DNA of 64,000 nt from Acidobacteriota bacterium (GCA_040755995.1 JBFMAF010000036.1:224001-288000), one strand, 5' to 3'. Shown: positions 1 through 64,000, counted from the first letter of the stretch. The notes: generated from the sequence alone by a model not told the origin. Program-made: numbers and translations.

Positions 1-1
1 C

Positions 2-3000
2 GTGTTGGGCGACGACGGCCGGTTGTGCGGCATCGGAGAACCCGGGGAGATTTTCGTGCGGACCCCCTTCCGCACTCTCGGCTACCTGAACACCCCCGAG
101 GAGAATCGGCTGCGCTTCGTAGCGAACCCCTTCGGGAACGATCCAGACGATCTTCTCTACCGCTCGGGGGACCGTGGACGATACCGGCCCGACGGGTCTC
201 TGGAGATCCTCGGTCGTTTCGATCACCAGGTCAAGATCCGCGGCGTCCGCGTCGAGTTGTCGGAAATCGAGGCTGCTCTGAGCAAGCACCCAGACCTGCA
301 GGGCACAGCCGTCATCGCCTCGGAAGACGTCTTGGGAAACAAGCGTCTCGTGGCCTACGTCGCGTGTAGTCCGCAGGAGCAGCCCACTAGCGGAGAGCTG
401 CGCAGCTTCCTGAGGGGAATGCTCCCCGAGTACCTCATCCCCTCGGTTTTCGTCACCATGGCGGCTCTGCCGCTGACATCCAGCGGGAAGGTGGACCGCC
501 GAGCCCTCCCTGAGCCGGCCCAAGGCCCTGAGGACGGTGATGGATCGTACGTGGCACCGCGGACGCCTGACGAGGAGCTGCTCGCGGGAATCTGGCAAGA
601 CGTGCTCGGGCTGGATCGCGTCGGAGTTCACGATAACTTCTTCGATCGCGGCGGTCACTCACTCCTTGCCACTCAGGTCATCTCGCGCGCGAGAACCGCG
701 TGTCAGAGGGAGCTTCCCTTACGGATCCTGTTCGAGACCCCGACAATCGCCGGCCTGGCCGGCTACATCGCGGCACAACGAGCCGAGTCATCCGGCCCTG
801 TCCCGCAGCTCGTGCCAGTTCCCCGGAAGGGGAGTGTCCCGCTTTCCTTCGCGCAGGAGCGACTCTGGATTCTCAATCAGCTCGATTCGGAATCCGCCGC
901 TTACAACGTCTTTCGAGCAGTGCGGCTCAAAGGGGAGTTGGATCTGGACCTCCTGCGGAAGAGCTTCAACGACCTCGTCAGCCGGCACGAAAGCCTCCGT
1001 ACCACGTTCCAGGCGGAGGACGGCGTGCCGGTCCAGGTCATCGGGCCGCATCACAGTCTCGACATTCCTCTTCACGATCTTCGGTGCCTTATCGGGGAGG
1101 CTCAGCAGGACGAGATCATGCGCCTGGCGGATGAAGAGAGCGAGAGGCCTTTCGATCTGACTCGAGGTCCGCTCCTTCGGGTCACGGTCCTTCGCCTCGA
1201 CGACGCCGACCACATCATGTTCCTGACGTTCCATCACATCATCACCGACGGCTGGTCGATGTGGGTCTTCGTGCGCGAGATGGCGCTTCTCTACCAGGCC
1301 CATGCGGAGGGCAGGCCGTCTCCGCTGCAGGATCTCTCTATCCAATACGCCGACTTTGCGCTCTGGCAGAGGGACTATCTGCGAGGGGAGACACTGAAGT
1401 CCCACAGATCGTATTGGGAGACGCAGCTCGCGGGAGCTCCCGGAGCGATCGAGCTGCCCGTGGATGGGACCAGCCAGGAAGATGTGGGGTCGAAAGGAGG
1501 AATCCGGACGCTTCATCTCAGCGCCGCGCTCTCGAAGTCGCTTCGGGATCTGAGCCGGCGGCACGGCGCGACTCTCTTCATGACGCTGCTCGCCGCATTC
1601 AAGGCCCTTCTCCACCGGTTGACAGCCCAGGATGACATCGTCGTCGGATCGCCCATCGCCGGGCGAATTCGTCCTGAGATCGAGAATCTGATCGGGTTCT
1701 TCGTGAATACGCTGGTCCTGAGAACGGACCTCTCAGGCCGGCCCACCTTTGTCGAGCTGCTCAGGCGCGTCCGCGAGGTCACGCTGGGCGCCTATTCTCA
1801 CGCCGACTATCCTTTCGAGAAGCTCGTCGAGGACCTCCACCCGGATCGCGACATGGGGCGGAACCCCTTCTTCCAGGTGCTCTTCAACTTCATCAGCACG
1901 CCTCCACACAGCCTCACACTGCCCGCACTCTCCCTCGGCTTCGAAGAGCTCACCGAACCACCGCGACGATTCCCGATCACGTTCTACGCCTTGGATTTCG
2001 AAGAGGCTCTGAGTTTCAGGCTTGTCTACCAGACGTCGCTCTTCTCCTCCTCCCGGATCGAGAGCCTCCTCGACCAGTACCACCACCTGCTCGAACAGAT
2101 CGTCGAATCTCCGGAGCTGCCCGTGGGGGCGCTGTCACTGGTGACTCCGGCCGCGCGCCGACTTCTTCCCGATCCCGCGAGGCCGCTGGATGAGCCAGCC
2201 TTCGAGCCGGTCGCGGACATGTTCTATCGCTGGGTCGATCAGGCTCCCGCCTCGCCGGCCGTCTCCACTGGGAGAGCCGTCTGGAGCTATGCAGCGCTCG
2301 GCCGCAGAGCCACCGATATAGCCCGCCGGCTCGCCGGCAGCGGGCTGAATCGGGGCGATGTCGTGGCCATCGCCGGCGCCCGGTCGGTCGGTGTCGTCGC
2401 CTGCATGCTCGGCGTCCTCCGCGCCGGCGGCGCCCTGCTTCTGGTCGACAAGAACCTGCCGGTGCAGCGGCAGCGTCTCATGATCCGGGAGGCCCAGGCC
2501 CGGCACGCCCTCTTCGTGGGCGAGGTCCCGTTGGAAGCTTCCGAGTTCCTCAGCGTGCAGAGGGTGGACGAGGGCGATGGGTGCATCAGGGGTGAAGGGA
2601 GCACTGTGGATGCAAGTGCACTCCCGGCCTCATGCCCTGACGATCCCGCATACGTATTCTTCACGTCGGGAAGCACCGGCACGCCCAAGGGCGTCCTCGG
2701 CTGCCAGAAGGGGTTGAGCCATTTCCTGGCGTGGCAGCGCGAAATGTTTGCGGTCGGACCGCAGGATCGGTCCGCGCAGCTGACGGCGCTCTCCTTTGAC
2801 GTGGTTCTCAGGGATGTTCTTCTACCTCTCGTGAGCGGTGCCACGCTCTGCATCCCGCCGGAGGACATGGACCTGGGGCCGGATCGGATCATCCCATGGT
2901 TGGACAGCGAGCGGATCACCGTCCTGCACACGGTTCCGACGCTGGCGAGGACGTGGTTGGCGCGCGCTCCTGAGGGCGTCCACCCGCGGGCACTGAGGTG

Positions 3001-6000
3001 GGTGTTCTTCGCAGGCGAGCCCCTGCCTGAGTCCCTTGTGCTTCGCTGGCGCGAGACGTTCTCCGGCGGCGGGACGATCGTGAACCTGTACGGGCCGACC
3101 GAGACCACACTCGCGAAGTTCTCATACGCCGTGCCCGATGAGCCCGCGCCTGACGTGCAGCCCGTGGGATGGCCTCTACCGGAGACGCAAGGGCTCGTAC
3201 TGGGCGAAGGAGGTGTGCTGTGCGGCATCGGCGAGCCGGGCGAGATCGTCATACGCACGCCATTCCGCAGTCTCGGCTATCTGAACGCACCTGAGGAGAA
3301 CCAGAGGCGCTTCTTCCCAAATCCCTGCAGTGGTGACCCTCGTGATCTGTTGTATCGGAGCGGGGACCGCGGGCGATACAGGCCGGATGGCTCGCTCGAA
3401 ATCCTCGGCCGCCTCGACTTCCAGGCAAAAATCCGCGGAGTCCGGGTCGAGCTGCAGGAGGTCGAGGCGGCGCTGGGCAGGCACCCCGGCGTGCAGGCCG
3501 CCTGCGTCGTCGCCCCCGAGGATGCTCATGGCGGCAGATTCCTAGCGGCCTACATCGTCCCCAACGGCAGGACGAAGATCCATCGAGGCGAGTTGCGTCG
3601 GTTCCTAAAGGAGAAGCTGCCGGAGTACATGATCCCCGCAGTCTTCGTGGAGCTGGAGGCGATGCCGCTGACGTCGAGCGGGAAGGTCAACCGGCGCGCT
3701 CTGCCTCCACCGGAACAGCTGAGCTCAGAGGTCGAAGAGGCCTTTGTCGCCCCTTGTAGCCACGAGGAACAGGTCCTCGCAGCGATCTGGGGGGACGTGC
3801 TGGGCCGGGAGCGGATCGGGATTCACGACAACTTCTTCGATCTCGGAGGACACTCCCTGCTCGCCACACAGGTCGTCTCCCGCGCCCGATCGGCTCTCCA
3901 GAAGGAGATCCCGCTCAGAGCTCTCTTCGAGAATCCGACGATCGCCGGCTTGGCCGGCGTCATCGCCGCAGGCACGCAGCAGTCAGCCGCTGTCGCGCAG
4001 ATCGTTCCGATGCCCCGCGATGGGAACATCCCGCCGTCATTCGCACAGGAGCGGATGTGGTTCTTGAACCAGTTCGATCCCGGAACCGCCGCATACAACA
4101 CCTACCGCGCGGTCAGGCTCAGGGGCACGCTGGACGTGGATATCCTGACGCGATGCGTTAACGAGATTGTCCGGCGTCACGAGGCCCTGCGGACCGTGTT
4201 CGTTTCGATCGACGGGTATCCGTATCAGGTCGTCCGGCCGGAGCTCCACGTGAGCATTCCCGTCCAGGACATCGGTGCTCCTGACCAGGAGAACGCGGTG
4301 CTGAGGCTGGCCAGGGAGGAAAGTGAAAGACCGTTCGACCTGGAACACGGGCCACTCCTGAGGTTCGCTCTGCTCAGGCTCGGCGCGGCGGACCACGTCA
4401 TGCTCCTGACGTTCCACCACATCATCACCGATGCGTGGTCCAGCTGGACCTTCGTACGCGAATTGACGCTGCTCTACGAATCGTACCTGGAAGGCATGCC
4501 GTCTCCGCTGCCGGAGCTGCCGGTACAGTACGCCGACTTCGCTCTGTGGCAACGGCGATGGTTGCAGGGCGAGGTGCTGGCGTCGCACATCTCGTACTGG
4601 AAGGCGAAGCTCCGCGGAGCTCCGCCGCTGCTGACGCTCCCGACGACTCACCCGCGCCCGGCCGTGCAGACCTTCAACGGCGCTCACTACACAGAGGTTC
4701 TGCCGCCATCGTTGATGACGGCCCTCAGAGACGTGAGTCATCGCAACGGCGCCACCCTGTTCATGTCGCTGCTCTCCGCCTTCAGCGTGCTTCTGTCCAA
4801 GTACGCCGGCCAGGATGATGTGCTGATCGGCTCGCCCATAGCGAATCGCAACCGGTCCGAGATCGAGAACCTGATCGGGTTCTTCGTGAACACGCTGGTG
4901 TTTCGCGCCGATGTCTCAGGCGACCCGACATTCACCGAGCTGCTCGCGCGCGTTCGAGAGACGACGATGGAAGGCTATGCGCATCAGGACGTGCCGTTCG
5001 AGAAGCTGGTCGAGGAGCTGCATCCAGAGCGGGATCTGAGTCACCCGCCGCTGTTCCAGGTCATGTTCATAATGCAGAACGTCCCTCGCACATCGATCGC
5101 GCTTTCGGGCCTGACTCTGGATCCGCTGGAGATCGACAACGAGGCGTCGAAGTTCGACCTGACGCTGTCGGTGACGGAGTCCGAGCAGGGGCTGTTTGCG
5201 AGTTACGAGTACAACACGGACCTGTTCGATGCGGCTGCGATCGAACGGATGGCGGGTCATTTCCGCGTGCTGCTCGAATCCATGGCGGGCCGCCCGGAGT
5301 CGCGCATTTCGGAGCTTCCGCTGATGAGCGGGCCGGAGCAGGAACGCGTGTTGGTTGAGTGGAACGCCACGCGCCGCGAGTATCGGCGTGAGAAGTGCGT
5401 ACACGAGCTGTTCGAGGAGCACGCGGCGCGGAGCCCTGAGGCGACGGCGATCGTCTTCCAGGACCAGGCTCTCACCTACGCCGAGCTCGATGCGCGTGCC
5501 AACCAGGTGGCCAATTACCTGATGGCATTCGGGGCCGGCCCTGAAACACTGGTCGGTATCTGCATCGACCGGTCGCTCGAAATGGTGGTCGGGCTTCTGG
5601 GGATTCTGAAGTCGGGCAGCGCATACGTTCCGCTCGATCCGGAGTATCCGAAAGAGCGGCTGGCATACATGATCGAAGACGCGCGCGTGGGAGTGCTGCT
5701 CACGCAGGAGAGGCTCGATTCCGCGCTTCCGGCGCACGCGGCGACAGTGGTGCGCCTGGATAGCGGCTGGGGAGACGTGGCACGCGAGAGCACGGACAAG
5801 CCGGCCGCGCACGTCGACTCCGAGAGTCTCGCATACGTGATCTACACCTCAGGATCGACGGGGCGGCCCAAAGGAGTGCAGATTCCCCACAGAGCGCTCA
5901 CTAACTTCCTCGTATCCATGCTGGTCGAGCCTGGGCTGGGGAAGGAAGACACTTTGGTCGCGGTCACATCACTCTCGTTCGACATTGCTGCGCTGGAGAT

Positions 6001-9000
6001 CTACCTGCCGCTCATCGCCGGCGGAAGAATCGTTCTCATGAGCCGCGAAGTGGTGGGTGACGGAGAGCGGCTGCGGGATGTGTTGGCGCGATCGGCCGCA
6101 ACCGTCATGCAGGCGACCCCGGCCACCTGGAGGCTTCTGGTGGATGCGGACTGGAGAGCGGGAGACGGATTCAGGGCTCTTTGTGGAGGCGAAGCGCTGC
6201 CGGAATCGCTCTCTGCCGAGCTCCAGAGCCGGTGCGGCTCGGTCTGGAACATGTACGGCCCGACGGAGACGACGGTGTGGTCGAGCATCGAGAGATGCAC
6301 GGATCGAAAGCCCACGATCGGGCGGCCGGTGGCCAATACGACGATGTACATCCTGGATGCGTCTCTGCACCCGGTCCCAGCAGGGGTGTTCGGCGAACTG
6401 TACATCGGCGGAGATGGGGTGGCGCGTGGATATCTGAACCGGCCCGAGCTGACAGCGGAGAAGTTCATCCCGGACCAATTCCGCGGGATCGAGGGTGCGC
6501 GTCTCTACAGGACCGGTGATTCGGCGCGTTTCCTGGCGGATGGGACACTCGAGTACGCGGGGCGCATCGACCACCAGGTGAAGGTGCGCGGTTTCCGGAT
6601 CGAGTTGGGCGAGATCGAGTCGGTGCTTGGCCGGCACGCATCGGTGGCGAATGTGGTCGCGGTCGTGCGTGAAGATGTGCCCGGCGACAAGAGGCTGGTG
6701 GCCTATGTGGTCCCGCGGCAAGACGCCACCGTTGCATCGGGCGAGCTGCGGGAGATGCTGCGCGAGAGCCTGCCCGACTACATGATGCCGGCTGCATTCG
6801 TGATGCTGGATGCGCTGCCGCTTACACCGAACGGGAAAATCGACCGGCGGGCGCTGCCCGCGCCCGATCAGGCCGCGCAGGATGCGGGAACGACGTATGT
6901 GGCTCCCAGGACGCCGCACGAAGAGGTGCTCGCCGGGATCTGGGCCGAGGTGCTTCGCCGGGAGGGCATCGGAGTTCACGACGACTTTTTCGATCTGGGA
7001 GGGCACTCGCTGCTTGCCACACAGGTTGTGTCGCGCGTGCGAGCCGCATTTCAGAAGGAGCTTCCGTTGAGAAGCCTCTTCGAGAGCCCGACGATCGCGG
7101 GTCTGGCTGCTCGACTGACTGGAGACGAGTCGGACCTCGCCGCCGGCATCCCGCCGTTGGTCCCGATGCCCCGAGAAGGCCGCATCCCGCTGTCGTTCGC
7201 GCAGGAGCGGATGTGGTTCCTCAACCAGTTCGACCCCGGGACATCCGCTTACAACCTGTATCGGGCGGTCCGGCTGAGAGGGACTCTCGACCTGGCTCTT
7301 CTGGAACAGTGCGTCAATGAGATCATCGATCGGCACGAAGCCCTGAGAACGCGGTTCATTCCCATCGACGGCTATCCATTCCAGGTTGTGCCGCCTGCGT
7401 CGAGGCTGCCTGTCCCGCTGCGAGACCTCCGGGATCTCCCGGAGCCTGAACGAGACACGATCGTGATGGAGCTTCTCAAGGAAGAGAGCCAGAGGCCGTT
7501 CGACCTGGCTGGCGGTCCTCTCGTGCGCGTGACGGCCTTCCGGCTGGGCGCCGAGGACCACTTCTTGCTTCTGACCTTCCACCACATCGCTTCCGATGCC
7601 TGGTCGATCTGGGGTTTCATCAGGGAGATGAGCGTTCTCTACCAGGCGCATCTTGAAGGTCGTCCGTCTCCACTGCCGGACCTTTCCGTCCAGTACGCCG
7701 ACTTCGCGCTTTGGCAGCGGGAGTGGCTGCGGGGAGAGGCGCTGGCATCTCAGGTCTCGTACTGGAGAGAGAAGCTTCAGGGCGCCCCGCCATTACTGAC
7801 GCTCCCGACGACGCACCCGCGTCCGCCGATGCAGACCTTCAACGGCTCCCGCCACACCACGGTTCTATCTCCTGCCCTGATGGCGGCGCTGAAGGACCTC
7901 AGCCGCCGCAACGGAGCCACCCTGTTCATGACGCTGTTGTCGGGCTTCAGCGCACTCCTGTCGAAGTACTCCGGTCAGGACGATGTGCCGGTGGGCTCGC
8001 CCATAGCGAATCGCAACCGGTCCGAGATCGAAAACCTGATCGGGTTCTTCGTGAATACACTGGTATTCCGCACAGATGTCTCGGGCGACCCGACATTCAC
8101 CGAGCTTCTCTCGCGCGTGCGAGAGACGACGATGGAAGGCTACCTCTATCAGGACGTGCCGTTCGAGAAGCTGGTCGAGGAGCTGCAGCCAGAGCGGGAT
8201 CTGAGCCATCCACCGCTGTTCCAGGTCATGTTCATCATGCAGAACGTGCCACAGACCACTGTCGAACTCCCCGGCCTCACTTTGGATCTCCTCGAAGTCG
8301 GAAGCGCAGCGTCGAAATTCGACCTGACACTGTCGGTGACGGAGGCCGAGGAGGGGCTCTACGCGAGCTATGAGTACAACACAGATCTGTTCGATGCGGC
8401 TGCGATCGAACGGATGGCGGGTCATTTTCGCGTGCTGCTCGAATCCATCGCGAACCGCCCGGAGTCGCGCATTTCGGAGCTTCCGCTGATGACCCTGCCG
8501 GAGCAGGAGCGAGTGCTGGTCGAATGGAACGACACGGGCCGGGAGTACAGGCGTGAAAGGTGTATGCATGAGCTGTTCGAGGAGCAGGCGGCGCGGAGCC
8601 CTGAGGCTACGGCGATCGTCTTTCAGGACCAGGCCCTGACCTACGGCGAGCTAGATGCGCGGGCCAACCAGGTGGCGAACTACCTGAGTGCCCGCGGGGC
8701 CGGCCCTGAAACACTGGTCGGTATCTGCATCGACCGGTCGCTCGAAATGGTGGTTGGACTTCTGGGGATTCTGAAGTCCGGCAGCGCATACGTTCCGCTC
8801 GACCCGGAGTATCCGAAAGAGCGGCTGGCCTACATGATCGAAGACGCGCGAGTGGGAGTGCTGCTCACGCAGGAGAGGCTCGATTCCGTGCTTCCGGCGC
8901 ACGCGGCGACAGCGGTGCGCCTGGATAGCGGCTGGGGCGACGTGGCACGCGAGAGCACGGAAAAGCCGGCCGCGCACGTCGACTCCGAGAGTCTCGCATA

Positions 9001-12000
9001 CGTGATCTACACCTCAGGATCCACGGGGCGGCCCAAAGGAGTGCAAATCCCCCACCGGGCGCTCACGAACTTCATCGAATCCATGCTGGTCGAGCCCGGA
9101 CTGAGGAGGGAAGACACTCTGGTCGCGGTCACCTCACTCTCCTTCGACATAGCGGCGCTGGAGATCTACCTGCCGCTCATCGCCGGTGGGAGGGTCGTTC
9201 TCGCGAGCCGCGAAGTGGCGACCGATGGCGAGCGGCTGCGCGATGCTCTGACTCGATCGGCTGGCACCGTCATGCAGGCGACCCCGGCCACCTGGAGGCT
9301 TCTGGTGGATGCAGGCTGGAGAGCGGGAGACGGATTCAGGGCGCTCTGTGGAGGCGAAGCGCTGCCGGAGTCGCTCGCTGTCGAGCTCCAGAAGCGATGC
9401 GGCTCAGTCTGGAACATGTACGGTCCTACCGAGACGACGGTGTGGTCGAGCATCGAGAGATGCACAGATCGAAAGGCTACGATCGGGCGGCCGGTGGCCA
9501 ATACCGCGATGTACATCCTGGACGCCTCTCTGCACCCGGTGCCGGCCGGGGTGTTCGGCGAGCTGTACATCGGCGGAGATGGGGTGGCGCGCGGATACCT
9601 GAACCGGCCCGAGCTGACAGCCGAGAAGTTCATGCCGGACCAATTCAGCGGGATCGAGGGTGCACGTCTCTACAGGACCGGTGATTCGGCGCGTTTCCTG
9701 GCGGATGGAACCATAGAGTACGGGGGACGCATCGATCACCAGGTCAAGGTACGCGGTTTCCGGATCGAGCTGGGCGAGATCGAGTCGGTGCTTGGCCGGC
9801 ACGCATCTGTCGCGAACTCGGTTGTAGTCGTGCGCGAAGATGTGCCCGGCGACAAGAGGCTGGCGGCCTACGTGGTCCCGCGGCAGGACGCAGCCGTTGT
9901 GATTGGCGAGCTGCGGGAGATGCTGCGCGAGAGCCTGCCCGACTACATGATGCCGTCCGCATTCGTTGTGATGGATGCGCTGCCACTGACGCCGAACGGG
10001 AAGATCGACCGGCGCGCGCTGCCGGCGCCCGATCAGGCCGCGCAGGATGCGGGAACGACGTACGTGGCTCCCAGGACGCCGCATGAAGAGGTGCTCGCCG
10101 GGATCTGGGCCGAGGTGCTTCGCCGGGAGCGCATCGGGGTTCACGACGACTTTTTCGATCTGGGAGGGCACTCGCTGCTTGCCACACAGGTTGTGTCGCG
10201 CGTGCGAGCCGCATTTCAGAAGGAGCTTCCATTGAGAAGCCTCTTCGAGAACCCGACGATCGCGGGTCTAGCTGCACGATTGACCGGAGACCAGTCTAAC
10301 CTCGCCGCCAGTATCCCGCCGCTCCTCCCGATGCCGCGAGAAGGTCGGATCCCGCTCTCGTTCGCGCAGGAGCGGATGTGGTTCCTCAACCAGCTCGATC
10401 CAGAGACGACGGCCTACAACCTGTATTCCGCAATGCGTCTCACGGGCGCCCTCGATCTCGGCATCCTCGGGAAGGGCCTCAACGAGATCCTGCGGCGCCA
10501 CGAGAACCTGAGGACAGTCTTCGTTTCGGTCGATGGGCACCCGTGCCAGGTCATAGCGCCCGAGCTGGAGCTCGAGCTGGAGTTTTCGGACATCGCCGGC
10601 CTTGCGGAGCCCGATCGTGAGAAGGAGGCCAGGAGACTGGCGGACATCGAGAACAACAGGCCCTTTGACCTGATCCGCGGACCTCTCGTCCGGATGAAGG
10701 TGCTCCGCCTCGGCCCCACCGAACACATCCTGCTCGCCGCCATGCACCACATCATCACGGATGGGTGGTCTGCGAGAGTCTTCATTCGAGAGCTCATCGA
10801 GCTGTACCGCGCATTCTCAGAAGGTCTGCCATCCCCACTGCCGGAGCTGCCCATTCAGTACGCTGATTTCGCGCTCTGGCAGAGAGGGTGGCTGCAAGGG
10901 GAGGCTCTCGATGAGCAGATGTCCTACTGGCAGAGGAAGCTCGGTGGAAACCCGCCCGTGCTCGAGCTTCCCGCGGACCGCTCGCGCTCACACACGCAAG
11001 GCTTCCAGGCGGCCCACGAATCCGTGACGATCCCGCCGGCTGTCGTCGACGCGTTGAAGAAGCTCAGCCGTCTCCACGGAAGCTCCCTCTACATGACGCT
11101 CCTTGCCGGTTTCGAGGCTCTTCTGTATCGCTACACGGGACAGGATGACTTCCTGATCGGCGCGCCGATCGCCAACCGCAACAGGGCTGATACCGAAAAC
11201 CTCATCGGGTTCTTCCTCAACACGCTGATCATCCGCGCAGACCTCGCGGGAGATCCGTCGTTCGAGGAACTTCTGGAACGCGTGCGAAACGTCTCACTCG
11301 AAGCGTTTGCGCATCAGGACCTCCCGCTCGAGCAAGTCCTTCGCGTCTTCCCGTCAGATCATCAACTGACACGCACTTCTCCATTCCAGGTGATGTTCCT
11401 TCTCCAGAACATCCCGCCTCTGGACAGGGCTGTTTCGCAGCTCACTATCACCGCGGTTGACACCGCGCGGGGAGTGGACCTCGGCACTGCCATCTTCGAT
11501 CTTGCGATGACTGTGCAGGAGCGCGATGGCGGTCTGGATGCCAGCATTCTGTACAATGCGGGACTCTTCGATGCGGTGAGCATCACCCGGATGCTCGATC
11601 GCTACCGATCACTTCTGGAAGGTGCCGCCGGCGCGCCGTCACAGCGCCTCTCGCGCTTGGGTCTGATGAATGAGGTGGAACGTCAGGATCTGCTGGCGCG
11701 CTCGATCGGACCATGCGACAGCGATGGCGCTCCACTTGCGCACCGCATGTTCGAGGCTCGCGTCGAAGTGACACCCGAGCAGGTGGCGGTTCTCTCGGAA
11801 GATCGGCAGCTCACCTACCGGGATCTGAACGCAGAAGCCAACCGGCTGGCCCGCCGGCTGCAGGCGCTCGGCGCCGGCCCCGAAGTCCGCGTCGCGATCT
11901 GCATGCCGCGGTGCGTCGAGATGATCGTTGCTGTGCTCGGTGTGTTGAAGGCTGGCGCCGCCTACGTCCCGATCGATCCGGCCTATCCCGTGGATCGAAA

Positions 12001-13558
12001 GGAGTTGATCATCTCCGAATCCGGCGTCTCGCTCATCCTCACGACCAGCTCCACGACCGCCTCGCTGCCCATACTGGGAATCCCGAGCGTTCCAGTCGAT
12101 GCAGAGCAGGATCCCGCGATTGCTGGCTCAGACTCGAACCTGCCCTGTTCGGTTGTGCCCGAGAACTTGGCCTATGTGATCTTCACGTCGGGATCGACGG
12201 GAAGGCCCAAGGGGGTCATGAGCCAACACGGCTCGCTGGCCAACTACACGAGAATCGCCGGGGAAGCCTACGATCTGAGGCCCGGCGACCGCATGCTGCA
12301 GTTCGCCTCCTTGAGCTTCGATGCGAGCGCAGAGGAGATCTTCCCCACCTTGGCACAGGGCGCGACGCTCGTTCTCCGTCCCGATACCATGATCTCTTCA
12401 TTCTCTCACTTCGTCGAGGTGTGCTCGGAGCTGCGCCTCACTCACCTCGACCTGCCCACCGCCTTCTGGCACGAGCTGACCAGGGCGATCGATACCGAAC
12501 GGCTGACGCTCCCGTCGTCACTACGCGTGGTAATCCTCGGCGGCGAGCGCGCCCTTCCCGACCGGCTAACGATGTGGCGGCGCAACGCGCCTGCATCCGT
12601 GCGGCTCTTCAACACGTATGGCCCCACGGAATCCACGATCGTTGCCACCATGCATGAAGTGCCTCTCGATGCGGCTGAGCAAGACGGGCTGCGCGAGATG
12701 CCGATCGGAGGGCCGATACCGAGGTCGCACGTCTACGTGATGGATCCGAACCTGGATCTCGTGCCCGTGGGCATTCCCGGTGAGTTGCACATTGGCGGCG
12801 ACGGCCTGGCCCGCGGCTACCTGAATCACCCGGAGACGACTGCCGAGAGGTTCGTGCCGAACCCGTTCGCGGTCCGGCCTGGCGACCGGCTTTACAAGAC
12901 CGGCGACCTCGTGCGGTGGCGCCCGGACGGCGCAATCGAGTTCCTGGGTCGCATCGACCATCAGGTCAAGGTACGGGGCTTCCGTGTAGAGCTCGGCGAG
13001 GTCGAGGCGGTCCTTGCGCAGCACCCGTCGCTGATCGGGTGCGCGGTCACAGCGCGTGAGGACTCCGCCGGCGATCGCCGCCTCGTCGCCTATGTCGTCG
13101 CGGCTCAGGACCGCGCGCCGGCACCGGGCGAACTGCGCGCTTATCTGCAGGAGCGCATGCCGTCGTACATGGTACCTTCCACGATCATCCTGCTCGATTC
13201 GCTGCCGCTCACGCCGAGCGGCAAGGTCGACCGGCGGGCACTCCCGGCTCCGGATCGAATCCGGCCCGACCTGGAAAGCTCGTTCGCAGCTCCTACCAAC
13301 GAGATCGAGGAGAACCTCGTCGAGATCTGGTGCGATGTGCTCGGTCTGGAACAGGTGGGGATCAACGACAACTTCTTCGAGCTCGGAGGCCACTCCCTGC
13401 TACTCCCGCAGGTTATCCATCGCGTACGCGAGACATTCCAGATCGACGTTCCGTTGAGGAGCCTCTTCGAAGACCCCACGATCGCGAGCCTCGGGCTGGT
13501 CATCGAAGAGCGGATCCTGGATGAGATCGAAGGCGTCACCGAAGACGGTGTGACGTAG
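2..13558 (+). CDS. NRPS1, 5'-truncated: [A partial]-T-C-A(acidic, Lys2-like)-T-C-A(Gly)-T-C-A(Gly)-T-C-A(Lys/Arg)-T plus acidic C-terminal docking tail
   Basis: Four HHxxxD C motifs (HHIITDGWS, HHIITDAWS, HHIASDAWS, HHIITDGWS), five GGHSLL T motifs, and A-domain cores (TSGSTG.PKG, YGPTE, YR/KTGD or YRSGD). Manual codes: DVRHFALLAK, DILQLGMVWK twice, DAEDIGTIVK. No E domain. Confidence 0.97.
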   Translation: MLGDDGRLCGIGEPGEIFVRTPFRTLGYLNTPEENRLRFVANPFGNDPDDLLYRSGDRGRYRPDGSLEILGRFDHQVKIRGVRVELSEIEAALSKHPDLQGTAVIASEDVLGNKRLVAYVACSPQEQPTSGELRSFLRGMLPEYLIPSVFVTMAALPLTSSGKVDRRALPEPAQGPEDGDGSYVAPRTPDEELLAGIWQDVLGLDRVGVHDNFFDRGGHSLLATQVISRARTACQRELPLRILFETPTIAGLAGYIAAQRAESSGPVPQLVPVPRKGSVPLSFAQERLWILNQLDSESAAYNVFRAVRLKGELDLDLLRKSFNDLVSRHESLRTTFQAEDGVPVQVIGPHHSLDIPLHDLRCLIGEAQQDEIMRLADEESERPFDLTRGPLLRVTVLRLDDADHIMFLTFHHIITDGWSMWVFVREMALLYQAHAEGRPSPLQDLSIQYADFALWQRDYLRGETLKSHRSYWETQLAGAPGAIELPVDGTSQEDVGSKGGIRTLHLSAALSKSLRDLSRRHGATLFMTLLAAFKALLHRLTAQDDIVVGSPIAGRIRPEIENLIGFFVNTLVLRTDLSGRPTFVELLRRVREVTLGAYSHADYPFEKLVEDLHPDRDMGRNPFFQVLFNFISTPPHSLTLPALSLGFEELTEPPRRFPITFYALDFEEALSFRLVYQTSLFSSSRIESLLDQYHHLLEQIVESPELPVGALSLVTPAARRLLPDPARPLDEPAFEPVADMFYRWVDQAPASPAVSTGRAVWSYAALGRRATDIARRLAGSGLNRGDVVAIAGARSVGVVACMLGVLRAGGALLLVDKNLPVQRQRLMIREAQARHALFVGEVPLEASEFLSVQRVDEGDGCIRGEGSTVDASALPASCPDDPAYVFFTSGSTGTPKGVLGCQKGLSHFLAWQREMFAVGPQDRSAQLTALSFDVVLRDVLLPLVSGATLCIPPEDMDLGPDRIIPWLDSERITVLHTVPTLARTWLARAPEGVHPRALRWVFFAGEPLPESLVLRWRETFSGGGTIVNLYGPTETTLAKFSYAVPDEPAPDVQPVGWPLPETQGLVLGEGGVLCGIGEPGEIVIRTPFRSLGYLNAPEENQRRFFPNPCSGDPRDLLYRSGDRGRYRPDGSLEILGRLDFQAKIRGVRVELQEVEAALGRHPGVQAACVVAPEDAHGGRFLAAYIVPNGRTKIHRGELRRFLKEKLPEYMIPAVFVELEAMPLTSSGKVNRRALPPPEQLSSEVEEAFVAPCSHEEQVLAAIWGDVLGRERIGIHDNFFDLGGHSLLATQVVSRARSALQKEIPLRALFENPTIAGLAGVIAAGTQQSAAVAQIVPMPRDGNIPPSFAQERMWFLNQFDPGTAAYNTYRAVRLRGTLDVDILTRCVNEIVRRHEALRTVFVSIDGYPYQVVRPELHVSIPVQDIGAPDQENAVLRLAREESERPFDLEHGPLLRFALLRLGAADHVMLLTFHHIITDAWSSWTFVRELTLLYESYLEGMPSPLPELPVQYADFALWQRRWLQGEVLASHISYWKAKLRGAPPLLTLPTTHPRPAVQTFNGAHYTEVLPPSLMTALRDVSHRNGATLFMSLLSAFSVLLSKYAGQDDVLIGSPIANRNRSEIENLIGFFVNTLVFRADVSGDPTFTELLARVRETTMEGYAHQDVPFEKLVEELHPERDLSHPPLFQVMFIMQNVPRTSIALSGLTLDPLEIDNEASKFDLTLSVTESEQGLFASYEYNTDLFDAAAIERMAGHFRVLLESMAGRPESRISELPLMSGPEQERVLVEWNATRREYRREKCVHELFEEHAARSPEATAIVFQDQALTYAELDARANQVANYLMAFGAGPETLVGICIDRSLEMVVGLLGILKSGSAYVPLDPEYPKERLAYMIEDARVGVLLTQERLDSALPAHAATVVRLDSGWGDVARESTDKPAAHVDSESLAYVIYTSGSTGRPKGVQIPHRALTNFLVSMLVEPGLGKEDTLVAVTSLSFDIAALEIYLPLIAGGRIVLMSREVVGDGERLRDVLARSAATVMQATPATWRLLVDADWRAGDGFRALCGGEALPESLSAELQSRCGSVWNMYGPTETTVWSSIERCTDRKPTIGRPVANTTMYILDASLHPVPAGVFGELYIGGDGVARGYLNRPELTAEKFIPDQFRGIEGARLYRTGDSARFLADGTLEYAGRIDHQVKVRGFRIELGEIESVLGRHASVANVVAVVREDVPGDKRLVAYVVPRQDATVASGELREMLRESLPDYMMPAAFVMLDALPLTPNGKIDRRALPAPDQAAQDAGTTYVAPRTPHEEVLAGIWAEVLRREGIGVHDDFFDLGGHSLLATQVVSRVRAAFQKELPLRSLFESPTIAGLAARLTGDESDLAAGIPPLVPMPREGRIPLSFAQERMWFLNQFDPGTSAYNLYRAVRLRGTLDLALLEQCVNEIIDRHEALRTRFIPIDGYPFQVVPPASRLPVPLRDLRDLPEPERDTIVMELLKEESQRPFDLAGGPLVRVTAFRLGAEDHFLLLTFHHIASDAWSIWGFIREMSVLYQAHLEGRPSPLPDLSVQYADFALWQREWLRGEALASQVSYWREKLQGAPPLLTLPTTHPRPPMQTFNGSRHTTVLSPALMAALKDLSRRNGATLFMTLLSGFSALLSKYSGQDDVPVGSPIANRNRSEIENLIGFFVNTLVFRTDVSGDPTFTELLSRVRETTMEGYLYQDVPFEKLVEELQPERDLSHPPLFQVMFIMQNVPQTTVELPGLTLDLLEVGSAASKFDLTLSVTEAEEGLYASYEYNTDLFDAAAIERMAGHFRVLLESIANRPESRISELPLMTLPEQERVLVEWNDTGREYRRERCMHELFEEQAARSPEATAIVFQDQALTYGELDARANQVANYLSARGAGPETLVGICIDRSLEMVVGLLGILKSGSAYVPLDPEYPKERLAYMIEDARVGVLLTQERLDSVLPAHAATAVRLDSGWGDVARESTEKPAAHVDSESLAYVIYTSGSTGRPKGVQIPHRALTNFIESMLVEPGLRREDTLVAVTSLSFDIAALEIYLPLIAGGRVVLASREVATDGERLRDALTRSAGTVMQATPATWRLLVDAGWRAGDGFRALCGGEALPESLAVELQKRCGSVWNMYGPTETTVWSSIERCTDRKATIGRPVANTAMYILDASLHPVPAGVFGELYIGGDGVARGYLNRPELTAEKFMPDQFSGIEGARLYRTGDSARFLADGTIEYGGRIDHQVKVRGFRIELGEIESVLGRHASVANSVVVVREDVPGDKRLAAYVVPRQDAAVVIGELREMLRESLPDYMMPSAFVVMDALPLTPNGKIDRRALPAPDQAAQDAGTTYVAPRTPHEEVLAGIWAEVLRRERIGVHDDFFDLGGHSLLATQVVSRVRAAFQKELPLRSLFENPTIAGLAARLTGDQSNLAASIPPLLPMPREGRIPLSFAQERMWFLNQLDPETTAYNLYSAMRLTGALDLGILGKGLNEILRRHENLRTVFVSVDGHPCQVIAPELELELEFSDIAGLAEPDREKEARRLADIENNRPFDLIRGPLVRMKVLRLGPTEHILLAAMHHIITDGWSARVFIRELIELYRAFSEGLPSPLPELPIQYADFALWQRGWLQGEALDEQMSYWQRKLGGNPPVLELPADRSRSHTQGFQAAHESVTIPPAVVDALKKLSRLHGSSLYMTLLAGFEALLYRYTGQDDFLIGAPIANRNRADTENLIGFFLNTLIIRADLAGDPSFEELLERVRNVSLEAFAHQDLPLEQVLRVFPSDHQLTRTSPFQVMFLLQNIPPLDRAVSQLTITAVDTARGVDLGTAIFDLAMTVQERDGGLDASILYNAGLFDAVSITRMLDRYRSLLEGAAGAPSQRLSRLGLMNEVERQDLLARSIGPCDSDGAPLAHRMFEARVEVTPEQVAVLSEDRQLTYRDLNAEANRLARRLQALGAGPEVRVAICMPRCVEMIVAVLGVLKAGAAYVPIDPAYPVDRKELIISESGVSLILTTSSTTASLPILGIPSVPVDAEQDPAIAGSDSNLPCSVVPENLAYVIFTSGSTGRPKGVMSQHGSLANYTRIAGEAYDLRPGDRMLQFASLSFDASAEEIFPTLAQGATLVLRPDTMISSFSHFVEVCSELRLTHLDLPTAFWHELTRAIDTERLTLPSSLRVVILGGERALPDRLTMWRRNAPASVRLFNTYGPTESTIVATMHEVPLDAAEQDGLREMPIGGPIPRSHVYVMDPNLDLVPVGIPGELHIGGDGLARGYLNHPETTAERFVPNPFAVRPGDRLYKTGDLVRWRPDGAIEFLGRIDHQVKVRGFRVELGEVEAVLAQHPSLIGCAVTAREDSAGDRRLVAYVVAAQDRAPAPGELRAYLQERMPSYMVPSTIILLDSLPLTPSGKVDRRALPAPDRIRPDLESSFAAPTNEIEENLVEIWCDVLGLEQVGINDNFFELGGHSLLLPQVIHRVRETFQIDVPLRSLFEDPTIASLGLVIEERILDEIEGVTEDGVT
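4500..10395 (+). repeat. Tandem duplication of the Gly module: about 4500-7230 and about 7665-10395, offset 3165 bp
   Basis: Near-identical DNA at a constant offset (4841/8006, 5821/8986, 7201/10366). The shadow ORFs 6001-6468 and 9166-9633 are also near-identical. Confidence 0.93.
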
Positions 13559-13570
13559 ATTGGACCAACC

Positions 13571-16500
13571 ATGAAGTCGAACATTGGAGCGAAGCCCATG
13601 GGATCCGGAGAACCCCGGCCGGACTTTGCAGATCGCATGAACGCCGCAAAAGAACGATTGTCGATGACGAGCGAACCCCGGGGACACCGGTCCGCAGCGC
13701 CCGCGCGTGGGCAGCACGGATCTGAGGCAAGTGTCCGCCCGACCACCCAGGCTGACGGGCGGGTCGAGTGCCTGATGGAGCTGTTCGAGGACCAGGTGGA
13801 TCGATCCCCCGGCCAGGAGGCCCTCATAGACGGGCACCGCCGCCTGACCTACCGAGAGCTGGAGATGCGGTCGAATCAGCTTGCGCACCGGCTGACGGCA
13901 GCCGGAGTCGGGCCCGAGGTCCTTGTCGGGATCTGCATGCAGCGTTCCGCGGAAATGGTGGTCGGTGTGCTGGGAATCCTGAAGGCCGGTGGTGCCTACG
14001 TGCCGCTCGACCCAGCCTACCCGAAGGACCGGCTTGCGATCGTGCTGGAAGACGCGCAGGTGCCGGTGCTGCTGACCAACGAGACCGAGCTCGGATGCCT
14101 GCCGCAGCTCGCGAATGTTGAGACGATCTGTCTGGACCGCGAGAAGGGGATCATCTCACAGGAGAGCACGGAGAGGCCGCGCAGGCGAGCTACCGCCCGC
14201 AACCTGGCGTACATCATCTACACATCGGGATCTACGGGACGGCCCAAGGGCGTGGCAATCGAACACTCGAGCGCGGTGACCTTCGTGATGTGGGCAGGGG
14301 AGGTCTTCTCGCGCGAGGAGCTGACGGCCGTCCTGGCTTCCACGTCGCTCTGCTTCGACCTCTCGGTTTTCGAGATATTCGTGCCGCTGAGCTGCGGCGG
14401 AACAGTCGTTGTGGCCCGAAACGCACTCCAGTTGCCGTCGCTTCCCGCTTCGCAAGAGGTGACGCTCATCAATACCGTGCCGTCGGCGATGGCCGAGCTC
14501 GTGAGAATGGACGCCATTCCAGAACGTGTGCGCACGGTGAACCTCGCGGGTGAACCGCTGAAGAACACGCTCGTCCAACGTGTCTACGCACGAAAGACAG
14601 TCGAACGCGTCTACAATTTGTACGGTCCCTCAGAGGACACCACATACTCAACCTTCGCGCTCGTGCCGAGGGGCGGGACGCGGGCTCCCACAATCGGCAG
14701 GCCGATCGCGAATTCGCAGACCTACATCCTCGATGCTCAGATGCACCCTGTCCCTGCCGGGGAGGTTGGAGAGCTGTATATCGGCGGAGCGGGATTGGCG
14801 CGGGGCTACCTCAACCGGCCTGACGTGACCGCAGAGCGCTTCGTTCCAGACCCGTTCGGCGGCGAACCCGGTGGGCGGCTCTACACGACCGGCGACCTCG
14901 CGCGACTCCTCCCAGACGGCGAAATCGACTTCCTGGGACGCGCTGACCACCAGGTCAAGCTGCGGGGATTCCGCATCGAGCTCGGCGAGATCGAAGTCCT
15001 GCTCGAACAACAACGCGGAGTAAGAGAGGCAGTCGTGATAGTCCGTGAGGACATCCCCGAGGACAAGCGTCTTGTCGCGTACGTGGTCCCAGATGCCGGC
15101 GCGCGGATCGAACCGCGGGAGATCCGGAATTCGCTGAAGCAGAAGCTCCCGGAATACATGCTCCCGCCGGCGATCGTGGTCATGAACTCCTTGCCGCTGA
15201 CGCCGAACGGAAAGGTGAATCGGTTGGCATTGCCGGCCCCGGACTGGAGTGCCTGCGGGGACCACCGGGAACACGTGGGGCCTCGCACGCCGGTCGAGGA
15301 GGTGCTGGCGGGAGTCTTCGCCGAGGTGCTCGGCATCCAGAGAGTCAGCGTCCGGGACAACTTCTTCGAGATCGGCGGTCATTCACTGCTCGCCACACGC
15401 GTCATCTCTCGAATCCGGTCCGCATTCGGCGCGGAACTGCCTCAAGGACGGATCTTCGATGCCCCCACCGTTGAGGCGCTGGCGGAAGCCGTCGAGACGG
15501 CGCTTCGCGCAGGCACCCACGACGAGCTGCCGCCTCTCAAGCGCGCAGCGAGAGAGGGGCGGGACCGATTCCCGCTCTCCTTCGCGCAGCAGGGCTTGTG
15601 GTTCCTGGATCAACTGGCGCCGGATTCCGCTGCATACAACATCCCCTACAAAGTCGACATGACAGGCCCCTTGGATGTGAGCGCTCTCAGGAGCGCGCTG
15701 AACGAAATCGTGAAGCGACACGAAGCGCTGCGGACGACTTTTCACCTGGCTGAGGACAATCCCTTCCAGAGGATTCACCCCCCCAGGCCCCTCACAATCC
15801 CGTTCATCGACCTCTCATGTCTCTCGGCGACAGAGAGCGAGGATGGGGTTCGCCGGATGGAGGCCGACGAGGCGCGGAGGCTCTTCGACCTGAGAACCGG
15901 ACCTCTCATGCGAGTCGTCCTCCTGCGTCTCGGCCGCGAGAAACACAAGCTCCTGTTGACCATGCACCACATCGTCGGCGATGACTGGTCATCCGGCGTG
16001 CTCTTCAGCGAGCTCGCGACACTCTACAAAGCGTTCTCCTCGGGCATGCCATCGCCGCTTCCCGACCTGCCGATTCAGCCCGCCGACTTCGCGCTCTGGC
16101 AGCGCGAGTCGTACTCCGCCGATAGATTGAAGCAGGAGCTCTCCTACTGGAGGCAGAGGCTGGCGGGCGCACAGGGGGTGCTCGAGCTGGCCACGGACCG
16201 TCCCAGACCTCCTGTGCGGACCTTCTCCGGTGCAGCCGTGTCACTCGCGCTTCCACCGGCACTGGGCGACGCCATCAAGTCGCTCTGCCAGCAGGAAGGA
16301 GTGACCCTTTTCATGCTGCTTATGGCGGCGTTCAAGGCATTCCTCCACCGCCACACAGGCCAATCCGACATCATCGTCGGGACCCCGATCGCAGCCAGAA
16401 CCCGGGCGGAGATCGAAGGGCTCATCAGCTTCTTCGTGAACACGCTCGCCCTGCGCACCGATCTTTCGGGCGACCCGAGCTTCCGCGCGCTGCTTCGCCG

Positions 16501-18742
16501 TGTTCGAGAGACCGCCCTCAGCGCGTACAGCCACCAGGATGCCCCCATCGAACGGCTGGTCAACGAGCTTCAACCGGTCAGGGATCCCAGCCGCAGCCCT
16601 CTCGTGCAGGTCATGTTTGCTCTGCAGAACCCGCCAGCCGACAGGTTCGACATCGGACCTCTGACGCTCCGCGTCGCCGAGCTTCACAACGGCTCGTCCA
16701 AGCTCGACCTGACCCTCTTCGTGAAGGACGCGGCCGAGGGTCTGGCTGCGACTGTCGAATACAACACCGACCTGTTCGACCGCGATACCGTGGTGCGGAT
16801 GCTCGAGAATTTCCGGACGATGCTGGACGGCGTCGTAGCGAATCCCGACCAGCGCCTCTCGGAGCTGCCGGTTCTGAGTGCCGCGGAGCGGCACCGGCTT
16901 CTCGTCGAATGGAACGACACGCGTTCCGACTACCCGAAGGGCGATTGCCTGCACAACCTCGTCGAGCTGCAGGCGAAACGCATTGCGGGCGCCGCGGCCG
17001 TCGTCTGCGACCACGAGCGCCTGACCTATCGCGAGCTCAACGCCCGAGCCAATCAGCTTGCTCATCACCTCCGCGGCCTCGGCGTCGGCCCGGAGGTTCG
17101 CGTCGGGCTCTGCACGGAACGTTCGGCGAACATGGTGATCGGCCTGCTCGCGATCCTCAAGGCGGGCGGAGCCTACGTGCCTTTGGACCCGGCGTATCCG
17201 AAGGAGCGTGTAGCCTTCATGTTGCGGGACAGCCAGGCGGCAGTATTGATCACCACAGAGCGGCTGCTCGATTCCCTGCCCCGTCATGATGCCCGTATCC
17301 TCTGTCTCGACCGGGACGCCGAATCGATCCTCTGGCGCAGCCGGGAGGATGTGAGGAGCGGTGTGTGCCCGCAGAACCTGGCCTATCTGATCTACACCTC
17401 CGGCTCGACCGGGGTGCCCAAGGCGGTGGCGATCGAGCACAGGAGCGCCGTGACGTTCGTGCACTGGGTGCGCGACAACTTCTCAGATCAAGAGCTCGCC
17501 GGCGTGCTGGCCTCCACTTCCATCTGCTTCGATCTTTCGGTGTTCGAGATCTTCGGGACGCTCGGTCTCGGCGGCAAGGTCATTCTCGCCGACAACGCCC
17601 TGCATCTCCCGGCGCTCGCGGCTGCGCGCGAGGTGACGCTGATCAACACCGTACCTTCGGCGATGGCCGAGCTGCTTCGGATTGACTCGATACCGGCCTC
17701 CGTGGGCACCGTGAATCTCGCCGGGGAGCCCCTGACGAGCTCCCTTGTCCAGCAGCTCTACTCGAAACCGGCGATCCGCCGCGTTCTGAACCTCTATGGG
17801 CCATCCGAGGATACCACGTACTCAACCTCAGCGGTGCTGCGCCCTGACGACGGACGCGCGCCGTCGATCGGGCGGCCCATCGCCGGCACGCAAGTCTACC
17901 TGCTCGACGACACCGGACGCCCTGTACCTCAAGGGGTGCCGGGCGAGCTGTGCATTGGAGGCGAGGGATTGGCAAGGTGCTACCTCGGCCGGCCCGACCT
18001 TACGGCGGCGAGATTCGTCCCCAACCCCTTCAGCGGCGCGGCCGGCGCGCGCATGTACAGGACCGGCGATCTCGCCCGCTACCAGTCCGATGGAAACATC
18101 GAATTCCTCGGCCGCCTCGATCACCAGGTTAAGATCCGTGGTTTCCGCATCGAGCCGGGGGAGATCGAGGCCGCGATCGCACAACATCGGGGCGTGCGCG
18201 AGACGGTGGTCGTGGCTCAGGCAGGCGGACCCGCGGAAGGGCGGCTCATCGCCTACGTGGTCCCTGCGCAAAATCCGCCTCCAACCACGCGCGAGATCCG
18301 TCAGTTCCTCGGGCAGAAGCTGCCGGAGCCGCTGCTGCCGTCCGTCTTCGTGTTTCTGCGAAAACTGCCGCGAACTCCGAACGGCAAGATCGACCGGTCG
18401 GCTCTTCCGGCGCCTGACCCATCGGGCTGCTCGGATGCGGCCCCGGCGCCGCCGCGCACAGAGACCGAGGAGCGGTTGTCGGAGATCTACCAGCAGGTTC
18501 TCTCGGTCGATCGCGTCGGCATTCATGACAACTTCTTCGAGATAGGCGGTCATTCGCTGCTGGCCACCCAGGTGCTCTCCCGAGTGCGATCCGTCTTTCG
18601 CGTCGACCTGCCGCTGCGCAAGGTGTTCTCGGCGCCGACCGTCGCGGGGCTCTCCGAGCAGATCGAAGCGGCTCAGTGGGCGAGCCAGCTGCTGCGATCA
18701 TCGCTCGCGGCGGTGGGAGATCGCGAGGAGGGGGTGCTGTGA
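13571..18742 (+). CDS. NRPS2: A(Ala)-T-C-A(Ala)-T, with an initiation module lacking a C domain and a C-terminal docking peptide
   Basis: About 65 aa of leader run straight into an A domain. Both A codes are DLFNNALTYK (Ala). One C domain (HHIVGDDWS), two GGHSLL motifs, ends in DREEGVL. Exact start uncertain. Confidence 0.96.
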   Translation: MKSNIGAKPMGSGEPRPDFADRMNAAKERLSMTSEPRGHRSAAPARGQHGSEASVRPTTQADGRVECLMELFEDQVDRSPGQEALIDGHRRLTYRELEMRSNQLAHRLTAAGVGPEVLVGICMQRSAEMVVGVLGILKAGGAYVPLDPAYPKDRLAIVLEDAQVPVLLTNETELGCLPQLANVETICLDREKGIISQESTERPRRRATARNLAYIIYTSGSTGRPKGVAIEHSSAVTFVMWAGEVFSREELTAVLASTSLCFDLSVFEIFVPLSCGGTVVVARNALQLPSLPASQEVTLINTVPSAMAELVRMDAIPERVRTVNLAGEPLKNTLVQRVYARKTVERVYNLYGPSEDTTYSTFALVPRGGTRAPTIGRPIANSQTYILDAQMHPVPAGEVGELYIGGAGLARGYLNRPDVTAERFVPDPFGGEPGGRLYTTGDLARLLPDGEIDFLGRADHQVKLRGFRIELGEIEVLLEQQRGVREAVVIVREDIPEDKRLVAYVVPDAGARIEPREIRNSLKQKLPEYMLPPAIVVMNSLPLTPNGKVNRLALPAPDWSACGDHREHVGPRTPVEEVLAGVFAEVLGIQRVSVRDNFFEIGGHSLLATRVISRIRSAFGAELPQGRIFDAPTVEALAEAVETALRAGTHDELPPLKRAAREGRDRFPLSFAQQGLWFLDQLAPDSAAYNIPYKVDMTGPLDVSALRSALNEIVKRHEALRTTFHLAEDNPFQRIHPPRPLTIPFIDLSCLSATESEDGVRRMEADEARRLFDLRTGPLMRVVLLRLGREKHKLLLTMHHIVGDDWSSGVLFSELATLYKAFSSGMPSPLPDLPIQPADFALWQRESYSADRLKQELSYWRQRLAGAQGVLELATDRPRPPVRTFSGAAVSLALPPALGDAIKSLCQQEGVTLFMLLMAAFKAFLHRHTGQSDIIVGTPIAARTRAEIEGLISFFVNTLALRTDLSGDPSFRALLRRVRETALSAYSHQDAPIERLVNELQPVRDPSRSPLVQVMFALQNPPADRFDIGPLTLRVAELHNGSSKLDLTLFVKDAAEGLAATVEYNTDLFDRDTVVRMLENFRTMLDGVVANPDQRLSELPVLSAAERHRLLVEWNDTRSDYPKGDCLHNLVELQAKRIAGAAAVVCDHERLTYRELNARANQLAHHLRGLGVGPEVRVGLCTERSANMVIGLLAILKAGGAYVPLDPAYPKERVAFMLRDSQAAVLITTERLLDSLPRHDARILCLDRDAESILWRSREDVRSGVCPQNLAYLIYTSGSTGVPKAVAIEHRSAVTFVHWVRDNFSDQELAGVLASTSICFDLSVFEIFGTLGLGGKVILADNALHLPALAAAREVTLINTVPSAMAELLRIDSIPASVGTVNLAGEPLTSSLVQQLYSKPAIRRVLNLYGPSEDTTYSTSAVLRPDDGRAPSIGRPIAGTQVYLLDDTGRPVPQGVPGELCIGGEGLARCYLGRPDLTAARFVPNPFSGAAGARMYRTGDLARYQSDGNIEFLGRLDHQVKIRGFRIEPGEIEAAIAQHRGVRETVVVAQAGGPAEGRLIAYVVPAQNPPPTTREIRQFLGQKLPEPLLPSVFVFLRKLPRTPNGKIDRSALPAPDPSGCSDAAPAPPRTETEERLSEIYQQVLSVDRVGIHDNFFEIGGHSLLATQVLSRVRSVFRVDLPLRKVFSAPTVAGLSEQIEAAQWASQLLRSSLAAVGDREEGVL

Positions 18743-21700
18743 CAGTCTTGGATCTCGTTTCCCGTCTCCGCGACCAGGACGTCAGGCTCTGGGTAGACGG
18801 CGAGCAGCTTCGATTCAGCGCACCGAAGAACGCACTCTCGCCGGAGCTTCGGGCGGAGCTGGTGGAGCACAAGAGTGAGGTCCTGCAGCTCCTGCGGGAG
18901 GCCGAGGACCGGGAGCGGGAATCGAGCTCACCACTGACGCGGACGAGCCGCGATAGAAGGATACCGCTCTCCCACGCCCAGCAGCGCCTCTGGTTTCTCG
19001 AGCAGCTGGCGCCCGGGACCTCCACGTACAACATGCCGTGCTCCGTGTGGATACAAGGGGAATTGAATCAGCGCACCCTGGAACAGGCTCTCAATGAGAT
19101 CGTCCGGCGGCACGAAGCTCTTCGCACGGTCTTCCCCGAGTCCGAAGGGGCACCGCATCAACAGGTCCTGGACTTCGTCCCTGCGTCCTTGGCAGTGCGA
19201 GATCTCGGTGAGCTGCCGGAAGCCGAGCGGGAGCGGGAGGCGAAGCGGCTGGCCAGCGAGGAGGCCGATCGCCCATTTGACCTCGTGCGCGGACCGCTGC
19301 TCAGGTTCTTCCTGATCCGGCTGCGCTCCACCGATCACATCCTCGTCATGCTGATGCATCACATCGTGTCCGACGGCTGGTCGATCGGCGTGATTCTGCG
19401 CGAGCTCGCCACGATCTACGAGGCCATTCTCGCCGGAGGCCCGTCGCCGCTTCCCGAGCTCGCCGTGCAGTACGCCGATTATGCGTGCTGGCAGCGCAGG
19501 TGGCTCCAGGACGACGTCCTTCGCAGCCAGCTCGCCTACTGGAGACGACAGCTCGAGGGGCCGCTGCCCGTTCTGACGCTGCCGATCGACCATCCGCGCC
19601 CAGCCGTTCAGACGCACAGAGGAGCTGTGCGGTCGATGGCGATCCCAAGAGAGCTCTCCGAGGCTCTGAAGGCCCTGTGTTCGAGCGAAGGCGTGACACT
19701 CAACATGCTGCTGCTGGCTGCCTTCAAAGTCCTGCTGCATCGATACACCGCCCAGGAGGATCTGGTCGTGGGATCGCCGGTTGCCGGCCGGGATCGGAGG
19801 GAGATCGAGGAGCTCGTCGGATTCTTCGTCAAGATGCTGGTGCTGCGCACGGACCTCTCGGGCAACCCACCATTCAAGGTCTTGCTGCAGCGTGTCAAGG
19901 ATGTCACGCTCGGAGCGCTCGCTCACCAGGATGTGCCCTTCGAGATGCTGGTGGATGCGCTGCAGCCCGAGCGCCAACAGAGCTACTCGCCGCTCTTCCA
20001 GGTGGCCTTCGCCTACCAGGCATCCTTGTTCTCATCGTCTCAGGCGCGAGGGGGATTGATCTTCACCCCCGCAGCAATCGAGCGCAGGACGGCGAAGTTC
20101 GATCTGATGCTGGTCATGTCCGAATCGAACACAAGTCTTGAAGCTGAGATTGAATACAACACGGATCTATTCGACGAGGCGACCATCGATCGGATGCTCG
20201 GGCATTTCGAAACGGTCCTCGGGGCTATCGCAAGTGATCCCGACTGCCGGATCTCTGATGTCCCCATTCTGAAGGCCGAAGAGCGGCATCGGCTCGTCGT
20301 CGAGTGGAACCAGACCGGTACGCCATATCCGCGCGGTGCCTGCATCCAGGAGCTTTTCGAAGCGCAGGTCGAACGCACGCCCGAATCGGTGGCGGTCAGG
20401 TATGAGGATGCCCACCTGACCTACCGGGAGCTCAATCGGCGGGCGAACCAGGTGGCTCACCGCTTGCGGAAGCTCGGTGTGAGAACGGATTCTCCTGTCG
20501 GCCTGTACATGGACCGCTCGCCTGAAATGATCGTCGCGATCCTCGGGATTCTGAAAGCCGGAGGAGCCTACGTACCGCTGGACCCGACCTATCCGCCCGA
20601 GCGTCTCGGCTTCATGATCCGAGACGCGGCGGCTCCTGTGCTGATCGTTCAAAAGAGGCTCCTTGGGAGGCTCCCGCCGAATGATGCCTGCGTGCTCTGC
20701 ATCGACTCACAGTGGGAATCCATTGGTAGTGAGAGCACGACGAACCCGGGCTGTGCGGCCAGTCCCGACAGTCTCGCCTACGTGATCTATACGTCGGGAT
20801 CGACGGGGGTGCCGAAGGGCGTCGCCGTTCCGCATCGGGCTGTCATCCGCCTGGTCTGCGACACCGACTTCGTCCAGCTGGGACCTTCCGATCGTGTCGC
20901 GCAGGTCTCGAACAGCTCCTTCGACGCAGCGACCTTCGAAATCTGGGGTGCGCTTCTCAACGGCGGCCAGCTGATCGGGATCACCAAGGACCTCGCCATC
21001 TCACCCCAGGATTTCGCGCGAAGCCTCATCGACGAACGGATCAGCGCGATCTTCCTGACCGTCGCGCTCTTCAACCTGGTCGCCCGCGAGGCGCCGCACG
21101 CCTTCGGCGCCGTGCGCCATTTCATGTTCGGTGGAGAAGCGGCTGATCCTGCGTGGGTCAGAGAAGTCCTGCGGAAGCAGCCGCCGGAGCGGCTCATCAA
21201 CGGCTACGGACCCACCGAGAACACGACCTTCACCGCCTGCCACGTCGTGACGGATCTGCCCGACACGGCCACGTCTGTCCCGATAGGCCGCCCGATTGCC
21301 AACACGACGATCTACATCCTCGACCGGCGCTTGAACCCTGTCCCCGTCGGAGCTCCCGGCGAGCTCTATACGGGCGGAGACGGACTCGCCCGCTGTTACT
21401 TGAGCCGGCCTGAGCTCACGGCTGAACGATTCATCCCTGATCCGTTCTGTCTCGATCCAGGACGACGGCTCTATCGAACCGGGGATCTTGCCCGCCATCG
21501 GCCCGATGGCGTCATCGAGTTCCTCGGGCGCGTCGATCACCAGGTCAAGATCCGCGGCTTCCGCATCGAGCTGGGCGAGATCGAGGCCTGCCTGGCCGAG
21601 CATCCCGATGTGCAAGATTGTGTGGTGCTCGCCCGGGAAGACGATCCCGGCGAAAAGCGTCTGGTCGCCTACCTTGTCCCTCGTGAGGGGCACAGGCGGC

Positions 21701-24700
21701 CCTCGGGAGACGTGCGCGCGTGGCTGCGGGCGAAGCTGCCCGAGTACATGGTGCCGGCGGCTTTCGTCATGCTGGATTCGCTCCCCCTCACGCCCAACGG
21801 CAAGGTTGACCGCGACGCCCTTCCCGCTCCGGAGGGAGACGCGGCTGATGCCGGTCGTGCCTTCGCCGGACCGCGGACGCCGGTGGAAGAGGTCGTGGCG
21901 GGGATCTGGGCGGATGTGTTGAAGCTCGACCGAATCGGAATTCACGACAGCTTCTTCGACCTGGGCGGCCATTCGCTGCTGGCGACCCAGGTGATCTCCC
22001 GGGTGAGGCAGGCATTGCGAGTGGATCTTCCGCTGCGCAGGCTCTTCGACACGCCCACGGTCTCGGGACTGGCCGATGCGCTAGAACGGGCCTTGCGTTC
22101 GGGCGATGAATCGGAGGCCCCGCCGATCGTGCCCGCGTCGAGGGAGGCGGATCTGCCACTCTCTTTCGCGCAACAGCGTCTGTGGTTCCTGGATCAGTGG
22201 GAGTCGGAGAGCCCCTTCTACAGTATCCCTCTGGCGTTGCGTCTCACGGGAGCGCTCGATATCGACGTGATGGTTCGCTGCCTGAACGAGATCGTCGGAC
22301 GTCATGAGTCCTTGCGGACGACCTTCAGAGTAGTCGGCGATGTGCCGCGCCAGGTGATCGCTCCACCCACTCCCATTCCCCTGCCGCTCGTGGACCTCCG
22401 GCATCTGCCGCCGCCCCGGCGAGAGGCCGAGATGCTGCGCCTCGCCTCCGCGGAGTCCCACAAGGCGTTCGACCTTGGTCGAGGCCCGCTCATCCGATCT
22501 CGCCTCCTTCGTCTGCGAGACGAAGAGCATGTGCTGCTACTCACGATTCATCACATCGTAGCGGATGGGTGGTCTCTGGGAGTGCTGTTTCGCGAGCTGG
22601 ATGCGCTCTACGATGCCTTCCGGCGTGGCGATCCATCTCCACTGCCGCCGCTGGCAATCCAGTACGCCGACTTCGCCAACTGGCAGCGGGAGTGGTTGAG
22701 CGGCGATGTTCTCGAACGGCACATCGCCTACTGGAGAGAGAAGCTGGGCGAAGACGTTCCATCCCTGGCCCTCCCGACTGACAGGCCCAGACCGCCGGTT
22801 CAGTCATTCCGCGGCGCCAATTGCAGCTTCGCGCTCCAGGAGGACCTCTGCCGCGCCCTGCGGACCTTGTGTCAACGCGAGGGTGTGACGCTCTTCATGG
22901 CGCTGCTGGGCGCCTTCCAGACTCTGCTGCACCGATACTCGGGGCAGGATGTCATCGTCGTCGGATCGCCGATATCCAACCGCACACGAGTCGAGACCGA
23001 GCCCTTGATCGGGTTTTTCGCAAACACACTGGCCCTCCGGACGGACATGGATCGGGATCCGAGTTTCCGAGAGCTGCTGGGAAGGGTCCGAGAGATCGCT
23101 CTCGGGGCCTATGCCCACCAGGATCTGCCCTTCGAGAAGCTGGTGGAGGAGCTCCATCCTGATCGTGACATGAGCCACACGCCGCTGTTCCAGGTCATGT
23201 TCGTCTTGCAGAACGCCACGCAAGTTCCACGGGAGCTCTCGGGGCTGGCCCTGGAGCTCCTCGACGTCGACACCGGCACGGCCAAGTTCGATCTGACACT
23301 GTCGATGGCGGAGAACGAGCGGGTGATCGATGCCAACTTCGAGTACAACACGGACCTTTTCGAACACGCCACGATCGAGCGGATGGCGGACAACTTCCGA
23401 GTGCTGCTTAGCGGGATCGTGGCCGACCCGTCTGCGGCGATCTCCGAGCTCCCGCTTCTGACCGAGGCGGAGCGGCATCGGATTCTGTCCGCATGGAACG
23501 ACAGCCGGAGCGAGTATCCCGGCGAGCAGTGCATTCATGAATTCTTCGAGGCTCAGGCCGAACGCACGCCGGAAGCCTCGGCGGTGGTCTTCCAGGGTCG
23601 AGAGCTGACCTATCGCGAATTGAATGCGCGGGCGAACCAACTGGCGCATCACTTGCGAAGAAACGGTGTCGGGCCCGACGTGCTCGTGGGGATCTGCATC
23701 GACCGGTCCCTCGAAATGGCCATCGGACTGCTCGGCGTTCTGAAGGCAGGTGGCGCGTACGTCCCGCTCGATCCGGCCTACCCCAAAGAGCGACTGGCCT
23801 TTATGCTGGCCGACGCCCGTGTCTCAGTGCTTCTGACCCGGGAGAGCCTCCGCGGGGAGCTGCCTGCGAGTGGAGCGAGAATCATCTGCCTCGACAACGG
23901 ATGGGAGGCCGTCGCGGCGGAATCGCCCGCAAACCTTGAGTCGGGTGCGACGGCCGACAACCTGTCCTACGTGATCTACACGTCGGGATCCACCGGGCAG
24001 CCCAAGGGCGTGGTGCTGACACACCGGACGCTGACGAACCTCGTTACATGGCAGCTGCAGGACTTCTTCGCCGCGCCGAATGCCCGGACTCTGCAGTTCG
24101 CACCACCCAGCTTCGATGTCTCATGCCAGGAGATCTTCTCCACCTGGAGCGCCGGGGGCACCCTGGTGCTCATACCGGAAGAGACCAGGCGCGACGGATG
24201 GGCTCTCCTTCGTTTTCTCAACAGCGAGAGGATCGAGCGGTTGTTCGTGCCGTTTGTGGCTCTTCAACAAGTCGCCGAGATGGTGGGCGCGGGCGGCCCG
24301 CTGCCCGCGCATCTGGGTGAAGTCATCACGGCGGGCGAACAGCTTCTCACGACTACTGCGATCACAAAGCTCTTCGGCAGATTGAGCGATTGCGCCCTCG
24401 CGAACCAGTACGGTCCGTCCGAAGCGCACGTGGTGACCGCTTACGCTCTCTCCGGCGCGCCCTCCGGCTGGCCGAAGCTGCCGCCCATCGGCCGCCCCAT
24501 CGCCAACACTGGAATCTACATCCTGGATCGGAGGCTGCAACCTGTGCCGATCGGCGTCGCGGGCGAGTTGTACATCGGTGGAGACGGTCTGGCCCGAGGC
24601 TACCTGAACAGGCCCGAGGCCACGGCGGAACGGTTCATCCCGCATCCTTTCAGCGCGGAGCCTGGAGCGCGCCTGTATAGAACCGGGGATCTCGCGCGAC

Positions 24701-27111
24701 ACCTGCCGGACGGAGCGATCGAGTTCCTCGGGCGAATCGACCAGCAGGTGAAGGTGCGAGGGTTCCGGATCGAGCTTGGCGAGATCGAAATCGTTCTGGA
24801 ACGGCATGCCGGCGTGCGCCAGGCGGTCGTGGTGCTGCGCGAAGATGCCGATAGCCCGAAGCGCCTCGTGGGCTACATCGTCCCCGAGGATGAGACGCAT
24901 CTCGAAGTCGATGAGCTTCGAGGCTACCTGAAGGAGAAGCTCCCCGAATACATGGTCCCGGCGGCGCTGATCGTGCTGAAGTCGGTGCCGCTGACACCGA
25001 GCGGCAAGGTCGACAGGCGGCGGCTGCCGGCGCCGGACTGGATGGACGTGGAGCGCGGACGTGAGTATGTGGCGCCACGCACCCCCGTCGAGGAAGTGCT
25101 CGCCGGCACGTGGGCGAACGTCCTGGGCGCCGGGAAGGTCAGTGTCAACGACAACTTCTTCGACCTCGGAGGGCATTCACTGCTGGCGACTCAGATCATA
25201 TCCCGCGTTCGAACGACGTTCGGTGTCGAGATTCCGCTGCGCAGGATCTTCGAGAGTCCGACCGTGACAGGACTGGCGGAATCGATCGAAACCGAGATGC
25301 GATCCGGGAAGAGCCTCAGGACCCCGCCTCTCCGTCGAGCCCCCAGAGACGACGGGGCGACGCTGCCGCTCTCGTTCGCCCAACAGAGGCTCTGGTTCCT
25401 GAACCAGCTGGAGCCTGACTCGGCGAGCTACAACATTCCGACCCCGATGCGCCTGCGAGGCCCCTTGAACGTCAAGGCACTTAGCCGGGCGCTCGACGAA
25501 ATCGTTCGGCGGCACGAGTCGCTGAGGACGCACTTCGAAATCCGGGCCGGAGAGCCCGTGCAGATCGTCGACCCCCCTTCGGCCGTGCCGCTGCCCCTGC
25601 TGGATCTCAGCGATGTCGAAAAAGACGATCGGCACGCCGAGGCCGCGCGCGCGGCTCGAGACCACGCGCAACTTCCCTTCAAGCTCGCCAGCGGCCCTCT
25701 CTTCCGCGCAGCACTGCTCCGGCTTGCCGAAGATGACCACGTCCTCCTCCTGACAATGCACCACATCGTGTCAGACGCGTGGTCTCTCGGAGTGCTCACC
25801 CAGGAGATTGCGACGCTCTATGATGCGTACTCGGACGACCTTCCATCGCCTCTTCCGGATCTGCCTGTTCAATACGGGGACTACGCCGTGTGGCTTCGGG
25901 AATGGCTGAAGGGGGAGACGCTCGACGAGGAGATGTCTTACTGGAAGACGCAGCTCGGGGGCTCACTGCCGGTTCTCGATCTGCCCACCGATCACCCGCG
26001 CCCGAGGCTCCAGACCTTCCGCGGGCGAGTCCAGTCGCGCGTCCTCGCAGATGGCTTCGCCCAGCGGCTGGATGCCCTCTGCCGGCGCGAGGCAGTCACG
26101 CCGTTCATGTTCCTGCTGGCCGCATTCAAGACGCTCTTGCTCCGATACACGGGCACAGAAGACATCATCATCGGCTCGCCCATAGCCAACCGCAGCCGTG
26201 AAGAGATCGAAGGCTTGATCGGCTTCTTCGTCAACACCCTGGTTCTGCGGACTGATCTCTCAGGCGACCCGACCTTCGAAGAGCTTCTACGCCGAGTGCG
26301 CGATGCGACGCTGGGAGCCTACGCTCATCAGGATGTTCCGTTCGAAAAGCTCGTGGAGACACTGCAGCCGGAGAGAGATCCCGGCCGCAACCCGATCTTC
26401 CAGGTCATGTTCGCCCTGCAGAACGCTCCCGAGGGCAGGACGGCCATGAAGGGGATTTCGATCGAGCCCTTCGAGTGTGACTCCACGGTCGCTCACTTCG
26501 ATCTCAGCCTTGTCATCTCCCGAGTGGAGGGCGACTACGTCGCCTGGCTGGAATACAACACGGACCTGTTCGACGACGAGACGATGGCGCGAGTGCTGAG
26601 CCACTACGAGTGCCTGGTGAACAGTGTGACCCGTGATCCCGGCCAGCGCCTGTTCGACGTGGCACTGTGGCCCGGGCCGAAAGAGGAGGCGATAGCGGAG
26701 CTGGTGGCGACGATCGAGGAGTCGATCAGGAGGCAGCCTGGCGTGAAAGAGTGCATCGTGTTGCATAGAGAGTCCCCGCGGGTGGCCCCACGTTTCGCCG
26801 CCTTCGTCGCGTGCGAGGGAACGTGCCGTTCCACGCAGACGGGCTTCGACGGCCTGTCGATCACCATGATGGACCGGCTGCCTCGATCGGAAGACGGCCG
26901 AGTCGATCGACCCCGGCTGCTACGAATGGCGGATTCAGGTAAGACTGTCCCGCCATCGATGTCACGTGGCGGGAGCGAGGCCGACGGCTGGCAGCAGCAA
27001 GCGCCGGGTGAGGACGTGCGAAATCGGAAGAAGGAGCTGGCGGCGAGGCGCGCCAGGCTGTCGGCGGCGAAGGGCGCGATGTTGGAGAAGCGATTGCGAG
27101 GTGAGGTGTGA
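18739..27111 (+). CDS. NRPS3: TubC-type N-terminal docking domain-C-A(Val/Ile)-T-C-A(Pro/Pip)-T-C-degenerate A subdomain-docking helix
   Basis: GTG start overlaps the NRPS2 stop (GTGA) after GAGGAG. N-terminus VLDLVSRLRDQDVRLWVDGEQLRFSAPKNALSPELRAEL. Codes DAFFMGGTFK and DVQFIAQVVK. Three C motifs and two T motifs. Confidence 0.96.
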   Translation: MTVLDLVSRLRDQDVRLWVDGEQLRFSAPKNALSPELRAELVEHKSEVLQLLREAEDRERESSSPLTRTSRDRRIPLSHAQQRLWFLEQLAPGTSTYNMPCSVWIQGELNQRTLEQALNEIVRRHEALRTVFPESEGAPHQQVLDFVPASLAVRDLGELPEAEREREAKRLASEEADRPFDLVRGPLLRFFLIRLRSTDHILVMLMHHIVSDGWSIGVILRELATIYEAILAGGPSPLPELAVQYADYACWQRRWLQDDVLRSQLAYWRRQLEGPLPVLTLPIDHPRPAVQTHRGAVRSMAIPRELSEALKALCSSEGVTLNMLLLAAFKVLLHRYTAQEDLVVGSPVAGRDRREIEELVGFFVKMLVLRTDLSGNPPFKVLLQRVKDVTLGALAHQDVPFEMLVDALQPERQQSYSPLFQVAFAYQASLFSSSQARGGLIFTPAAIERRTAKFDLMLVMSESNTSLEAEIEYNTDLFDEATIDRMLGHFETVLGAIASDPDCRISDVPILKAEERHRLVVEWNQTGTPYPRGACIQELFEAQVERTPESVAVRYEDAHLTYRELNRRANQVAHRLRKLGVRTDSPVGLYMDRSPEMIVAILGILKAGGAYVPLDPTYPPERLGFMIRDAAAPVLIVQKRLLGRLPPNDACVLCIDSQWESIGSESTTNPGCAASPDSLAYVIYTSGSTGVPKGVAVPHRAVIRLVCDTDFVQLGPSDRVAQVSNSSFDAATFEIWGALLNGGQLIGITKDLAISPQDFARSLIDERISAIFLTVALFNLVAREAPHAFGAVRHFMFGGEAADPAWVREVLRKQPPERLINGYGPTENTTFTACHVVTDLPDTATSVPIGRPIANTTIYILDRRLNPVPVGAPGELYTGGDGLARCYLSRPELTAERFIPDPFCLDPGRRLYRTGDLARHRPDGVIEFLGRVDHQVKIRGFRIELGEIEACLAEHPDVQDCVVLAREDDPGEKRLVAYLVPREGHRRPSGDVRAWLRAKLPEYMVPAAFVMLDSLPLTPNGKVDRDALPAPEGDAADAGRAFAGPRTPVEEVVAGIWADVLKLDRIGIHDSFFDLGGHSLLATQVISRVRQALRVDLPLRRLFDTPTVSGLADALERALRSGDESEAPPIVPASREADLPLSFAQQRLWFLDQWESESPFYSIPLALRLTGALDIDVMVRCLNEIVGRHESLRTTFRVVGDVPRQVIAPPTPIPLPLVDLRHLPPPRREAEMLRLASAESHKAFDLGRGPLIRSRLLRLRDEEHVLLLTIHHIVADGWSLGVLFRELDALYDAFRRGDPSPLPPLAIQYADFANWQREWLSGDVLERHIAYWREKLGEDVPSLALPTDRPRPPVQSFRGANCSFALQEDLCRALRTLCQREGVTLFMALLGAFQTLLHRYSGQDVIVVGSPISNRTRVETEPLIGFFANTLALRTDMDRDPSFRELLGRVREIALGAYAHQDLPFEKLVEELHPDRDMSHTPLFQVMFVLQNATQVPRELSGLALELLDVDTGTAKFDLTLSMAENERVIDANFEYNTDLFEHATIERMADNFRVLLSGIVADPSAAISELPLLTEAERHRILSAWNDSRSEYPGEQCIHEFFEAQAERTPEASAVVFQGRELTYRELNARANQLAHHLRRNGVGPDVLVGICIDRSLEMAIGLLGVLKAGGAYVPLDPAYPKERLAFMLADARVSVLLTRESLRGELPASGARIICLDNGWEAVAAESPANLESGATADNLSYVIYTSGSTGQPKGVVLTHRTLTNLVTWQLQDFFAAPNARTLQFAPPSFDVSCQEIFSTWSAGGTLVLIPEETRRDGWALLRFLNSERIERLFVPFVALQQVAEMVGAGGPLPAHLGEVITAGEQLLTTTAITKLFGRLSDCALANQYGPSEAHVVTAYALSGAPSGWPKLPPIGRPIANTGIYILDRRLQPVPIGVAGELYIGGDGLARGYLNRPEATAERFIPHPFSAEPGARLYRTGDLARHLPDGAIEFLGRIDQQVKVRGFRIELGEIEIVLERHAGVRQAVVVLREDADSPKRLVGYIVPEDETHLEVDELRGYLKEKLPEYMVPAALIVLKSVPLTPSGKVDRRRLPAPDWMDVERGREYVAPRTPVEEVLAGTWANVLGAGKVSVNDNFFDLGGHSLLATQIISRVRTTFGVEIPLRRIFESPTVTGLAESIETEMRSGKSLRTPPLRRAPRDDGATLPLSFAQQRLWFLNQLEPDSASYNIPTPMRLRGPLNVKALSRALDEIVRRHESLRTHFEIRAGEPVQIVDPPSAVPLPLLDLSDVEKDDRHAEAARAARDHAQLPFKLASGPLFRAALLRLAEDDHVLLLTMHHIVSDAWSLGVLTQEIATLYDAYSDDLPSPLPDLPVQYGDYAVWLREWLKGETLDEEMSYWKTQLGGSLPVLDLPTDHPRPRLQTFRGRVQSRVLADGFAQRLDALCRREAVTPFMFLLAAFKTLLLRYTGTEDIIIGSPIANRSREEIEGLIGFFVNTLVLRTDLSGDPTFEELLRRVRDATLGAYAHQDVPFEKLVETLQPERDPGRNPIFQVMFALQNAPEGRTAMKGISIEPFECDSTVAHFDLSLVISRVEGDYVAWLEYNTDLFDDETMARVLSHYECLVNSVTRDPGQRLFDVALWPGPKEEAIAELVATIEESIRRQPGVKECIVLHRESPRVAPRFAAFVACEGTCRSTQTGFDGLSITMMDRLPRSEDGRVDRPRLLRMADSGKTVPPSMSRGGSEADGWQQQAPGEDVRNRKKELAARRARLSAAKGAMLEKRLRGEV

Positions 27112-28157
27112 GCAAGCTGGATCCGGCAACCCGGCAGGCAGGCCTCCTGGCCCGGCGCGCCAGGTTGTCGCCCGACAAGCACCACCTCTTGCAGAGACGT
27201 CTCCGTGGTGAGCTGCCGCCGGCTCCGAGTGCGTCGCCGGCACCGCGGTCCTGTCTCGTCGACATCCAACCGAAGGGCGCGAAGCCGCCCTTCTTCTGCG
27301 TCCATCCGCTCGGCGGCGACGTGCTCTGCTTCTTTCCGTTGGCCCGCTGCATGGGCTCGGACCAGCCGTTCTATGGCTTTCAGTCCCATGGACTTCAGCA
27401 GGACCTTGATCCGCTGAAACGCATAGAAGAGATGGCTGCGCTCTATGTGGGCGAGATGAGGAAAGTTCAGCCAGATGGTCCCCATCTCATTGGCGGCTGG
27501 TCGTTTGGAGGGCTCGTTGCCTTCGAGATGGCGCAGCAGCTCCACGCGCAAGGCAGTCCAGCGTCCCTGCTCGCGATTCTCGACACGACGCCGGGAATGG
27601 AGCCTCAGCAGGCTGTCGAGATTAGGAGCGCGGATATCTACCGCGACAACCGGAGCTGGCTGCTGTCGATTGCACAATATGTCGAGGGGCTCTGGGGGCG
27701 CAGACTGGAGCTCTCGGCTAGCGCCCTCGAACGAATGGCTCCGGATGAGCAGTTGAGCTACTTCGTGGAACGTGTGAAAGGCGCCCGCCTTATGTCTTCC
27801 AACGTGACGCTTGATCAGCTTCGCCGCCTTCTCAACGTCTTCAAGTCCAACAGTCGCGCGTGGTGCGCGTATGTTCCTCGCCTCTACCCCGGCCGGATCA
27901 CCGTCATAAGGTCCGCACTCGGCGTCGTCCCGTTCGGCGACTCAGCCCAATCGGCGGATGTCGCTCGTGGCGCGTTTTCGGACGATCCCGCGCTGGGATG
28001 GGGGCAGTTCTCGTCGGTGCCCGTCGAGGTGCGGACTGTCCCGGGCAGCCACATAACCATGCTGGCCGAACCAAACGTCAACGTCCTGGCAACTCAGCTG
28101 CAGGCCTGTCTCGAAACGAGGCAGTCCGTCGCCTGCTGCAATTCGGAGGTATCGTGA
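27108..28157 (+). CDS. Stand-alone type I-like thioesterase with an N-terminal docking helix
   Basis: PFFCVHPLGG, GWSFGG nucleophile motif, VPGSHITML His motif. GTGA coupling to NRPS3. Confidence 0.93.
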   Translation: MSKLDPATRQAGLLARRARLSPDKHHLLQRRLRGELPPAPSASPAPRSCLVDIQPKGAKPPFFCVHPLGGDVLCFFPLARCMGSDQPFYGFQSHGLQQDLDPLKRIEEMAALYVGEMRKVQPDGPHLIGGWSFGGLVAFEMAQQLHAQGSPASLLAILDTTPGMEPQQAVEIRSADIYRDNRSWLLSIAQYVEGLWGRRLELSASALERMAPDEQLSYFVERVKGARLMSSNVTLDQLRRLLNVFKSNSRAWCAYVPRLYPGRITVIRSALGVVPFGDSAQSADVARGAFSDDPALGWGQFSSVPVEVRTVPGSHITMLAEPNVNVLATQLQACLETRQSVACCNSEVS

Positions 28158-30541
28158 AGCGCTTATTCAGAATCGTTCGAGGGTTGTTCTATGCCGCGAT
28201 CATTGTGGTGGTTCTCGTGGTCGGAATCGGAGCATGGCTGGTACTTCGAGCCTGGCCTCAGACCAGCGGCACAATCGCGCTGGCGGGATTGGATCAGCCC
28301 GTCCGTGTCGTGCGGGACAAGTTCGGAATCCCCAACATTTACGCCAAGACCGAACATGATCTGTTCTTCGCTCAGGGCTACGTCCATGCGCAGGACCGGC
28401 TCTGGCAGATGCACTTCAACCGCATCATCTGCCGCGGCGGTCTGAGCGCCGTTCTCGGAGAATCGATGATCGAGAGCGACAGGTACATGAGGACCATAGG
28501 CCTGTGCAGAGCGGCCGAGAAAGACTGGGCGCTGCTCGGCCCGGAGCCACGCGCATGCCTGGAAGCTTATTCGGCGGGAGTCAATGCGTTTGTGGATACG
28601 CATCGTCACAGTCTCCCGGCCGAGTTCGCCATCTTGCGCATGAGCCCCGAGGCCTGGACGCCGATCGATTCGATCGCCTGGAGCAAGATGATGGCCCTCA
28701 GCATGAGCCAGAATCACTCGGTCGAGCTCAAGCGAGCGGAGATGATCGCCAGGCTCGGCTCTCAGATGGCGCAGGATCTCATGCCTCCGTACCCTGATGA
28801 TGCCGCCGTGATCATCCCGCCCGAGGCGCGGTCGTACGCTGGCATGCAGGCATCCCTGCCGGCGCGCCCGGAGGGAGTCACCGAGCTGCTTGGGGAGCTC
28901 GGTCGAACAGGCGGCAGCAATAGCTGGGTCGTCGCCGGCAGCAAGACGGAAACGGGCAAGCCCATCCTGTCAAACGACACGCACCTGAGTCTGGGCATGC
29001 CTTCGATATGGTACGAGAATGGGTTGCACGGCGCCGGCTTCGACTGCGCCGGCTACTCGCTCCCCGGCTCGCCCCTCGTCATCATCGGCCACAACGACCG
29101 GATCGCCTGGGGCATCAGCAACATGTGCTCGGACGTCCAGGACCTGTTCATCGAGAAGCTGGATGACAACGACAACCCGACTCAGTACCAGGCCGGGGAT
29201 CGCTGGGAGAAACTGGAGGTTGTGGAGGAGAGAATCCGGGTCGAAGGGAAGCCCGACGAGATCTACAAGGTGCTGGTCACGAGGCACGGCCCCCTGATCA
29301 ACAGCGTCTACGACCTGGATGATTCGACTCCGATGGCTTTCCGCTGGACGGCCCTCGACGGCGGCCGTCTCATCGAGGCCGTGCGCGATCTGGATCGGGC
29401 CAAAGACTGGGCGCAGTTCCGCCAGGCCCTCGCGAATTGGGACGCGCCAAGCATGAACTTCGTCTACGCGGACATCGACGGAAACATCGGATATCAGGCG
29501 ACCGGCAAGATCCCGGTGCGCCCCGACGGGGATCAGGGGCTGGTCCCCATGCCCGGTGACTCCGGCGAGTTCGAATGGCAGGGGTTCATACCGTTCGAGG
29601 AGCTGCCGAGTGTCTTCAATCCTGCCACGGGTTTCATCGTGGCGGCGAACAACAAGGTCGTTCCTGACTCGTACCCGTATCACGTCGCCTACGACTACGG
29701 CGATCCGTACAGAGCCACGAGACTCGCGCAGCTCCTCTCATCGGGGGAGAAGCTGAGCTTCAAGGCGGCTGAGGAGATCCAGGGGGAGGTCTATTCGCTG
29801 CCGGCGGAGGCCCTCAGACCCTATCTCTTGGCGGTGAAACCGCAGAACGAATTGCAGAGAAAGGCGCTGGAGCGGGTTCGAGAGTGGGATCTCCGCTTCA
29901 CCGAGGACAGCGTTGGTGCCTCGATCTACTACCTCTGGTACTGGTCCCTCAGCCCGAATATCGTCGGCAACAAGATGACCGACGATCTGAAGGACTTCCG
30001 CGGAGCGACGCCGATGATCGTCGAGCTGATGTCGCAGCCCGACAGCCGCTGGTTCGACGACAAACAGACGGCCAAGATCGAACGTCGGGATGATGTCGTG
30101 CAGAAGAGCTTTGTGGAGGCGATCGATTGGCTGACCGCGCACCACGGACAGGACATGGACCAGTGGACGTGGGGGCGGATGCATACGATGACATTCGTCC
30201 ACAATACCATCAGACCGATGGGGATAGGGGCGATCGACCACATCTTCAACAGCAAGACGATCCCCCTCTCGGGCGAGGCATTCACCGTGAATTCGTCCGG
30301 TTCGAGCAAGAAGAGACTCTTCGCGGTAGTGTTCGGAGTCTCTCAACGGATGCTGGTTGACCTGAGCGACCTCGAACGGAGCGAGTCCGTCAACAGCACG
30401 GGGCAGTCGGGACTGCCGTTCCACCACAACCGCGACGACCAGATACAACTCTGGCGCGAGGCCAAGTACCATCCAATGCCCTTCCGTGAGGACGCAGTCG
30501 AGGCGCAGGCCGAGTCGACGCTGGTTCTGACGCCCCGATAG
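28154..30541 (+). CDS. Penicillin acylase family (peptidase S45) Ntn hydrolase with an N-terminal membrane anchor
   Basis: VRDKFGIPNIYA, FAQGYVHAQDRLWQM, autoprocessing GGSNSWVV...NDTHL, TRHGP, GQSG. GTG start overlaps the TE stop and is followed by a hydrophobic helix. Confidence 0.95.
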   Translation: MKRLFRIVRGLFYAAIIVVVLVVGIGAWLVLRAWPQTSGTIALAGLDQPVRVVRDKFGIPNIYAKTEHDLFFAQGYVHAQDRLWQMHFNRIICRGGLSAVLGESMIESDRYMRTIGLCRAAEKDWALLGPEPRACLEAYSAGVNAFVDTHRHSLPAEFAILRMSPEAWTPIDSIAWSKMMALSMSQNHSVELKRAEMIARLGSQMAQDLMPPYPDDAAVIIPPEARSYAGMQASLPARPEGVTELLGELGRTGGSNSWVVAGSKTETGKPILSNDTHLSLGMPSIWYENGLHGAGFDCAGYSLPGSPLVIIGHNDRIAWGISNMCSDVQDLFIEKLDDNDNPTQYQAGDRWEKLEVVEERIRVEGKPDEIYKVLVTRHGPLINSVYDLDDSTPMAFRWTALDGGRLIEAVRDLDRAKDWAQFRQALANWDAPSMNFVYADIDGNIGYQATGKIPVRPDGDQGLVPMPGDSGEFEWQGFIPFEELPSVFNPATGFIVAANNKVVPDSYPYHVAYDYGDPYRATRLAQLLSSGEKLSFKAAEEIQGEVYSLPAEALRPYLLAVKPQNELQRKALERVREWDLRFTEDSVGASIYYLWYWSLSPNIVGNKMTDDLKDFRGATPMIVELMSQPDSRWFDDKQTAKIERRDDVVQKSFVEAIDWLTAHHGQDMDQWTWGRMHTMTFVHNTIRPMGIGAIDHIFNSKTIPLSGEAFTVNSSGSSKKRLFAVVFGVSQRMLVDLSDLERSESVNSTGQSGLPFHHNRDDQIQLWREAKYHPMPFREDAVEAQAESTLVLTPR

Positions 30542-30628
30542 GAGCCGATAGGCGTCAAGCAAGCAGCGCCATTGAGGGCCGTGCACGGGCCGGGCCGGTG
30601 TTCAAAACACAACCAAGAGGAGAATGAC

Positions 30629-30859
30629 ATGAGCAGAGAAGAACGAGAAGACACCACAACGTACAAAGTCGTGGTGAACCACGAAGAGCAGTATTCGATC
30701 TGGCCTGCCGACAGGGCGAACCCAGCCGGCTGGCGCGATGCCGGCAAGAACGGATCCAAAGCGGAATGCCTGGACTTCATCAAGAGCGTGTGGACCGACA
30801 TGCGCCCGCTGAGCCTGAGGAAGAAGATGGAGGAGGCGGCGGCGCAGGGCACGAGGTAG
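30629..30859 (+). CDS. mbtH: MbtH-like protein
   Basis: [13 protein letters not shown]...PAGW...[26 protein letters not shown] upstream. Confidence 0.97.
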
Positions 30860-30926
30860 CAGGGCGGGACCTCAGACCGATGAAGCGTGGCCCGCTCCGC
30901 CCTGCCCAGGCCGAATGCCAGTACCA

Positions 30927-30954
30927 GTGCCCGTACGCCATCGGGTACGGGCAC
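30927..30954. other. Intergenic hairpin (10-bp stem, 8-nt loop) between mbtH and the MFS gene
   Basis: GTGCCCGTAC-gccatcgg-GTACGGGCAC. There is no U-tract, so this is not a classical intrinsic terminator. Confidence 0.5.
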
Positions 30955-31041
30955 GGATCGGATTCACGCCAATGACGCGCTACACCACAAACGTGACACG
31001 ATCGCCACACGAGACCGGGCGAAGAGTGGAGGAACACATCC

Positions 31042-32373
31042 GTGCCGCAGCAGACTGACGTCACACCGGAGTCCAGACGGGTTCCCGGATTGTGGAATCC
31101 AAACTTCCTGCTGCTCTGGCAGGGGCAGCTTATCAGTCAGGTCGGGAACCAGGTCTTCAGCGTGGCGACGATCTTCTGGATCAAGCACGAGACCGGCTCC
31201 GCCGCTCTCCTCGGCCTCCTGATGATGCTCTCGTCGCTCCCGGGAGTCATCCTCGGACCTGTCGGAGGCACCTTCGCCGATCGCCACTCACGCCGCGCCA
31301 TCATCATCGTCTGCGACGTCCTGGACGGCATCGCCGTGCTGCTCTTCGCCGCGCTGATAGCCCTGGCGTCGGACGCGAAGTCCTGGATTCTGGTCCTGCT
31401 GTTCATCGTCTCGATCTTCATCGGCATCGTCGGCGCCTTCTTCCGGCCGGCAATCTCGGCGGCTATCCCTGACATCCTGCCGCAGGAGAAGCTGGCGACC
31501 GGGAATGCTTTGAGCCAGTTCTCCTTTCATCTTTCCGTGTTCGTCGGCGTCGGGCTGGGAGGCCTTCTCCTGAGAGTCCTGGGCGTGACGACCCTCATCC
31601 TGGTGAACGGGGTGAGCTACCTGTTTGCGGCTGCGAGCGAGTTCTTCATGACGATACCCCAGAAGCTGCCCGAGAAGAGCGCGACGTGGAGAGACAAGCT
31701 TCTGGACGTGAAGCGCGACACGGTCGACGGCTTCCGCTACGTCTGGGCCAATCCCGGAATGAGAATCCTCTTCTTCGCCTTCGCCTTTCTCAACTTCTTT
31801 CTGATGCCGATCATCATGCTGTTCCCGTTCTATGTCGAGGATTTCCTCAAGGCGACGACCGATTGGTACGGCTATCTGATGGCGACATTCAGCGTCGGAA
31901 TGGTCATCGGCGGTCTGCTGACCGGCCGCATGAAGCTGTCGGGGAGCGCCCGCACAGGAGCGCTGATCGGCTGCATGTTCGCCTACACGGCCGGTTCCGG
32001 CGCGCTCGGATTGATCACCTCACCCAGGGTGGCTCTCCCGTACCTCCTCGTGGGCGGGATGGTCAACGGCTTCATCTACAACACGATTGTGACGATCCTG
32101 CAGCTCTCGACACCTTCGGAGATCAGAGGGAGGGTCTTCGGCGTTCTCGGCACAATCGCGAGCGGCCTCATGCCTCTCGCCATGGGGTTGGCCGGCTGGG
32201 TGGCAGACCTGACGCACCAGAACATCCCGCTGATCTTCGGAGCCTGCGGCTCGATACAAGTACTCTTGACACTGACCGTCGCATTGAATCGGAAGTTCCG
32301 CGGGTTCATTGCGTTCGAACCGATCCGGAACGAGGTTCCGGGCCCCGTCGAGCTCGGAGAAGAGGTCGTCTGA
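31042..32373 (+). CDS. MFS transporter (DHA3/MefA-like), probable exporter of the peptide
   Basis: NFLLLWQGQLISQVG, GTFADRHSRR, EIRGRVFG, about 12 hydrophobic segments. Confidence 0.92.
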   Translation: MPQQTDVTPESRRVPGLWNPNFLLLWQGQLISQVGNQVFSVATIFWIKHETGSAALLGLLMMLSSLPGVILGPVGGTFADRHSRRAIIIVCDVLDGIAVLLFAALIALASDAKSWILVLLFIVSIFIGIVGAFFRPAISAAIPDILPQEKLATGNALSQFSFHLSVFVGVGLGGLLLRVLGVTTLILVNGVSYLFAAASEFFMTIPQKLPEKSATWRDKLLDVKRDTVDGFRYVWANPGMRILFFAFAFLNFFLMPIIMLFPFYVEDFLKATTDWYGYLMATFSVGMVIGGLLTGRMKLSGSARTGALIGCMFAYTAGSGALGLITSPRVALPYLLVGGMVNGFIYNTIVTILQLSTPSEIRGRVFGVLGTIASGLMPLAMGLAGWVADLTHQNIPLIFGACGSIQVLLTLTVALNRKFRGFIAFEPIRNEVPGPVELGEEVV

Positions 32374-33473
32374 TGTCCCAGTTTGGCGAGCCGTCGCCCC
32401 CATCCCACGCCCGGACGAACCCCGCGCGAACGCCGTTCGTTGCCGCGCCGGCGGCCGACGGGATACCGGAAGAGGTGGGCGCCGCCGTCTCCGGGATTAC
32501 GATCGATGACATCAGAGCTGCGGCGCGTCGTCTGGCCGGTGTCGCCTACCGGACGCCGGTCTTGAGATTCCCGGGTCTGGATGATCTGGTGGGAGCTGCC
32601 GTCTTTCTCAAGTGCGAGAATTTTCAGCGCTGTGGCGCGTTCAAGTTCCGCGGGGCCTACAATGCGATGAGCCAGCTGAGCCACGAGCAGCGCCGCCGCG
32701 GCGCGGTCTCCTTCTCCTCCGGGAATCATGCGCAGGGGGTGGCACTGGCCGGGAAGATCCTCGACATACCGGCAGCGATCGTCATGCCTCACGACGCGCC
32801 CGCTGTGAAGGTGGAAGCCACTCGCCGGTACGGCGCCGAAATCATCCGCTATCACCGCTACAGGGGAAACCGCGAAGAGATCGCCGGCCGGCTCGCTGAT
32901 GAGCGGGGCATGGCGCTCGTGCCATCCTCCGACCATCCGCACGTGGTTGCCGGCCAGGGCACGGTGGCTCTCGAGCTTCTCGAGGACGTCCCGGATCTGG
33001 ACCTCTTGATCGTGGCCATCGGAGGCGGCGGGTTGATCGCGGGATGCAGCATCGCGGCGCATGCCTTGCGGCCTCAGATGCGCATCATCGGTGTCGAGCC
33101 CGAAACGGCCAACGATTCGTACCTGTCGCTTCAGATGGGAAGACGCGTGTCAACGGCACCTTCGGATTCCATTGCCGACGGCCTTCTGCCGACGGCGCCG
33201 GGGGTGATCCCGTTTTCGGTAATGAAGGAACACCTCGACCGGATAGTCCTCGTGAGCGACGATGAGATCGCGGACGCGGTGCGATACCTGGTGATGCAGA
33301 CGAAGATCGTGGTTGAGCCAAGCGGTGCCGCGCCCATTGCGGCGCTGCTGAGCGGCCGCATCGCGAATGTCGAAGGACGTAGAATCGGCATCGTACTCTC
33401 GGGCGGGAACATTGACGCCGCGAAGCTCGCCGAGATCCTCTCGTGCAGGGTGCCCGCGTCGACTACCGCCTGA
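32373..33473 (+). CDS. PLP fold-type II serine/aspartate racemase / 3-hydroxyaspartate ammonia-lyase family enzyme
   Basis: FLKCENFQRCGAFKFRGA (PLP Lys), FSSGNH, AGQGT, IGGGGLIAG, VEPSGA, LSGGN. ATG overlaps the MFS stop (TGATG). Confidence 0.92.
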   Translation: MSQFGEPSPPSHARTNPARTPFVAAPAADGIPEEVGAAVSGITIDDIRAAARRLAGVAYRTPVLRFPGLDDLVGAAVFLKCENFQRCGAFKFRGAYNAMSQLSHEQRRRGAVSFSSGNHAQGVALAGKILDIPAAIVMPHDAPAVKVEATRRYGAEIIRYHRYRGNREEIAGRLADERGMALVPSSDHPHVVAGQGTVALELLEDVPDLDLLIVAIGGGGLIAGCSIAAHALRPQMRIIGVEPETANDSYLSLQMGRRVSTAPSDSIADGLLPTAPGVIPFSVMKEHLDRIVLVSDDEIADAVRYLVMQTKIVVEPSGAAPIAALLSGRIANVEGRRIGIVLSGGNIDAAKLAEILSCRVPASTTA

Positions 33474-34245
33474 GGCTCGCCAGCAGTCGATGGAAGATCA
33501 GGCGCGTGAGTGGAGTCCGATTGGCGTGCAGGTAGAAATGATCCCCCGGGAACATCCGCACTGAGAACGAAGCCGCCGTGTGCCGGTCCCATGCCTCCAG
33601 AGATTCGCGATCCACCTCGGAGTCCTCCAGTCCGCCGAAGGCCCAGATGGGGCATTCCAGCGTCTGCTCCGCTGCATAGGAGTAAGTCTCGTTCACGGAA
33701 AAATCCGCCCGGATGACGGGCAGGAACAACGACATCACTTCCTGGTTTCCAAGGATTTCCTGCGGAATGCCGTTCAGACGCCGGAGGAAATCCACAAGCT
33801 CCGCATCGGGCAGTGCGTGCACTGGGGGCCTGCGGGGCGGGAGCTGTGGAGCTCGACGCCCGGAGACGAACAGCTGAATCGGCTGAGGATCGCTCCGACG
33901 GTGGAGCAGCCGAGCGAGCTCGAAGGCGACCAGCGCGCCAAGACTGTGACCGAAGAAGGCGAAAGGGAGGCCCAGACATGGAAGGATCGACTCGCGAAGG
34001 GGCTCGATCACCTCGCACATGGACGCGACGGCCGGCTCCCTCCACCGGTTCTCCCTACCCGGCAGTTGTATCGCGACGACCTCTATCTCCTGCGGCGCCC
34101 CTTCAGCCCACTGTCGAAAGACCGAGGCGGCCCCTCCCGCGTACGGGAAGCAGAACAGGCGCAACCTGGCCTGGAGGTTGCGCCTGGGGAAAACCAGCCA
34201 CGTTTGTTCGGACTCGGACTCGGGCGTCTTGCTCATCGGAGCCAT
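33463..34245 (-). CDS. Type II (editing) thioesterase
   Basis: RLFCFPYAGG, QLPGRE, FFGHSLG, FPGDHFY. Confidence 0.95.
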   Translation of the reverse strand: MAPMSKTPESESEQTWLVFPRRNLQARLRLFCFPYAGGAASVFRQWAEGAPQEIEVVAIQLPGRENRWREPAVASMCEVIEPLRESILPCLGLPFAFFGHSLGALVAFELARLLHRRSDPQPIQLFVSGRRAPQLPPRRPPVHALPDAELVDFLRRLNGIPQEILGNQEVMSLFLPVIRADFSVNETYSYAAEQTLECPIWAFGGLEDSEVDRESLEAWDRHTAASFSVRMFPGDHFYLHANRTPLTRLIFHRLLASLRR

Positions 34246-34247
34246 AG

Positions 34248-34454
34248 ATAGAGCTGAGCAACAACGATGTCAAGTACCGGACAGGCAAGGTCACACTGTC
34301 GCGTGCCGCGGAGATCGCCGAGATGGATATCGAGTCGCTGAAGGAGAAGCTGGAGGAGAACGCCATTTCGATCCCGGTCACAGAAAGCCCTGACGATATC
34401 AGACTCGGCGCAACGGCGCTTGGCCGGGCCCGAGGCGAGAGTGAGGCGCATTGA
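34248..34454 (+). pseudogene. 5'-truncated UPF0175-family antitoxin remnant
   Basis: Translates KYRTGKVTLSRAAEIAEMDIESLKEKLEEN...; an in-frame TAG at 34245 lies upstream and no ATG precedes the conserved part. Confidence 0.6.
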
Positions 34455-34560
34455 CACCGACGTCCTCTCGGCCCTCGCGAATATCCAGCACCCGGAGCTG
34501 CTCGATGTTATACAGATGATCAAAGATCTGCAGGCCAAGGATCGCATGGTTTTCACGTAG
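34441..34560 (+). pseudogene. Internally deleted PIN-domain (DUF3368-like) toxin remnant
   Basis: 39 codons, VRRIDTDVLSALANIQHPELLDVIQMIKDLQAKDRMVFT, with a PIN-like N-terminal DTDxLSA motif. Overlaps the antitoxin remnant. Confidence 0.5.
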
Positions 34561-34644
34561 GGAACTGTCGACGCGATCCTTGGGGAACGGTGAGCGGAGC
34601 TTTAGAGAACGCCGGTGGAACGCTCGCCGGCGATGCCCGCGGGC

Positions 34645-35550
34645 TCACGCGGTCCGCGACATCGTGAGGGTGACGCCGAGGGTGACAAGGGCAAGGGCGA
34701 GAAAGACCGGCGTCGTGAACGGATCGCCGTCCAGGAGCACGCCGAGAAGCACCGCCACGACCGGGTTGACGTAGGCGTAGCTCGCCACGCGGTGCGTCGG
34801 CTGGTGCTCGAGAAGCCATGCATAGGCTGTGAAGGCCAGGCACGAGCCGAAGAGCGCAAGATAGATCACGATCGCCCACGTCCGATTCGATACCTGCGCG
34901 ATCGAGCCCACCGTGTACTCACCCAGCGCTGCCCCGAGGACCAGCAGAATCAAGCCGCCTGCGATCATCTCTATGCCCGCCCCGAGGAAGATCGACCGTG
35001 GCATCGCCTTTCTCTTGGTATAGAGTCCGGCGGCGACCCAGGCGATGGAGGCCAGCGGGAGCGCCAGGGCCCACGGCGAACCCCGCTCCGATGAACCATG
35101 AATCGACGGCCACAACAGCAGGCACACACCGCAGAAGCCGATGAGTATTCCGGCGATCTGACGGACCGACAGCGACTTGCCCGCCAGCAGATAGTCGCCC
35201 AACGCGAACCAGAACGGCGAGGCGGCAACTATCAACGCGGTGGTGCTCGAGTTGACCGTCCGCTCAGCATATGCCACCACTCCCGTGCCCCCCACCAGCA
35301 TCACCGCGCCGGCGATCGCAGCAGTCTTGATCTCATCCGCAGTCGGGCGCAACCGCCGCTGAAAGAAACACCAGACCCCGAGGTTCACCAATCCGGCCAC
35401 CAGGAACCGAAGCGCCAGCAGCGCGGACGGCGAGAAGTCCCGCACCCCCATGCGGATCGCCAGATACGTCGATCCCCACACTACATACACAGCCAGAAAC
35501 GCCAGAACCGTCATCGCGAGCGTCTTCTTGTGACTGTCCATGGCCTTCAT
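34645..35550 (-). CDS. EamA/DMT family transporter (YedA-like)
   Basis: AVYVVWGSTYLAIR, YLALFGSCLAFTAY, SYAYVNPVVAVLLG. Confidence 0.93.
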   Translation of the reverse strand: MKAMDSHKKTLAMTVLAFLAVYVVWGSTYLAIRMGVRDFSPSALLALRFLVAGLVNLGVWCFFQRRLRPTADEIKTAAIAGAVMLVGGTGVVAYAERTVNSSTTALIVAASPFWFALGDYLLAGKSLSVRQIAGILIGFCGVCLLLWPSIHGSSERGSPWALALPLASIAWVAAGLYTKRKAMPRSIFLGAGIEMIAGGLILLVLGAALGEYTVGSIAQVSNRTWAIVIYLALFGSCLAFTAYAWLLEHQPTHRVASYAYVNPVVAVLLGVLLDGDPFTTPVFLALALVTLGVTLTMSRTA

Positions 35551-35552
35551 CC

Positions 35553-36065
35553 CTATCTCCCCGCGCCCACTCCCCGCCCTGTCCTCCGCGCCCGAGCGCT
35601 CCGCACCGCCTCCGCCTTAGGATACGTCTTCTCAAAGACCGTCCCCAATACCACCGTCGTCCTCGATGTCACGGGCTCACGCGTGTCTTTGATGTGGTCG
35701 AGCAGCCGAGAGAGATCCTCGACACTCCCGGCGCAGACCTTCAACACGAAGCAGTCCTCACCCGCCACGCTGTGCAGCTCCAGCACCCGCCGGTCCGCCG
35801 CCAGCCCCCGTATCCTCGACACCTCGCCCGGAACAACCTGCTGCCCATATCGAAGCGTGACAAACGCGGTGATCGGCAGCCCGAGCACCTTCCGGTCCAC
35901 ATCCGCGTGAAACCCGCGAAAAACGCCGGCACGCCGGAGCTTCTGCATCCGCGCCTGAAGCGCAGGGCGCGACAGCGACACCTCCCTCGCCAGATCCACC
36001 TGCGAGATCCGCGCGTCCTCCAGAAGGCATTTGACAATCTGTAAATCCAAATCATCTAATTGCAT
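35553..36065 (-). CDS. Lrp/AsnC family transcriptional regulator
   Basis: MQLDDLDLQIVKCLLEDARIS..DLAREVSLS, HSVAGEDCFVLKV. Confidence 0.94.
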   Translation of the reverse strand: MQLDDLDLQIVKCLLEDARISQVDLAREVSLSRPALQARMQKLRRAGVFRGFHADVDRKVLGLPITAFVTLRYGQQVVPGEVSRIRGLAADRRVLELHSVAGEDCFVLKVCAGSVEDLSRLLDHIKDTREPVTSRTTVVLGTVFEKTYPKAEAVRSARARRTGRGVGAGR

Positions 36066-36071
36066 ACATTT

Positions 36072-36101
36072 AGTATAGCCAATAGGCCATATGGTTGTCA
36101 A
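36072..36101 (-). promoter_or_regulatory. Sigma70-type promoter for lrp-eamA, probably giving a leaderless transcript
   Basis: Minus strand reads TTGACA-18 nt-TATACT-6 nt-ATG. Confidence 0.75.
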
Positions 36102-36249
36102 CAGAAAAGGAGAGGCTTGACCGAAGTTGTCATCTTGCAGTGCCACCGCCCCCAAACCCCGCCACTCGTGCCGTGCGGAGACCTGCGATGCGTCACACCG
36201 GGAGCCGCGAATAGGCACCCTTGCCGCAGCCCGGTCTACCGCCACCCGT

Positions 36250-36284
36250 CAACTGGCAACTGACAACCCACAACTGTCAGCTGC
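36250..36284. repeat. Degenerate heptamer tandem array (5 units)
   Basis: CAACTGG CAACTGA CAACCCA CAACTGT CAGCTGC, directly downstream of the Hsp70-family stop codon. Confidence 0.65.
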
Positions 36285-38002
36285 TACTGCAGTCGGACTA
36301 CGGGTTCCTCCACCATCAAGTGTTTGCGCACCTTGAGGTCGAAGACGCTCGCCGTGAGCCAGCGGTCCTCATTCACCGCGAACTCGATCTCCAGACGCGC
36401 CGCGCGCTCGCGCGGGTGGTGAGGCGGTTCGAGGTAGCCCATGGTCGGGTTGGCCTCGTTGAGCGGCACGATCACAGTCTTCTGCTTCTGCTCGCCTCCG
36501 ACCGTGTGCAACCTGCCGGACTGGTCCCAGACGAACCGCCTGTGGTCGTCGTGCGCCCGGCCCATCTCACAGATGACCAGCTTGTAGATCCTCTCGGGCT
36601 CGCCCAGCGGGCATGTGGGCGTGACGTGCCGTCTCCAGACGGGCTCCGCCGTGGGGATACGTGTTCCCTGCGGGACGATGATCTGGTACTCGGGTTCGTG
36701 AGTCTTCCGGTCGTAGGTCACGAAGGCGTAGTCATGCAGGATAACGTCGGTCGGCTCGATCGCCCCCGCGGCGAAGATGCAGCCGCCGAACGCCACGGCT
36801 TCGAAAGGCTGCCACGCCCTCATGCGGTCGCGGCCGAATCGCGCCGCGATGCGCGAATAGACCTCCGGCAGCAAGGTCGACCCGCCTACCATGATGACAT
36901 CCTCGACATCCTCGCTCTTGACGCCCTGCGCGGCGGCCTGTTCGATGACCCGGTCGACAACCGTGTCGATCGCGCGATAGAGGCCGTTGCGCGTGAGCAG
37001 CTCGGTCAGATCCTCGCGCGTGAAGTCGACCTCGGCGCGCGCATCGCACGCTGCGTCGAGTCTTCTCATGTCCTCCGGTGGGATCACGAGGAACCGCTCC
37101 TGCGGCCGCGTGTAGAGCGATTCCTTCACGCGGCATGCCTCGCGCGTCAGCGCCTGGTACCACCATTCCATCCGAGACGCCTGCGAGCCGGGGGCCCCCG
37201 GCGCGATCGCGTTCCGCAGATCGTATCCGAGCTTGTTGCAGAAGCCCTCGACGAGCCACGCGTCCACCAGGTTCCCGCCCATGGGGATGCCCTCTTTGGC
37301 GATGACACGGCAGGAGCCGGAGCTGAGCGAGTCCCGGTCCAGCTCGATGACGGCGGCGTCGAACGTGCCTCCTCCGAAGTTGATCGCCAGCACGGTCGAA
37401 GGATCGCCCCGCCCGACGCCGTAGCCGAGGGCGGCCGCCACCGGCTCGTCCAGAGTGCGGAATCGGCGAATGCCGAGCCGCTCGGCGATCGCCTTGAGCT
37501 CTGCGCGGTACGGCTCGTAGCTGTCTACAGGCGTAGTAAATACGACTTCCCGCGGGCGCTCCTTCGTCGCCGCCGTCACGGCCGCCAGGAGCTCGCGCAT
37601 GAAGGCGGCTGCGGTCTGGCGCGTGGTGACGGGGCGGCGGCGGGCGCGCGCGAGCACCCGAAGGCTCTCGCGCCCGAGGTACGGTTTGAATACAGGCACG
37701 AATCCCGTGGCGGACCTCGACACCCAGTGGTCGATGGCCGGCTGTCCGATGATCGCCTGCTTGCCGATGAAGAAGCGCTTCAGCAGAAGCGGGTGCGAGC
37801 CGAGGCGGTCGCGGAAGCGTCTGGCCGGCGGGAAGAGGACGCACGAGGGCACGAGGCTGGGGATCTGTAGCTGCGAGGAGCTCTCGGGCAGCCTGCGGCA
37901 GATCTCGGGAAGGCTGACCATCTCGGGTTCGTCCGTCACGTCGTTCCAGCGGGCGACGAGCGAGTTGGTTGTCCCGAGGTCGATTGCCCAGAACTTCGAC
38001 AC
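36284..38002 (-). CDS. Atypical Hsp70-family protein
   Basis: AIDLGTTNS, DEPVAAALGY, NFGGGTFD, VGGSTLLP. Short, divergent substrate-binding region with no lid. Confidence 0.9.
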   Translation of the reverse strand: MSKFWAIDLGTTNSLVARWNDVTDEPEMVSLPEICRRLPESSSQLQIPSLVPSCVLFPPARRFRDRLGSHPLLLKRFFIGKQAIIGQPAIDHWVSRSATGFVPVFKPYLGRESLRVLARARRRPVTTRQTAAAFMRELLAAVTAATKERPREVVFTTPVDSYEPYRAELKAIAERLGIRRFRTLDEPVAAALGYGVGRGDPSTVLAINFGGGTFDAAVIELDRDSLSSGSCRVIAKEGIPMGGNLVDAWLVEGFCNKLGYDLRNAIAPGAPGSQASRMEWWYQALTREACRVKESLYTRPQERFLVIPPEDMRRLDAACDARAEVDFTREDLTELLTRNGLYRAIDTVVDRVIEQAAAQGVKSEDVEDVIMVGGSTLLPEVYSRIAARFGRDRMRAWQPFEAVAFGGCIFAAGAIEPTDVILHDYAFVTYDRKTHEPEYQIIVPQGTRIPTAEPVWRRHVTPTCPLGEPERIYKLVICEMGRAHDDHRRFVWDQSGRLHTVGGEQKQKTVIVPLNEANPTMGYLEPPHHPRERAARLEIEFAVNEDRWLTASVFDLKVRKHLMVEEPVVRLQ

Positions 38003-38229
38003 TATCGACTCCTACGGCGAGCGAGCGTGACGCCGTGCCGTGCCTTGGCTGTACATCGCCTCAAAGTAAGCCACCGAAGCGGCCTCTTGTCAAATCGCCC
38101 GGATGGGGTGAGAATCCGGTGTCATGCAGCCCAGTAGAGGTGGGTGCCGGCCGCGGGCGGCAGGCGGATAGACAGGCGATGCCGGAAGTCGAAGCAGCCC
38201 GATCGCAAAACGAGAATCGGACCCTGGCG

Positions 38230-39996
38230 ATGAGGGGGCGCGTGATCGGAGGGAGCCTCTTCGTGTTTGCCCTGTTTGTCCGGATCATCTACCTCGTTCA
38301 ACTCCGTGCCTCGCCTCTCTTCGACTCTCCGATCATGGACCCGCTCTATCACCACGAGTGGGCCATGAAGCTGGCCGGTGGGGATTGGCTCGGTCATGCG
38401 GCGTTCTTTCGCGCTCCTCTGTATCCCTACCTGCTGGGGCTGCTCTACGCCCTATTCGGCCAGAGCTTCCTGATTCCACGACTGCTGCAGTTCGTGATGG
38501 GCGCGGCGAGCTGTGTGCTGGTCTGGAAGATAGGCTCCAGGATCTTCAACCCGCAAGTTGGAGTGATCTCCGGCCTTGTGGCGTGTCTCTACGGGCCGTC
38601 CATCTACTTCGAAGGCGAGCTTCTGCTGGAGCCGTTCGCCACGCTGCTGAGCCTTTCGAGCGTCTTGCTTCTCATCGACAGGCGCTACCTCTGGGCAGGC
38701 ATCGTGCTTGGCCTCTCAGCGATCACTCGCCCGAACGTGCTCCTGTTCGCCGCACTTGTACCCCTGCTGGCGTATTTCTTCGAATCGAGCCGTGTTGCGA
38801 AGAGGAGGACTCCTGCGTGGCATATGTTGCTGCCCTGGGTGGGAGTAGTCCTGATCGTGGCACCGGTCACGATCAGGAACTGGGTGCTGAGCAAGGACCT
38901 GGTTCTTGTCGCGTGGCAAGGAGGCGTCAATTTCCATATCGGCAACAACCCGCGTTCCGACTGCATGACGGCAGTGGTGCCCGGCACGAGCGCGTCCTGG
39001 TGGGGAGGCTACTACGACACGATCAGGATAGCGGAAACGGAGACAGGGAGAAGGCTCAAGCCGTCGGAGGTCTCGGACTTCTGGTTCGGGAAATCGCTCG
39101 ATTTCATCCGAAAAGACCCCATTCTCTGGTTGAAGCTGATGTTGAAGAAGACCTGGCTCTTCTGGCAAGGGTGGGAGATATCGAACAACCAGGACATCTA
39201 CTACTTCTCGTCAAAGTACTCACACTTGCTCGGGATGCTGATCTGGGGTAGAGGCATCGGTTTCCCCTTCGGACTGGTCTCTCCGCTGGCGCTCTGTGGG
39301 CTCATCGTCGCCCTCGGAGAATGGCGGAGGCACGCGTTCACAATCGGGTTCATTCTTCTTTACGCATTCTCATTCATCCTCTTCTTTGTCTGCTCGAGAT
39401 TCCGCATGCCGGTTATTCCCTTGCTCATCATCTATGCAGCTTTCTTCTGCACATGGCTGTGGGAGAGGAGGCATGAGAGGGTGCTCCTTCTTTGGGTCCC
39501 GGGTCTGCTTCTGCTGGCCCTGCTTTTGAACTGGAACTTCGCTCATCATCATGGAACCGACTACGCCAACTCGGACTATATTGTCGGCAGCGGCTGCATG
39601 AAGAAGGGCAGGTATGCCGAGGCGCTGGAGTATCTGCAGAAGGCCGTCGAGGAGAACCCGAAGCTGGCCGAGGCGTACCTCAACATCGGGAATATCCACG
39701 TTCGCCTGGGACAAGATGAGAAGGCATTTGATGCGTACAGGAGCGCCGTCCGATCGGATGCGAGATTCGGCAGAGCCTATTTCAATACCGGTTCGCTGCA
39801 CCTCAAGCGCCGGGAGTACGAGGAGGCGGTCAAGAGCTACCTCGATGCGATTCGACTCGAACCCACATACGAACCATCCTATCGCCATGCCAGTCTGGCC
39901 TACGCTGGCATGGGCGATACGGACAGAGCAGCGGCGATGTCACGCCTGGCGGATGAAATCCACCGGCGAGAGCTCAGCGCGCTCCAGCCCTATTGA
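38230..39996 (+). CDS. GT-C fold (ArnT/PMT-like) membrane glycosyltransferase with C-terminal TPR repeats
   Basis: Multi-TM body with MDPLYH, APLYPY, RPN and RFRMP motifs; TPR helices at the C-terminus. Start could be 38179. Confidence 0.82.
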   Translation: MRGRVIGGSLFVFALFVRIIYLVQLRASPLFDSPIMDPLYHHEWAMKLAGGDWLGHAAFFRAPLYPYLLGLLYALFGQSFLIPRLLQFVMGAASCVLVWKIGSRIFNPQVGVISGLVACLYGPSIYFEGELLLEPFATLLSLSSVLLLIDRRYLWAGIVLGLSAITRPNVLLFAALVPLLAYFFESSRVAKRRTPAWHMLLPWVGVVLIVAPVTIRNWVLSKDLVLVAWQGGVNFHIGNNPRSDCMTAVVPGTSASWWGGYYDTIRIAETETGRRLKPSEVSDFWFGKSLDFIRKDPILWLKLMLKKTWLFWQGWEISNNQDIYYFSSKYSHLLGMLIWGRGIGFPFGLVSPLALCGLIVALGEWRRHAFTIGFILLYAFSFILFFVCSRFRMPVIPLLIIYAAFFCTWLWERRHERVLLLWVPGLLLLALLLNWNFAHHHGTDYANSDYIVGSGCMKKGRYAEALEYLQKAVEENPKLAEAYLNIGNIHVRLGQDEKAFDAYRSAVRSDARFGRAYFNTGSLHLKRREYEEAVKSYLDAIRLEPTYEPSYRHASLAYAGMGDTDRAAAMSRLADEIHRRELSALQPY

Positions 39997-40182
39997 CGGC
40001 GAAGCGGGCAAGGCCCGGAGGAAGGGCGGCACAAGCGGGCGCCCATCAGTCAGCGCCAGTATCGCCCCCTCCGGCGCTCCTCGATCCGTAGCCGCGGATA
40101 GGTGGTCCACGTCCGTGAACAGATGGAACGCGGCGGCACGCCATTGACTCGGCCTCGCAGCAACGGATAGAGTCGCCCGGCC

Positions 40183-40497
40183 ATGAAGGCGCTGAAGATC
40201 GTTCTGCTTCTGGGCGGCGGCTGGATTGCCTGCCTGATCACGGGGTTCGTGCTCACTGGGATTTGCGCAGGTGTTACCGAGCGCTGGGGAGCCGCCAGAA
40301 CCGGAACGGCGATGATGTGGTTTCTCCTCGCCGATGCTGCTTTGTTCGCGATCAGCGCGATCCTCGTCTACGTCTTCCTGGGGCGGTGGCTGGCTCCCGG
40401 GAGCGGCCGTGTGCTCTTTGTCGTTGGATACGCGGCAGGCCTCGCTGTCATTTGGCTCCTCGTCGCCTTCATGAGCGCCGTCGCGCTCAACCGCTGA
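40183..40497 (+). CDS. Small three-TM hypothetical membrane protein
   Basis: 104 aa with three hydrophobic segments, occupying an otherwise empty gap. Confidence 0.7.
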   Translation: MKALKIVLLLGGGWIACLITGFVLTGICAGVTERWGAARTGTAMMWFLLADAALFAISAILVYVFLGRWLAPGSGRVLFVVGYAAGLAVIWLLVAFMSAVALNR

Positions 40498-40531
40498 AAC
40501 GCAAGCGCGACTTGCGCGCGCGTGTCTTCCG

Positions 40532-40903
40532 TCACGAAGGCTCGACGTTCACGCGGTCTCCGTGGCTCTTCGGACATGAAATCACGATGAAGATCGTGTC
40601 GGCGCCAGACTCGTTGCGGAACTGGTGAGGCAGACCGGGCGGGACCTCGACGCCCTCCCCCTTCTTCAGCCGGACCTGCTCGTCGCCGATCACCATCGCG
40701 GCCTCACCATCGAGGATGTAGAAGAACTGCCGGGACATGCTGTGATAGTGCTTCACCTCGCGCCTGCCCGGCGGCACGCGCTCCTGAATCACGCTGAGCT
40801 CGTCCCTCTTCAGAAGGTGCCATCCCTCGCAGTCCCCGCCCCACACGTAGTGTTCCGCGCTCGATATCGATACGGGGGCCGCGTGTGCCGAACCGTCCAG
40901 CAT
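40532..40903 (-). CDS. Cupin domain protein
   Basis: HYH...QFFYILDG and VPPGLPHQFRN; GGAGG RBS. Confidence 0.9.
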   Translation of the reverse strand: MLDGSAHAAPVSISSAEHYVWGGDCEGWHLLKRDELSVIQERVPPGRREVKHYHSMSRQFFYILDGEAAMVIGDEQVRLKKGEGVEVPPGLPHQFRNESGADTIFIVISCPKSHGDRVNVEPS

Positions 40904-40906
40904 AGA

Positions 40907-42286
40907 TCATCCTCCTTGGGGCTCCTTCTCCACTCTGTCCGCGACGCTCAACGCCCCAGCGGGCGCGTCGCCGGCGACGCTCAGCGCGCCGGATGTCGCG
41001 GCCTGCTCGGCCATCGAGACCCAACCGCGCTCGACCGATCCCAGCCGGGCCTGGATCGCCGCGACCGCCTGGCGCGCGGCAGCACGCACGCGGGGCGGAC
41101 TTCCCTTCTCGATCTCCATCAGCTCCGTCACATCCGCCGCCACCCCGCGCTCCCCCAGCGACTCGATCGCCGCGAGCCTCACGGCCGTCTCGTTGTCGCG
41201 GAGGACCTCCAGGAGCGTCTCGTGTGCCCGTGGGTCATCGAACCGTCCGATTGCCCGCGCCGCGGCGGCCCGAAGCGCGGCTCCACGGCGGCTCCTGGTG
41301 ATCTCACAAAGCACCGGGACGCTGGCCGAGTCGCGCCACTCCGCGAGGGCTGCGACAGCCGCTATTGTGACATCGTCCTGCGCGCTGTCGAGTGTGGCGC
41401 GGATGAAGGTGAGTGTCCTGTCGCCGCCCAGTGCCTTCAGCGCGCGAACGGCCTGGATCGCATGGGGCGTGGGAGCCGCCATCGCGGCGGCGGCGAGCCG
41501 CGGAATCCCGCGCTCACCGAGGGCCCCGGCAGCCGGCACGGCAATCGACCAGTCATCTTCGGATGCGGCTCTCTCCAGCGCCGTCTCGATTGACGGGGAC
41601 CGGTCCATGCGCAGAAGCAACTCCAGATTCCGGCGCCGAACTGTCGGATTGGAGTCGCCAAGCATGTTGTCGATGAGAAGCTGCTCGACGCCCTGCCAGC
41701 GCCCGAGCCTTTCGCTGAGCTCGGCGGCAGTCTGGAGCATCGCGATCAGATCGCCGGGCTCCGGAACGAGATCCGAGACATCCCGGTGCAGAGCGCCGCC
41801 GGTGATCTCCCAACCCTCGATGCCCACGAGCTGTCTCATCAGTTCGCGCGTCCTCATGTCCAGCAGGCTTATGACTGCGCCTTCGGAGTCACCGGAGATG
41901 AGGACCATGTCGTCGAATTCGCGATCCCCGGTCTGGGTGTCGTCGCCGGCGAAGACTCTCCTGTGGCCCGAGCCCCCGCCCTCGCGTGTGGCCTGGATCG
42001 CGTGCGGAATCCCGTTCGGCGGGCTGACCGTGAGGATTGTCCGCGCAACGTTGCCCTCCCAGGTCGGATGGGTGGCAAGTCCAACGCTGACACTCTGTCC
42101 TCGGACCGTCCCCGACATCTTGGGCCACCTTGTGCCATGCAGCCAGTCGGTGCCGCCGAGGATGACCAGGCCGAGGCTCCTCGCCTCCTCATCCAGCGGG
42201 CGCGCAGCCGGCCTCCTCAGGATGTTGTATGCCGCGAGAAACGCAGCGGCTACGGAAGCCAAAATGATGATGGAGGTGTCCAGCAT
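40907..42286 (-). CDS. Single-TM HEAT-repeat protein, paralog A
   Basis: N-terminal TM segment, repeats such as LRAAAARAIG and VRLAAIESLG. Start uncertain (ORF extends to 42406). Confidence 0.82.
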   Translation of the reverse strand: MLDTSIIILASVAAAFLAAYNILRRPAARPLDEEARSLGLVILGGTDWLHGTRWPKMSGTVRGQSVSVGLATHPTWEGNVARTILTVSPPNGIPHAIQATREGGGSGHRRVFAGDDTQTGDREFDDMVLISGDSEGAVISLLDMRTRELMRQLVGIEGWEITGGALHRDVSDLVPEPGDLIAMLQTAAELSERLGRWQGVEQLLIDNMLGDSNPTVRRRNLELLLRMDRSPSIETALERAASEDDWSIAVPAAGALGERGIPRLAAAAMAAPTPHAIQAVRALKALGGDRTLTFIRATLDSAQDDVTIAAVAALAEWRDSASVPVLCEITRSRRGAALRAAAARAIGRFDDPRAHETLLEVLRDNETAVRLAAIESLGERGVAADVTELMEIEKGSPPRVRAAARQAVAAIQARLGSVERGWVSMAEQAATSGALSVAGDAPAGALSVADRVEKEPQGG

Positions 42287-42448
42287 CTCGAAATCGCTCT
42301 GGCCCGATGATAGCACAGAAGCGGACATCACCCATGCATCTTGCCTCTTGCCTCGGCCATTCTGGAATCCTTGCGCCGGCTCGACGCGACCCGTCGCCTG
42401 TGACACAATAGCGCAGATATGGCCGGACGCACGGAAAGGAGCGGCGCC

Positions 42449-43090
42449 ATGCTGAGCTTCGCCGAGGAGATACTGCTGCTCGCGCTGGATAGTGAGACGG
42501 GCGAGATCAAAGAGCTTCCGTCATTCTCGCTGGACGGGGCATTGGCAAGCGCCGTGCTCCTGGAGCTCGCGTTCATGAACCGGGTGGACTACGACCAGAC
42601 GAGCCTGCGCGTCATCGACACCACCTCGACCGGCAACCTCGTCCTCGACGGCACGCTCCGCGCGCTCGACCGCCGTGGCAGCGAATGGCCCATCTCGGAC
42701 GCACTCTACTTCCTCTCGGAGCAGGCACTGGCCATACGCGAGCGGATCCTCGGACGCCTCGTGGCCTCGGGCGTTGTGAAGATGGTCGACAAGAAGGTCT
42801 TCTGGGTCTTCGGACGAACCCAGGTCCCATCGCACGACGGGCGCGAAACGAAGGAGATAGGAACACGACTGCGAGACTTGATACTCTCGGACACGATCCC
42901 GGATCCGCGCGACGCGGTGCTCGTGTCTCTCGTCGATGCCTGCGCAATGTGGGACGAGGTCTTCTCGCCCGCAGAGCTCGATCAGGTCCGCGCCAGGATC
43001 CAGACTCTCGCCCGAATGGAGCTGATGGGACGAACGCTCCGGTCGCTCCTCGTCCGCCTGAACGGCGCCGGGTTGATGCGGCGGGGCTGA
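42449..43090 (+). CDS. GPP34 (GOLPH3/Vps74-like) family protein
   Basis: MLSFAEEILLLALD, AVLLELA, RLVASGVV...KKVFWVF, PDPRDAVLVSLV; AAGGAG RBS. Confidence 0.85.
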   Translation: MLSFAEEILLLALDSETGEIKELPSFSLDGALASAVLLELAFMNRVDYDQTSLRVIDTTSTGNLVLDGTLRALDRRGSEWPISDALYFLSEQALAIRERILGRLVASGVVKMVDKKVFWVFGRTQVPSHDGRETKEIGTRLRDLILSDTIPDPRDAVLVSLVDACAMWDEVFSPAELDQVRARIQTLARMELMGRTLRSLLVRLNGAGLMRRG

Positions 43091-43161
43091 ATCGCACGGG
43101 GCCGGACTCCGGAGCCGAAACACCCCGGCGATGTGCGAGCGTGGGCGCATGCCTTGCGCCC

Positions 43162-44580
43162 CTACGAGCCAAGACCCCGCGTTTCGCGGCGCCGCGCCTT
43201 CTCCAGGCGAGGCCCCGGGGCGTCCAGGCTCAGGGATCCTTCCGGCGCCGCGGTGTCTACGCTCAAGGCGCCCTCTGTCGCCGTCTCCTCCGTCATCGAC
43301 ATCCAGCCCCGCTCCACACGCCCCAGCCGCCCCTGGATAGAGGCCACGGCCTGACGAGCCCACGCGCGCTGGCGCGACGAGCCGCTTTTCTCGATATCGA
43401 GCAGGTCGGCGACTTCCTCCGCCGCGCCGCAGCGCGCGAGCGACCGGATCGCCGCCAGCCTCACATCTTCCTCCTCGGCGTGCAGCGCCCCGACGACAGC
43501 GGCACGGGCTTGCTCGCCCTGAAAATGTCCAAGGGCCGTTGCGGCCGCAGCCCGAGTCGCGGTGCTGCGCGGGCCGCTCACGATGTCGCAGAGAGCGGCC
43601 AGGCTTACCTCATGTTTCCGTTCTCCGGCCGCCAGCGCGGCGGCGGTGACCACGCGGTCGCTCCGGTGCTCGAGCGCGTCGTGAACGACGGCCATCGCCT
43701 CATCGCTCCCGATCTCTTTCAAGGCGAGTATGGCCTTGATCGCGAGCTCCTCAGGGGCCGAGATCGTGGCGGCGGCGAGCGCCGGCAGGCCGCGCTCGCC
43801 GAGCGCTTCGGCGGCCGGGACGCTGATCGTCCAGGAGTTGCTCGACGCTGCTTTCACAAGGGCATCCTCGATTGCGGGCGTGCGCTTCAGCCGCACCAGC
43901 ATGTCGAGGTTGCGCCGTCGAACCTGAGGATTCGGTTCGCACTGCAGATTCTCGATCAACTGCTCTGCGACGTTGCCGCCGCGCCCAAGCCGTTGGCTTA
44001 GTGCGACAGCGCGCTCGACGTAGTCCACGATCTGGCTCGAGTCTGTGGCCAGGTCGGTGATGTCCTTCCGGATGCGTTTCCCCCCGATCTCCCAGCCTTC
44101 GCTCCCGATCATCTGCCTCATCAACAGGCGCGTGCCTGAGCTCATGAGGCTCACGATTGCTGCTTCGTTATTACCCGTAATGTTGATGAGGTTGTCGAAG
44201 TCGGCGTCGCACAGTTGCAGATCCTGGCCGGTGAACATCTTCTTCAGTGCAGTATCCAGGCCCTCTCTTTGCACCTGGAGCTGGTAAGGAACCCCGCCGG
44301 GCGGGCTCACGCGCAGCATGAGCCGGGTGCGGTTCCTGTCCCTCCCCAGCCGACTCTTCCGCGGCACAGCCTCGATGACGACTTCCTGGCCATGGAGGAC
44401 GCCGCGAATCTGTGGCAAGCCGTTCATGCGGGGCCACCTGGAGCCGGGCGAAGGAACGAATCCGAGCGACGCGGCCGCCTGCAACAGGACCCGTTCGATC
44501 TGGCGATGCCTCAGATAGCGATAGAGCACGGCGAGCGCCGGGATCCCCAGGCCGATCAATAGTGGGACAAAGCCTTCCAT
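43162..44580 (-). CDS. Single-TM HEAT-repeat protein, paralog B
   Basis: Shares blocks with paralog A (VRRRNL, PAAxALGERG, ARQAVAxIQxRLGxVERGWxSM, GALSV). Confidence 0.82.
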   Translation of the reverse strand: MEGFVPLLIGLGIPALAVLYRYLRHRQIERVLLQAAASLGFVPSPGSRWPRMNGLPQIRGVLHGQEVVIEAVPRKSRLGRDRNRTRLMLRVSPPGGVPYQLQVQREGLDTALKKMFTGQDLQLCDADFDNLINITGNNEAAIVSLMSSGTRLLMRQMIGSEGWEIGGKRIRKDITDLATDSSQIVDYVERAVALSQRLGRGGNVAEQLIENLQCEPNPQVRRRNLDMLVRLKRTPAIEDALVKAASSNSWTISVPAAEALGERGLPALAAATISAPEELAIKAILALKEIGSDEAMAVVHDALEHRSDRVVTAAALAAGERKHEVSLAALCDIVSGPRSTATRAAAATALGHFQGEQARAAVVGALHAEEEDVRLAAIRSLARCGAAEEVADLLDIEKSGSSRQRAWARQAVASIQGRLGRVERGWMSMTEETATEGALSVDTAAPEGSLSLDAPGPRLEKARRRETRGLGS

Positions 44581-44712
44581 CTGGCTACGGCTCCGCGATC
44601 TGCCGCAATCATAGCATACGGATTCGCCCGCACGGGAAGTGGGTCGCGCCCTCACGCCCTCACCCCCCCGCTGGTGCGAATGTGGGGTGGTCGGAGGTAT
44701 GATGGGCGCGAG

Positions 44713-45636
44713 ATGGAAGCGAATGCCCGCGGGTCCAGAGTGCCGCGGCTGCTCGGCCTCGTGATCGGCATCGCGGCGGTATCATCGGGTTCGGTGCTCG
44801 TCCGTTTCGCGCAGGCTGAGGCACCTTCTCTCATCATAGCCGCGGCAAGGCTCGCGCTGGCATCCGCCGTGGTCGTTCCACTGGCGTGGGTTGCGCACAG
44901 GCGCGAGTATCGCGCGCTGGCGCGCTCGGAATGGGCGCTGGGAGCGCTTTCCGGTCTCTTCCTCGCGTTGCACTTCGCGACATGGATCACGTCGCTGGAG
45001 CTCACGACCGTGGCGTCTTCGGTCGTTCTCGTCAGCTCGTCGCCGTTGTTCGTCGCGATCGCTGCGCGGCTGTTCTTGAAAGAGCGGATCCGGCCGGCTG
45101 TGGGCGTAGGGCTGGCAGTGGCGATTGCGGGCGGAGTGGTGGTCGGCGCGAGCGACTCGGGCGGTGTTGCGCGCGATGCCCTTCTCGGCGATGGGCTCGC
45201 GCTGCTCGGCTCGGTTGCCGTCGCGGGATACTGGCTGATAGGGCGGCGGCTCAGAACGAAGCTGTCGGTCGTGCCCTACGTCGCGGTGGCTTACGGCACG
45301 GCTGCGGCCGTACTGCTGGCGATGGCCATGTCAGCCGGGCAGCGTTTCGGCGGGTACAGCCCGCGCATCTATCTCTGGTTCGTACTGCTCGCCCTCCTGC
45401 CGCAGCTCCTCGGCCACTCCTCATTCAACTGGGCACTCGCTCATCTGCCGGCGACCCTGGTTGCCATAGCAACGCTCGGCGAGCCCATTGGCGCATCGAT
45501 TCTCGCGTATGCCGTGCTGAACGAGGTGCCCTCCGCGCTCAAGATCGCTGGTGCCTCGCTTATCCTCGCAGGCATTGTCGTCGCTTCGTGGCCGGGCCGG
45601 CCGGGCAGTGAGTGGAGAGCAGAGAGTGGAGAGTAG
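44713..45636 (+). CDS. DMT/EamA family transporter
   Basis: FLALHFATWITSL, SSVVLV, PQLLGHSSFNWAL, LGEPIGA. Confidence 0.92.
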   Translation: MEANARGSRVPRLLGLVIGIAAVSSGSVLVRFAQAEAPSLIIAAARLALASAVVVPLAWVAHRREYRALARSEWALGALSGLFLALHFATWITSLELTTVASSVVLVSSSPLFVAIAARLFLKERIRPAVGVGLAVAIAGGVVVGASDSGGVARDALLGDGLALLGSVAVAGYWLIGRRLRTKLSVVPYVAVAYGTAAAVLLAMAMSAGQRFGGYSPRIYLWFVLLALLPQLLGHSSFNWALAHLPATLVAIATLGEPIGASILAYAVLNEVPSALKIAGASLILAGIVVASWPGRPGSEWRAESGE

Positions 45637-45649
45637 AGAGTAAGAGACT
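45608..45649. repeat. Degenerate heptamer tandem array (6 units)
   Basis: GTGAGTG GAGAGCA GAGAGTG GAGAGTA GAGAGTA AGAGACT, spanning the DMT stop codon. Confidence 0.65.
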
Positions 45650-45863
45650 TGGGGCCGTGCGAGTTTGAGGACGAGGTCGACGAGGCAATCCCCGGATCGG
45701 TTCGAGGGGATGTAAAGAAGAAAAAGAAACGGTGACCCCCACCTTCGAAGTGTGGTATGCGTTCACCATGACAAGCAGCAACAGGGGGCATTGCTGTGAC
45801 AGGTGGTTTCACCAAATCCAACTTAATGAGAGCCGAGATTAGAGAGCAGAGGAAGGGGGCGCG

Positions 45864-46136
45864 ATGGTAGATCGGTTCCGCAGGTTGAATGCATGGGGAC
45901 AGAGCGCAATCATACTCGTTACGCTCGCGGTAGTGGCCGGCTGCTACATCGGTGGCCGGCGGCTTCTGTCGCAGGCGTCGCAGTTTCCTGCTCCAGACCA
46001 GGACGCGGCCAAGGGTGGGCCGCCGCACTCGGTGGAGATCACGAGCGCGGCCTGGGTGCCAACGTGGTTCGCTGACACCACCACGTTCACCGGAGACGTG
46101 GTGGCCAGGGCCGATCATGGGGCGGAATGTACGTAG
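45864..46136 (+). CDS. Signal/TM-bearing ORF, probably the frameshifted N-terminus of the Rhs protein
   Basis: Good RBS and a hydrophobic segment (AIILVTLAVVAGCYIGG). Overlaps the Rhs ORF by 10 nt in another frame, and the Rhs ORF has no signal peptide of its own. Confidence 0.6.
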   Translation: MVDRFRRLNAWGQSAIILVTLAVVAGCYIGGRRLLSQASQFPAPDQDAAKGGPPHSVEITSAAWVPTWFADTTTFTGDVVARADHGAECT

Positions 46137-49100
46137 TCCACGGGGAGCTGAGGCTCACCCAGGGCGGTCAGCTCATCAGGTCCTGGCTCGAGATTAGGAA
46201 AGCGAGACCGGATCCAAATGGCGAGCTGCGTCTACAGTTCCAGTGGGCATGGGACGGCACCGATGCTCTCGGCCGGCCCGTGGGAGACGGGGCGAAGAAC
46301 TGGACCTTCCGCGCGAAGTTCCGTGGCGCCACTGATACCGAGTCTGGTGTCGTCGGGGTAGACAGACTGCCTCCGACCATATCGATCGAGCAGCCGGAGG
46401 AAGGGCAGATCACCGGGGCGTCGGTGGCTGTGTCTGTGACCTGGAGCGATGCGCTGAGCGGGATCGATGTGAGCACCGCCAGTGCGACGCTTGACGGTTC
46501 GCCGGTCTCGGGGCTCACGATCGATGGGAGCGGCGCGCACGGCACACTCGAAGGTGTCGCCGGCGGTCCGCACACGCTGGGCGCCTCCGTGGCGGACTTC
46601 GCCGGGCACAAGGTCACCGCGACGAGAGATTTCGTGACAGATCGCACGGCGCCGGTACTCACGATCAACCAGCCGGGAGGGCAGATCAGCGGTTCGACAG
46701 TACCAGTCGACATAACCTGGCAGGATTCGCCTGCCGGCATCGACGCCACCACAGGCGTAGTAGAATTGGACGGCTCGCCCACCTCGGGCCTCACCATTGA
46801 CGAGGCAGGCGCGCGCGGAACGCTCGAAGGTGTCACCGGAGGTCCGCACTCGCTGAGCGCGTCGGTACGTGACCAGGTAGGCAACGAGGCATCGGCGTCG
46901 AGCGGCTTCGAAGTGACAACCGGCCAACCTGGTGTTCAGAAGACGAGCATCGTGGGGACGGTCGCCGATTCTACCGGTGCGCAGCTCGCCGGTGTGGAGG
47001 TGTGGAGCCCAGCCGCGAGCCAAGCGGTGACCACGGACGCTGCGGGCCGCTTCCTGATCGAGATGACCTCTGCTGGAACGCACTGGCTCACTTTCGAAAA
47101 GGAGGGCTGGATACCCGTGCAACGCCCGGCGCCCGTGCCCGAGGGCCAGCACTTCAACATCGGCGAAGTGCGAGTGGTTGCCGCTGACCCGCAGATCACG
47201 ACCATCGGCCCAGCAGGTGGCACGGCGACGGACTCAAGCGGTGATGTGGAACTGATCGTGCCGCCCGGCGCACTCCCGGAGGCTGTCGAGATACGCCTGA
47301 CCCACATCCCCACGTCGAAGGAGCTGCCGGGGCCACTGAACGCCTCAGACAACGTTCAGTTTCCGATCAGCTATACATTCTGCGTCTATCTTGAGCCCTA
47401 TGGCACTGCGTTCTCGCAAGCAGTGACCCTTCGGTATCCGAACCGATGGGGCTTCGCTGCCGGCCATCGGATCCCGACGGCCCTCTGGGACCAATCAGCC
47501 AACAAGTGGATACCCGACGGAGGGCACATGATCGTCTCGCAGGACGGTGCGACGATCCAGAGTCAGCTCACCTCGTTCTCGCTGCCAGGTCAACGCAGCA
47601 CATTGGCGCGCACGGCCAGAGGCGTCGAACAACAAGAACCGCCCAAGGGTGTGGCGAGGGACGCCAACGCGGGCAACGGCGGCCCGGGTACCGGAGCGAA
47701 GCCGGGCCAGGCGAAACCGCCTGATCCTTGCCAGTCCAAGGGCTCGATCGTGCGTGTCGCCTCATCGAGCTACTCGAAGAGCGTCTCGCTCCCGGCCACC
47801 ACGTGTCTCGGGTCCAACACCGCGCTGAGCTTCACGTACCGCAGTGAGACCGCCTCGCCGCATGCCCTGGTGAGAACGGCTACCTGGTTTGGTCCCGAAG
47901 CTTCAACCATGCTCAACTGGCGGTACTCTGTATATGTCAATGGTCGGCGCAGTGATGTGATCTTTCAACCGCTGACAGAGAATCAGATCCTGAACTACGT
48001 GTGGGACGGCAGAAACGGACTGGGCGATCTCTCGCCGACGGGGCTTTACACTTACAGGGCCGAAGTCGGTGCGCGGTACGATGGGTACTACACGAACGAA
48101 GAGACGTGGGGCGGGATGCCTACGGGATTGATCTCGGCGAGATCGGGAGAGCCGGTAGAGAAGCGCTTCTTGCTGGAGGACGAGCTGGCGCTGGTCAACG
48201 GAGTCGACAGCCCGTTCGGCTCCGGCTGGCATCTTTCCGGTGTACCACGGCTCTTTCTCCAAAATGACGGCAAGGTCCTCGTGGTTGAAGACGGATCGCC
48301 GGGAACCGTCTACTACCCGTGGATCAACTACGCGCGGATCAGCGAAGGTGCCTCCGTAGCAGGGGTGCGGAACGAGGGCTACCCCGGCCAGGGAGACAAG
48401 CGGAACATGATCGGCTACCACGGAACCGGGGCGAAGTTCGCAGGCGTGCCCGAGGAGATCGACTATCGGGATTCGTTCATGTTCAACTCGAGCAGCGGAC
48501 CTTATGACTGGGTGGTGCTGGACCTCGGAGAGGAGCGGGAGATCGACACGATCGGACTCTCGTTCAAGGTGGCGTTGACACCGAACGCGATTGTAAGCGC
48601 CCCGATCATCCGGATATACACTTCGCTCGACAATCAGAACTGGTCGCTCTGGTCCGAGGCATTCGAGGAGACGCTGGAAAACGCGATGCCCAGGAAGCTG
48701 AGCTCACCGTACCTGGCAACGCACGCCTCTCCGGAGACAGCGCGCTACGTCAAGTACGAGGTGCAGCCGCCATTTGAGAGAGGCGTCAGCGCGCAGACAC
48801 TCATCTACCGGCTGTATGCCTTCGGAGCATCCGACCGCTACGGGACGGGGGAGAACGGCCAGGAAGAGGACTACCCACGGCTGCGCCGGCTGCAGGCGGG
48901 AGGCTGGGAGCAGACCGAGCGCGACGGGACTGCATGGGTCTACGATCAGGCAGGGCTGCTCCAGTCAATCGCCGATTCCCACGGCAACACCACCATCTAC
49001 GGTTGGACCGACGGATTGCTGACACGCATTACCGATCCCGCGGGCGGGTTCACGACACTGGACTATGCGAGCGGGAAGCTGTCGGCCGTCACTGACGCAG

Positions 49101-52099
49101 CCGGACGCACGACCACCTTCGGCATCAATGGCTCGGGCGACCTCACCTCAGTCCAGCTCCCGGACGGATCCGTCACCCACTTCGCGTACGACGGCCGTCA
49201 TCTGATCCAGTCGGTGACAGACCCCAGAGAAAGCGTCACCTCCTATGTGTGGCACCAGGCGTATCCAAGGTTGCTGGAGATTCACAAGCCCGGTGGGTCC
49301 GAGGTTCAGCTCGACCCAGCCTACTTCCACAATCTGATAAACGGCATGAGCGGCACCGAACAGAGCCCGGCACCGCCCGTGCCCGTGGTGCCTTCAGAAA
49401 GTGTGCTCACCGACGAGCTTGGGCGCCAGACCAGCTACAAGTGGCAGATCTACGAGAACGAGACCTCGGGCAACACGGTCTACCTGGAGACAGTGCGCGA
49501 CGCGGCAGGCCGCGAGACGAAGCGATACCTGCATCCGCGGATGGAATCGCAGGAACTCTTGCGAATCGAGCCGGACGGCTCGCGAATGCGCAACACGTAT
49601 GACGCCGATGAGGGACGCTACGCGCTGATGGTCAGAGACCTCAGCGAGCCCACCTGTGGCTCGTGGTGCCCGCAGTACGACTACCAGATCAAGGCGGAGT
49701 ACACGTACGAGCCGGTCTTCAAGCAGGTGGCCACTTCCACCGACATGGGTCAACACACCACCAGCTACGCATACAATTCATACGGCGATCTTGTCTCCAC
49801 CACTGACCCGCTCGGGCACGCAACCACGATGACCTACGACTCGAAGGGGCGGCTTGAGACTGTCACCGATGCCGCGGGGGCGGTGACGCGCTATGAGCAT
49901 GATTCTCGCGGTAACCGGACGAAGACGATCGACCCGCTCGGTCGCGAGACGGCGATGTGGTATGACGCTGCGGGTAACATGACATCGCTGATAGATCCTG
50001 CCGGGAAGATGACTCGCTGGGAATACGATCAGGTCGGTCGAGTCACGAAGGTGATCGATCCTGCGGGAGGCCGGACGAGCTACGTCTACGAGCCGAGTTG
50101 CTGCAGCGGCTGCGGCGGCGGAGGTAGCAGCGGCCTGCTCAAGTCGATCACCGATCCTGCCGGGCACACAACGACCTTCGAGTACGATCCTGCCGGGCGC
50201 ATGACCGCCGTGGTGAATCCCCTCGGGACTCGCAAGGAGTATACGTATGATCTCGCCGGGAGGCTCGTGAAGTTCAAGAACGGGCGCGGTCAGGAGATCT
50301 CGTATCAGTATGACGTCTCCAACAACCTCCTGAAGAAGACCCTTCCCGACGAAGGGGACGTGGACTATGCTTATAATGTGAATAATCAGCTGACTCAGGT
50401 GACTGATGCCGACTCCATTCTGCGCTACGAATACGCGACCCAGACGGGCGGGTGGCTCCTCAAGGGACAGAAGAGCAGGGAGTGGTTTGGAGTCAAAGGC
50501 GACCCGCGGTATGAGAAGCAGAGTTCCGGCTCGATCGTCTACGAGTATCGCGGAGATGAGAGCGGACACCGTTGGGAATTCCTGGGGAATGTCTTCATGC
50601 GCGCGGATCTTCCAGACGGAAGAGTCACCAACTGGGGAATCGACATGAAATGGAATGGGGGCCATCAGTTGGCGAACCTCATGGCCCACAGTGGGAACGC
50701 AGCCGGGAGCGCTTTCACATACGACCCCGCCGGTCGCCGCACACAGATGGCCATTCAGATGTTCGGTGGCGGGACGTGGGCTGAGACGAACTACCAGTAC
50801 GACCTCGCGGGGCAGTTACTGCAACTCTCGCACGGAACGCGCGGAGGCCCGACACTCCGCACCTACTCGTACTCTTACGATCAAGCTGGGAACCGCACGT
50901 CCATGGTCGACAACCAGGGCGCCCACGGATACGGCTACGATGACAAGTACCAGTTGTCGACGGCCACGCATCCGATCGATCCGGCCGAGAGCTTCCAGTA
51001 CGATCCTGTCGGAAATCGCACCTCTTCTCACATTTCTCCGAGCTACACGTACAACGCGGCGAACCAGCTTCTGGAGGATGCGGAATTCACGTATTCGTAC
51101 GATCTCGATGGAAACTGCGTTGGCAAGTTGAACAAGCTCACAGGCGAGCGGCACGAATACATCTTCGACTCCGAGAACCGGATGACCGGTTACAGGAAGT
51201 ACGACATCCAGGGACCTGTCACGACCGCGGACTACTCTTACGACGCCGTTGGCCGCCGCATTGCGAAAAGCGTCAACGGTGTGCTGACGCGCTTCCTCTA
51301 CCACGAGGAGGATGTCTGGATGCAGCTCCGCGCCGACGGCTGGCCCGAGCGCTACTACTTCCATGGGCCCGGAATAGACGAGCCGCTCTGGACATGGCAA
51401 GGGGAGTTCACCGACAGCCATTTCTACATGCCCGACGCGCTCGGTACCATCCGCGACATGCGCAACTACACCTGGACCGGCAACCCCATCGTCGCCAGCT
51501 TCACCTACGACTCCTTCGGCCAGATCACTTCATCCACTCCACCTCCAGGCGCCCCCGACATCTACCGCTATACCGGCCGCGAGTGGGATCCTGAGAGCGG
51601 GTTGTACGCGTTCCGCAGTAGATTCTACGATCCACATACGGGCAGGTTCCTCGCTGAGGACCCGTTCGGATTCATGGCGGATGAGAATTTCTACCGATAT
51701 GTTACCAACAACCCGGTGACGTTCAACGATCCATTTGGACTCGCCGGAACGGTGGCCGCTGGAGCGACCATTGGATCTGCCTGTGGACCATGGGGCACGG
51801 CGATAGGTTCGGCCATCGGTCTCATAGCTGGGATCATTATCGGGGAGGAAATCGCTGAGCACTGCAAGCCCCGCGAGGAATGCCCCAAGAAGAAGGGCGA
51901 CAAGTGGATGTGTGAGGGCCCAGCCAAGTACGAGCTAATTGGACAAAACAAATCGGTGGTATGGGGTGGCTGGATAGTTGCGTATGGAAACAGCGAAACA
52001 GCGGCAAGGTATAACTGGATTAGGGCGGCCCAGGCTGCCGCCCCCAGGGGCACTACAGCAAGACACGTCTATCCAAGGAAATGCACGAAGATCAGGTGA
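46127..52099 (+). CDS. Rhs/YD-repeat polymorphic toxin with teneurin-like architecture: two Ig-like repeats, carboxypeptidase-regulatory-like domain, plug region, discoidin-like insert, YD shell, Rhs core, 118-aa C-terminal domain
   Basis: Many YD repeats; YTGREWDPESGLY...RFYDP...GRFLAEDP...YRYVTNNPVTFNDPFGL core ending at 51742. Confidence 0.93.
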   Translation: MYVVHGELRLTQGGQLIRSWLEIRKARPDPNGELRLQFQWAWDGTDALGRPVGDGAKNWTFRAKFRGATDTESGVVGVDRLPPTISIEQPEEGQITGASVAVSVTWSDALSGIDVSTASATLDGSPVSGLTIDGSGAHGTLEGVAGGPHTLGASVADFAGHKVTATRDFVTDRTAPVLTINQPGGQISGSTVPVDITWQDSPAGIDATTGVVELDGSPTSGLTIDEAGARGTLEGVTGGPHSLSASVRDQVGNEASASSGFEVTTGQPGVQKTSIVGTVADSTGAQLAGVEVWSPAASQAVTTDAAGRFLIEMTSAGTHWLTFEKEGWIPVQRPAPVPEGQHFNIGEVRVVAADPQITTIGPAGGTATDSSGDVELIVPPGALPEAVEIRLTHIPTSKELPGPLNASDNVQFPISYTFCVYLEPYGTAFSQAVTLRYPNRWGFAAGHRIPTALWDQSANKWIPDGGHMIVSQDGATIQSQLTSFSLPGQRSTLARTARGVEQQEPPKGVARDANAGNGGPGTGAKPGQAKPPDPCQSKGSIVRVASSSYSKSVSLPATTCLGSNTALSFTYRSETASPHALVRTATWFGPEASTMLNWRYSVYVNGRRSDVIFQPLTENQILNYVWDGRNGLGDLSPTGLYTYRAEVGARYDGYYTNEETWGGMPTGLISARSGEPVEKRFLLEDELALVNGVDSPFGSGWHLSGVPRLFLQNDGKVLVVEDGSPGTVYYPWINYARISEGASVAGVRNEGYPGQGDKRNMIGYHGTGAKFAGVPEEIDYRDSFMFNSSSGPYDWVVLDLGEEREIDTIGLSFKVALTPNAIVSAPIIRIYTSLDNQNWSLWSEAFEETLENAMPRKLSSPYLATHASPETARYVKYEVQPPFERGVSAQTLIYRLYAFGASDRYGTGENGQEEDYPRLRRLQAGGWEQTERDGTAWVYDQAGLLQSIADSHGNTTIYGWTDGLLTRITDPAGGFTTLDYASGKLSAVTDAAGRTTTFGINGSGDLTSVQLPDGSVTHFAYDGRHLIQSVTDPRESVTSYVWHQAYPRLLEIHKPGGSEVQLDPAYFHNLINGMSGTEQSPAPPVPVVPSESVLTDELGRQTSYKWQIYENETSGNTVYLETVRDAAGRETKRYLHPRMESQELLRIEPDGSRMRNTYDADEGRYALMVRDLSEPTCGSWCPQYDYQIKAEYTYEPVFKQVATSTDMGQHTTSYAYNSYGDLVSTTDPLGHATTMTYDSKGRLETVTDAAGAVTRYEHDSRGNRTKTIDPLGRETAMWYDAAGNMTSLIDPAGKMTRWEYDQVGRVTKVIDPAGGRTSYVYEPSCCSGCGGGGSSGLLKSITDPAGHTTTFEYDPAGRMTAVVNPLGTRKEYTYDLAGRLVKFKNGRGQEISYQYDVSNNLLKKTLPDEGDVDYAYNVNNQLTQVTDADSILRYEYATQTGGWLLKGQKSREWFGVKGDPRYEKQSSGSIVYEYRGDESGHRWEFLGNVFMRADLPDGRVTNWGIDMKWNGGHQLANLMAHSGNAAGSAFTYDPAGRRTQMAIQMFGGGTWAETNYQYDLAGQLLQLSHGTRGGPTLRTYSYSYDQAGNRTSMVDNQGAHGYGYDDKYQLSTATHPIDPAESFQYDPVGNRTSSHISPSYTYNAANQLLEDAEFTYSYDLDGNCVGKLNKLTGERHEYIFDSENRMTGYRKYDIQGPVTTADYSYDAVGRRIAKSVNGVLTRFLYHEEDVWMQLRADGWPERYYFHGPGIDEPLWTWQGEFTDSHFYMPDALGTIRDMRNYTWTGNPIVASFTYDSFGQITSSTPPPGAPDIYRYTGREWDPESGLYAFRSRFYDPHTGRFLAEDPFGFMADENFYRYVTNNPVTFNDPFGLAGTVAAGATIGSACGPWGTAIGSAIGLIAGIIIGEEIAEHCKPREECPKKKGDKWMCEGPAKYELIGQNKSVVWGGWIVAYGNSETAARYNWIRAAQAAAPRGTTARHVYPRKCTKIR

Positions 52100-52114
52100 G
52101 GCTGGGGGTGCAGT

Positions 52115-52537
52115 GTGGATATTAGATATCTAAGCGCCGAACTGGACGTTGAATCAAGGAATGACCTTTCGCCTCTTCTGAATGACCTAGGGGAGGATGT
52201 GATCGTTCTCTATCATGGGCCAATCAACGGGATAGACCACGCCTCAGTTAGGATAGCGCATGCATATTGTGCAGGACCAGATGAAACCATCGAAGGCTAT
52301 TGCCGCTTGATTGAGAACCTGTCACCACAGGCCAGGGCGATTTGGGACTCTTGCTTCTTGCGAGTATTCGATATCGGATTTGAATGTGGATCATCGCCAA
52401 GTCGCTATCGGTTCGAACTGAGATCTTCAACTGTGAATGGTGTCGCAGCAATTGGCGCCAGCATTGCCTTTTCTCTGTATCCCGAAGTAGTCGAAGATAC
52501 GCCGGTGGACGCGAAGGAACAGCCACTCATGGGATAG
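52115..52537 (+). CDS. Candidate cognate immunity protein
   Basis: 140-aa acidic ORF 15 nt after the Rhs stop, visibly more AT-rich than the flanks. Confidence 0.72.
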   Translation: MDIRYLSAELDVESRNDLSPLLNDLGEDVIVLYHGPINGIDHASVRIAHAYCAGPDETIEGYCRLIENLSPQARAIWDSCFLRVFDIGFECGSSPSRYRFELRSSTVNGVAAIGASIAFSLYPEVVEDTPVDAKEQPLMG

Positions 52538-52618
52538 GGTGGTCGACAGAGAGCGCCAGGTCTTCAGTTTTCACTTTTCCGTGCATGAGGGCGGCGGCTC
52601 AGGCGCGGCGGCGCTTCT

Positions 52619-52714
52619 CTACCCGACGATTCTTCTGATCTGGCCCTTGGCGATGAGGGCGTCGATGAGCTTGACGGCGGTGTCCTGGTCGTCCTTAGGG
52701 AGCGATTCCATCGT
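52619..52714 (-). pseudogene. 3' fragment of an XRE-family regulator (copy 1)
   Basis: MESLPKDDQDTAVKLIDALIAKGQIRRIVG, cut off at the 32-bp repeat. Confidence 0.5.
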
Positions 52715-53088
52715 GCGGACCGTGTCGTTACATTTTACATTTCTCGCCGCTGGCGTGCGTCGCGCTAGACTGGGACCTTGACCCATGAGCGGTGCCGCGT
52801 GTTGATCTTCAACTCTTCGCGCCCGCGGGGACGGGCTCAGGCGCGGCGATGCTTGTCGATCTGCGCTTCGACAGAGCGGCGGGTGATGACGCTGTCGATG
52901 AGGAGGATGATGGCCTCGCGATCCTGACGTTCGAGTTTCTCAGCTTCCAGGAATCGCTCATGGAGGCGTAGGTCACTGATAGCGGGGATTGTCTGGGCCT
53001 TCCCTTCATCACGACCCAGAAGCAGAACATCGGCCGAAATGTGCAGACTTCGTCGGGCGGACCGTGTCTTTACATTTTACATTTGTCG
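52715..53088 (+). repeat. Two 32-bp direct repeats (52715-52746 and 53057-53088), REP-like and adjacent to the RAYT gene
   Basis: GCGGACCGTGTC(G/T)TTACATTTTACATTT(C/G)TCG, 30 of 32 positions identical. Confidence 0.88.
52837..53056 (-). pseudogene. 3' fragment of an XRE-family regulator (copy 2)
   Basis: SLHISADVLLLG...ISDLRLHERFLEAEKLERQDREAIILLIDSVITRR; the HTH N-terminus is missing at the repeat. Confidence 0.6.
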
Positions 53089-53120
53089 ACGGGCGTGTCG
53101 GTTCCGGATAGAGTTGGAAC

Positions 53121-53953
53121 GTGAGCCGCTCGACCAGGTTGGAATTCAAGGGGGCGGTTTATCATGTCATGTCGAGAGGCGTGGCGCGGATGCCAGTGTT
53201 TCTCGACGATACGGACCGGACCGGTTTTGTGGATAGGGTGGGGGAATTGGTTGGCAGTGACAATCTGGTAGTTCACGCCTTCTGCCTCATGCCCAACCAC
53301 TACCACTTGCTCTGCGAGACGCCGCACGGGGGGCTGGCGAGGCTGCTGCGACATATCAATGGGGACTACGCTCGTGTTTTCAATCGCCGTCACCGTCGCG
53401 TGGGACACCTGTGGCAGGGCAGGTACAAGGCGATACTGGTGGGCGACGGCCCCTACATGCTGGAGTGCTCCAGGTACATTCATCTCAACCCCAACCGGTC
53501 GCGCATGACACGGCCTGCTGAGCGGTACGGGTGGTCGAGCTACCGCAATTACATAGGCGCCGGTGAGCCTTGTGTTCCGTGGGTTGCGACCGGAAGAATC
53601 ATGGCATCGTTCGAAGGCAACCGCCGCCGCTACCGGCGATGGGTCGAGGCCGGCAAGGGCGAGAAGGCGATCAGCCCGTTCGAAAGGGCAGTGGCTGGCT
53701 TGGTGCTGGGAAGCGAAGCTCTTGTTGCTCGCGTCAGGGATTTGTTGGACGGGCGTGGGATTGTCGTTGACGAGCCGTCGCTGAGGCATCTGAGCTCCGC
53801 GCGCGACCGGCCTCTTCCTGGTGAGATCGAGAAGCTTGCGCAGCAGATGTTCTACGAGGAGACACCGCGGCGGCGCCGAACTCTGCTGTACTACGCGCTC
53901 AGGAAGTACTCTGCTCTGGGAGTCTCCGAAGTGGCTCGCCGTTGCGAGCGCAC
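53121..53953 (+). mobile_element. REP-associated tyrosine transposase (RAYT, Y1 HUH family); 3' end replaced by foreign sequence (the ORF reads on to 54509)
   Basis: YHVMSRG, FCLMPNHYHLL (HUH), FNRRHRRVGHLWQGRYKA, RYIHLNP, YGWSSY. The C-terminal HTH breaks off near ARRCERT. Confidence 0.9.
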
Positions 53954-54392
53954 GCGAGTACGCGAGGAGCCAGGCAGGAAGTACCTGCTAATACTACCCG
54001 CGAAGAAGAGGTGGCCACTCATTCTGCTTCTTGTTCCGTGGCTTGGCATCTGCGGAGTCGGGCTCAGCTTCGGCACCGTTATCTTCGTCAACGGCACAGC
54101 GAGGACAGACCTCTTTCTCATTCTCGGAATTGGTCTCACCTGGATACTATGGGCTCTCGCGGTCACCGGTCTGCTATGGCTCCTATTCGGCGCGGAGGTC
54201 ATCGAACTGAGTGGCTCCGGTCAAACCTATCGGCGTACCACCGGCCCGATAGGACTGGGCCGCGGGCTACGGTTTGACCTAGGTCACGTGGCGAATCTCC
54301 GGATCTCCTACCTACCGCCGGGTCTGTGGGACTCCACTTCCCTCCTGAAACTCATCGGCTTGGCGGGCGGACCGCTGGCCTTCGATTGGGCG
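53954..54392 (+). pseudogene. Fragment of an unrelated two-TM membrane protein fused in frame to the RAYT
   Basis: Abrupt switch to ILPAKKRWPLILLLVPWL...WLLFGAEVI...GGPLAFD. Boundaries approximate. Confidence 0.55.
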
Positions 54393-54393
54393 G

Positions 54394-54921
54394 CGAGACC
54401 GCGCCATACTCGATCTCATGTGCTCGGCCGGCTTGCGGCTCGGGGAAGTGGCCGCGCTCGATGTGCAGGACCTCGATCTCAGTTCCGGCACCCTGCACGT
54501 GCGCCGTAGCAAAAACGGCAGAGGCAGGGACGTGCCGCTTGGCGAAACCGCTGTGACCAGGCTTCTCGATTATCTCCAACACTCGCGCCCGGGCTTCGTG
54601 CAGAGCCCTGGCTGCGCCGCGCTCTTCCTCTCCGGCGACCAGAGCTGCTTCGCCGGAAACCGCCTCACAACCCATGGCATGCGGTACATCATGCACCGGA
54701 TTGCCCGAAAGGCCGGACTCGATCGCCACATCAACCCCCACCAGGTTCGACACGCCTGCGCCACTCACATGCTGCGCGCCGGCTGCGACCTGCGCCACAT
54801 CCAGCAGCTCCTCGGCCACGCCCACATCGACACAACCGAGATCTACACCCAGGTCGACGTGAACGACCTCGCCGATGTCCTCGCCCGCTCCCACCCCCGC
54901 TGCAAACCGCAGCACTCATAG
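54394..54921 (+). pseudogene. Catalytic-domain-only fragment of a XerC/D-like tyrosine recombinase
   Basis: RDRAILDLMCSAGLR, SKNG, PHQVRHACATHML, LLGHAHIDTTEIY. No N-terminal core-binding domain. Confidence 0.85.
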
Positions 54922-55064
54922 CAGCGAAAGAAAAAACAGCAAGGGGATGACTCGATGTGGAATTCTGGGCCGAGGCAAGGTAGAATACGGGGGTCGAGCG
55001 CGGCCACACAGTCCTTGGGTGAGCCACGCCGGAGCAAGACGCGCTGTCTATCGGTAGTCCTAGC

Positions 55065-56927
55065 ATGTCCACTTCATCCACGGGGCGGGATCCGGGGCCA
55101 CTGGGGGGCGCCCCGGGTGTGGCGGGGCGCAGCGTGCCGGGCGGTTCCACACAATCCACGCAGGGCCAGCAATTGCCGCTCTCGCAGGTCGAGGGGGGCT
55201 TCGAAGGCGAGGAGACGAGGCCGCTTGCCAGTGGCAGGCACAGCGCCGTCTCGTCGCTGCTGGCGGATCTGGCGAAGACGGCGCGATCGTTCACTCTGTA
55301 CGATCCTCGCAACGATGCCATCCGTCAGTTCCTGGCTTCCTTGAACGAGAGTCTCTCGAGAACGCTCGAGAGCGAGGGCACCGTGCGGATCGACGTTCAG
55401 CCCTTCGAGATGGGCTTCGAAGGGGAGGTTGTGTATCTGAACAAGGATAGAGACCGCAGCCTTGCGTTCCGGCTCTATCGCGACGGTGTCCGGTGCATCA
55501 CAATCCGTCCCGGATTCACTTGGGACGAGCTGCTGGAGCTCCTCCAAATACTCTCCATCCGGTACGTAGGCGTCCATCAGCACGAAGACGATATGGTCAC
55601 TCTGCTCTGGAAGGCTAATTTCCAGCATATGGATGTGGCGGCCGTCGAGGGCTTCACACCGAGCGAGGATGGGACGCCCCAGGACGATAGAGGGTTGGCA
55701 AACGGCAAACCCGCGGGATCGGACGACGTTGACGGAGCCATGCCACAGGAGCTCCTCGCAACGATGGAAGAGGTGCCGCAATTCTCCCGGCCCTACGAAC
55801 CCGTCGCCTGGGTGAGCGTCGCTCCGGAACGACTGCAGGAGATTCGAGGGGAAGCGTCGGACCACACACTCCCGACTTCGTGCAATGCCCTTCTGAAGCA
55901 CACCTGCACGTTTCTGCGCGACCCTGACGCTGCCTGGCGTTTCGCGGAGGTGTCGCACCTGTTCGCGGAGGTCCGCGATTTCCTGCTGGCCGGCGAGCGG
56001 CTTCCTGATCTCGAGAAACTGGTCGACATGTTGGATGGGCTGGCCACAGGTCCGCCTCCACCGTGGGACCCCGGGAGACGCGATGCGGTGCTTCAAGTGT
56101 TGAGCGGATGCCGGGAAAGGCGCGCCATCAAAAGGCTGTTACACACCACGGCGGTGGCTCACCGCGTTGTCCCGCCCGAGCTGGTCCGGTTGGTGGGGCG
56201 TCTTTGCAGTGATCCGGTGGAGGTGGTGATGGAGACGCTGGTGGAGGAGCGGAGTCCGGCGGCCCGCGCGCTCGCCAGGCAGCTGCTGGAACACTTCGGG
56301 CGGAATCGAGTGGAGGAGCTGCGTGCGCGCTTCGCGAAGCTGCCCGGAAGCATGGCCAGTGACCTCCTTCGGGTCCTCGCGCACATCGACCTGGACAACT
56401 CCGCGATGTTCATCGCCCGGCAGTCCTGGCACACCGACCCCGGTGTTCAAGACGAGGCGCTGTGGCACCTGGAGAACATTCCCTATTCGGGCCCCCTCGG
56501 CAGGCACCTCTTCGAGGCCGCCTGCAGGCTCGATCCGTCACGGCGTGTTCGGGTTTTCAAGCTGATCTTGCAGAGCAAAGACCCGCGTTTTGTCGATCGA
56601 ATGGCCCGGCACATCGAGCAGCAGGGGGACGTGATTTCTCCGCAGGATGCTGAGGAGCTCGGGAGGGTGATGGGGCGGCTCGGAGGCACATCTCGGGTCC
56701 CGCTCTGGAAGGCGTGGCTCACCCCGGCCGGCTGGATACGCAAGATCTTGCGAGGCCCGATGGCGTGCCAGATCGCCGCGGCCGGGGCGCTCAGCGAGAT
56801 TCGCAGTGAGGAGGTGCGGGCGATTCTGGAGGAAGCGGCGGCCTGTGCGAAGGGTAGCCCGGTCTTGGAATGGATCGAGCGCTCGATAGAGAGGTGGGAG
56901 GCCGGCGCAGGGAGGAAATCGAAGTGA
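55065..56927 (+). CDS. Hypothetical protein with a HEAT-like helical C-terminal half
   Basis: 620 aa; TLYDPRN...LAFRLYRDGVR N-domain followed by helical repeats; GTGA-coupled to the next gene. Confidence 0.75.
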   Translation: MSTSSTGRDPGPLGGAPGVAGRSVPGGSTQSTQGQQLPLSQVEGGFEGEETRPLASGRHSAVSSLLADLAKTARSFTLYDPRNDAIRQFLASLNESLSRTLESEGTVRIDVQPFEMGFEGEVVYLNKDRDRSLAFRLYRDGVRCITIRPGFTWDELLELLQILSIRYVGVHQHEDDMVTLLWKANFQHMDVAAVEGFTPSEDGTPQDDRGLANGKPAGSDDVDGAMPQELLATMEEVPQFSRPYEPVAWVSVAPERLQEIRGEASDHTLPTSCNALLKHTCTFLRDPDAAWRFAEVSHLFAEVRDFLLAGERLPDLEKLVDMLDGLATGPPPPWDPGRRDAVLQVLSGCRERRAIKRLLHTTAVAHRVVPPELVRLVGRLCSDPVEVVMETLVEERSPAARALARQLLEHFGRNRVEELRARFAKLPGSMASDLLRVLAHIDLDNSAMFIARQSWHTDPGVQDEALWHLENIPYSGPLGRHLFEAACRLDPSRRVRVFKLILQSKDPRFVDRMARHIEQQGDVISPQDAEELGRVMGRLGGTSRVPLWKAWLTPAGWIRKILRGPMACQIAAAGALSEIRSEEVRAILEEAAACAKGSPVLEWIERSIERWEAGAGRKSK

Positions 56928-58387
56928 GCACGATCTCGACTGGGGTCGCGGGCCTCGAGCAGGCTCTGGCTCGCGCCGCACTCTCGGATGACCGGGAGCT
57001 GGCGGCGAAGGTGCGCGAGGATGGCAGACGGTTCGTGTTTCTATTGGGCGGGCTCATGCGCATGAGCCGGCTTTACGATCCAGAGAATTCTGCCTACATC
57101 TCCCCGTCCAACGACGCCGCCGCGGCCTTGGCTGGACTTGTCGAGCTTCTCGGCGCGGTCCACATAGTGTGCGTCGAGGACCAGATCTACATCAACGACA
57201 TCCGCCTGCGCGTGGCCGCGTCGGAGCAGGCGGTGGCCGACAGTTTCATTGCGAGTCTTGCGGCGCACAAGGTTGGAGGGCTGTCGCTTCACCGCGGGCT
57301 GCGCCCAGACCAGGTGAAGCACCTGGCCATGACCCTGGCGCGTCCCCAGGCAACCTCGGTTCACCCCCTTCAGAGTATCCGCTCTCACCTGGCCTCGCTC
57401 ACCTCTGTCGAGGTGACGGGAGAATACCGTTTCAGGGTCGCGGGCGAAGGGGAGAAGAAGAAGAGGGACATGGGCGCGGCGCTCGGGCAATGCGACGCAG
57501 TCATAAAGGAGGCACTGAAGAACCTGGGTGCAGATCGCATGCCCAACCCTTTGCCTGTCAGACGCTCGGTGATCGAACTGCTCGAAGCCATCCGCGCAGA
57601 CCCGAACGAAGCCCTGGCTTCTTTGCGGCGCAGGCAGGCGGGAATCGCCGGCCAGCAGCATCTGGTTGCGGTCTCCAGCCAGGCAATGCTTCTCGGCCAG
57701 GCACTCGGGCTGTCTGATGCCGACTTGAGCGATCTTGGAGTGGCCGCGATGCTGCACGACGTCGGCGCGATCACTTGCCCCGACCGGACAGGCCACGCGG
57801 CGGCCGGCGCGCGAATCCTCCTGCGGCAGCGCGGCTTCCACGAGGCAAAGGTCCGCCGCCTCCTGCTAGTCCTGGAACATCATCTCCCTTATGTTCAGTC
57901 CGGAGAAAGGGGCGTCGCGCGGGACGACATTCCGTCGCTCTTCGCCCGCATAGTACATATTGTTGACGACTACGACGTCCTCACGGCCTCGCTCCCCGGC
58001 AAGGTCCCCGCGATGGTGCCTGCCAGGGCTCTCGGCCTCATGTGGGCGGCGCATACGTACGACCCGGACCTCCTAGCCCTGTTCGTTCAGCTGATGGGTC
58101 GCTTGCCTCCGGGCTCTCTCCTCGAGCTTTCGGACGGCAGGTGGGCGGTCAGCGTTTCGGGCGGACGGGACCGCGAGCGATTCACGTGGCCCGTCGTCCG
58201 AATCGTACGCTGCGCGGACGGAACGCCGCCCACGGTGCCCGAAACGATCGACCTGTATGAGTCGCGGGCAAGCCTCCGGCCCAAACGCCTGCTGGATCCG
58301 ACAGCCCGCGAGCAGCGGGATCTCCAGGGCTTGGTCGAGGGTGCACTGAAGCCTCGGCCCGCGCCCGATTCAAGCCCTCCCGCGTGA
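56924..58387 (+). CDS. HD-domain phosphohydrolase (HD-GYP-like, GYP motif absent)
   Basis: AAMLHDVG, LEHH, FARIVHIVDDYD, YDPDLLALF, PPGSLLELSDG. Confidence 0.8.
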   Translation: MSTISTGVAGLEQALARAALSDDRELAAKVREDGRRFVFLLGGLMRMSRLYDPENSAYISPSNDAAAALAGLVELLGAVHIVCVEDQIYINDIRLRVAASEQAVADSFIASLAAHKVGGLSLHRGLRPDQVKHLAMTLARPQATSVHPLQSIRSHLASLTSVEVTGEYRFRVAGEGEKKKRDMGAALGQCDAVIKEALKNLGADRMPNPLPVRRSVIELLEAIRADPNEALASLRRRQAGIAGQQHLVAVSSQAMLLGQALGLSDADLSDLGVAAMLHDVGAITCPDRTGHAAAGARILLRQRGFHEAKVRRLLLVLEHHLPYVQSGERGVARDDIPSLFARIVHIVDDYDVLTASLPGKVPAMVPARALGLMWAAHTYDPDLLALFVQLMGRLPPGSLLELSDGRWAVSVSGGRDRERFTWPVVRIVRCADGTPPTVPETIDLYESRASLRPKRLLDPTAREQRDLQGLVEGALKPRPAPDSSPPA

Positions 58388-58696
58388 GCCGCGCAGAATC
58401 TCGCCGGAGCCAGCCCACGGAATCCGCGGCCCGGATCACAGGAGACATTTCAAGAGATCTCGCCAGCGTGGGGGCGCCGGAGGAAGAACGACTGCTTCGG
58501 ACGCTTGAGGAGTCGTGGGACTATCTGCATTCTTACAGGAACGTTGGCCGGCACCGTCGAGTCGTGATGCTGCCACAGCGGCGTTGCTCGACGAAGGGAG
58601 GTCACCCTCCATCATCGCCCGCAGAACCTTCTCCAAGGCTCTCGCGTACTTAAGGGCGAGTGACCGTGACGGACCGAGAGAAATGAAAGGAACACC

Positions 58697-60034
58697 ATGA
58701 GACCGCGAGATTCACTCTGCCTTGCGTTGTTGACGGCGTGCCTCGCCGCGCTTTCTCTGCCCACGTGCGTCATCGGGCAGGATTCGGCCACACCCGCGCC
58801 CGCCGCCATCTCGCATTTCGATCCAGTGGCCGCGACGAATGCGTATCTGGCAACCGTGCCGCCCGACAAACGGGCTCGTTCCGACGCGTATTTCGAAGGC
58901 GGATACTGGCTGCAGTTGTGGGATTTCCTGCTGGGAGCTGGCGTAGCGCTCATCCTGCTTGCCGGCAGATTCTCAGCTCGGATGCGGGACCTGGCCGAGA
59001 GGCTCACGCGCCGGAAGCCGCTCCAAACGCTTGCTTACTGGATTCAGTATCTGCTCGTCATCACGATCGTTCTCTTTCCGATGACCGTCTACGAGGGGTT
59101 TTTCCGCGAGCACAAGTACGGGCTGGCGACTCAGAACTTCGGCTCGTGGATGGGCGATCAGCTGAAGGGCATCCTCGTCGGGCTTGTTCTCGGCGGTATC
59201 ATTGTCGCCGTCCTTTACGGCGTTGTCAGGAAGCTGCAGCGCACGTGGTGGCTCTGGGGGGCGGTTGTCTCGATAGTGTTTCTCGCTCTTGTGCAGCTGA
59301 TCGCTCCGATCTACATATCGCCGCTCTTCAACAAGTACACCAGGCTCACCGATCCAGCGGTCCGCGACCCAATACTGAGGCTGGCCCATTCCAATGGGAT
59401 CGAAGCAGATGATGTGTATGTCATGGACGCGTCAAGACAGACGACGCGCATCTCCGCCAACGTAAGCGGCTTTCTAGGAACCGAGCGGATTACGCTCAAC
59501 GACAACCTGCTGAATCGCTGCTCGCTCGGCGAGGTCGAAACTGTGATGGCTCACGAAATCGGTCATGCCGTCTTGCACCATGTTTACGGCGGGCTCTTTT
59601 TCTTTTCCGTGATCCTGGCAATCGGTTTTGCCTACCTGCGATGGGCATTCGACTGGGTGGTGAAACGGAAGGGGACGGCCTGGGGTATCAGGGGAATCGG
59701 GGACGTGGCCGGCCTGCCCCTTGTCGTGCTCCTGTTCTCGATCTTCTTCTTCGTCCTGACGCCAATCATCAATACGTACGTGCGGACGATAGAGGCCGAG
59801 GCGGACCTGTTCGCGTTGAATGCGGCCCGCCAACCCGATGCCGAGGCGCTGGTTGACCTGAAGCTCGGGGAGTACAGAAAGCTGGATCCGGGACCGATCG
59901 AGGAGTTCCTTTTCTTCGACCATCCGAGCGGCCGGAGCAGGATCTTCATGGCGATGCGGTGGAAGGCCTTCAACAAGGCGGCCGCAGCACAGGCGGGCGC
60001 GCCCGCCACTTCGCAGAATCAGCGAATGCAGTAG
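58697..60034 (+). CDS. M48 family (Ste24-like) membrane zinc metalloprotease
   Basis: VMDASRQT..NA, AHEIGH, EAEADLFA, DHPSGRSRI, multiple TM segments. Confidence 0.94.
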   Translation: MRPRDSLCLALLTACLAALSLPTCVIGQDSATPAPAAISHFDPVAATNAYLATVPPDKRARSDAYFEGGYWLQLWDFLLGAGVALILLAGRFSARMRDLAERLTRRKPLQTLAYWIQYLLVITIVLFPMTVYEGFFREHKYGLATQNFGSWMGDQLKGILVGLVLGGIIVAVLYGVVRKLQRTWWLWGAVVSIVFLALVQLIAPIYISPLFNKYTRLTDPAVRDPILRLAHSNGIEADDVYVMDASRQTTRISANVSGFLGTERITLNDNLLNRCSLGEVETVMAHEIGHAVLHHVYGGLFFFSVILAIGFAYLRWAFDWVVKRKGTAWGIRGIGDVAGLPLVVLLFSIFFFVLTPIINTYVRTIEAEADLFALNAARQPDAEALVDLKLGEYRKLDPGPIEEFLFFDHPSGRSRIFMAMRWKAFNKAAAAQAGAPATSQNQRMQ

Positions 60035-60045
60035 TCAGCTTTGTG

Positions 60046-62408
60046 GAGGGAGGCGCCCAGGAGCGCCGCACCGAGATCCTGGCACGCCTGACGCTCTTAC
60101 GGCTGAGAACTCTGGATGACCCTCGTGTAGGTGACGTTGCCGCTTTCGTCCATGTTCTGCGCGGTGGCGGTGTCACCGTCGATGGTCCACAGGGTCCAGC
60201 GGCCGTTTCCGGTCCGGACGCATCCGGAGGCTCCATCCAGCCACTGGACGATCCCCCCCACGGTGAAGCTGTCGTCGAAGATGTGAACGTGGCCGCAGAT
60301 GTAAGCGTCCACGCCGTGGGCTTGTAGGACCTGCCAGAACCTGTCCCGCTGGCTCTTGTACGTGCCGAGAGAAGCCACGCCGAGCCACGCTGGGCATGTG
60401 AGGATGGCTCCGTCGGCCCCCACGGCGGTGTACTCCGATGCCTTCAGTTCGTCAGGGAACCAGTGTTCGATCCCCAGGAGGTTCGACCTGGTGCCGGAAT
60501 TCTGGGAGACCCATTCGACACCGTCCTCGGAGGTGAGCACCGCGCCCCCGTCCCCCATGACGACAAAAATGTGTGCGCAGGTGACCGCGTTCAAGTTGGA
60601 TGATACACCCGAGACCTGCGGACTCCACCTCAGGGTGTCCTGGGATGTCAGGATGGTCCCCGCATCCCCCACGGCTGCGAAGAGGGGCATCCCACTGGCG
60701 GAGCCGCTGGTGACACCGCCGAGGTCCGCCGTCGTGGGTGAGGCCTGGGCCGTCCACGTCTTGGCATCGTGGGACGTCAGGATCGTCCCGCCGTTACCCA
60801 CCGCAATGTAGTATGTGTGACCGCCCTCCGTGGCGCCTTGCGTGACGGCGTTGAGGTTGTGGTTCGTGCCGGAGGTTTCGGCGGTCCATGTGACGCCGTC
60901 GGGGGAAGTGAGGATCGTGCCATCATTGCCCACGGCAACGTAGAGAGTGCTACCCGAGAAGACACCGTTTAGATGGTGCACCGTGCCGGAGGCGCGCTGC
61001 GTCCAGGTGCTTCCGGTGAGCGGGCAGGTCAAGATCGTGCCGGAGTCGCCCACGGCAACCAGAAGGGAGCCGGCGGCCACTCCCCGCAGCGTGGCGGTGG
61101 TTCCCGAAGTCTGTGCTGTCCAGTTCACGCCGTCCTCTGACGACAGGATCGTGCCGGACGACCCGACGGCCGCCCGGTTGGCGACGGCGTACAGGGTGGA
61201 CTGCGTTCCCGAGTGGCTGGCGGTCCACCGGATCCCATCCGGCGCCCACGCCTCGGGGTGCCCGAAGACGAAGATGTGGCGGACGAGCGCCTGCTGGGCC
61301 GCCGCGAGGTCCGCGTCCAGCCAGTCGATGACCGCGTCGTGCAGGTCGTAGAGATCGTCGTAGGAGGTCTTCGCGTTCGCGTCATAATGACAGGCGTCAA
61401 TGGAGGCCACGTGGGTGTTCTGGTAGGTGAAGGAAAAGGCCGTTCCGAGATAGCCCGGTGGGCCGTTCTGCGGCTGGCCCGGAAACTCCTGGTTGAAGAG
61501 CGAGTAAGGATCAAACGCAGGCGTACAGGAAGCGTCGTTCCCCGATCCCAGGCCGCTGCAAGCGGGGTGCATCTCATGGTTTCCGGGGCTGATTGTGAAG
61601 GGGTACTGAGTGAAGGCGGCCGTTTCGATCAGCGGCTGGATCGCAGCTTTGAACACGCTGTACATCTGCTGGGTGGTGGCCAGGTCGCTGTTCCCGTAGA
61701 AGAGGTCCCCCACGTGGATCGTGAAGGCCGGCCTCTTGGCGATGGCCGCGTTCACGATGTTCTGGAAGGATGGCGTCACATGCTGCGAATCGTCCTCCGC
61801 GGACCCACCCCGGTTGTCCCCCATGTCCGCAAACGTGAAGGGAGCATCGCTGTAATCAGCCGTCGTGAAGGTGTGATCCCTGGACTTGGCTCTTCCAGTC
61901 TTCACCTTGTAGTGGAAAGTCGTGTTCTGTGGCAGGCGGGTGATTTCCACGGAGTGATCCAACGTAGCCGCCCTTTCGGTGCGGGTCTTGGAGTAATGGC
62001 CCTTACTCGTTCCCCACTTGACCGACCCCGCCTTGGCCTTGTCCGTCGTCCACGTCACAGTGACCTTGCTTCCGGAGATCTTGTGGACTTCGGGTCCGTG
62101 CGTGATATGAATTCTGCTTCCGGTTTGGGCTATGAGAGGCAGTCCTGCTATCGATACCAGGACTCCCGCGGCCACGAGCGCCATGGAAAGCCACCTCAAG
62201 CTACGTGATCCACAATTCTGACTGACGGTCGTCCCCCGGTGCACCCTTCGCTCTCTCATGCGTCGCGTGCCTCCCTGAAGCAATGTTATCACGCCTACAC
62301 CGCCGCGGCTACGAGTCTTCAGCGGTTCGGGCCGTAGTCAGTTGACTGCGCGACGTCGAGGGAAGCGCCCAGGAGCGCCCTGCCGAGATCCTGGCACGCC
62401 AGACGCTC
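60046..62408 (+). repeat. 51-bp imperfect direct repeats (60046-60096 and 62358-62408) flanking the metallophosphoesterase gene
   Basis: GAGGGA(G/A)GCGCCCAGGAGCGCC(GCA/CTG)CCGAGATCCTGGCACGCC(T/A)GACGCTC, 46 of 51 identical; each copy has GTAGTCAG a short distance upstream. Confidence 0.85.
60097..62259 (-). CDS. Secreted purple-acid-phosphatase-like metallophosphoesterase with an FN3 domain and an inserted BNR/YCF48-like repeat region
   Basis: Signal-like segment, FN3, MGDNR, VGDLF, PGNHE, VFGH, CGHVH, and repeated AVGxxGTILTSxDGxxW. Confidence 0.88.
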   Translation of the reverse strand: MRERRVHRGTTVSQNCGSRSLRWLSMALVAAGVLVSIAGLPLIAQTGSRIHITHGPEVHKISGSKVTVTWTTDKAKAGSVKWGTSKGHYSKTRTERAATLDHSVEITRLPQNTTFHYKVKTGRAKSRDHTFTTADYSDAPFTFADMGDNRGGSAEDDSQHVTPSFQNIVNAAIAKRPAFTIHVGDLFYGNSDLATTQQMYSVFKAAIQPLIETAAFTQYPFTISPGNHEMHPACSGLGSGNDASCTPAFDPYSLFNQEFPGQPQNGPPGYLGTAFSFTYQNTHVASIDACHYDANAKTSYDDLYDLHDAVIDWLDADLAAAQQALVRHIFVFGHPEAWAPDGIRWTASHSGTQSTLYAVANRAAVGSSGTILSSEDGVNWTAQTSGTTATLRGVAAGSLLVAVGDSGTILTCPLTGSTWTQRASGTVHHLNGVFSGSTLYVAVGNDGTILTSPDGVTWTAETSGTNHNLNAVTQGATEGGHTYYIAVGNGGTILTSHDAKTWTAQASPTTADLGGVTSGSASGMPLFAAVGDAGTILTSQDTLRWSPQVSGVSSNLNAVTCAHIFVVMGDGGAVLTSEDGVEWVSQNSGTRSNLLGIEHWFPDELKASEYTAVGADGAILTCPAWLGVASLGTYKSQRDRFWQVLQAHGVDAYICGHVHIFDDSFTVGGIVQWLDGASGCVRTGNGRWTLWTIDGDTATAQNMDESGNVTYTRVIQSSQP

Positions 62409-62841
62409 GCCCGTGTCCCAGAGCACCACGGTGTGGCTCTTGACCAGGCAGGCGACAACCCCAGTGACCCGGTCCCGCGGGAGGAAGCGGCAGCTCACGA
62501 GCAATGGGAAGTCGCCGGCGGCCCGACACTATAGAGGACCCCTCGTCGTTCGTTGCAGAGGTAGGGCCTCCCGCTGGTCCCAGGCTTGCGAGGCGCCCGC
62601 TATTGGTGCTGCTTGCCCGACCGTTGTCGAGCAGATAGACCGAAGCTCCGGGCGCGTAATTGCTGCTTGCCAGGGGTGCGAACCTGCCTACCGATGCCAC
62701 GCACGGCAAGCGGAGGAGCTGGCCGCGACCGTGTAGGCCGGCGGAGCACGCCACGTGGCTGCGACCGCCAGATTGGCCAATTCTCTCACGGATTCCGCTC
62801 TTGAAAGTGTGACGATCACAACAATCGAGAAGGAGTGGCAC

Positions 62842-64000
62842 ATGAGAAAGCGGACGGTTGTTTGCGCGTTGAGCCTGTTGGCCTTGGCGGCTGGCGCCAG
62901 GTACCTCATGGTGAGGGCCGATCCGGGGCGGCATCATCCAGCGGGACACTCACATGGTGGAACCGGGGATATCGCCAAACTTGAGCAGGAATCGAGGGAG
63001 AGGGGCTACGGCGGCATGTTCCTGTGCCGGAAAACGGCAGGGGGCGTAGTTCAGGAGCTTCTCGGCCGCTTCACCTCCGACGCCCGAAGCGGATTCGAAA
63101 ACGCGGTCATCACTTTCGTGAAGGAGCAGAAGAGCCTGTTCGAGATACGCGATATGGATGCGGAATTCGAGAAGAAGTATGTATCTACGGACGGCCAAGG
63201 CATGATGCACCTGCGGATGCGCCAGATGTATAGAGGCCTACCCGTGCTCGACCGTGTCCTGATTGCCCGCGCGGACCGTGATGGATGTCTCAACTGGATA
63301 TGGACCAACTATCGGCCTTCGATCGACATATCCACCAGCCCAGTGGTGTCCCCCGAGAGCGCCGTCGAGAGCATTCGGGCCAGGAACGAGGCGGCGGATT
63401 CCAGAATGGCCCAGACAGACTTGGCGATATACGTCAACGACAGGCAGCGCCCAACACTAGTGCATCGCATATGGATGGGAATTGGGCTGGGTGCCTTCGA
63501 GTACCTGGTCGACGCGACCAACGGGAGGATCCTCGAGAAGACCCCCCTTTTCCGAACCGCGGCGACAAAGGGGACAGGGAGAAACGCACTGGGCCAGACC
63601 ATCACCAATCTGAACATGTGGCAAAGAGAGGACTTCCCTCGCGACGCAGATTGGGACAGCGAGATGATGGCGGCGAGGAAGGGCGCCTTCAACCTCGTCG
63701 ACCTCAGCAAGCCAAGACTTGGCGCCATATACACCATGACATGTTACAGGACGTGGTACAACCCCTGGGATTTCGTACGAAGTGCAAACAATCAGTTCTT
63801 CTCGGCCACCAGGTCCGACTCGCATCCGAGGGGTGTGAGCGTGCACGACTATTTCAGGCGGACGCTGGACTATTTCGACCATGAGCATCTCCGGAACGGG
63901 ATGGATGACCAGGGGCAGAATGTGATCGCGACCGTCGACACGGGTGACGATCCGAGAACGGGTGGTGATGAGAGTGCGAACGCCGCGTGGGAGAGTCGGT
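62842..64000 (+). CDS. M4 (thermolysin-family) preprometalloprotease, 3'-truncated by the window edge and absent from the ORF track
   Basis: AGGAG RBS, signal peptide MRKRTVVCALSLLALAAG, FTP-like HLRMRQMYRGLPV, PepSY-like YLVDATNGRIL, then RNGMDDQG...NAAW. Frame stays open to the end of the window. Confidence 0.87.
   Translation, partial: MRKRTVVCALSLLALAAGARYLMVRADPGRHHPAGHSHGGTGDIAKLEQESRERGYGGMFLCRKTAGGVVQELLGRFTSDARSGFENAVITFVKEQKSLFEIRDMDAEFEKKYVSTDGQGMMHLRMRQMYRGLPVLDRVLIARADRDGCLNWIWTNYRPSIDISTSPVVSPESAVESIRARNEAADSRMAQTDLAIYVNDRQRPTLVHRIWMGIGLGAFEYLVDATNGRILEKTPLFRTAATKGTGRNALGQTITNLNMWQREDFPRDADWDSEMMAARKGAFNLVDLSKPRLGAIYTMTCYRTWYNPWDFVRSANNQFFSATRSDSHPRGVSVHDYFRRTLDYFDHEHLRNGMDDQGQNVIATVDTGDDPRTGGDESANAAWESR

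Follow-up and report, generated by a model that had tools for sequence, protein, structure and literature searches.

Introduction

Convergent peptide assembly systems known so far employ either two thioesterases (TEs) or single small donors. In the pacidamycin and napsamycin pathways both amines of a diamino acid are acylated on a carrier, by small dissociated domains and without a lipid or polyketide arm, and the anabaenopeptins, products of a colinear pathway with a ureido link, have the lariat topology of an exocyclic tail on a ring closed as a lactam at the lysine side chain. Both amines of a carrier (T)-bound lysine can be acylated too, for which the isonitrile lipopeptide synthetases ScoA, MmaA and Rv0101 provide a precedent (bioRxiv 10.1101/121228). 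The pre-drug proposal for corramycin has a linear FAAL-primed line and a hydrolase removing the amide-linked fatty acid (PMC10099666).

The stretch of DNA analysed here, hereafter the window, comprises 64,000 nucleotides of an Acidobacteriota bacterium (GCA_040755995.1 JBFMAF010000036.1:224001-288000) and carries three synthetase genes, NRPS1 to NRPS3. An earlier note, made from this sequence alone, had suggested that two chains are built separately and joined by the terminal condensation (C) domain of NRPS3 on a lysine held by the last T domain of NRPS1 (T5), a free TE then releasing the product. Much strengthened by a fatty-acid starter, an invariant Lys module and docking helices, convergent assembly on T-bound lysine followed by TE release now stands as the best model for this cluster and, in our judgement, probably the right one.

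Results

The lipid arm (arm 1) begins upstream of the window, on contig C36 of the same genome (G000). Its starter gene (199481-209353 of G000:C36) encodes FAAL-ACP-C-A(ASGSMGGICK)-T-KS(Cys->Ser)-AT-KR-ACP, and is followed on that contig by a DUF5916 gene (209361-211820), a KS-AT-ACP gene (211981-215106) and a C-A(Ala)-T-KS-AT-ACP gene (215103-221504). The A domain of the starter gene lacks Asp235. The last gene of the arm, NRPS1 (gene E; 1..13558, plus strand), has its true start outside the window at -2503 and, by domain and code reading, the layout N-docking-[C-A-T]x5, with the codes DARHFALLVK and DVRHFALLAK (which we take to be Ser-like), Gly, Gly and DAEDIGTIVK in that order. Of the arm previously read as ...X-X-Gly-Gly-Lys, the Gly-Gly-Lys-type codes hold, whereas its fatty-acyl and polyketide nature, the partner acylase and possible ring closure by the TE had been missed. 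The earlier note had also named a linear order, NRPS2>NRPS3>upstream>NRPS1>TE, as what would refute it; since the upstream genes have their own fatty-acid starter, the line opening with FAAL-ACP-C, that order fails. A profile search of G000 for other NRPS-type loci found only two small unrelated ones, on contigs C13 and C24, and beyond these no stand-alone T or A-T partner.

Arm 2 starts with NRPS2 (gene F; 13571-18742, plus strand), which, as had been claimed, begins with A-T and without a C domain; its layout is A(Ala)-T-C(HHIVGDD)-A(Ala)-T, followed by a short acidic REEGVL-type motif. Ureido-forming A-T-C-A-T starts of the anabaenopeptin type bear an EHHxxHDG motif in the first C domain. 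Here that motif is MHHIVGDDWS in the window and variable across nine homologues, and ureido chemistry is unsupported. NRPS3 (gene G; about 18739-27111, plus strand) reads TubC_N-C-A(DAFFMGGTFK)-T-C-A(DVQFIAQVVK)-T-C-dead Asub-docking helix, with codes that are presumably of the Val/Ile type and of the Pro type, respectively. The supposed docking of NRPS2 to NRPS3 fits the REEGVL-type motif at the C-terminus of the former and the TubC_N domain (PF18563, E 4e-20) at the N-terminus of the latter.

This layout is conserved in at least two classes of Acidobacteriota, and the wiring recurs in genome G002, in Thermoanaerobaculia-class genomes and in metagenome loci. Such recurrence makes the wiring more than chance, bearing in mind that the family members are related and the counts below are not independent. 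A dedicated module closing the lipid arm, with a C-less A-T start behind it, is present in 16 clusters, and 15 of 15 readable codes of that module are Lys-type. The first 11 clusters showing both the end of arm 1 and the start of arm 2 had Lys-type codes there without exception (11/11), and none of the other codes read, from 119 A domains in all, is of this type. Two initiation points, FAAL-ACP and A-T, are present in the window cluster and in the six further clusters with an observed starter gene. Of the complete clusters encountered, the shortest lies on G458:C1 at about 4.13-4.17 Mb. Methionine-salvage genes lie beside several homologous clusters, and sister clusters seemingly have several arms and tandem C-helix-C junctions. 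Viral contigs gave two loci, with ordinary C domains. A scan of genome contigs with the single TE returned 80 loci, mostly ordinary terminal TEs and one clear family member (L023); a homologue search with the starter A region was uninformative, multi-module NRPSs being ranked by summed score.

The end of NRPS1 had been described as A(DAEDIGTIVK)-T plus an acidic tail, and this is what the C-A-T module with its short acidic tail shows. Its A domain (A5; 11750..13240, plus strand) has ApnA A1, which we take to activate Arg and Tyr, as its top single-domain PDB match, and Lys and Arg codes are similar. Were A5 to load Arg, or any other residue without an acylable side chain, there would be no branch and arm 2 would be joined otherwise or never. 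We consider this very improbable, since the A5 code matches ScoA's tested Lys code DTEDVGTVVK at 7 of 10 positions and that of G398 at 9 of 10. It appears closer to a biochemically tested Lys code than to anything demonstrable for Arg, and ScoA accepted L-Lys and rejected Orn (bioRxiv 10.1101/121228).

T5, the proposed hub carrier (13292..13555, plus strand), carries a one-helix acidic docking tail and a Pro at Ser+4, which recurs in the T domain of 10 of 11 Lys modules (the exception is G061b) as against 0 of 144 other T domains. In FscG the residue at Ser+4, L2518, belongs to the acceptor interface (PMC8097023). Among 14 new T matches outside the first sample, six have the Pro; five of these precede an A-start gene, with all four readable codes of Lys type, and the eight without it all precede a C domain. 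In L126 the Lys T domain is fused straight to the first A domain of arm 2, with no C domain between them and the tail kept; L250 has a Pro-marked T with a different A code and no A-start gene behind it.

The C domain of the Lys module (C5; 10352..11653, plus strand) belongs to a dedicated clade whose acceptor face is altered: in the C-domain tree 10 of 10 pre-Lys C domains fall on one branch (SH-aLRT 99), with clade-specific residues around 323-341, a region adjoining the acceptor-carrier contact of FscG, R2906-A2907-V2908 (PMC8097023). The terminal C domain of NRPS3 (25375..26660, plus strand) is intact, as the earlier note had it (HHIVSDAWS at 25759; PF00668, E 3.5e-120), with a canonical acceptor face and no T behind it. 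Terminal C domains are not monophyletic, those of the window and G002 being separate from the other 23, and have almost no specific residues; this one looks to be of ordinary L-L type, and nothing in its sequence marks side-chain-amine chemistry. As the in-line C5 is the specialised domain and the terminal C looks ordinary, the previous assignment of the tetrapeptide to the epsilon-amine of Lys is unsupported and the opposite regiochemistry is equally likely, the chances for which amine takes which arm being about even.

Beyond this C domain lie two elements that had been overlooked. One is a degenerate A-subdomain remnant (26710..26930, ends approximate, plus strand) with the A core deleted and the catalytic A10 Lys lost, scoring 23.0 bits by profile against at most 2.8 in 200 shuffles (a BLAST comparison with one intact Asub gave no alignment). 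The other is a basic C-terminal helix (27020..27108, plus strand) homologous to N-terminal docking domains, of whose 28 residues 24 are identical in G002, with no PDB match at E 10. An end made up of a dead A-subdomain and an N-terminal-type docking helix is new here, and the helix is repeated at the start of the TE.

The type I TE (27108-28157, plus strand; GWSFGG at 27495) is indeed a separate protein, its gene having a GTGA overlap with NRPS3, and it begins with a docking helix like that ending NRPS3. A frameshift uniting the two genes is ruled out, the overlap being ordinary coupling and each gene having its own copy of the helix. Fourteen of the 15 free TEs of the family stand behind a gene ending in C plus helix, and the remaining one (L116) behind KS-AT-T with an acidic tail; 11 other homologues are C-helix-TE fusions, with the helix between C and TE. 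With a docking-domain HMM, scores of at least 8 bits come from 8 of the 14 tails of terminal C domains and 18 of the 26 TE N-termini; by comparison, the 200 shuffles gave one such score, and the Lys tails (0 of 10) and other acidic tails (0 of 11) gave none. The window's own two helices reach only 7.5 and 8.4 bits. The predicted complex of T5 and its tail with the NRPS3 helix scored 0.32 against 0.00 for the best control, with at least 82% of contacts agreeing between runs and a partner pLDDT of 66; of 157 solved pairs 116 attain the mark for such predictions, as do 2 of 215 mismatched pairs, yet at 0.60 or under the solved pairs attaining it number only 18, along with both mismatched ones. 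This weak docking signal may stem from a resemblance to helical docking pairs of known structure. Tentatively, the NRPS3 helix and the TE helix should both dock on the tail of NRPS1's Lys T domain, the only unpaired acidic tail.

These helices bear on whether the line could still be linear. The terminal C of NRPS3 might act in trans as the first C domain that NRPS2 lacks, with T5 as donor and Ala-T1 as acceptor, the chain then running through NRPS2 and NRPS3 and leaving by TE release from NRPS3's last T, perhaps as a Lys side-chain lactam; split modules of the McyE/McyA type are a model for such a displaced C domain. Gene order is colinear with this route, the terminal C looks to be of ordinary L-L type, and 11 homologues have the TE in one chain with arm 2's last T; the invariance of Lys, explained through lactamisation by the TE, alone fits this route as well and would give the same lariat. 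The helix, however, follows the Asub remnant on the C-terminal, acceptor side of the C domain, whose donor side is tethered to NRPS3's own last T. The basic-helix TE would have no acidic partner on NRPS3, itself ending in a basic helix, L116 has its TE helix behind an acidic tail, and the Pro-marked T5 would go unexplained, all of which leaves the linear route unlikely.

Alternatively, the terminal C could hand its tetrapeptide to a soluble amine, a polyamine or the released lipopeptide, the TE freeing the lipid arm independently, to give two products or a branched product formed off the enzyme. Use of free amines by terminal C domains is an established release mode, known from vibriobactin and reportedly from glidonin, where a peptide is discharged onto a soluble amine; it would suit the lack of a T behind this C domain, and the methionine-salvage genes mentioned above might go with polyamine supply. 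A conserved docking helix would nonetheless serve no purpose if the acceptor were soluble, the acceptor face that binds the carrier is retained (all 25 terminal C domains have Arg at the column of FscG R2906), and no amine-supplying gene is conserved or in the window cluster. We hold such off-line release, too, to be improbable. That both chains end up in one product, as convergent assembly has it, we infer from the single TE and the shared docking helix.

Behind the TE, on the plus strand, lies a penicillin amidase-family Ntn-hydrolase (28166..30541, start codon approximate; PF01804, E 3e-236) with an N-terminal hydrophobic anchor and an intact GSNSW beta-chain start; its closest PDB entry is the D-succinylase 7EA4 (E 4e-101), and at 59 against 950 bits it is far below the PvdQ cut-off. 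In 25 of 26 loci a membrane-anchored Ntn acylase comes next, and the window cluster has both it and the FAAL start. An MFS exporter (31042..32373) and a PLP-dependent Ser/Thr/hydroxy-Asp dehydratase-like gene (32373..33473) follow on the plus strand, the latter probably not core because it was not found in the G002 cluster region, and then a type II (editing) thioesterase on the minus strand (33463..34245).

Discussion

Domain order, conservation and sequence signatures were read directly from the clusters; the substrates, docking pairs, order of reactions and role of the acylase in the following scheme we infer from them. Arm 1 would start from a fatty acid via FAAL-ACP, add an unusual first residue, polyketide units and an Ala/Ser/Gly spacer, and end at the Lys module, where C5 would load it onto one amine of the Lys on T5, the hub. 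Arm 2, from its C-less start on NRPS2 and then NRPS3, would arrive as H-Ala-Ala-(Val/Ile)-Pro on NRPS3's last T. With its C-terminal helix on the acidic tail and T5 at its acceptor side, the terminal C would transfer this tetrapeptide to the other amine. The TE, docked on the same tail, would then either release a branched acid by hydrolysis or let the free N-terminus of arm 2 attack the Lys thioester to close a lariat ring, two modes between which the chances are about even. MFS export would follow, and then probably removal of the fatty acid by the anchored acylase.

More generally, and with a chance that we put slightly short of even, these clusters may represent a general hub-carrier branching system of Acidobacteriota, in which a Pro-marked T with a diamino acid is visited successively by its own C domain, by a terminal C with an N-type docking helix relocated to its C-terminus and by a TE or further C with that helix, yielding branched or lariat lipid-spacer-Lys-peptide conjugates whose spacer and peptide arms vary independently. 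If so, the C-helix/T-tail pair would be a portable engineering tool for branched non-ribosomal peptides. If convergent assembly is true, it is a new way to make branched peptides, and, the family being widespread in uncultured Acidobacteriota, colinear genome-mining rules would give wrong predictions for a whole class of peptides, lariat or lipid-linker-branched. Such clusters could be recognised by the Pro at Ser+4 of T, the docking helix behind the terminal C and the TE subfamily.

The family is apparently undescribed, as far as paper searches and the PDB reach. Two long multi-module chains joined on one carrier-bound Lys by two different C domains have no description in the open-access literature searched, and the A codes do not occur in the supplement of PMC12283262. 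ScoA, MmaA and Rv0101 share with this cluster the Lys-type code and condensation chemistry on both amines of carrier-bound Lys, as proposed here. In those systems a single C domain attaches an identical small acyl group to both amines, and release is by an R domain (bioRxiv 10.1101/121228); in the present cluster each of two distinct C domains would attach a different multi-module chain, with release by a docking TE. Their single C-A-T-R module with isonitrile enzymes also differs from the present multi-gene NRPS/PKS with TE, and no reductase or Fe/aKG oxidase is among the scanned cluster genes. In AMB biosynthesis (AmbB and AmbE), too, the C domain ending an A-T-C protein performs condensation with an amino acid on another protein's T, but with a single Ala donor, an alpha-amine acceptor and a linear tripeptide; a second acylation and a relocated docking helix are not described in the part of that paper available (PMC4357302).

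FAAL priming, an amide-linked fatty acid and a removing hydrolase, proposed or shown, recall pyoverdine (PvdL/PvdQ) and cyanochelin C (CcsQ), whose lines are linear, unlike the one proposed here (bioRxiv 10.64898/2026.07.24.740629). A siderophore role is unsupported: the genes and codes of the window cluster include no chelating residues, hydroxylase or TonB receptor, and near the homologues a TonB receptor occurs only once, at L188. Corramycin is rejected as the product, its starter being FAAL-ACP-C-HAD-T, against FAAL-ACP-C-A-T-KS here (PMC10099666).

FR900359, salinamide, necroxime and rimosamide also join parts from two assembly lines in one product; in those systems each line has its own terminal TE, and the parts are linked by TE-catalysed transesterification (PMC7794379). 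The clusters here have a single type I TE, either free or fused downstream of the terminal C, and the proposed link is an amide formed by a C domain on a diamino acid bound to T. Unlike a canonical linear (type A) NRPS, this cluster has an NRPS2 without an N-terminal C, an NRPS3 ending in C without T and a FAAL-started arm 1, and it resembles non-linear (type C) or convergent NRPSs in having two initiation points in one cluster.

Results

The domain layout that the earlier note had proposed for the window was borne out by ORF, motif and Pfam analysis. NRPS1 ends at 13558 with C-A(DAEDIGTIVK)-T (its last module, C5-A5-T5) and an acidic tail; NRPS2 (13571-18742) reads A-T-C-A-T; NRPS3 (about 18739-27111) has a TubC_N docking domain at its N-terminus and closes with an intact C domain (hereafter the terminal C) that no T follows; and the thioesterase (TE, 27108-28157) is a gene separate from NRPS3. 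The substrates assigned to the A-domain codes (Ala, Gly, Ser-like, Val/Ile and Pro) are putative. The first C of arm 2 (NRPS2 and NRPS3), at 15965, and its homologues frequently depart from HHxxxDG (DD, DGE, DE, DA) and form long branches.

Four further genes lie upstream of NRPS1 in the source genome (G000), in which the window spans C36:224001-288000: a starter gene, FAAL-ACP-C-A-T-KS-AT-KR-ACP (G000:C36:199481-209353, or window -24519..-14647), a DUF5916/CBM9-like protein (G000:C36:209361-211820), KS-AT-ACP and C-A(Ala)-T-KS-AT-ACP. Since these genes begin with FAAL-ACP, arm 1 (upstream genes and NRPS1) has a fatty-acid starter of its own, and the linear order NRPS2>NRPS3>upstream>NRPS1, which the earlier note offered as a refutation of two separate chains, therefore cannot hold.

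The starter gene is visible in seven clusters of the family (the G000 copy, L101, L191/L192, L196, L199, L206/L207 and L213/L214). In all seven its A domain has the code ASGS[LM]GG[IV]CK, lacking Asp235, and in the KS that follows the catalytic Cys is replaced by Ser, with AT, KR and ACP still present. It is absent from the fetched regions of clusters G458a (C1:1.68-1.74 Mb) and G061b (C71:152-174 kb); each of these two genomes has a second family cluster with a starter gene, which may be shared in trans. The DUF5916/CBM9-like protein is found within or next to the cluster in all nine cases with a visible upstream part (the window and eight homologous clusters), and the tail of the starter gene resembles a T-KS linker split around it. 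Directly before the cluster stand a sigma-factor-like ORF, recognised by inspection, and a zinc-finger/TPR anti-sigma-like gene (L001:17662-19218, or window -26338..-24782), accompanied by a divergent CHAT-domain gene. Elsewhere in the window the minus strand encodes an Hsp70-like protein of atypical kind and a pair of paralogous membrane proteins resembling HEAT-repeat proteins (36284-38002 and 40907-44655). A 1990 aa RHS/YD-repeat protein (46127-52099) ends in a short tip that contains Cys; GC content drops in the stretch after it, and a gene resembling REP-associated tyrosine transposases comes next (53121-54509).

A code of the D[ATN]E[DNT][IV]GT type closes arm 1 in all 11 clusters with a visible junction and is found nowhere else among the 119 A domains read. 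Identity to the ScoA code is 9/10 in genome G398 and 7/10 in the window; ScoA is reported to activate L-Lys, not Orn, and its carrier-bound Lys to be acylated at both amines (bioRxiv 10.1101/121228). A single-domain PDB comparison of A5 gave ApnA A1 as the best match, which counts against the Lys assignment; we rate a non-branchable A5 substrate as very improbable. A Pro at Ser+4 marks 10 of the 11 Lys-module T domains and none of 144 others; in the structure of FscG the residue at this position belongs to the acceptor interface (PMC8097023). As a test outside the training sample, a T-profile search returned 22 places, eight of them training rows; among the 14 new ones Pro is present in six, five of these followed by an A-start gene and with Lys-type codes wherever readable (4/4, one code being cut off), the sixth (L250) having a different code and an MFS gene next, and all eight without Pro are followed by a C domain. 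As family members are kin and not independent, these counts measure conservation, not probabilities. A quick tree built from 129 domains unites the pre-Lys C domains of the two classes in one branch (10/10, SH-aLRT 99) and splits the terminal C domains into two groups, of 23 and two. The residues specific to the pre-Lys C adjoin the acceptor contact loop, whereas the terminal C retains the canonical face. Across the family the Lys module is the constant element.

Behind the terminal C lies a degenerate A-subdomain that has lost the A10 Lys; it scores 23.0 bits, the highest of 200 shuffles reaching 2.8, and its counterpart in genome G002 scores 40.5 bits. After it comes a basic helix, identical at 24 of 28 residues between G000 and G002, which is also the N-terminus of the TE. 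On a profile built from ten ordinary N-terminal docking domains of family clusters, a mark of 8 bits is reached by 8/14 terminal-C tails and 18/26 TE N-termini (one TE row, L126, being mis-sliced), as against 1/200 shuffles, 0/10 Lys-T tails and 0/11 other acidic tails; the two helices of the window itself score 7.5 and 8.4 bits. On these scores the terminal C bears a docking helix of N-terminal type at its C-terminus.

Each of the last two upstream genes has a helical tail that seems to pair with the N-terminal helix of the gene after it, in keeping with gene order; this would leave the NRPS1 tail as the sole unpaired C-terminal docking element. Our own profiles found no further carrier-ended NRPS partner in G000 except two unrelated loci (C13 and C24). 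Complex prediction of T5 and its tail with the NRPS3 C-terminal helix gave 0.32 against 0.00 for the best control, with contacts agreeing to at least 82% and a partner pLDDT of 66, on a scale where the prediction mark is reached by 116 of 157 solved and 2 of 215 mismatched pairs, and at 0.60 or under by 18 of the 157, yet by both mismatches; it weakly suggests that T5 and its tail may bind this helix.

Discussion

We consider it probable that both arms meet on Lys-S-T5, where the terminal C adds the tetrapeptide Ala-Ala-(Val/Ile)-Pro and the TE releases the product. C5 would place the lipid arm on Lys-S-T5, the terminal C would dock on the T5 tail and add the tetrapeptide, and the TE, docking on the same tail, would either hydrolyse the product or close a lariat between the Lys thioester and the free N-terminus of arm 2. 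The same lariat could also arise along a linear route in which the terminal C works in trans, so that the invariant Lys alone decides nothing; the position of the docking helix, and a free TE that would require an acidic partner, speak against this route, which seems improbable. We hold off-line release by the terminal C onto a soluble amine to be equally improbable. In the convergent reading the tetrapeptide may sit on the Lys epsilon-amine, as the earlier note had it; because the specialised C is the in-line one (C5), we give equal likelihood to the opposite arrangement, in which the lipid arm takes the epsilon-amine and the peptide the alpha-amine.

In an RpoB tree of 11 genomes G000 and G002 fall within Acidobacteriota, outside Thermoanaerobaculia (67-69% identity); G002, of the same family and another genus, has an orthologous cluster spread over two contig ends. 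The TE forms its own subfamily, marked by the N-terminal helix. Its alignment matched, at 1e-90, 10/401 genomes of G061's class, the weakest being probably ordinary TEs, and, at 1e-80, 4/401 of G000's phylum, the helix being covered only in G000 and G002; among 80 metagenome loci about 22 belong to the family. Among the 26 TEs analysed (seven short loci, L109, L111, L115, L118, L119, L120 and L123, were left out and likewise show TE and acylase), 11 are fused as T-C-helix-TE and 15 free, the gene before a free TE ending in C and helix in 14/15 and being KS-AT-T with an acidic tail in one (L116); the acylase is the next gene in 25/26. The shortest spacer is a single ketide and the longest exceeds six Gly/Ser/ketide units; arm 2 comprises three to six residues.

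Several variants were seen. At L116:6968-13467 the operon is reduced to KS-(degenerate AT)-T-acidic tail, helix-TE and acylase, with no NRPS within 7 kb upstream. L126:2-10837 is a single polypeptide in which A(Lys-type)-T is fused straight to A(Ala)-T with no intervening C, retaining the acidic tail internally and ending in C-helix-TE. Arm 2 contains A-less C-T modules in G398:C31, G061:C143, L105, L107, L110, L112 and L126. Sister clusters (G808:C230:34456-66163, G809:C6:800637-830157 (L262-L268) and L028) have several A-start arms, a terminal C with the same helix, tandem C-helix-C junctions, and an upstream module with an acidic tail and the code DIWEITADDK, presumably of diamino-acid type; in G809:C16 there are Lys-like modules whose T is marked by Pro, together with an A-T-C-TE gene, the domain reading of G809 being less sure, as its sequence is rich in frameshifts.

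The acylase, an Ntn-hydrolase whose Ntn start is intact and whose N-terminus carries a hydrophobic anchor, probably strips the fatty acid after export, by analogy with PvdQ, CcsQ (bioRxiv 10.64898/2026.07.24.740629) and corramycin (PMC10099666), for which such removal has been shown or proposed. Our best guess is that the product is a peptide which is synthesised as a lipid-tethered precursor and is secreted. Downstream of the acylase several homologous clusters have methionine-salvage genes (ARD, class II aldolase, HAD) and a P450 and MFS pair (L202:14493-16492, L099:9994-11279, L198:7918-11512, L189:3325-11885, L205:1993-4666, L211:3063-4493). These clusters also have unusual Ala-like codes (DMFDNGLTFK, DVASNGLTYK, DIMNNGVTYK), and a SAM-derived residue is possible in them.

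Passage searches of three reviews (PMC8949500, PMC10510592, PMC8857579) showed no system of such layout, and full-text searches of the openly accessible literature, covering result listings and abstract openings apart from the papers cited here, turned up neither the cluster nor its family. Every single ingredient has a precedent: double acylation of T-bound Lys in ScoA (bioRxiv 10.1101/121228), a terminal C acting on another protein's T in AmbB (PMC4357302) and assembly lines joined by two-line convergence via TEs (PMC7794379); the pairing of FAAL and acylase has one as well. The layout is real and conserved and, judged by its sequences, would be a new form of non-linear NRPS logic.
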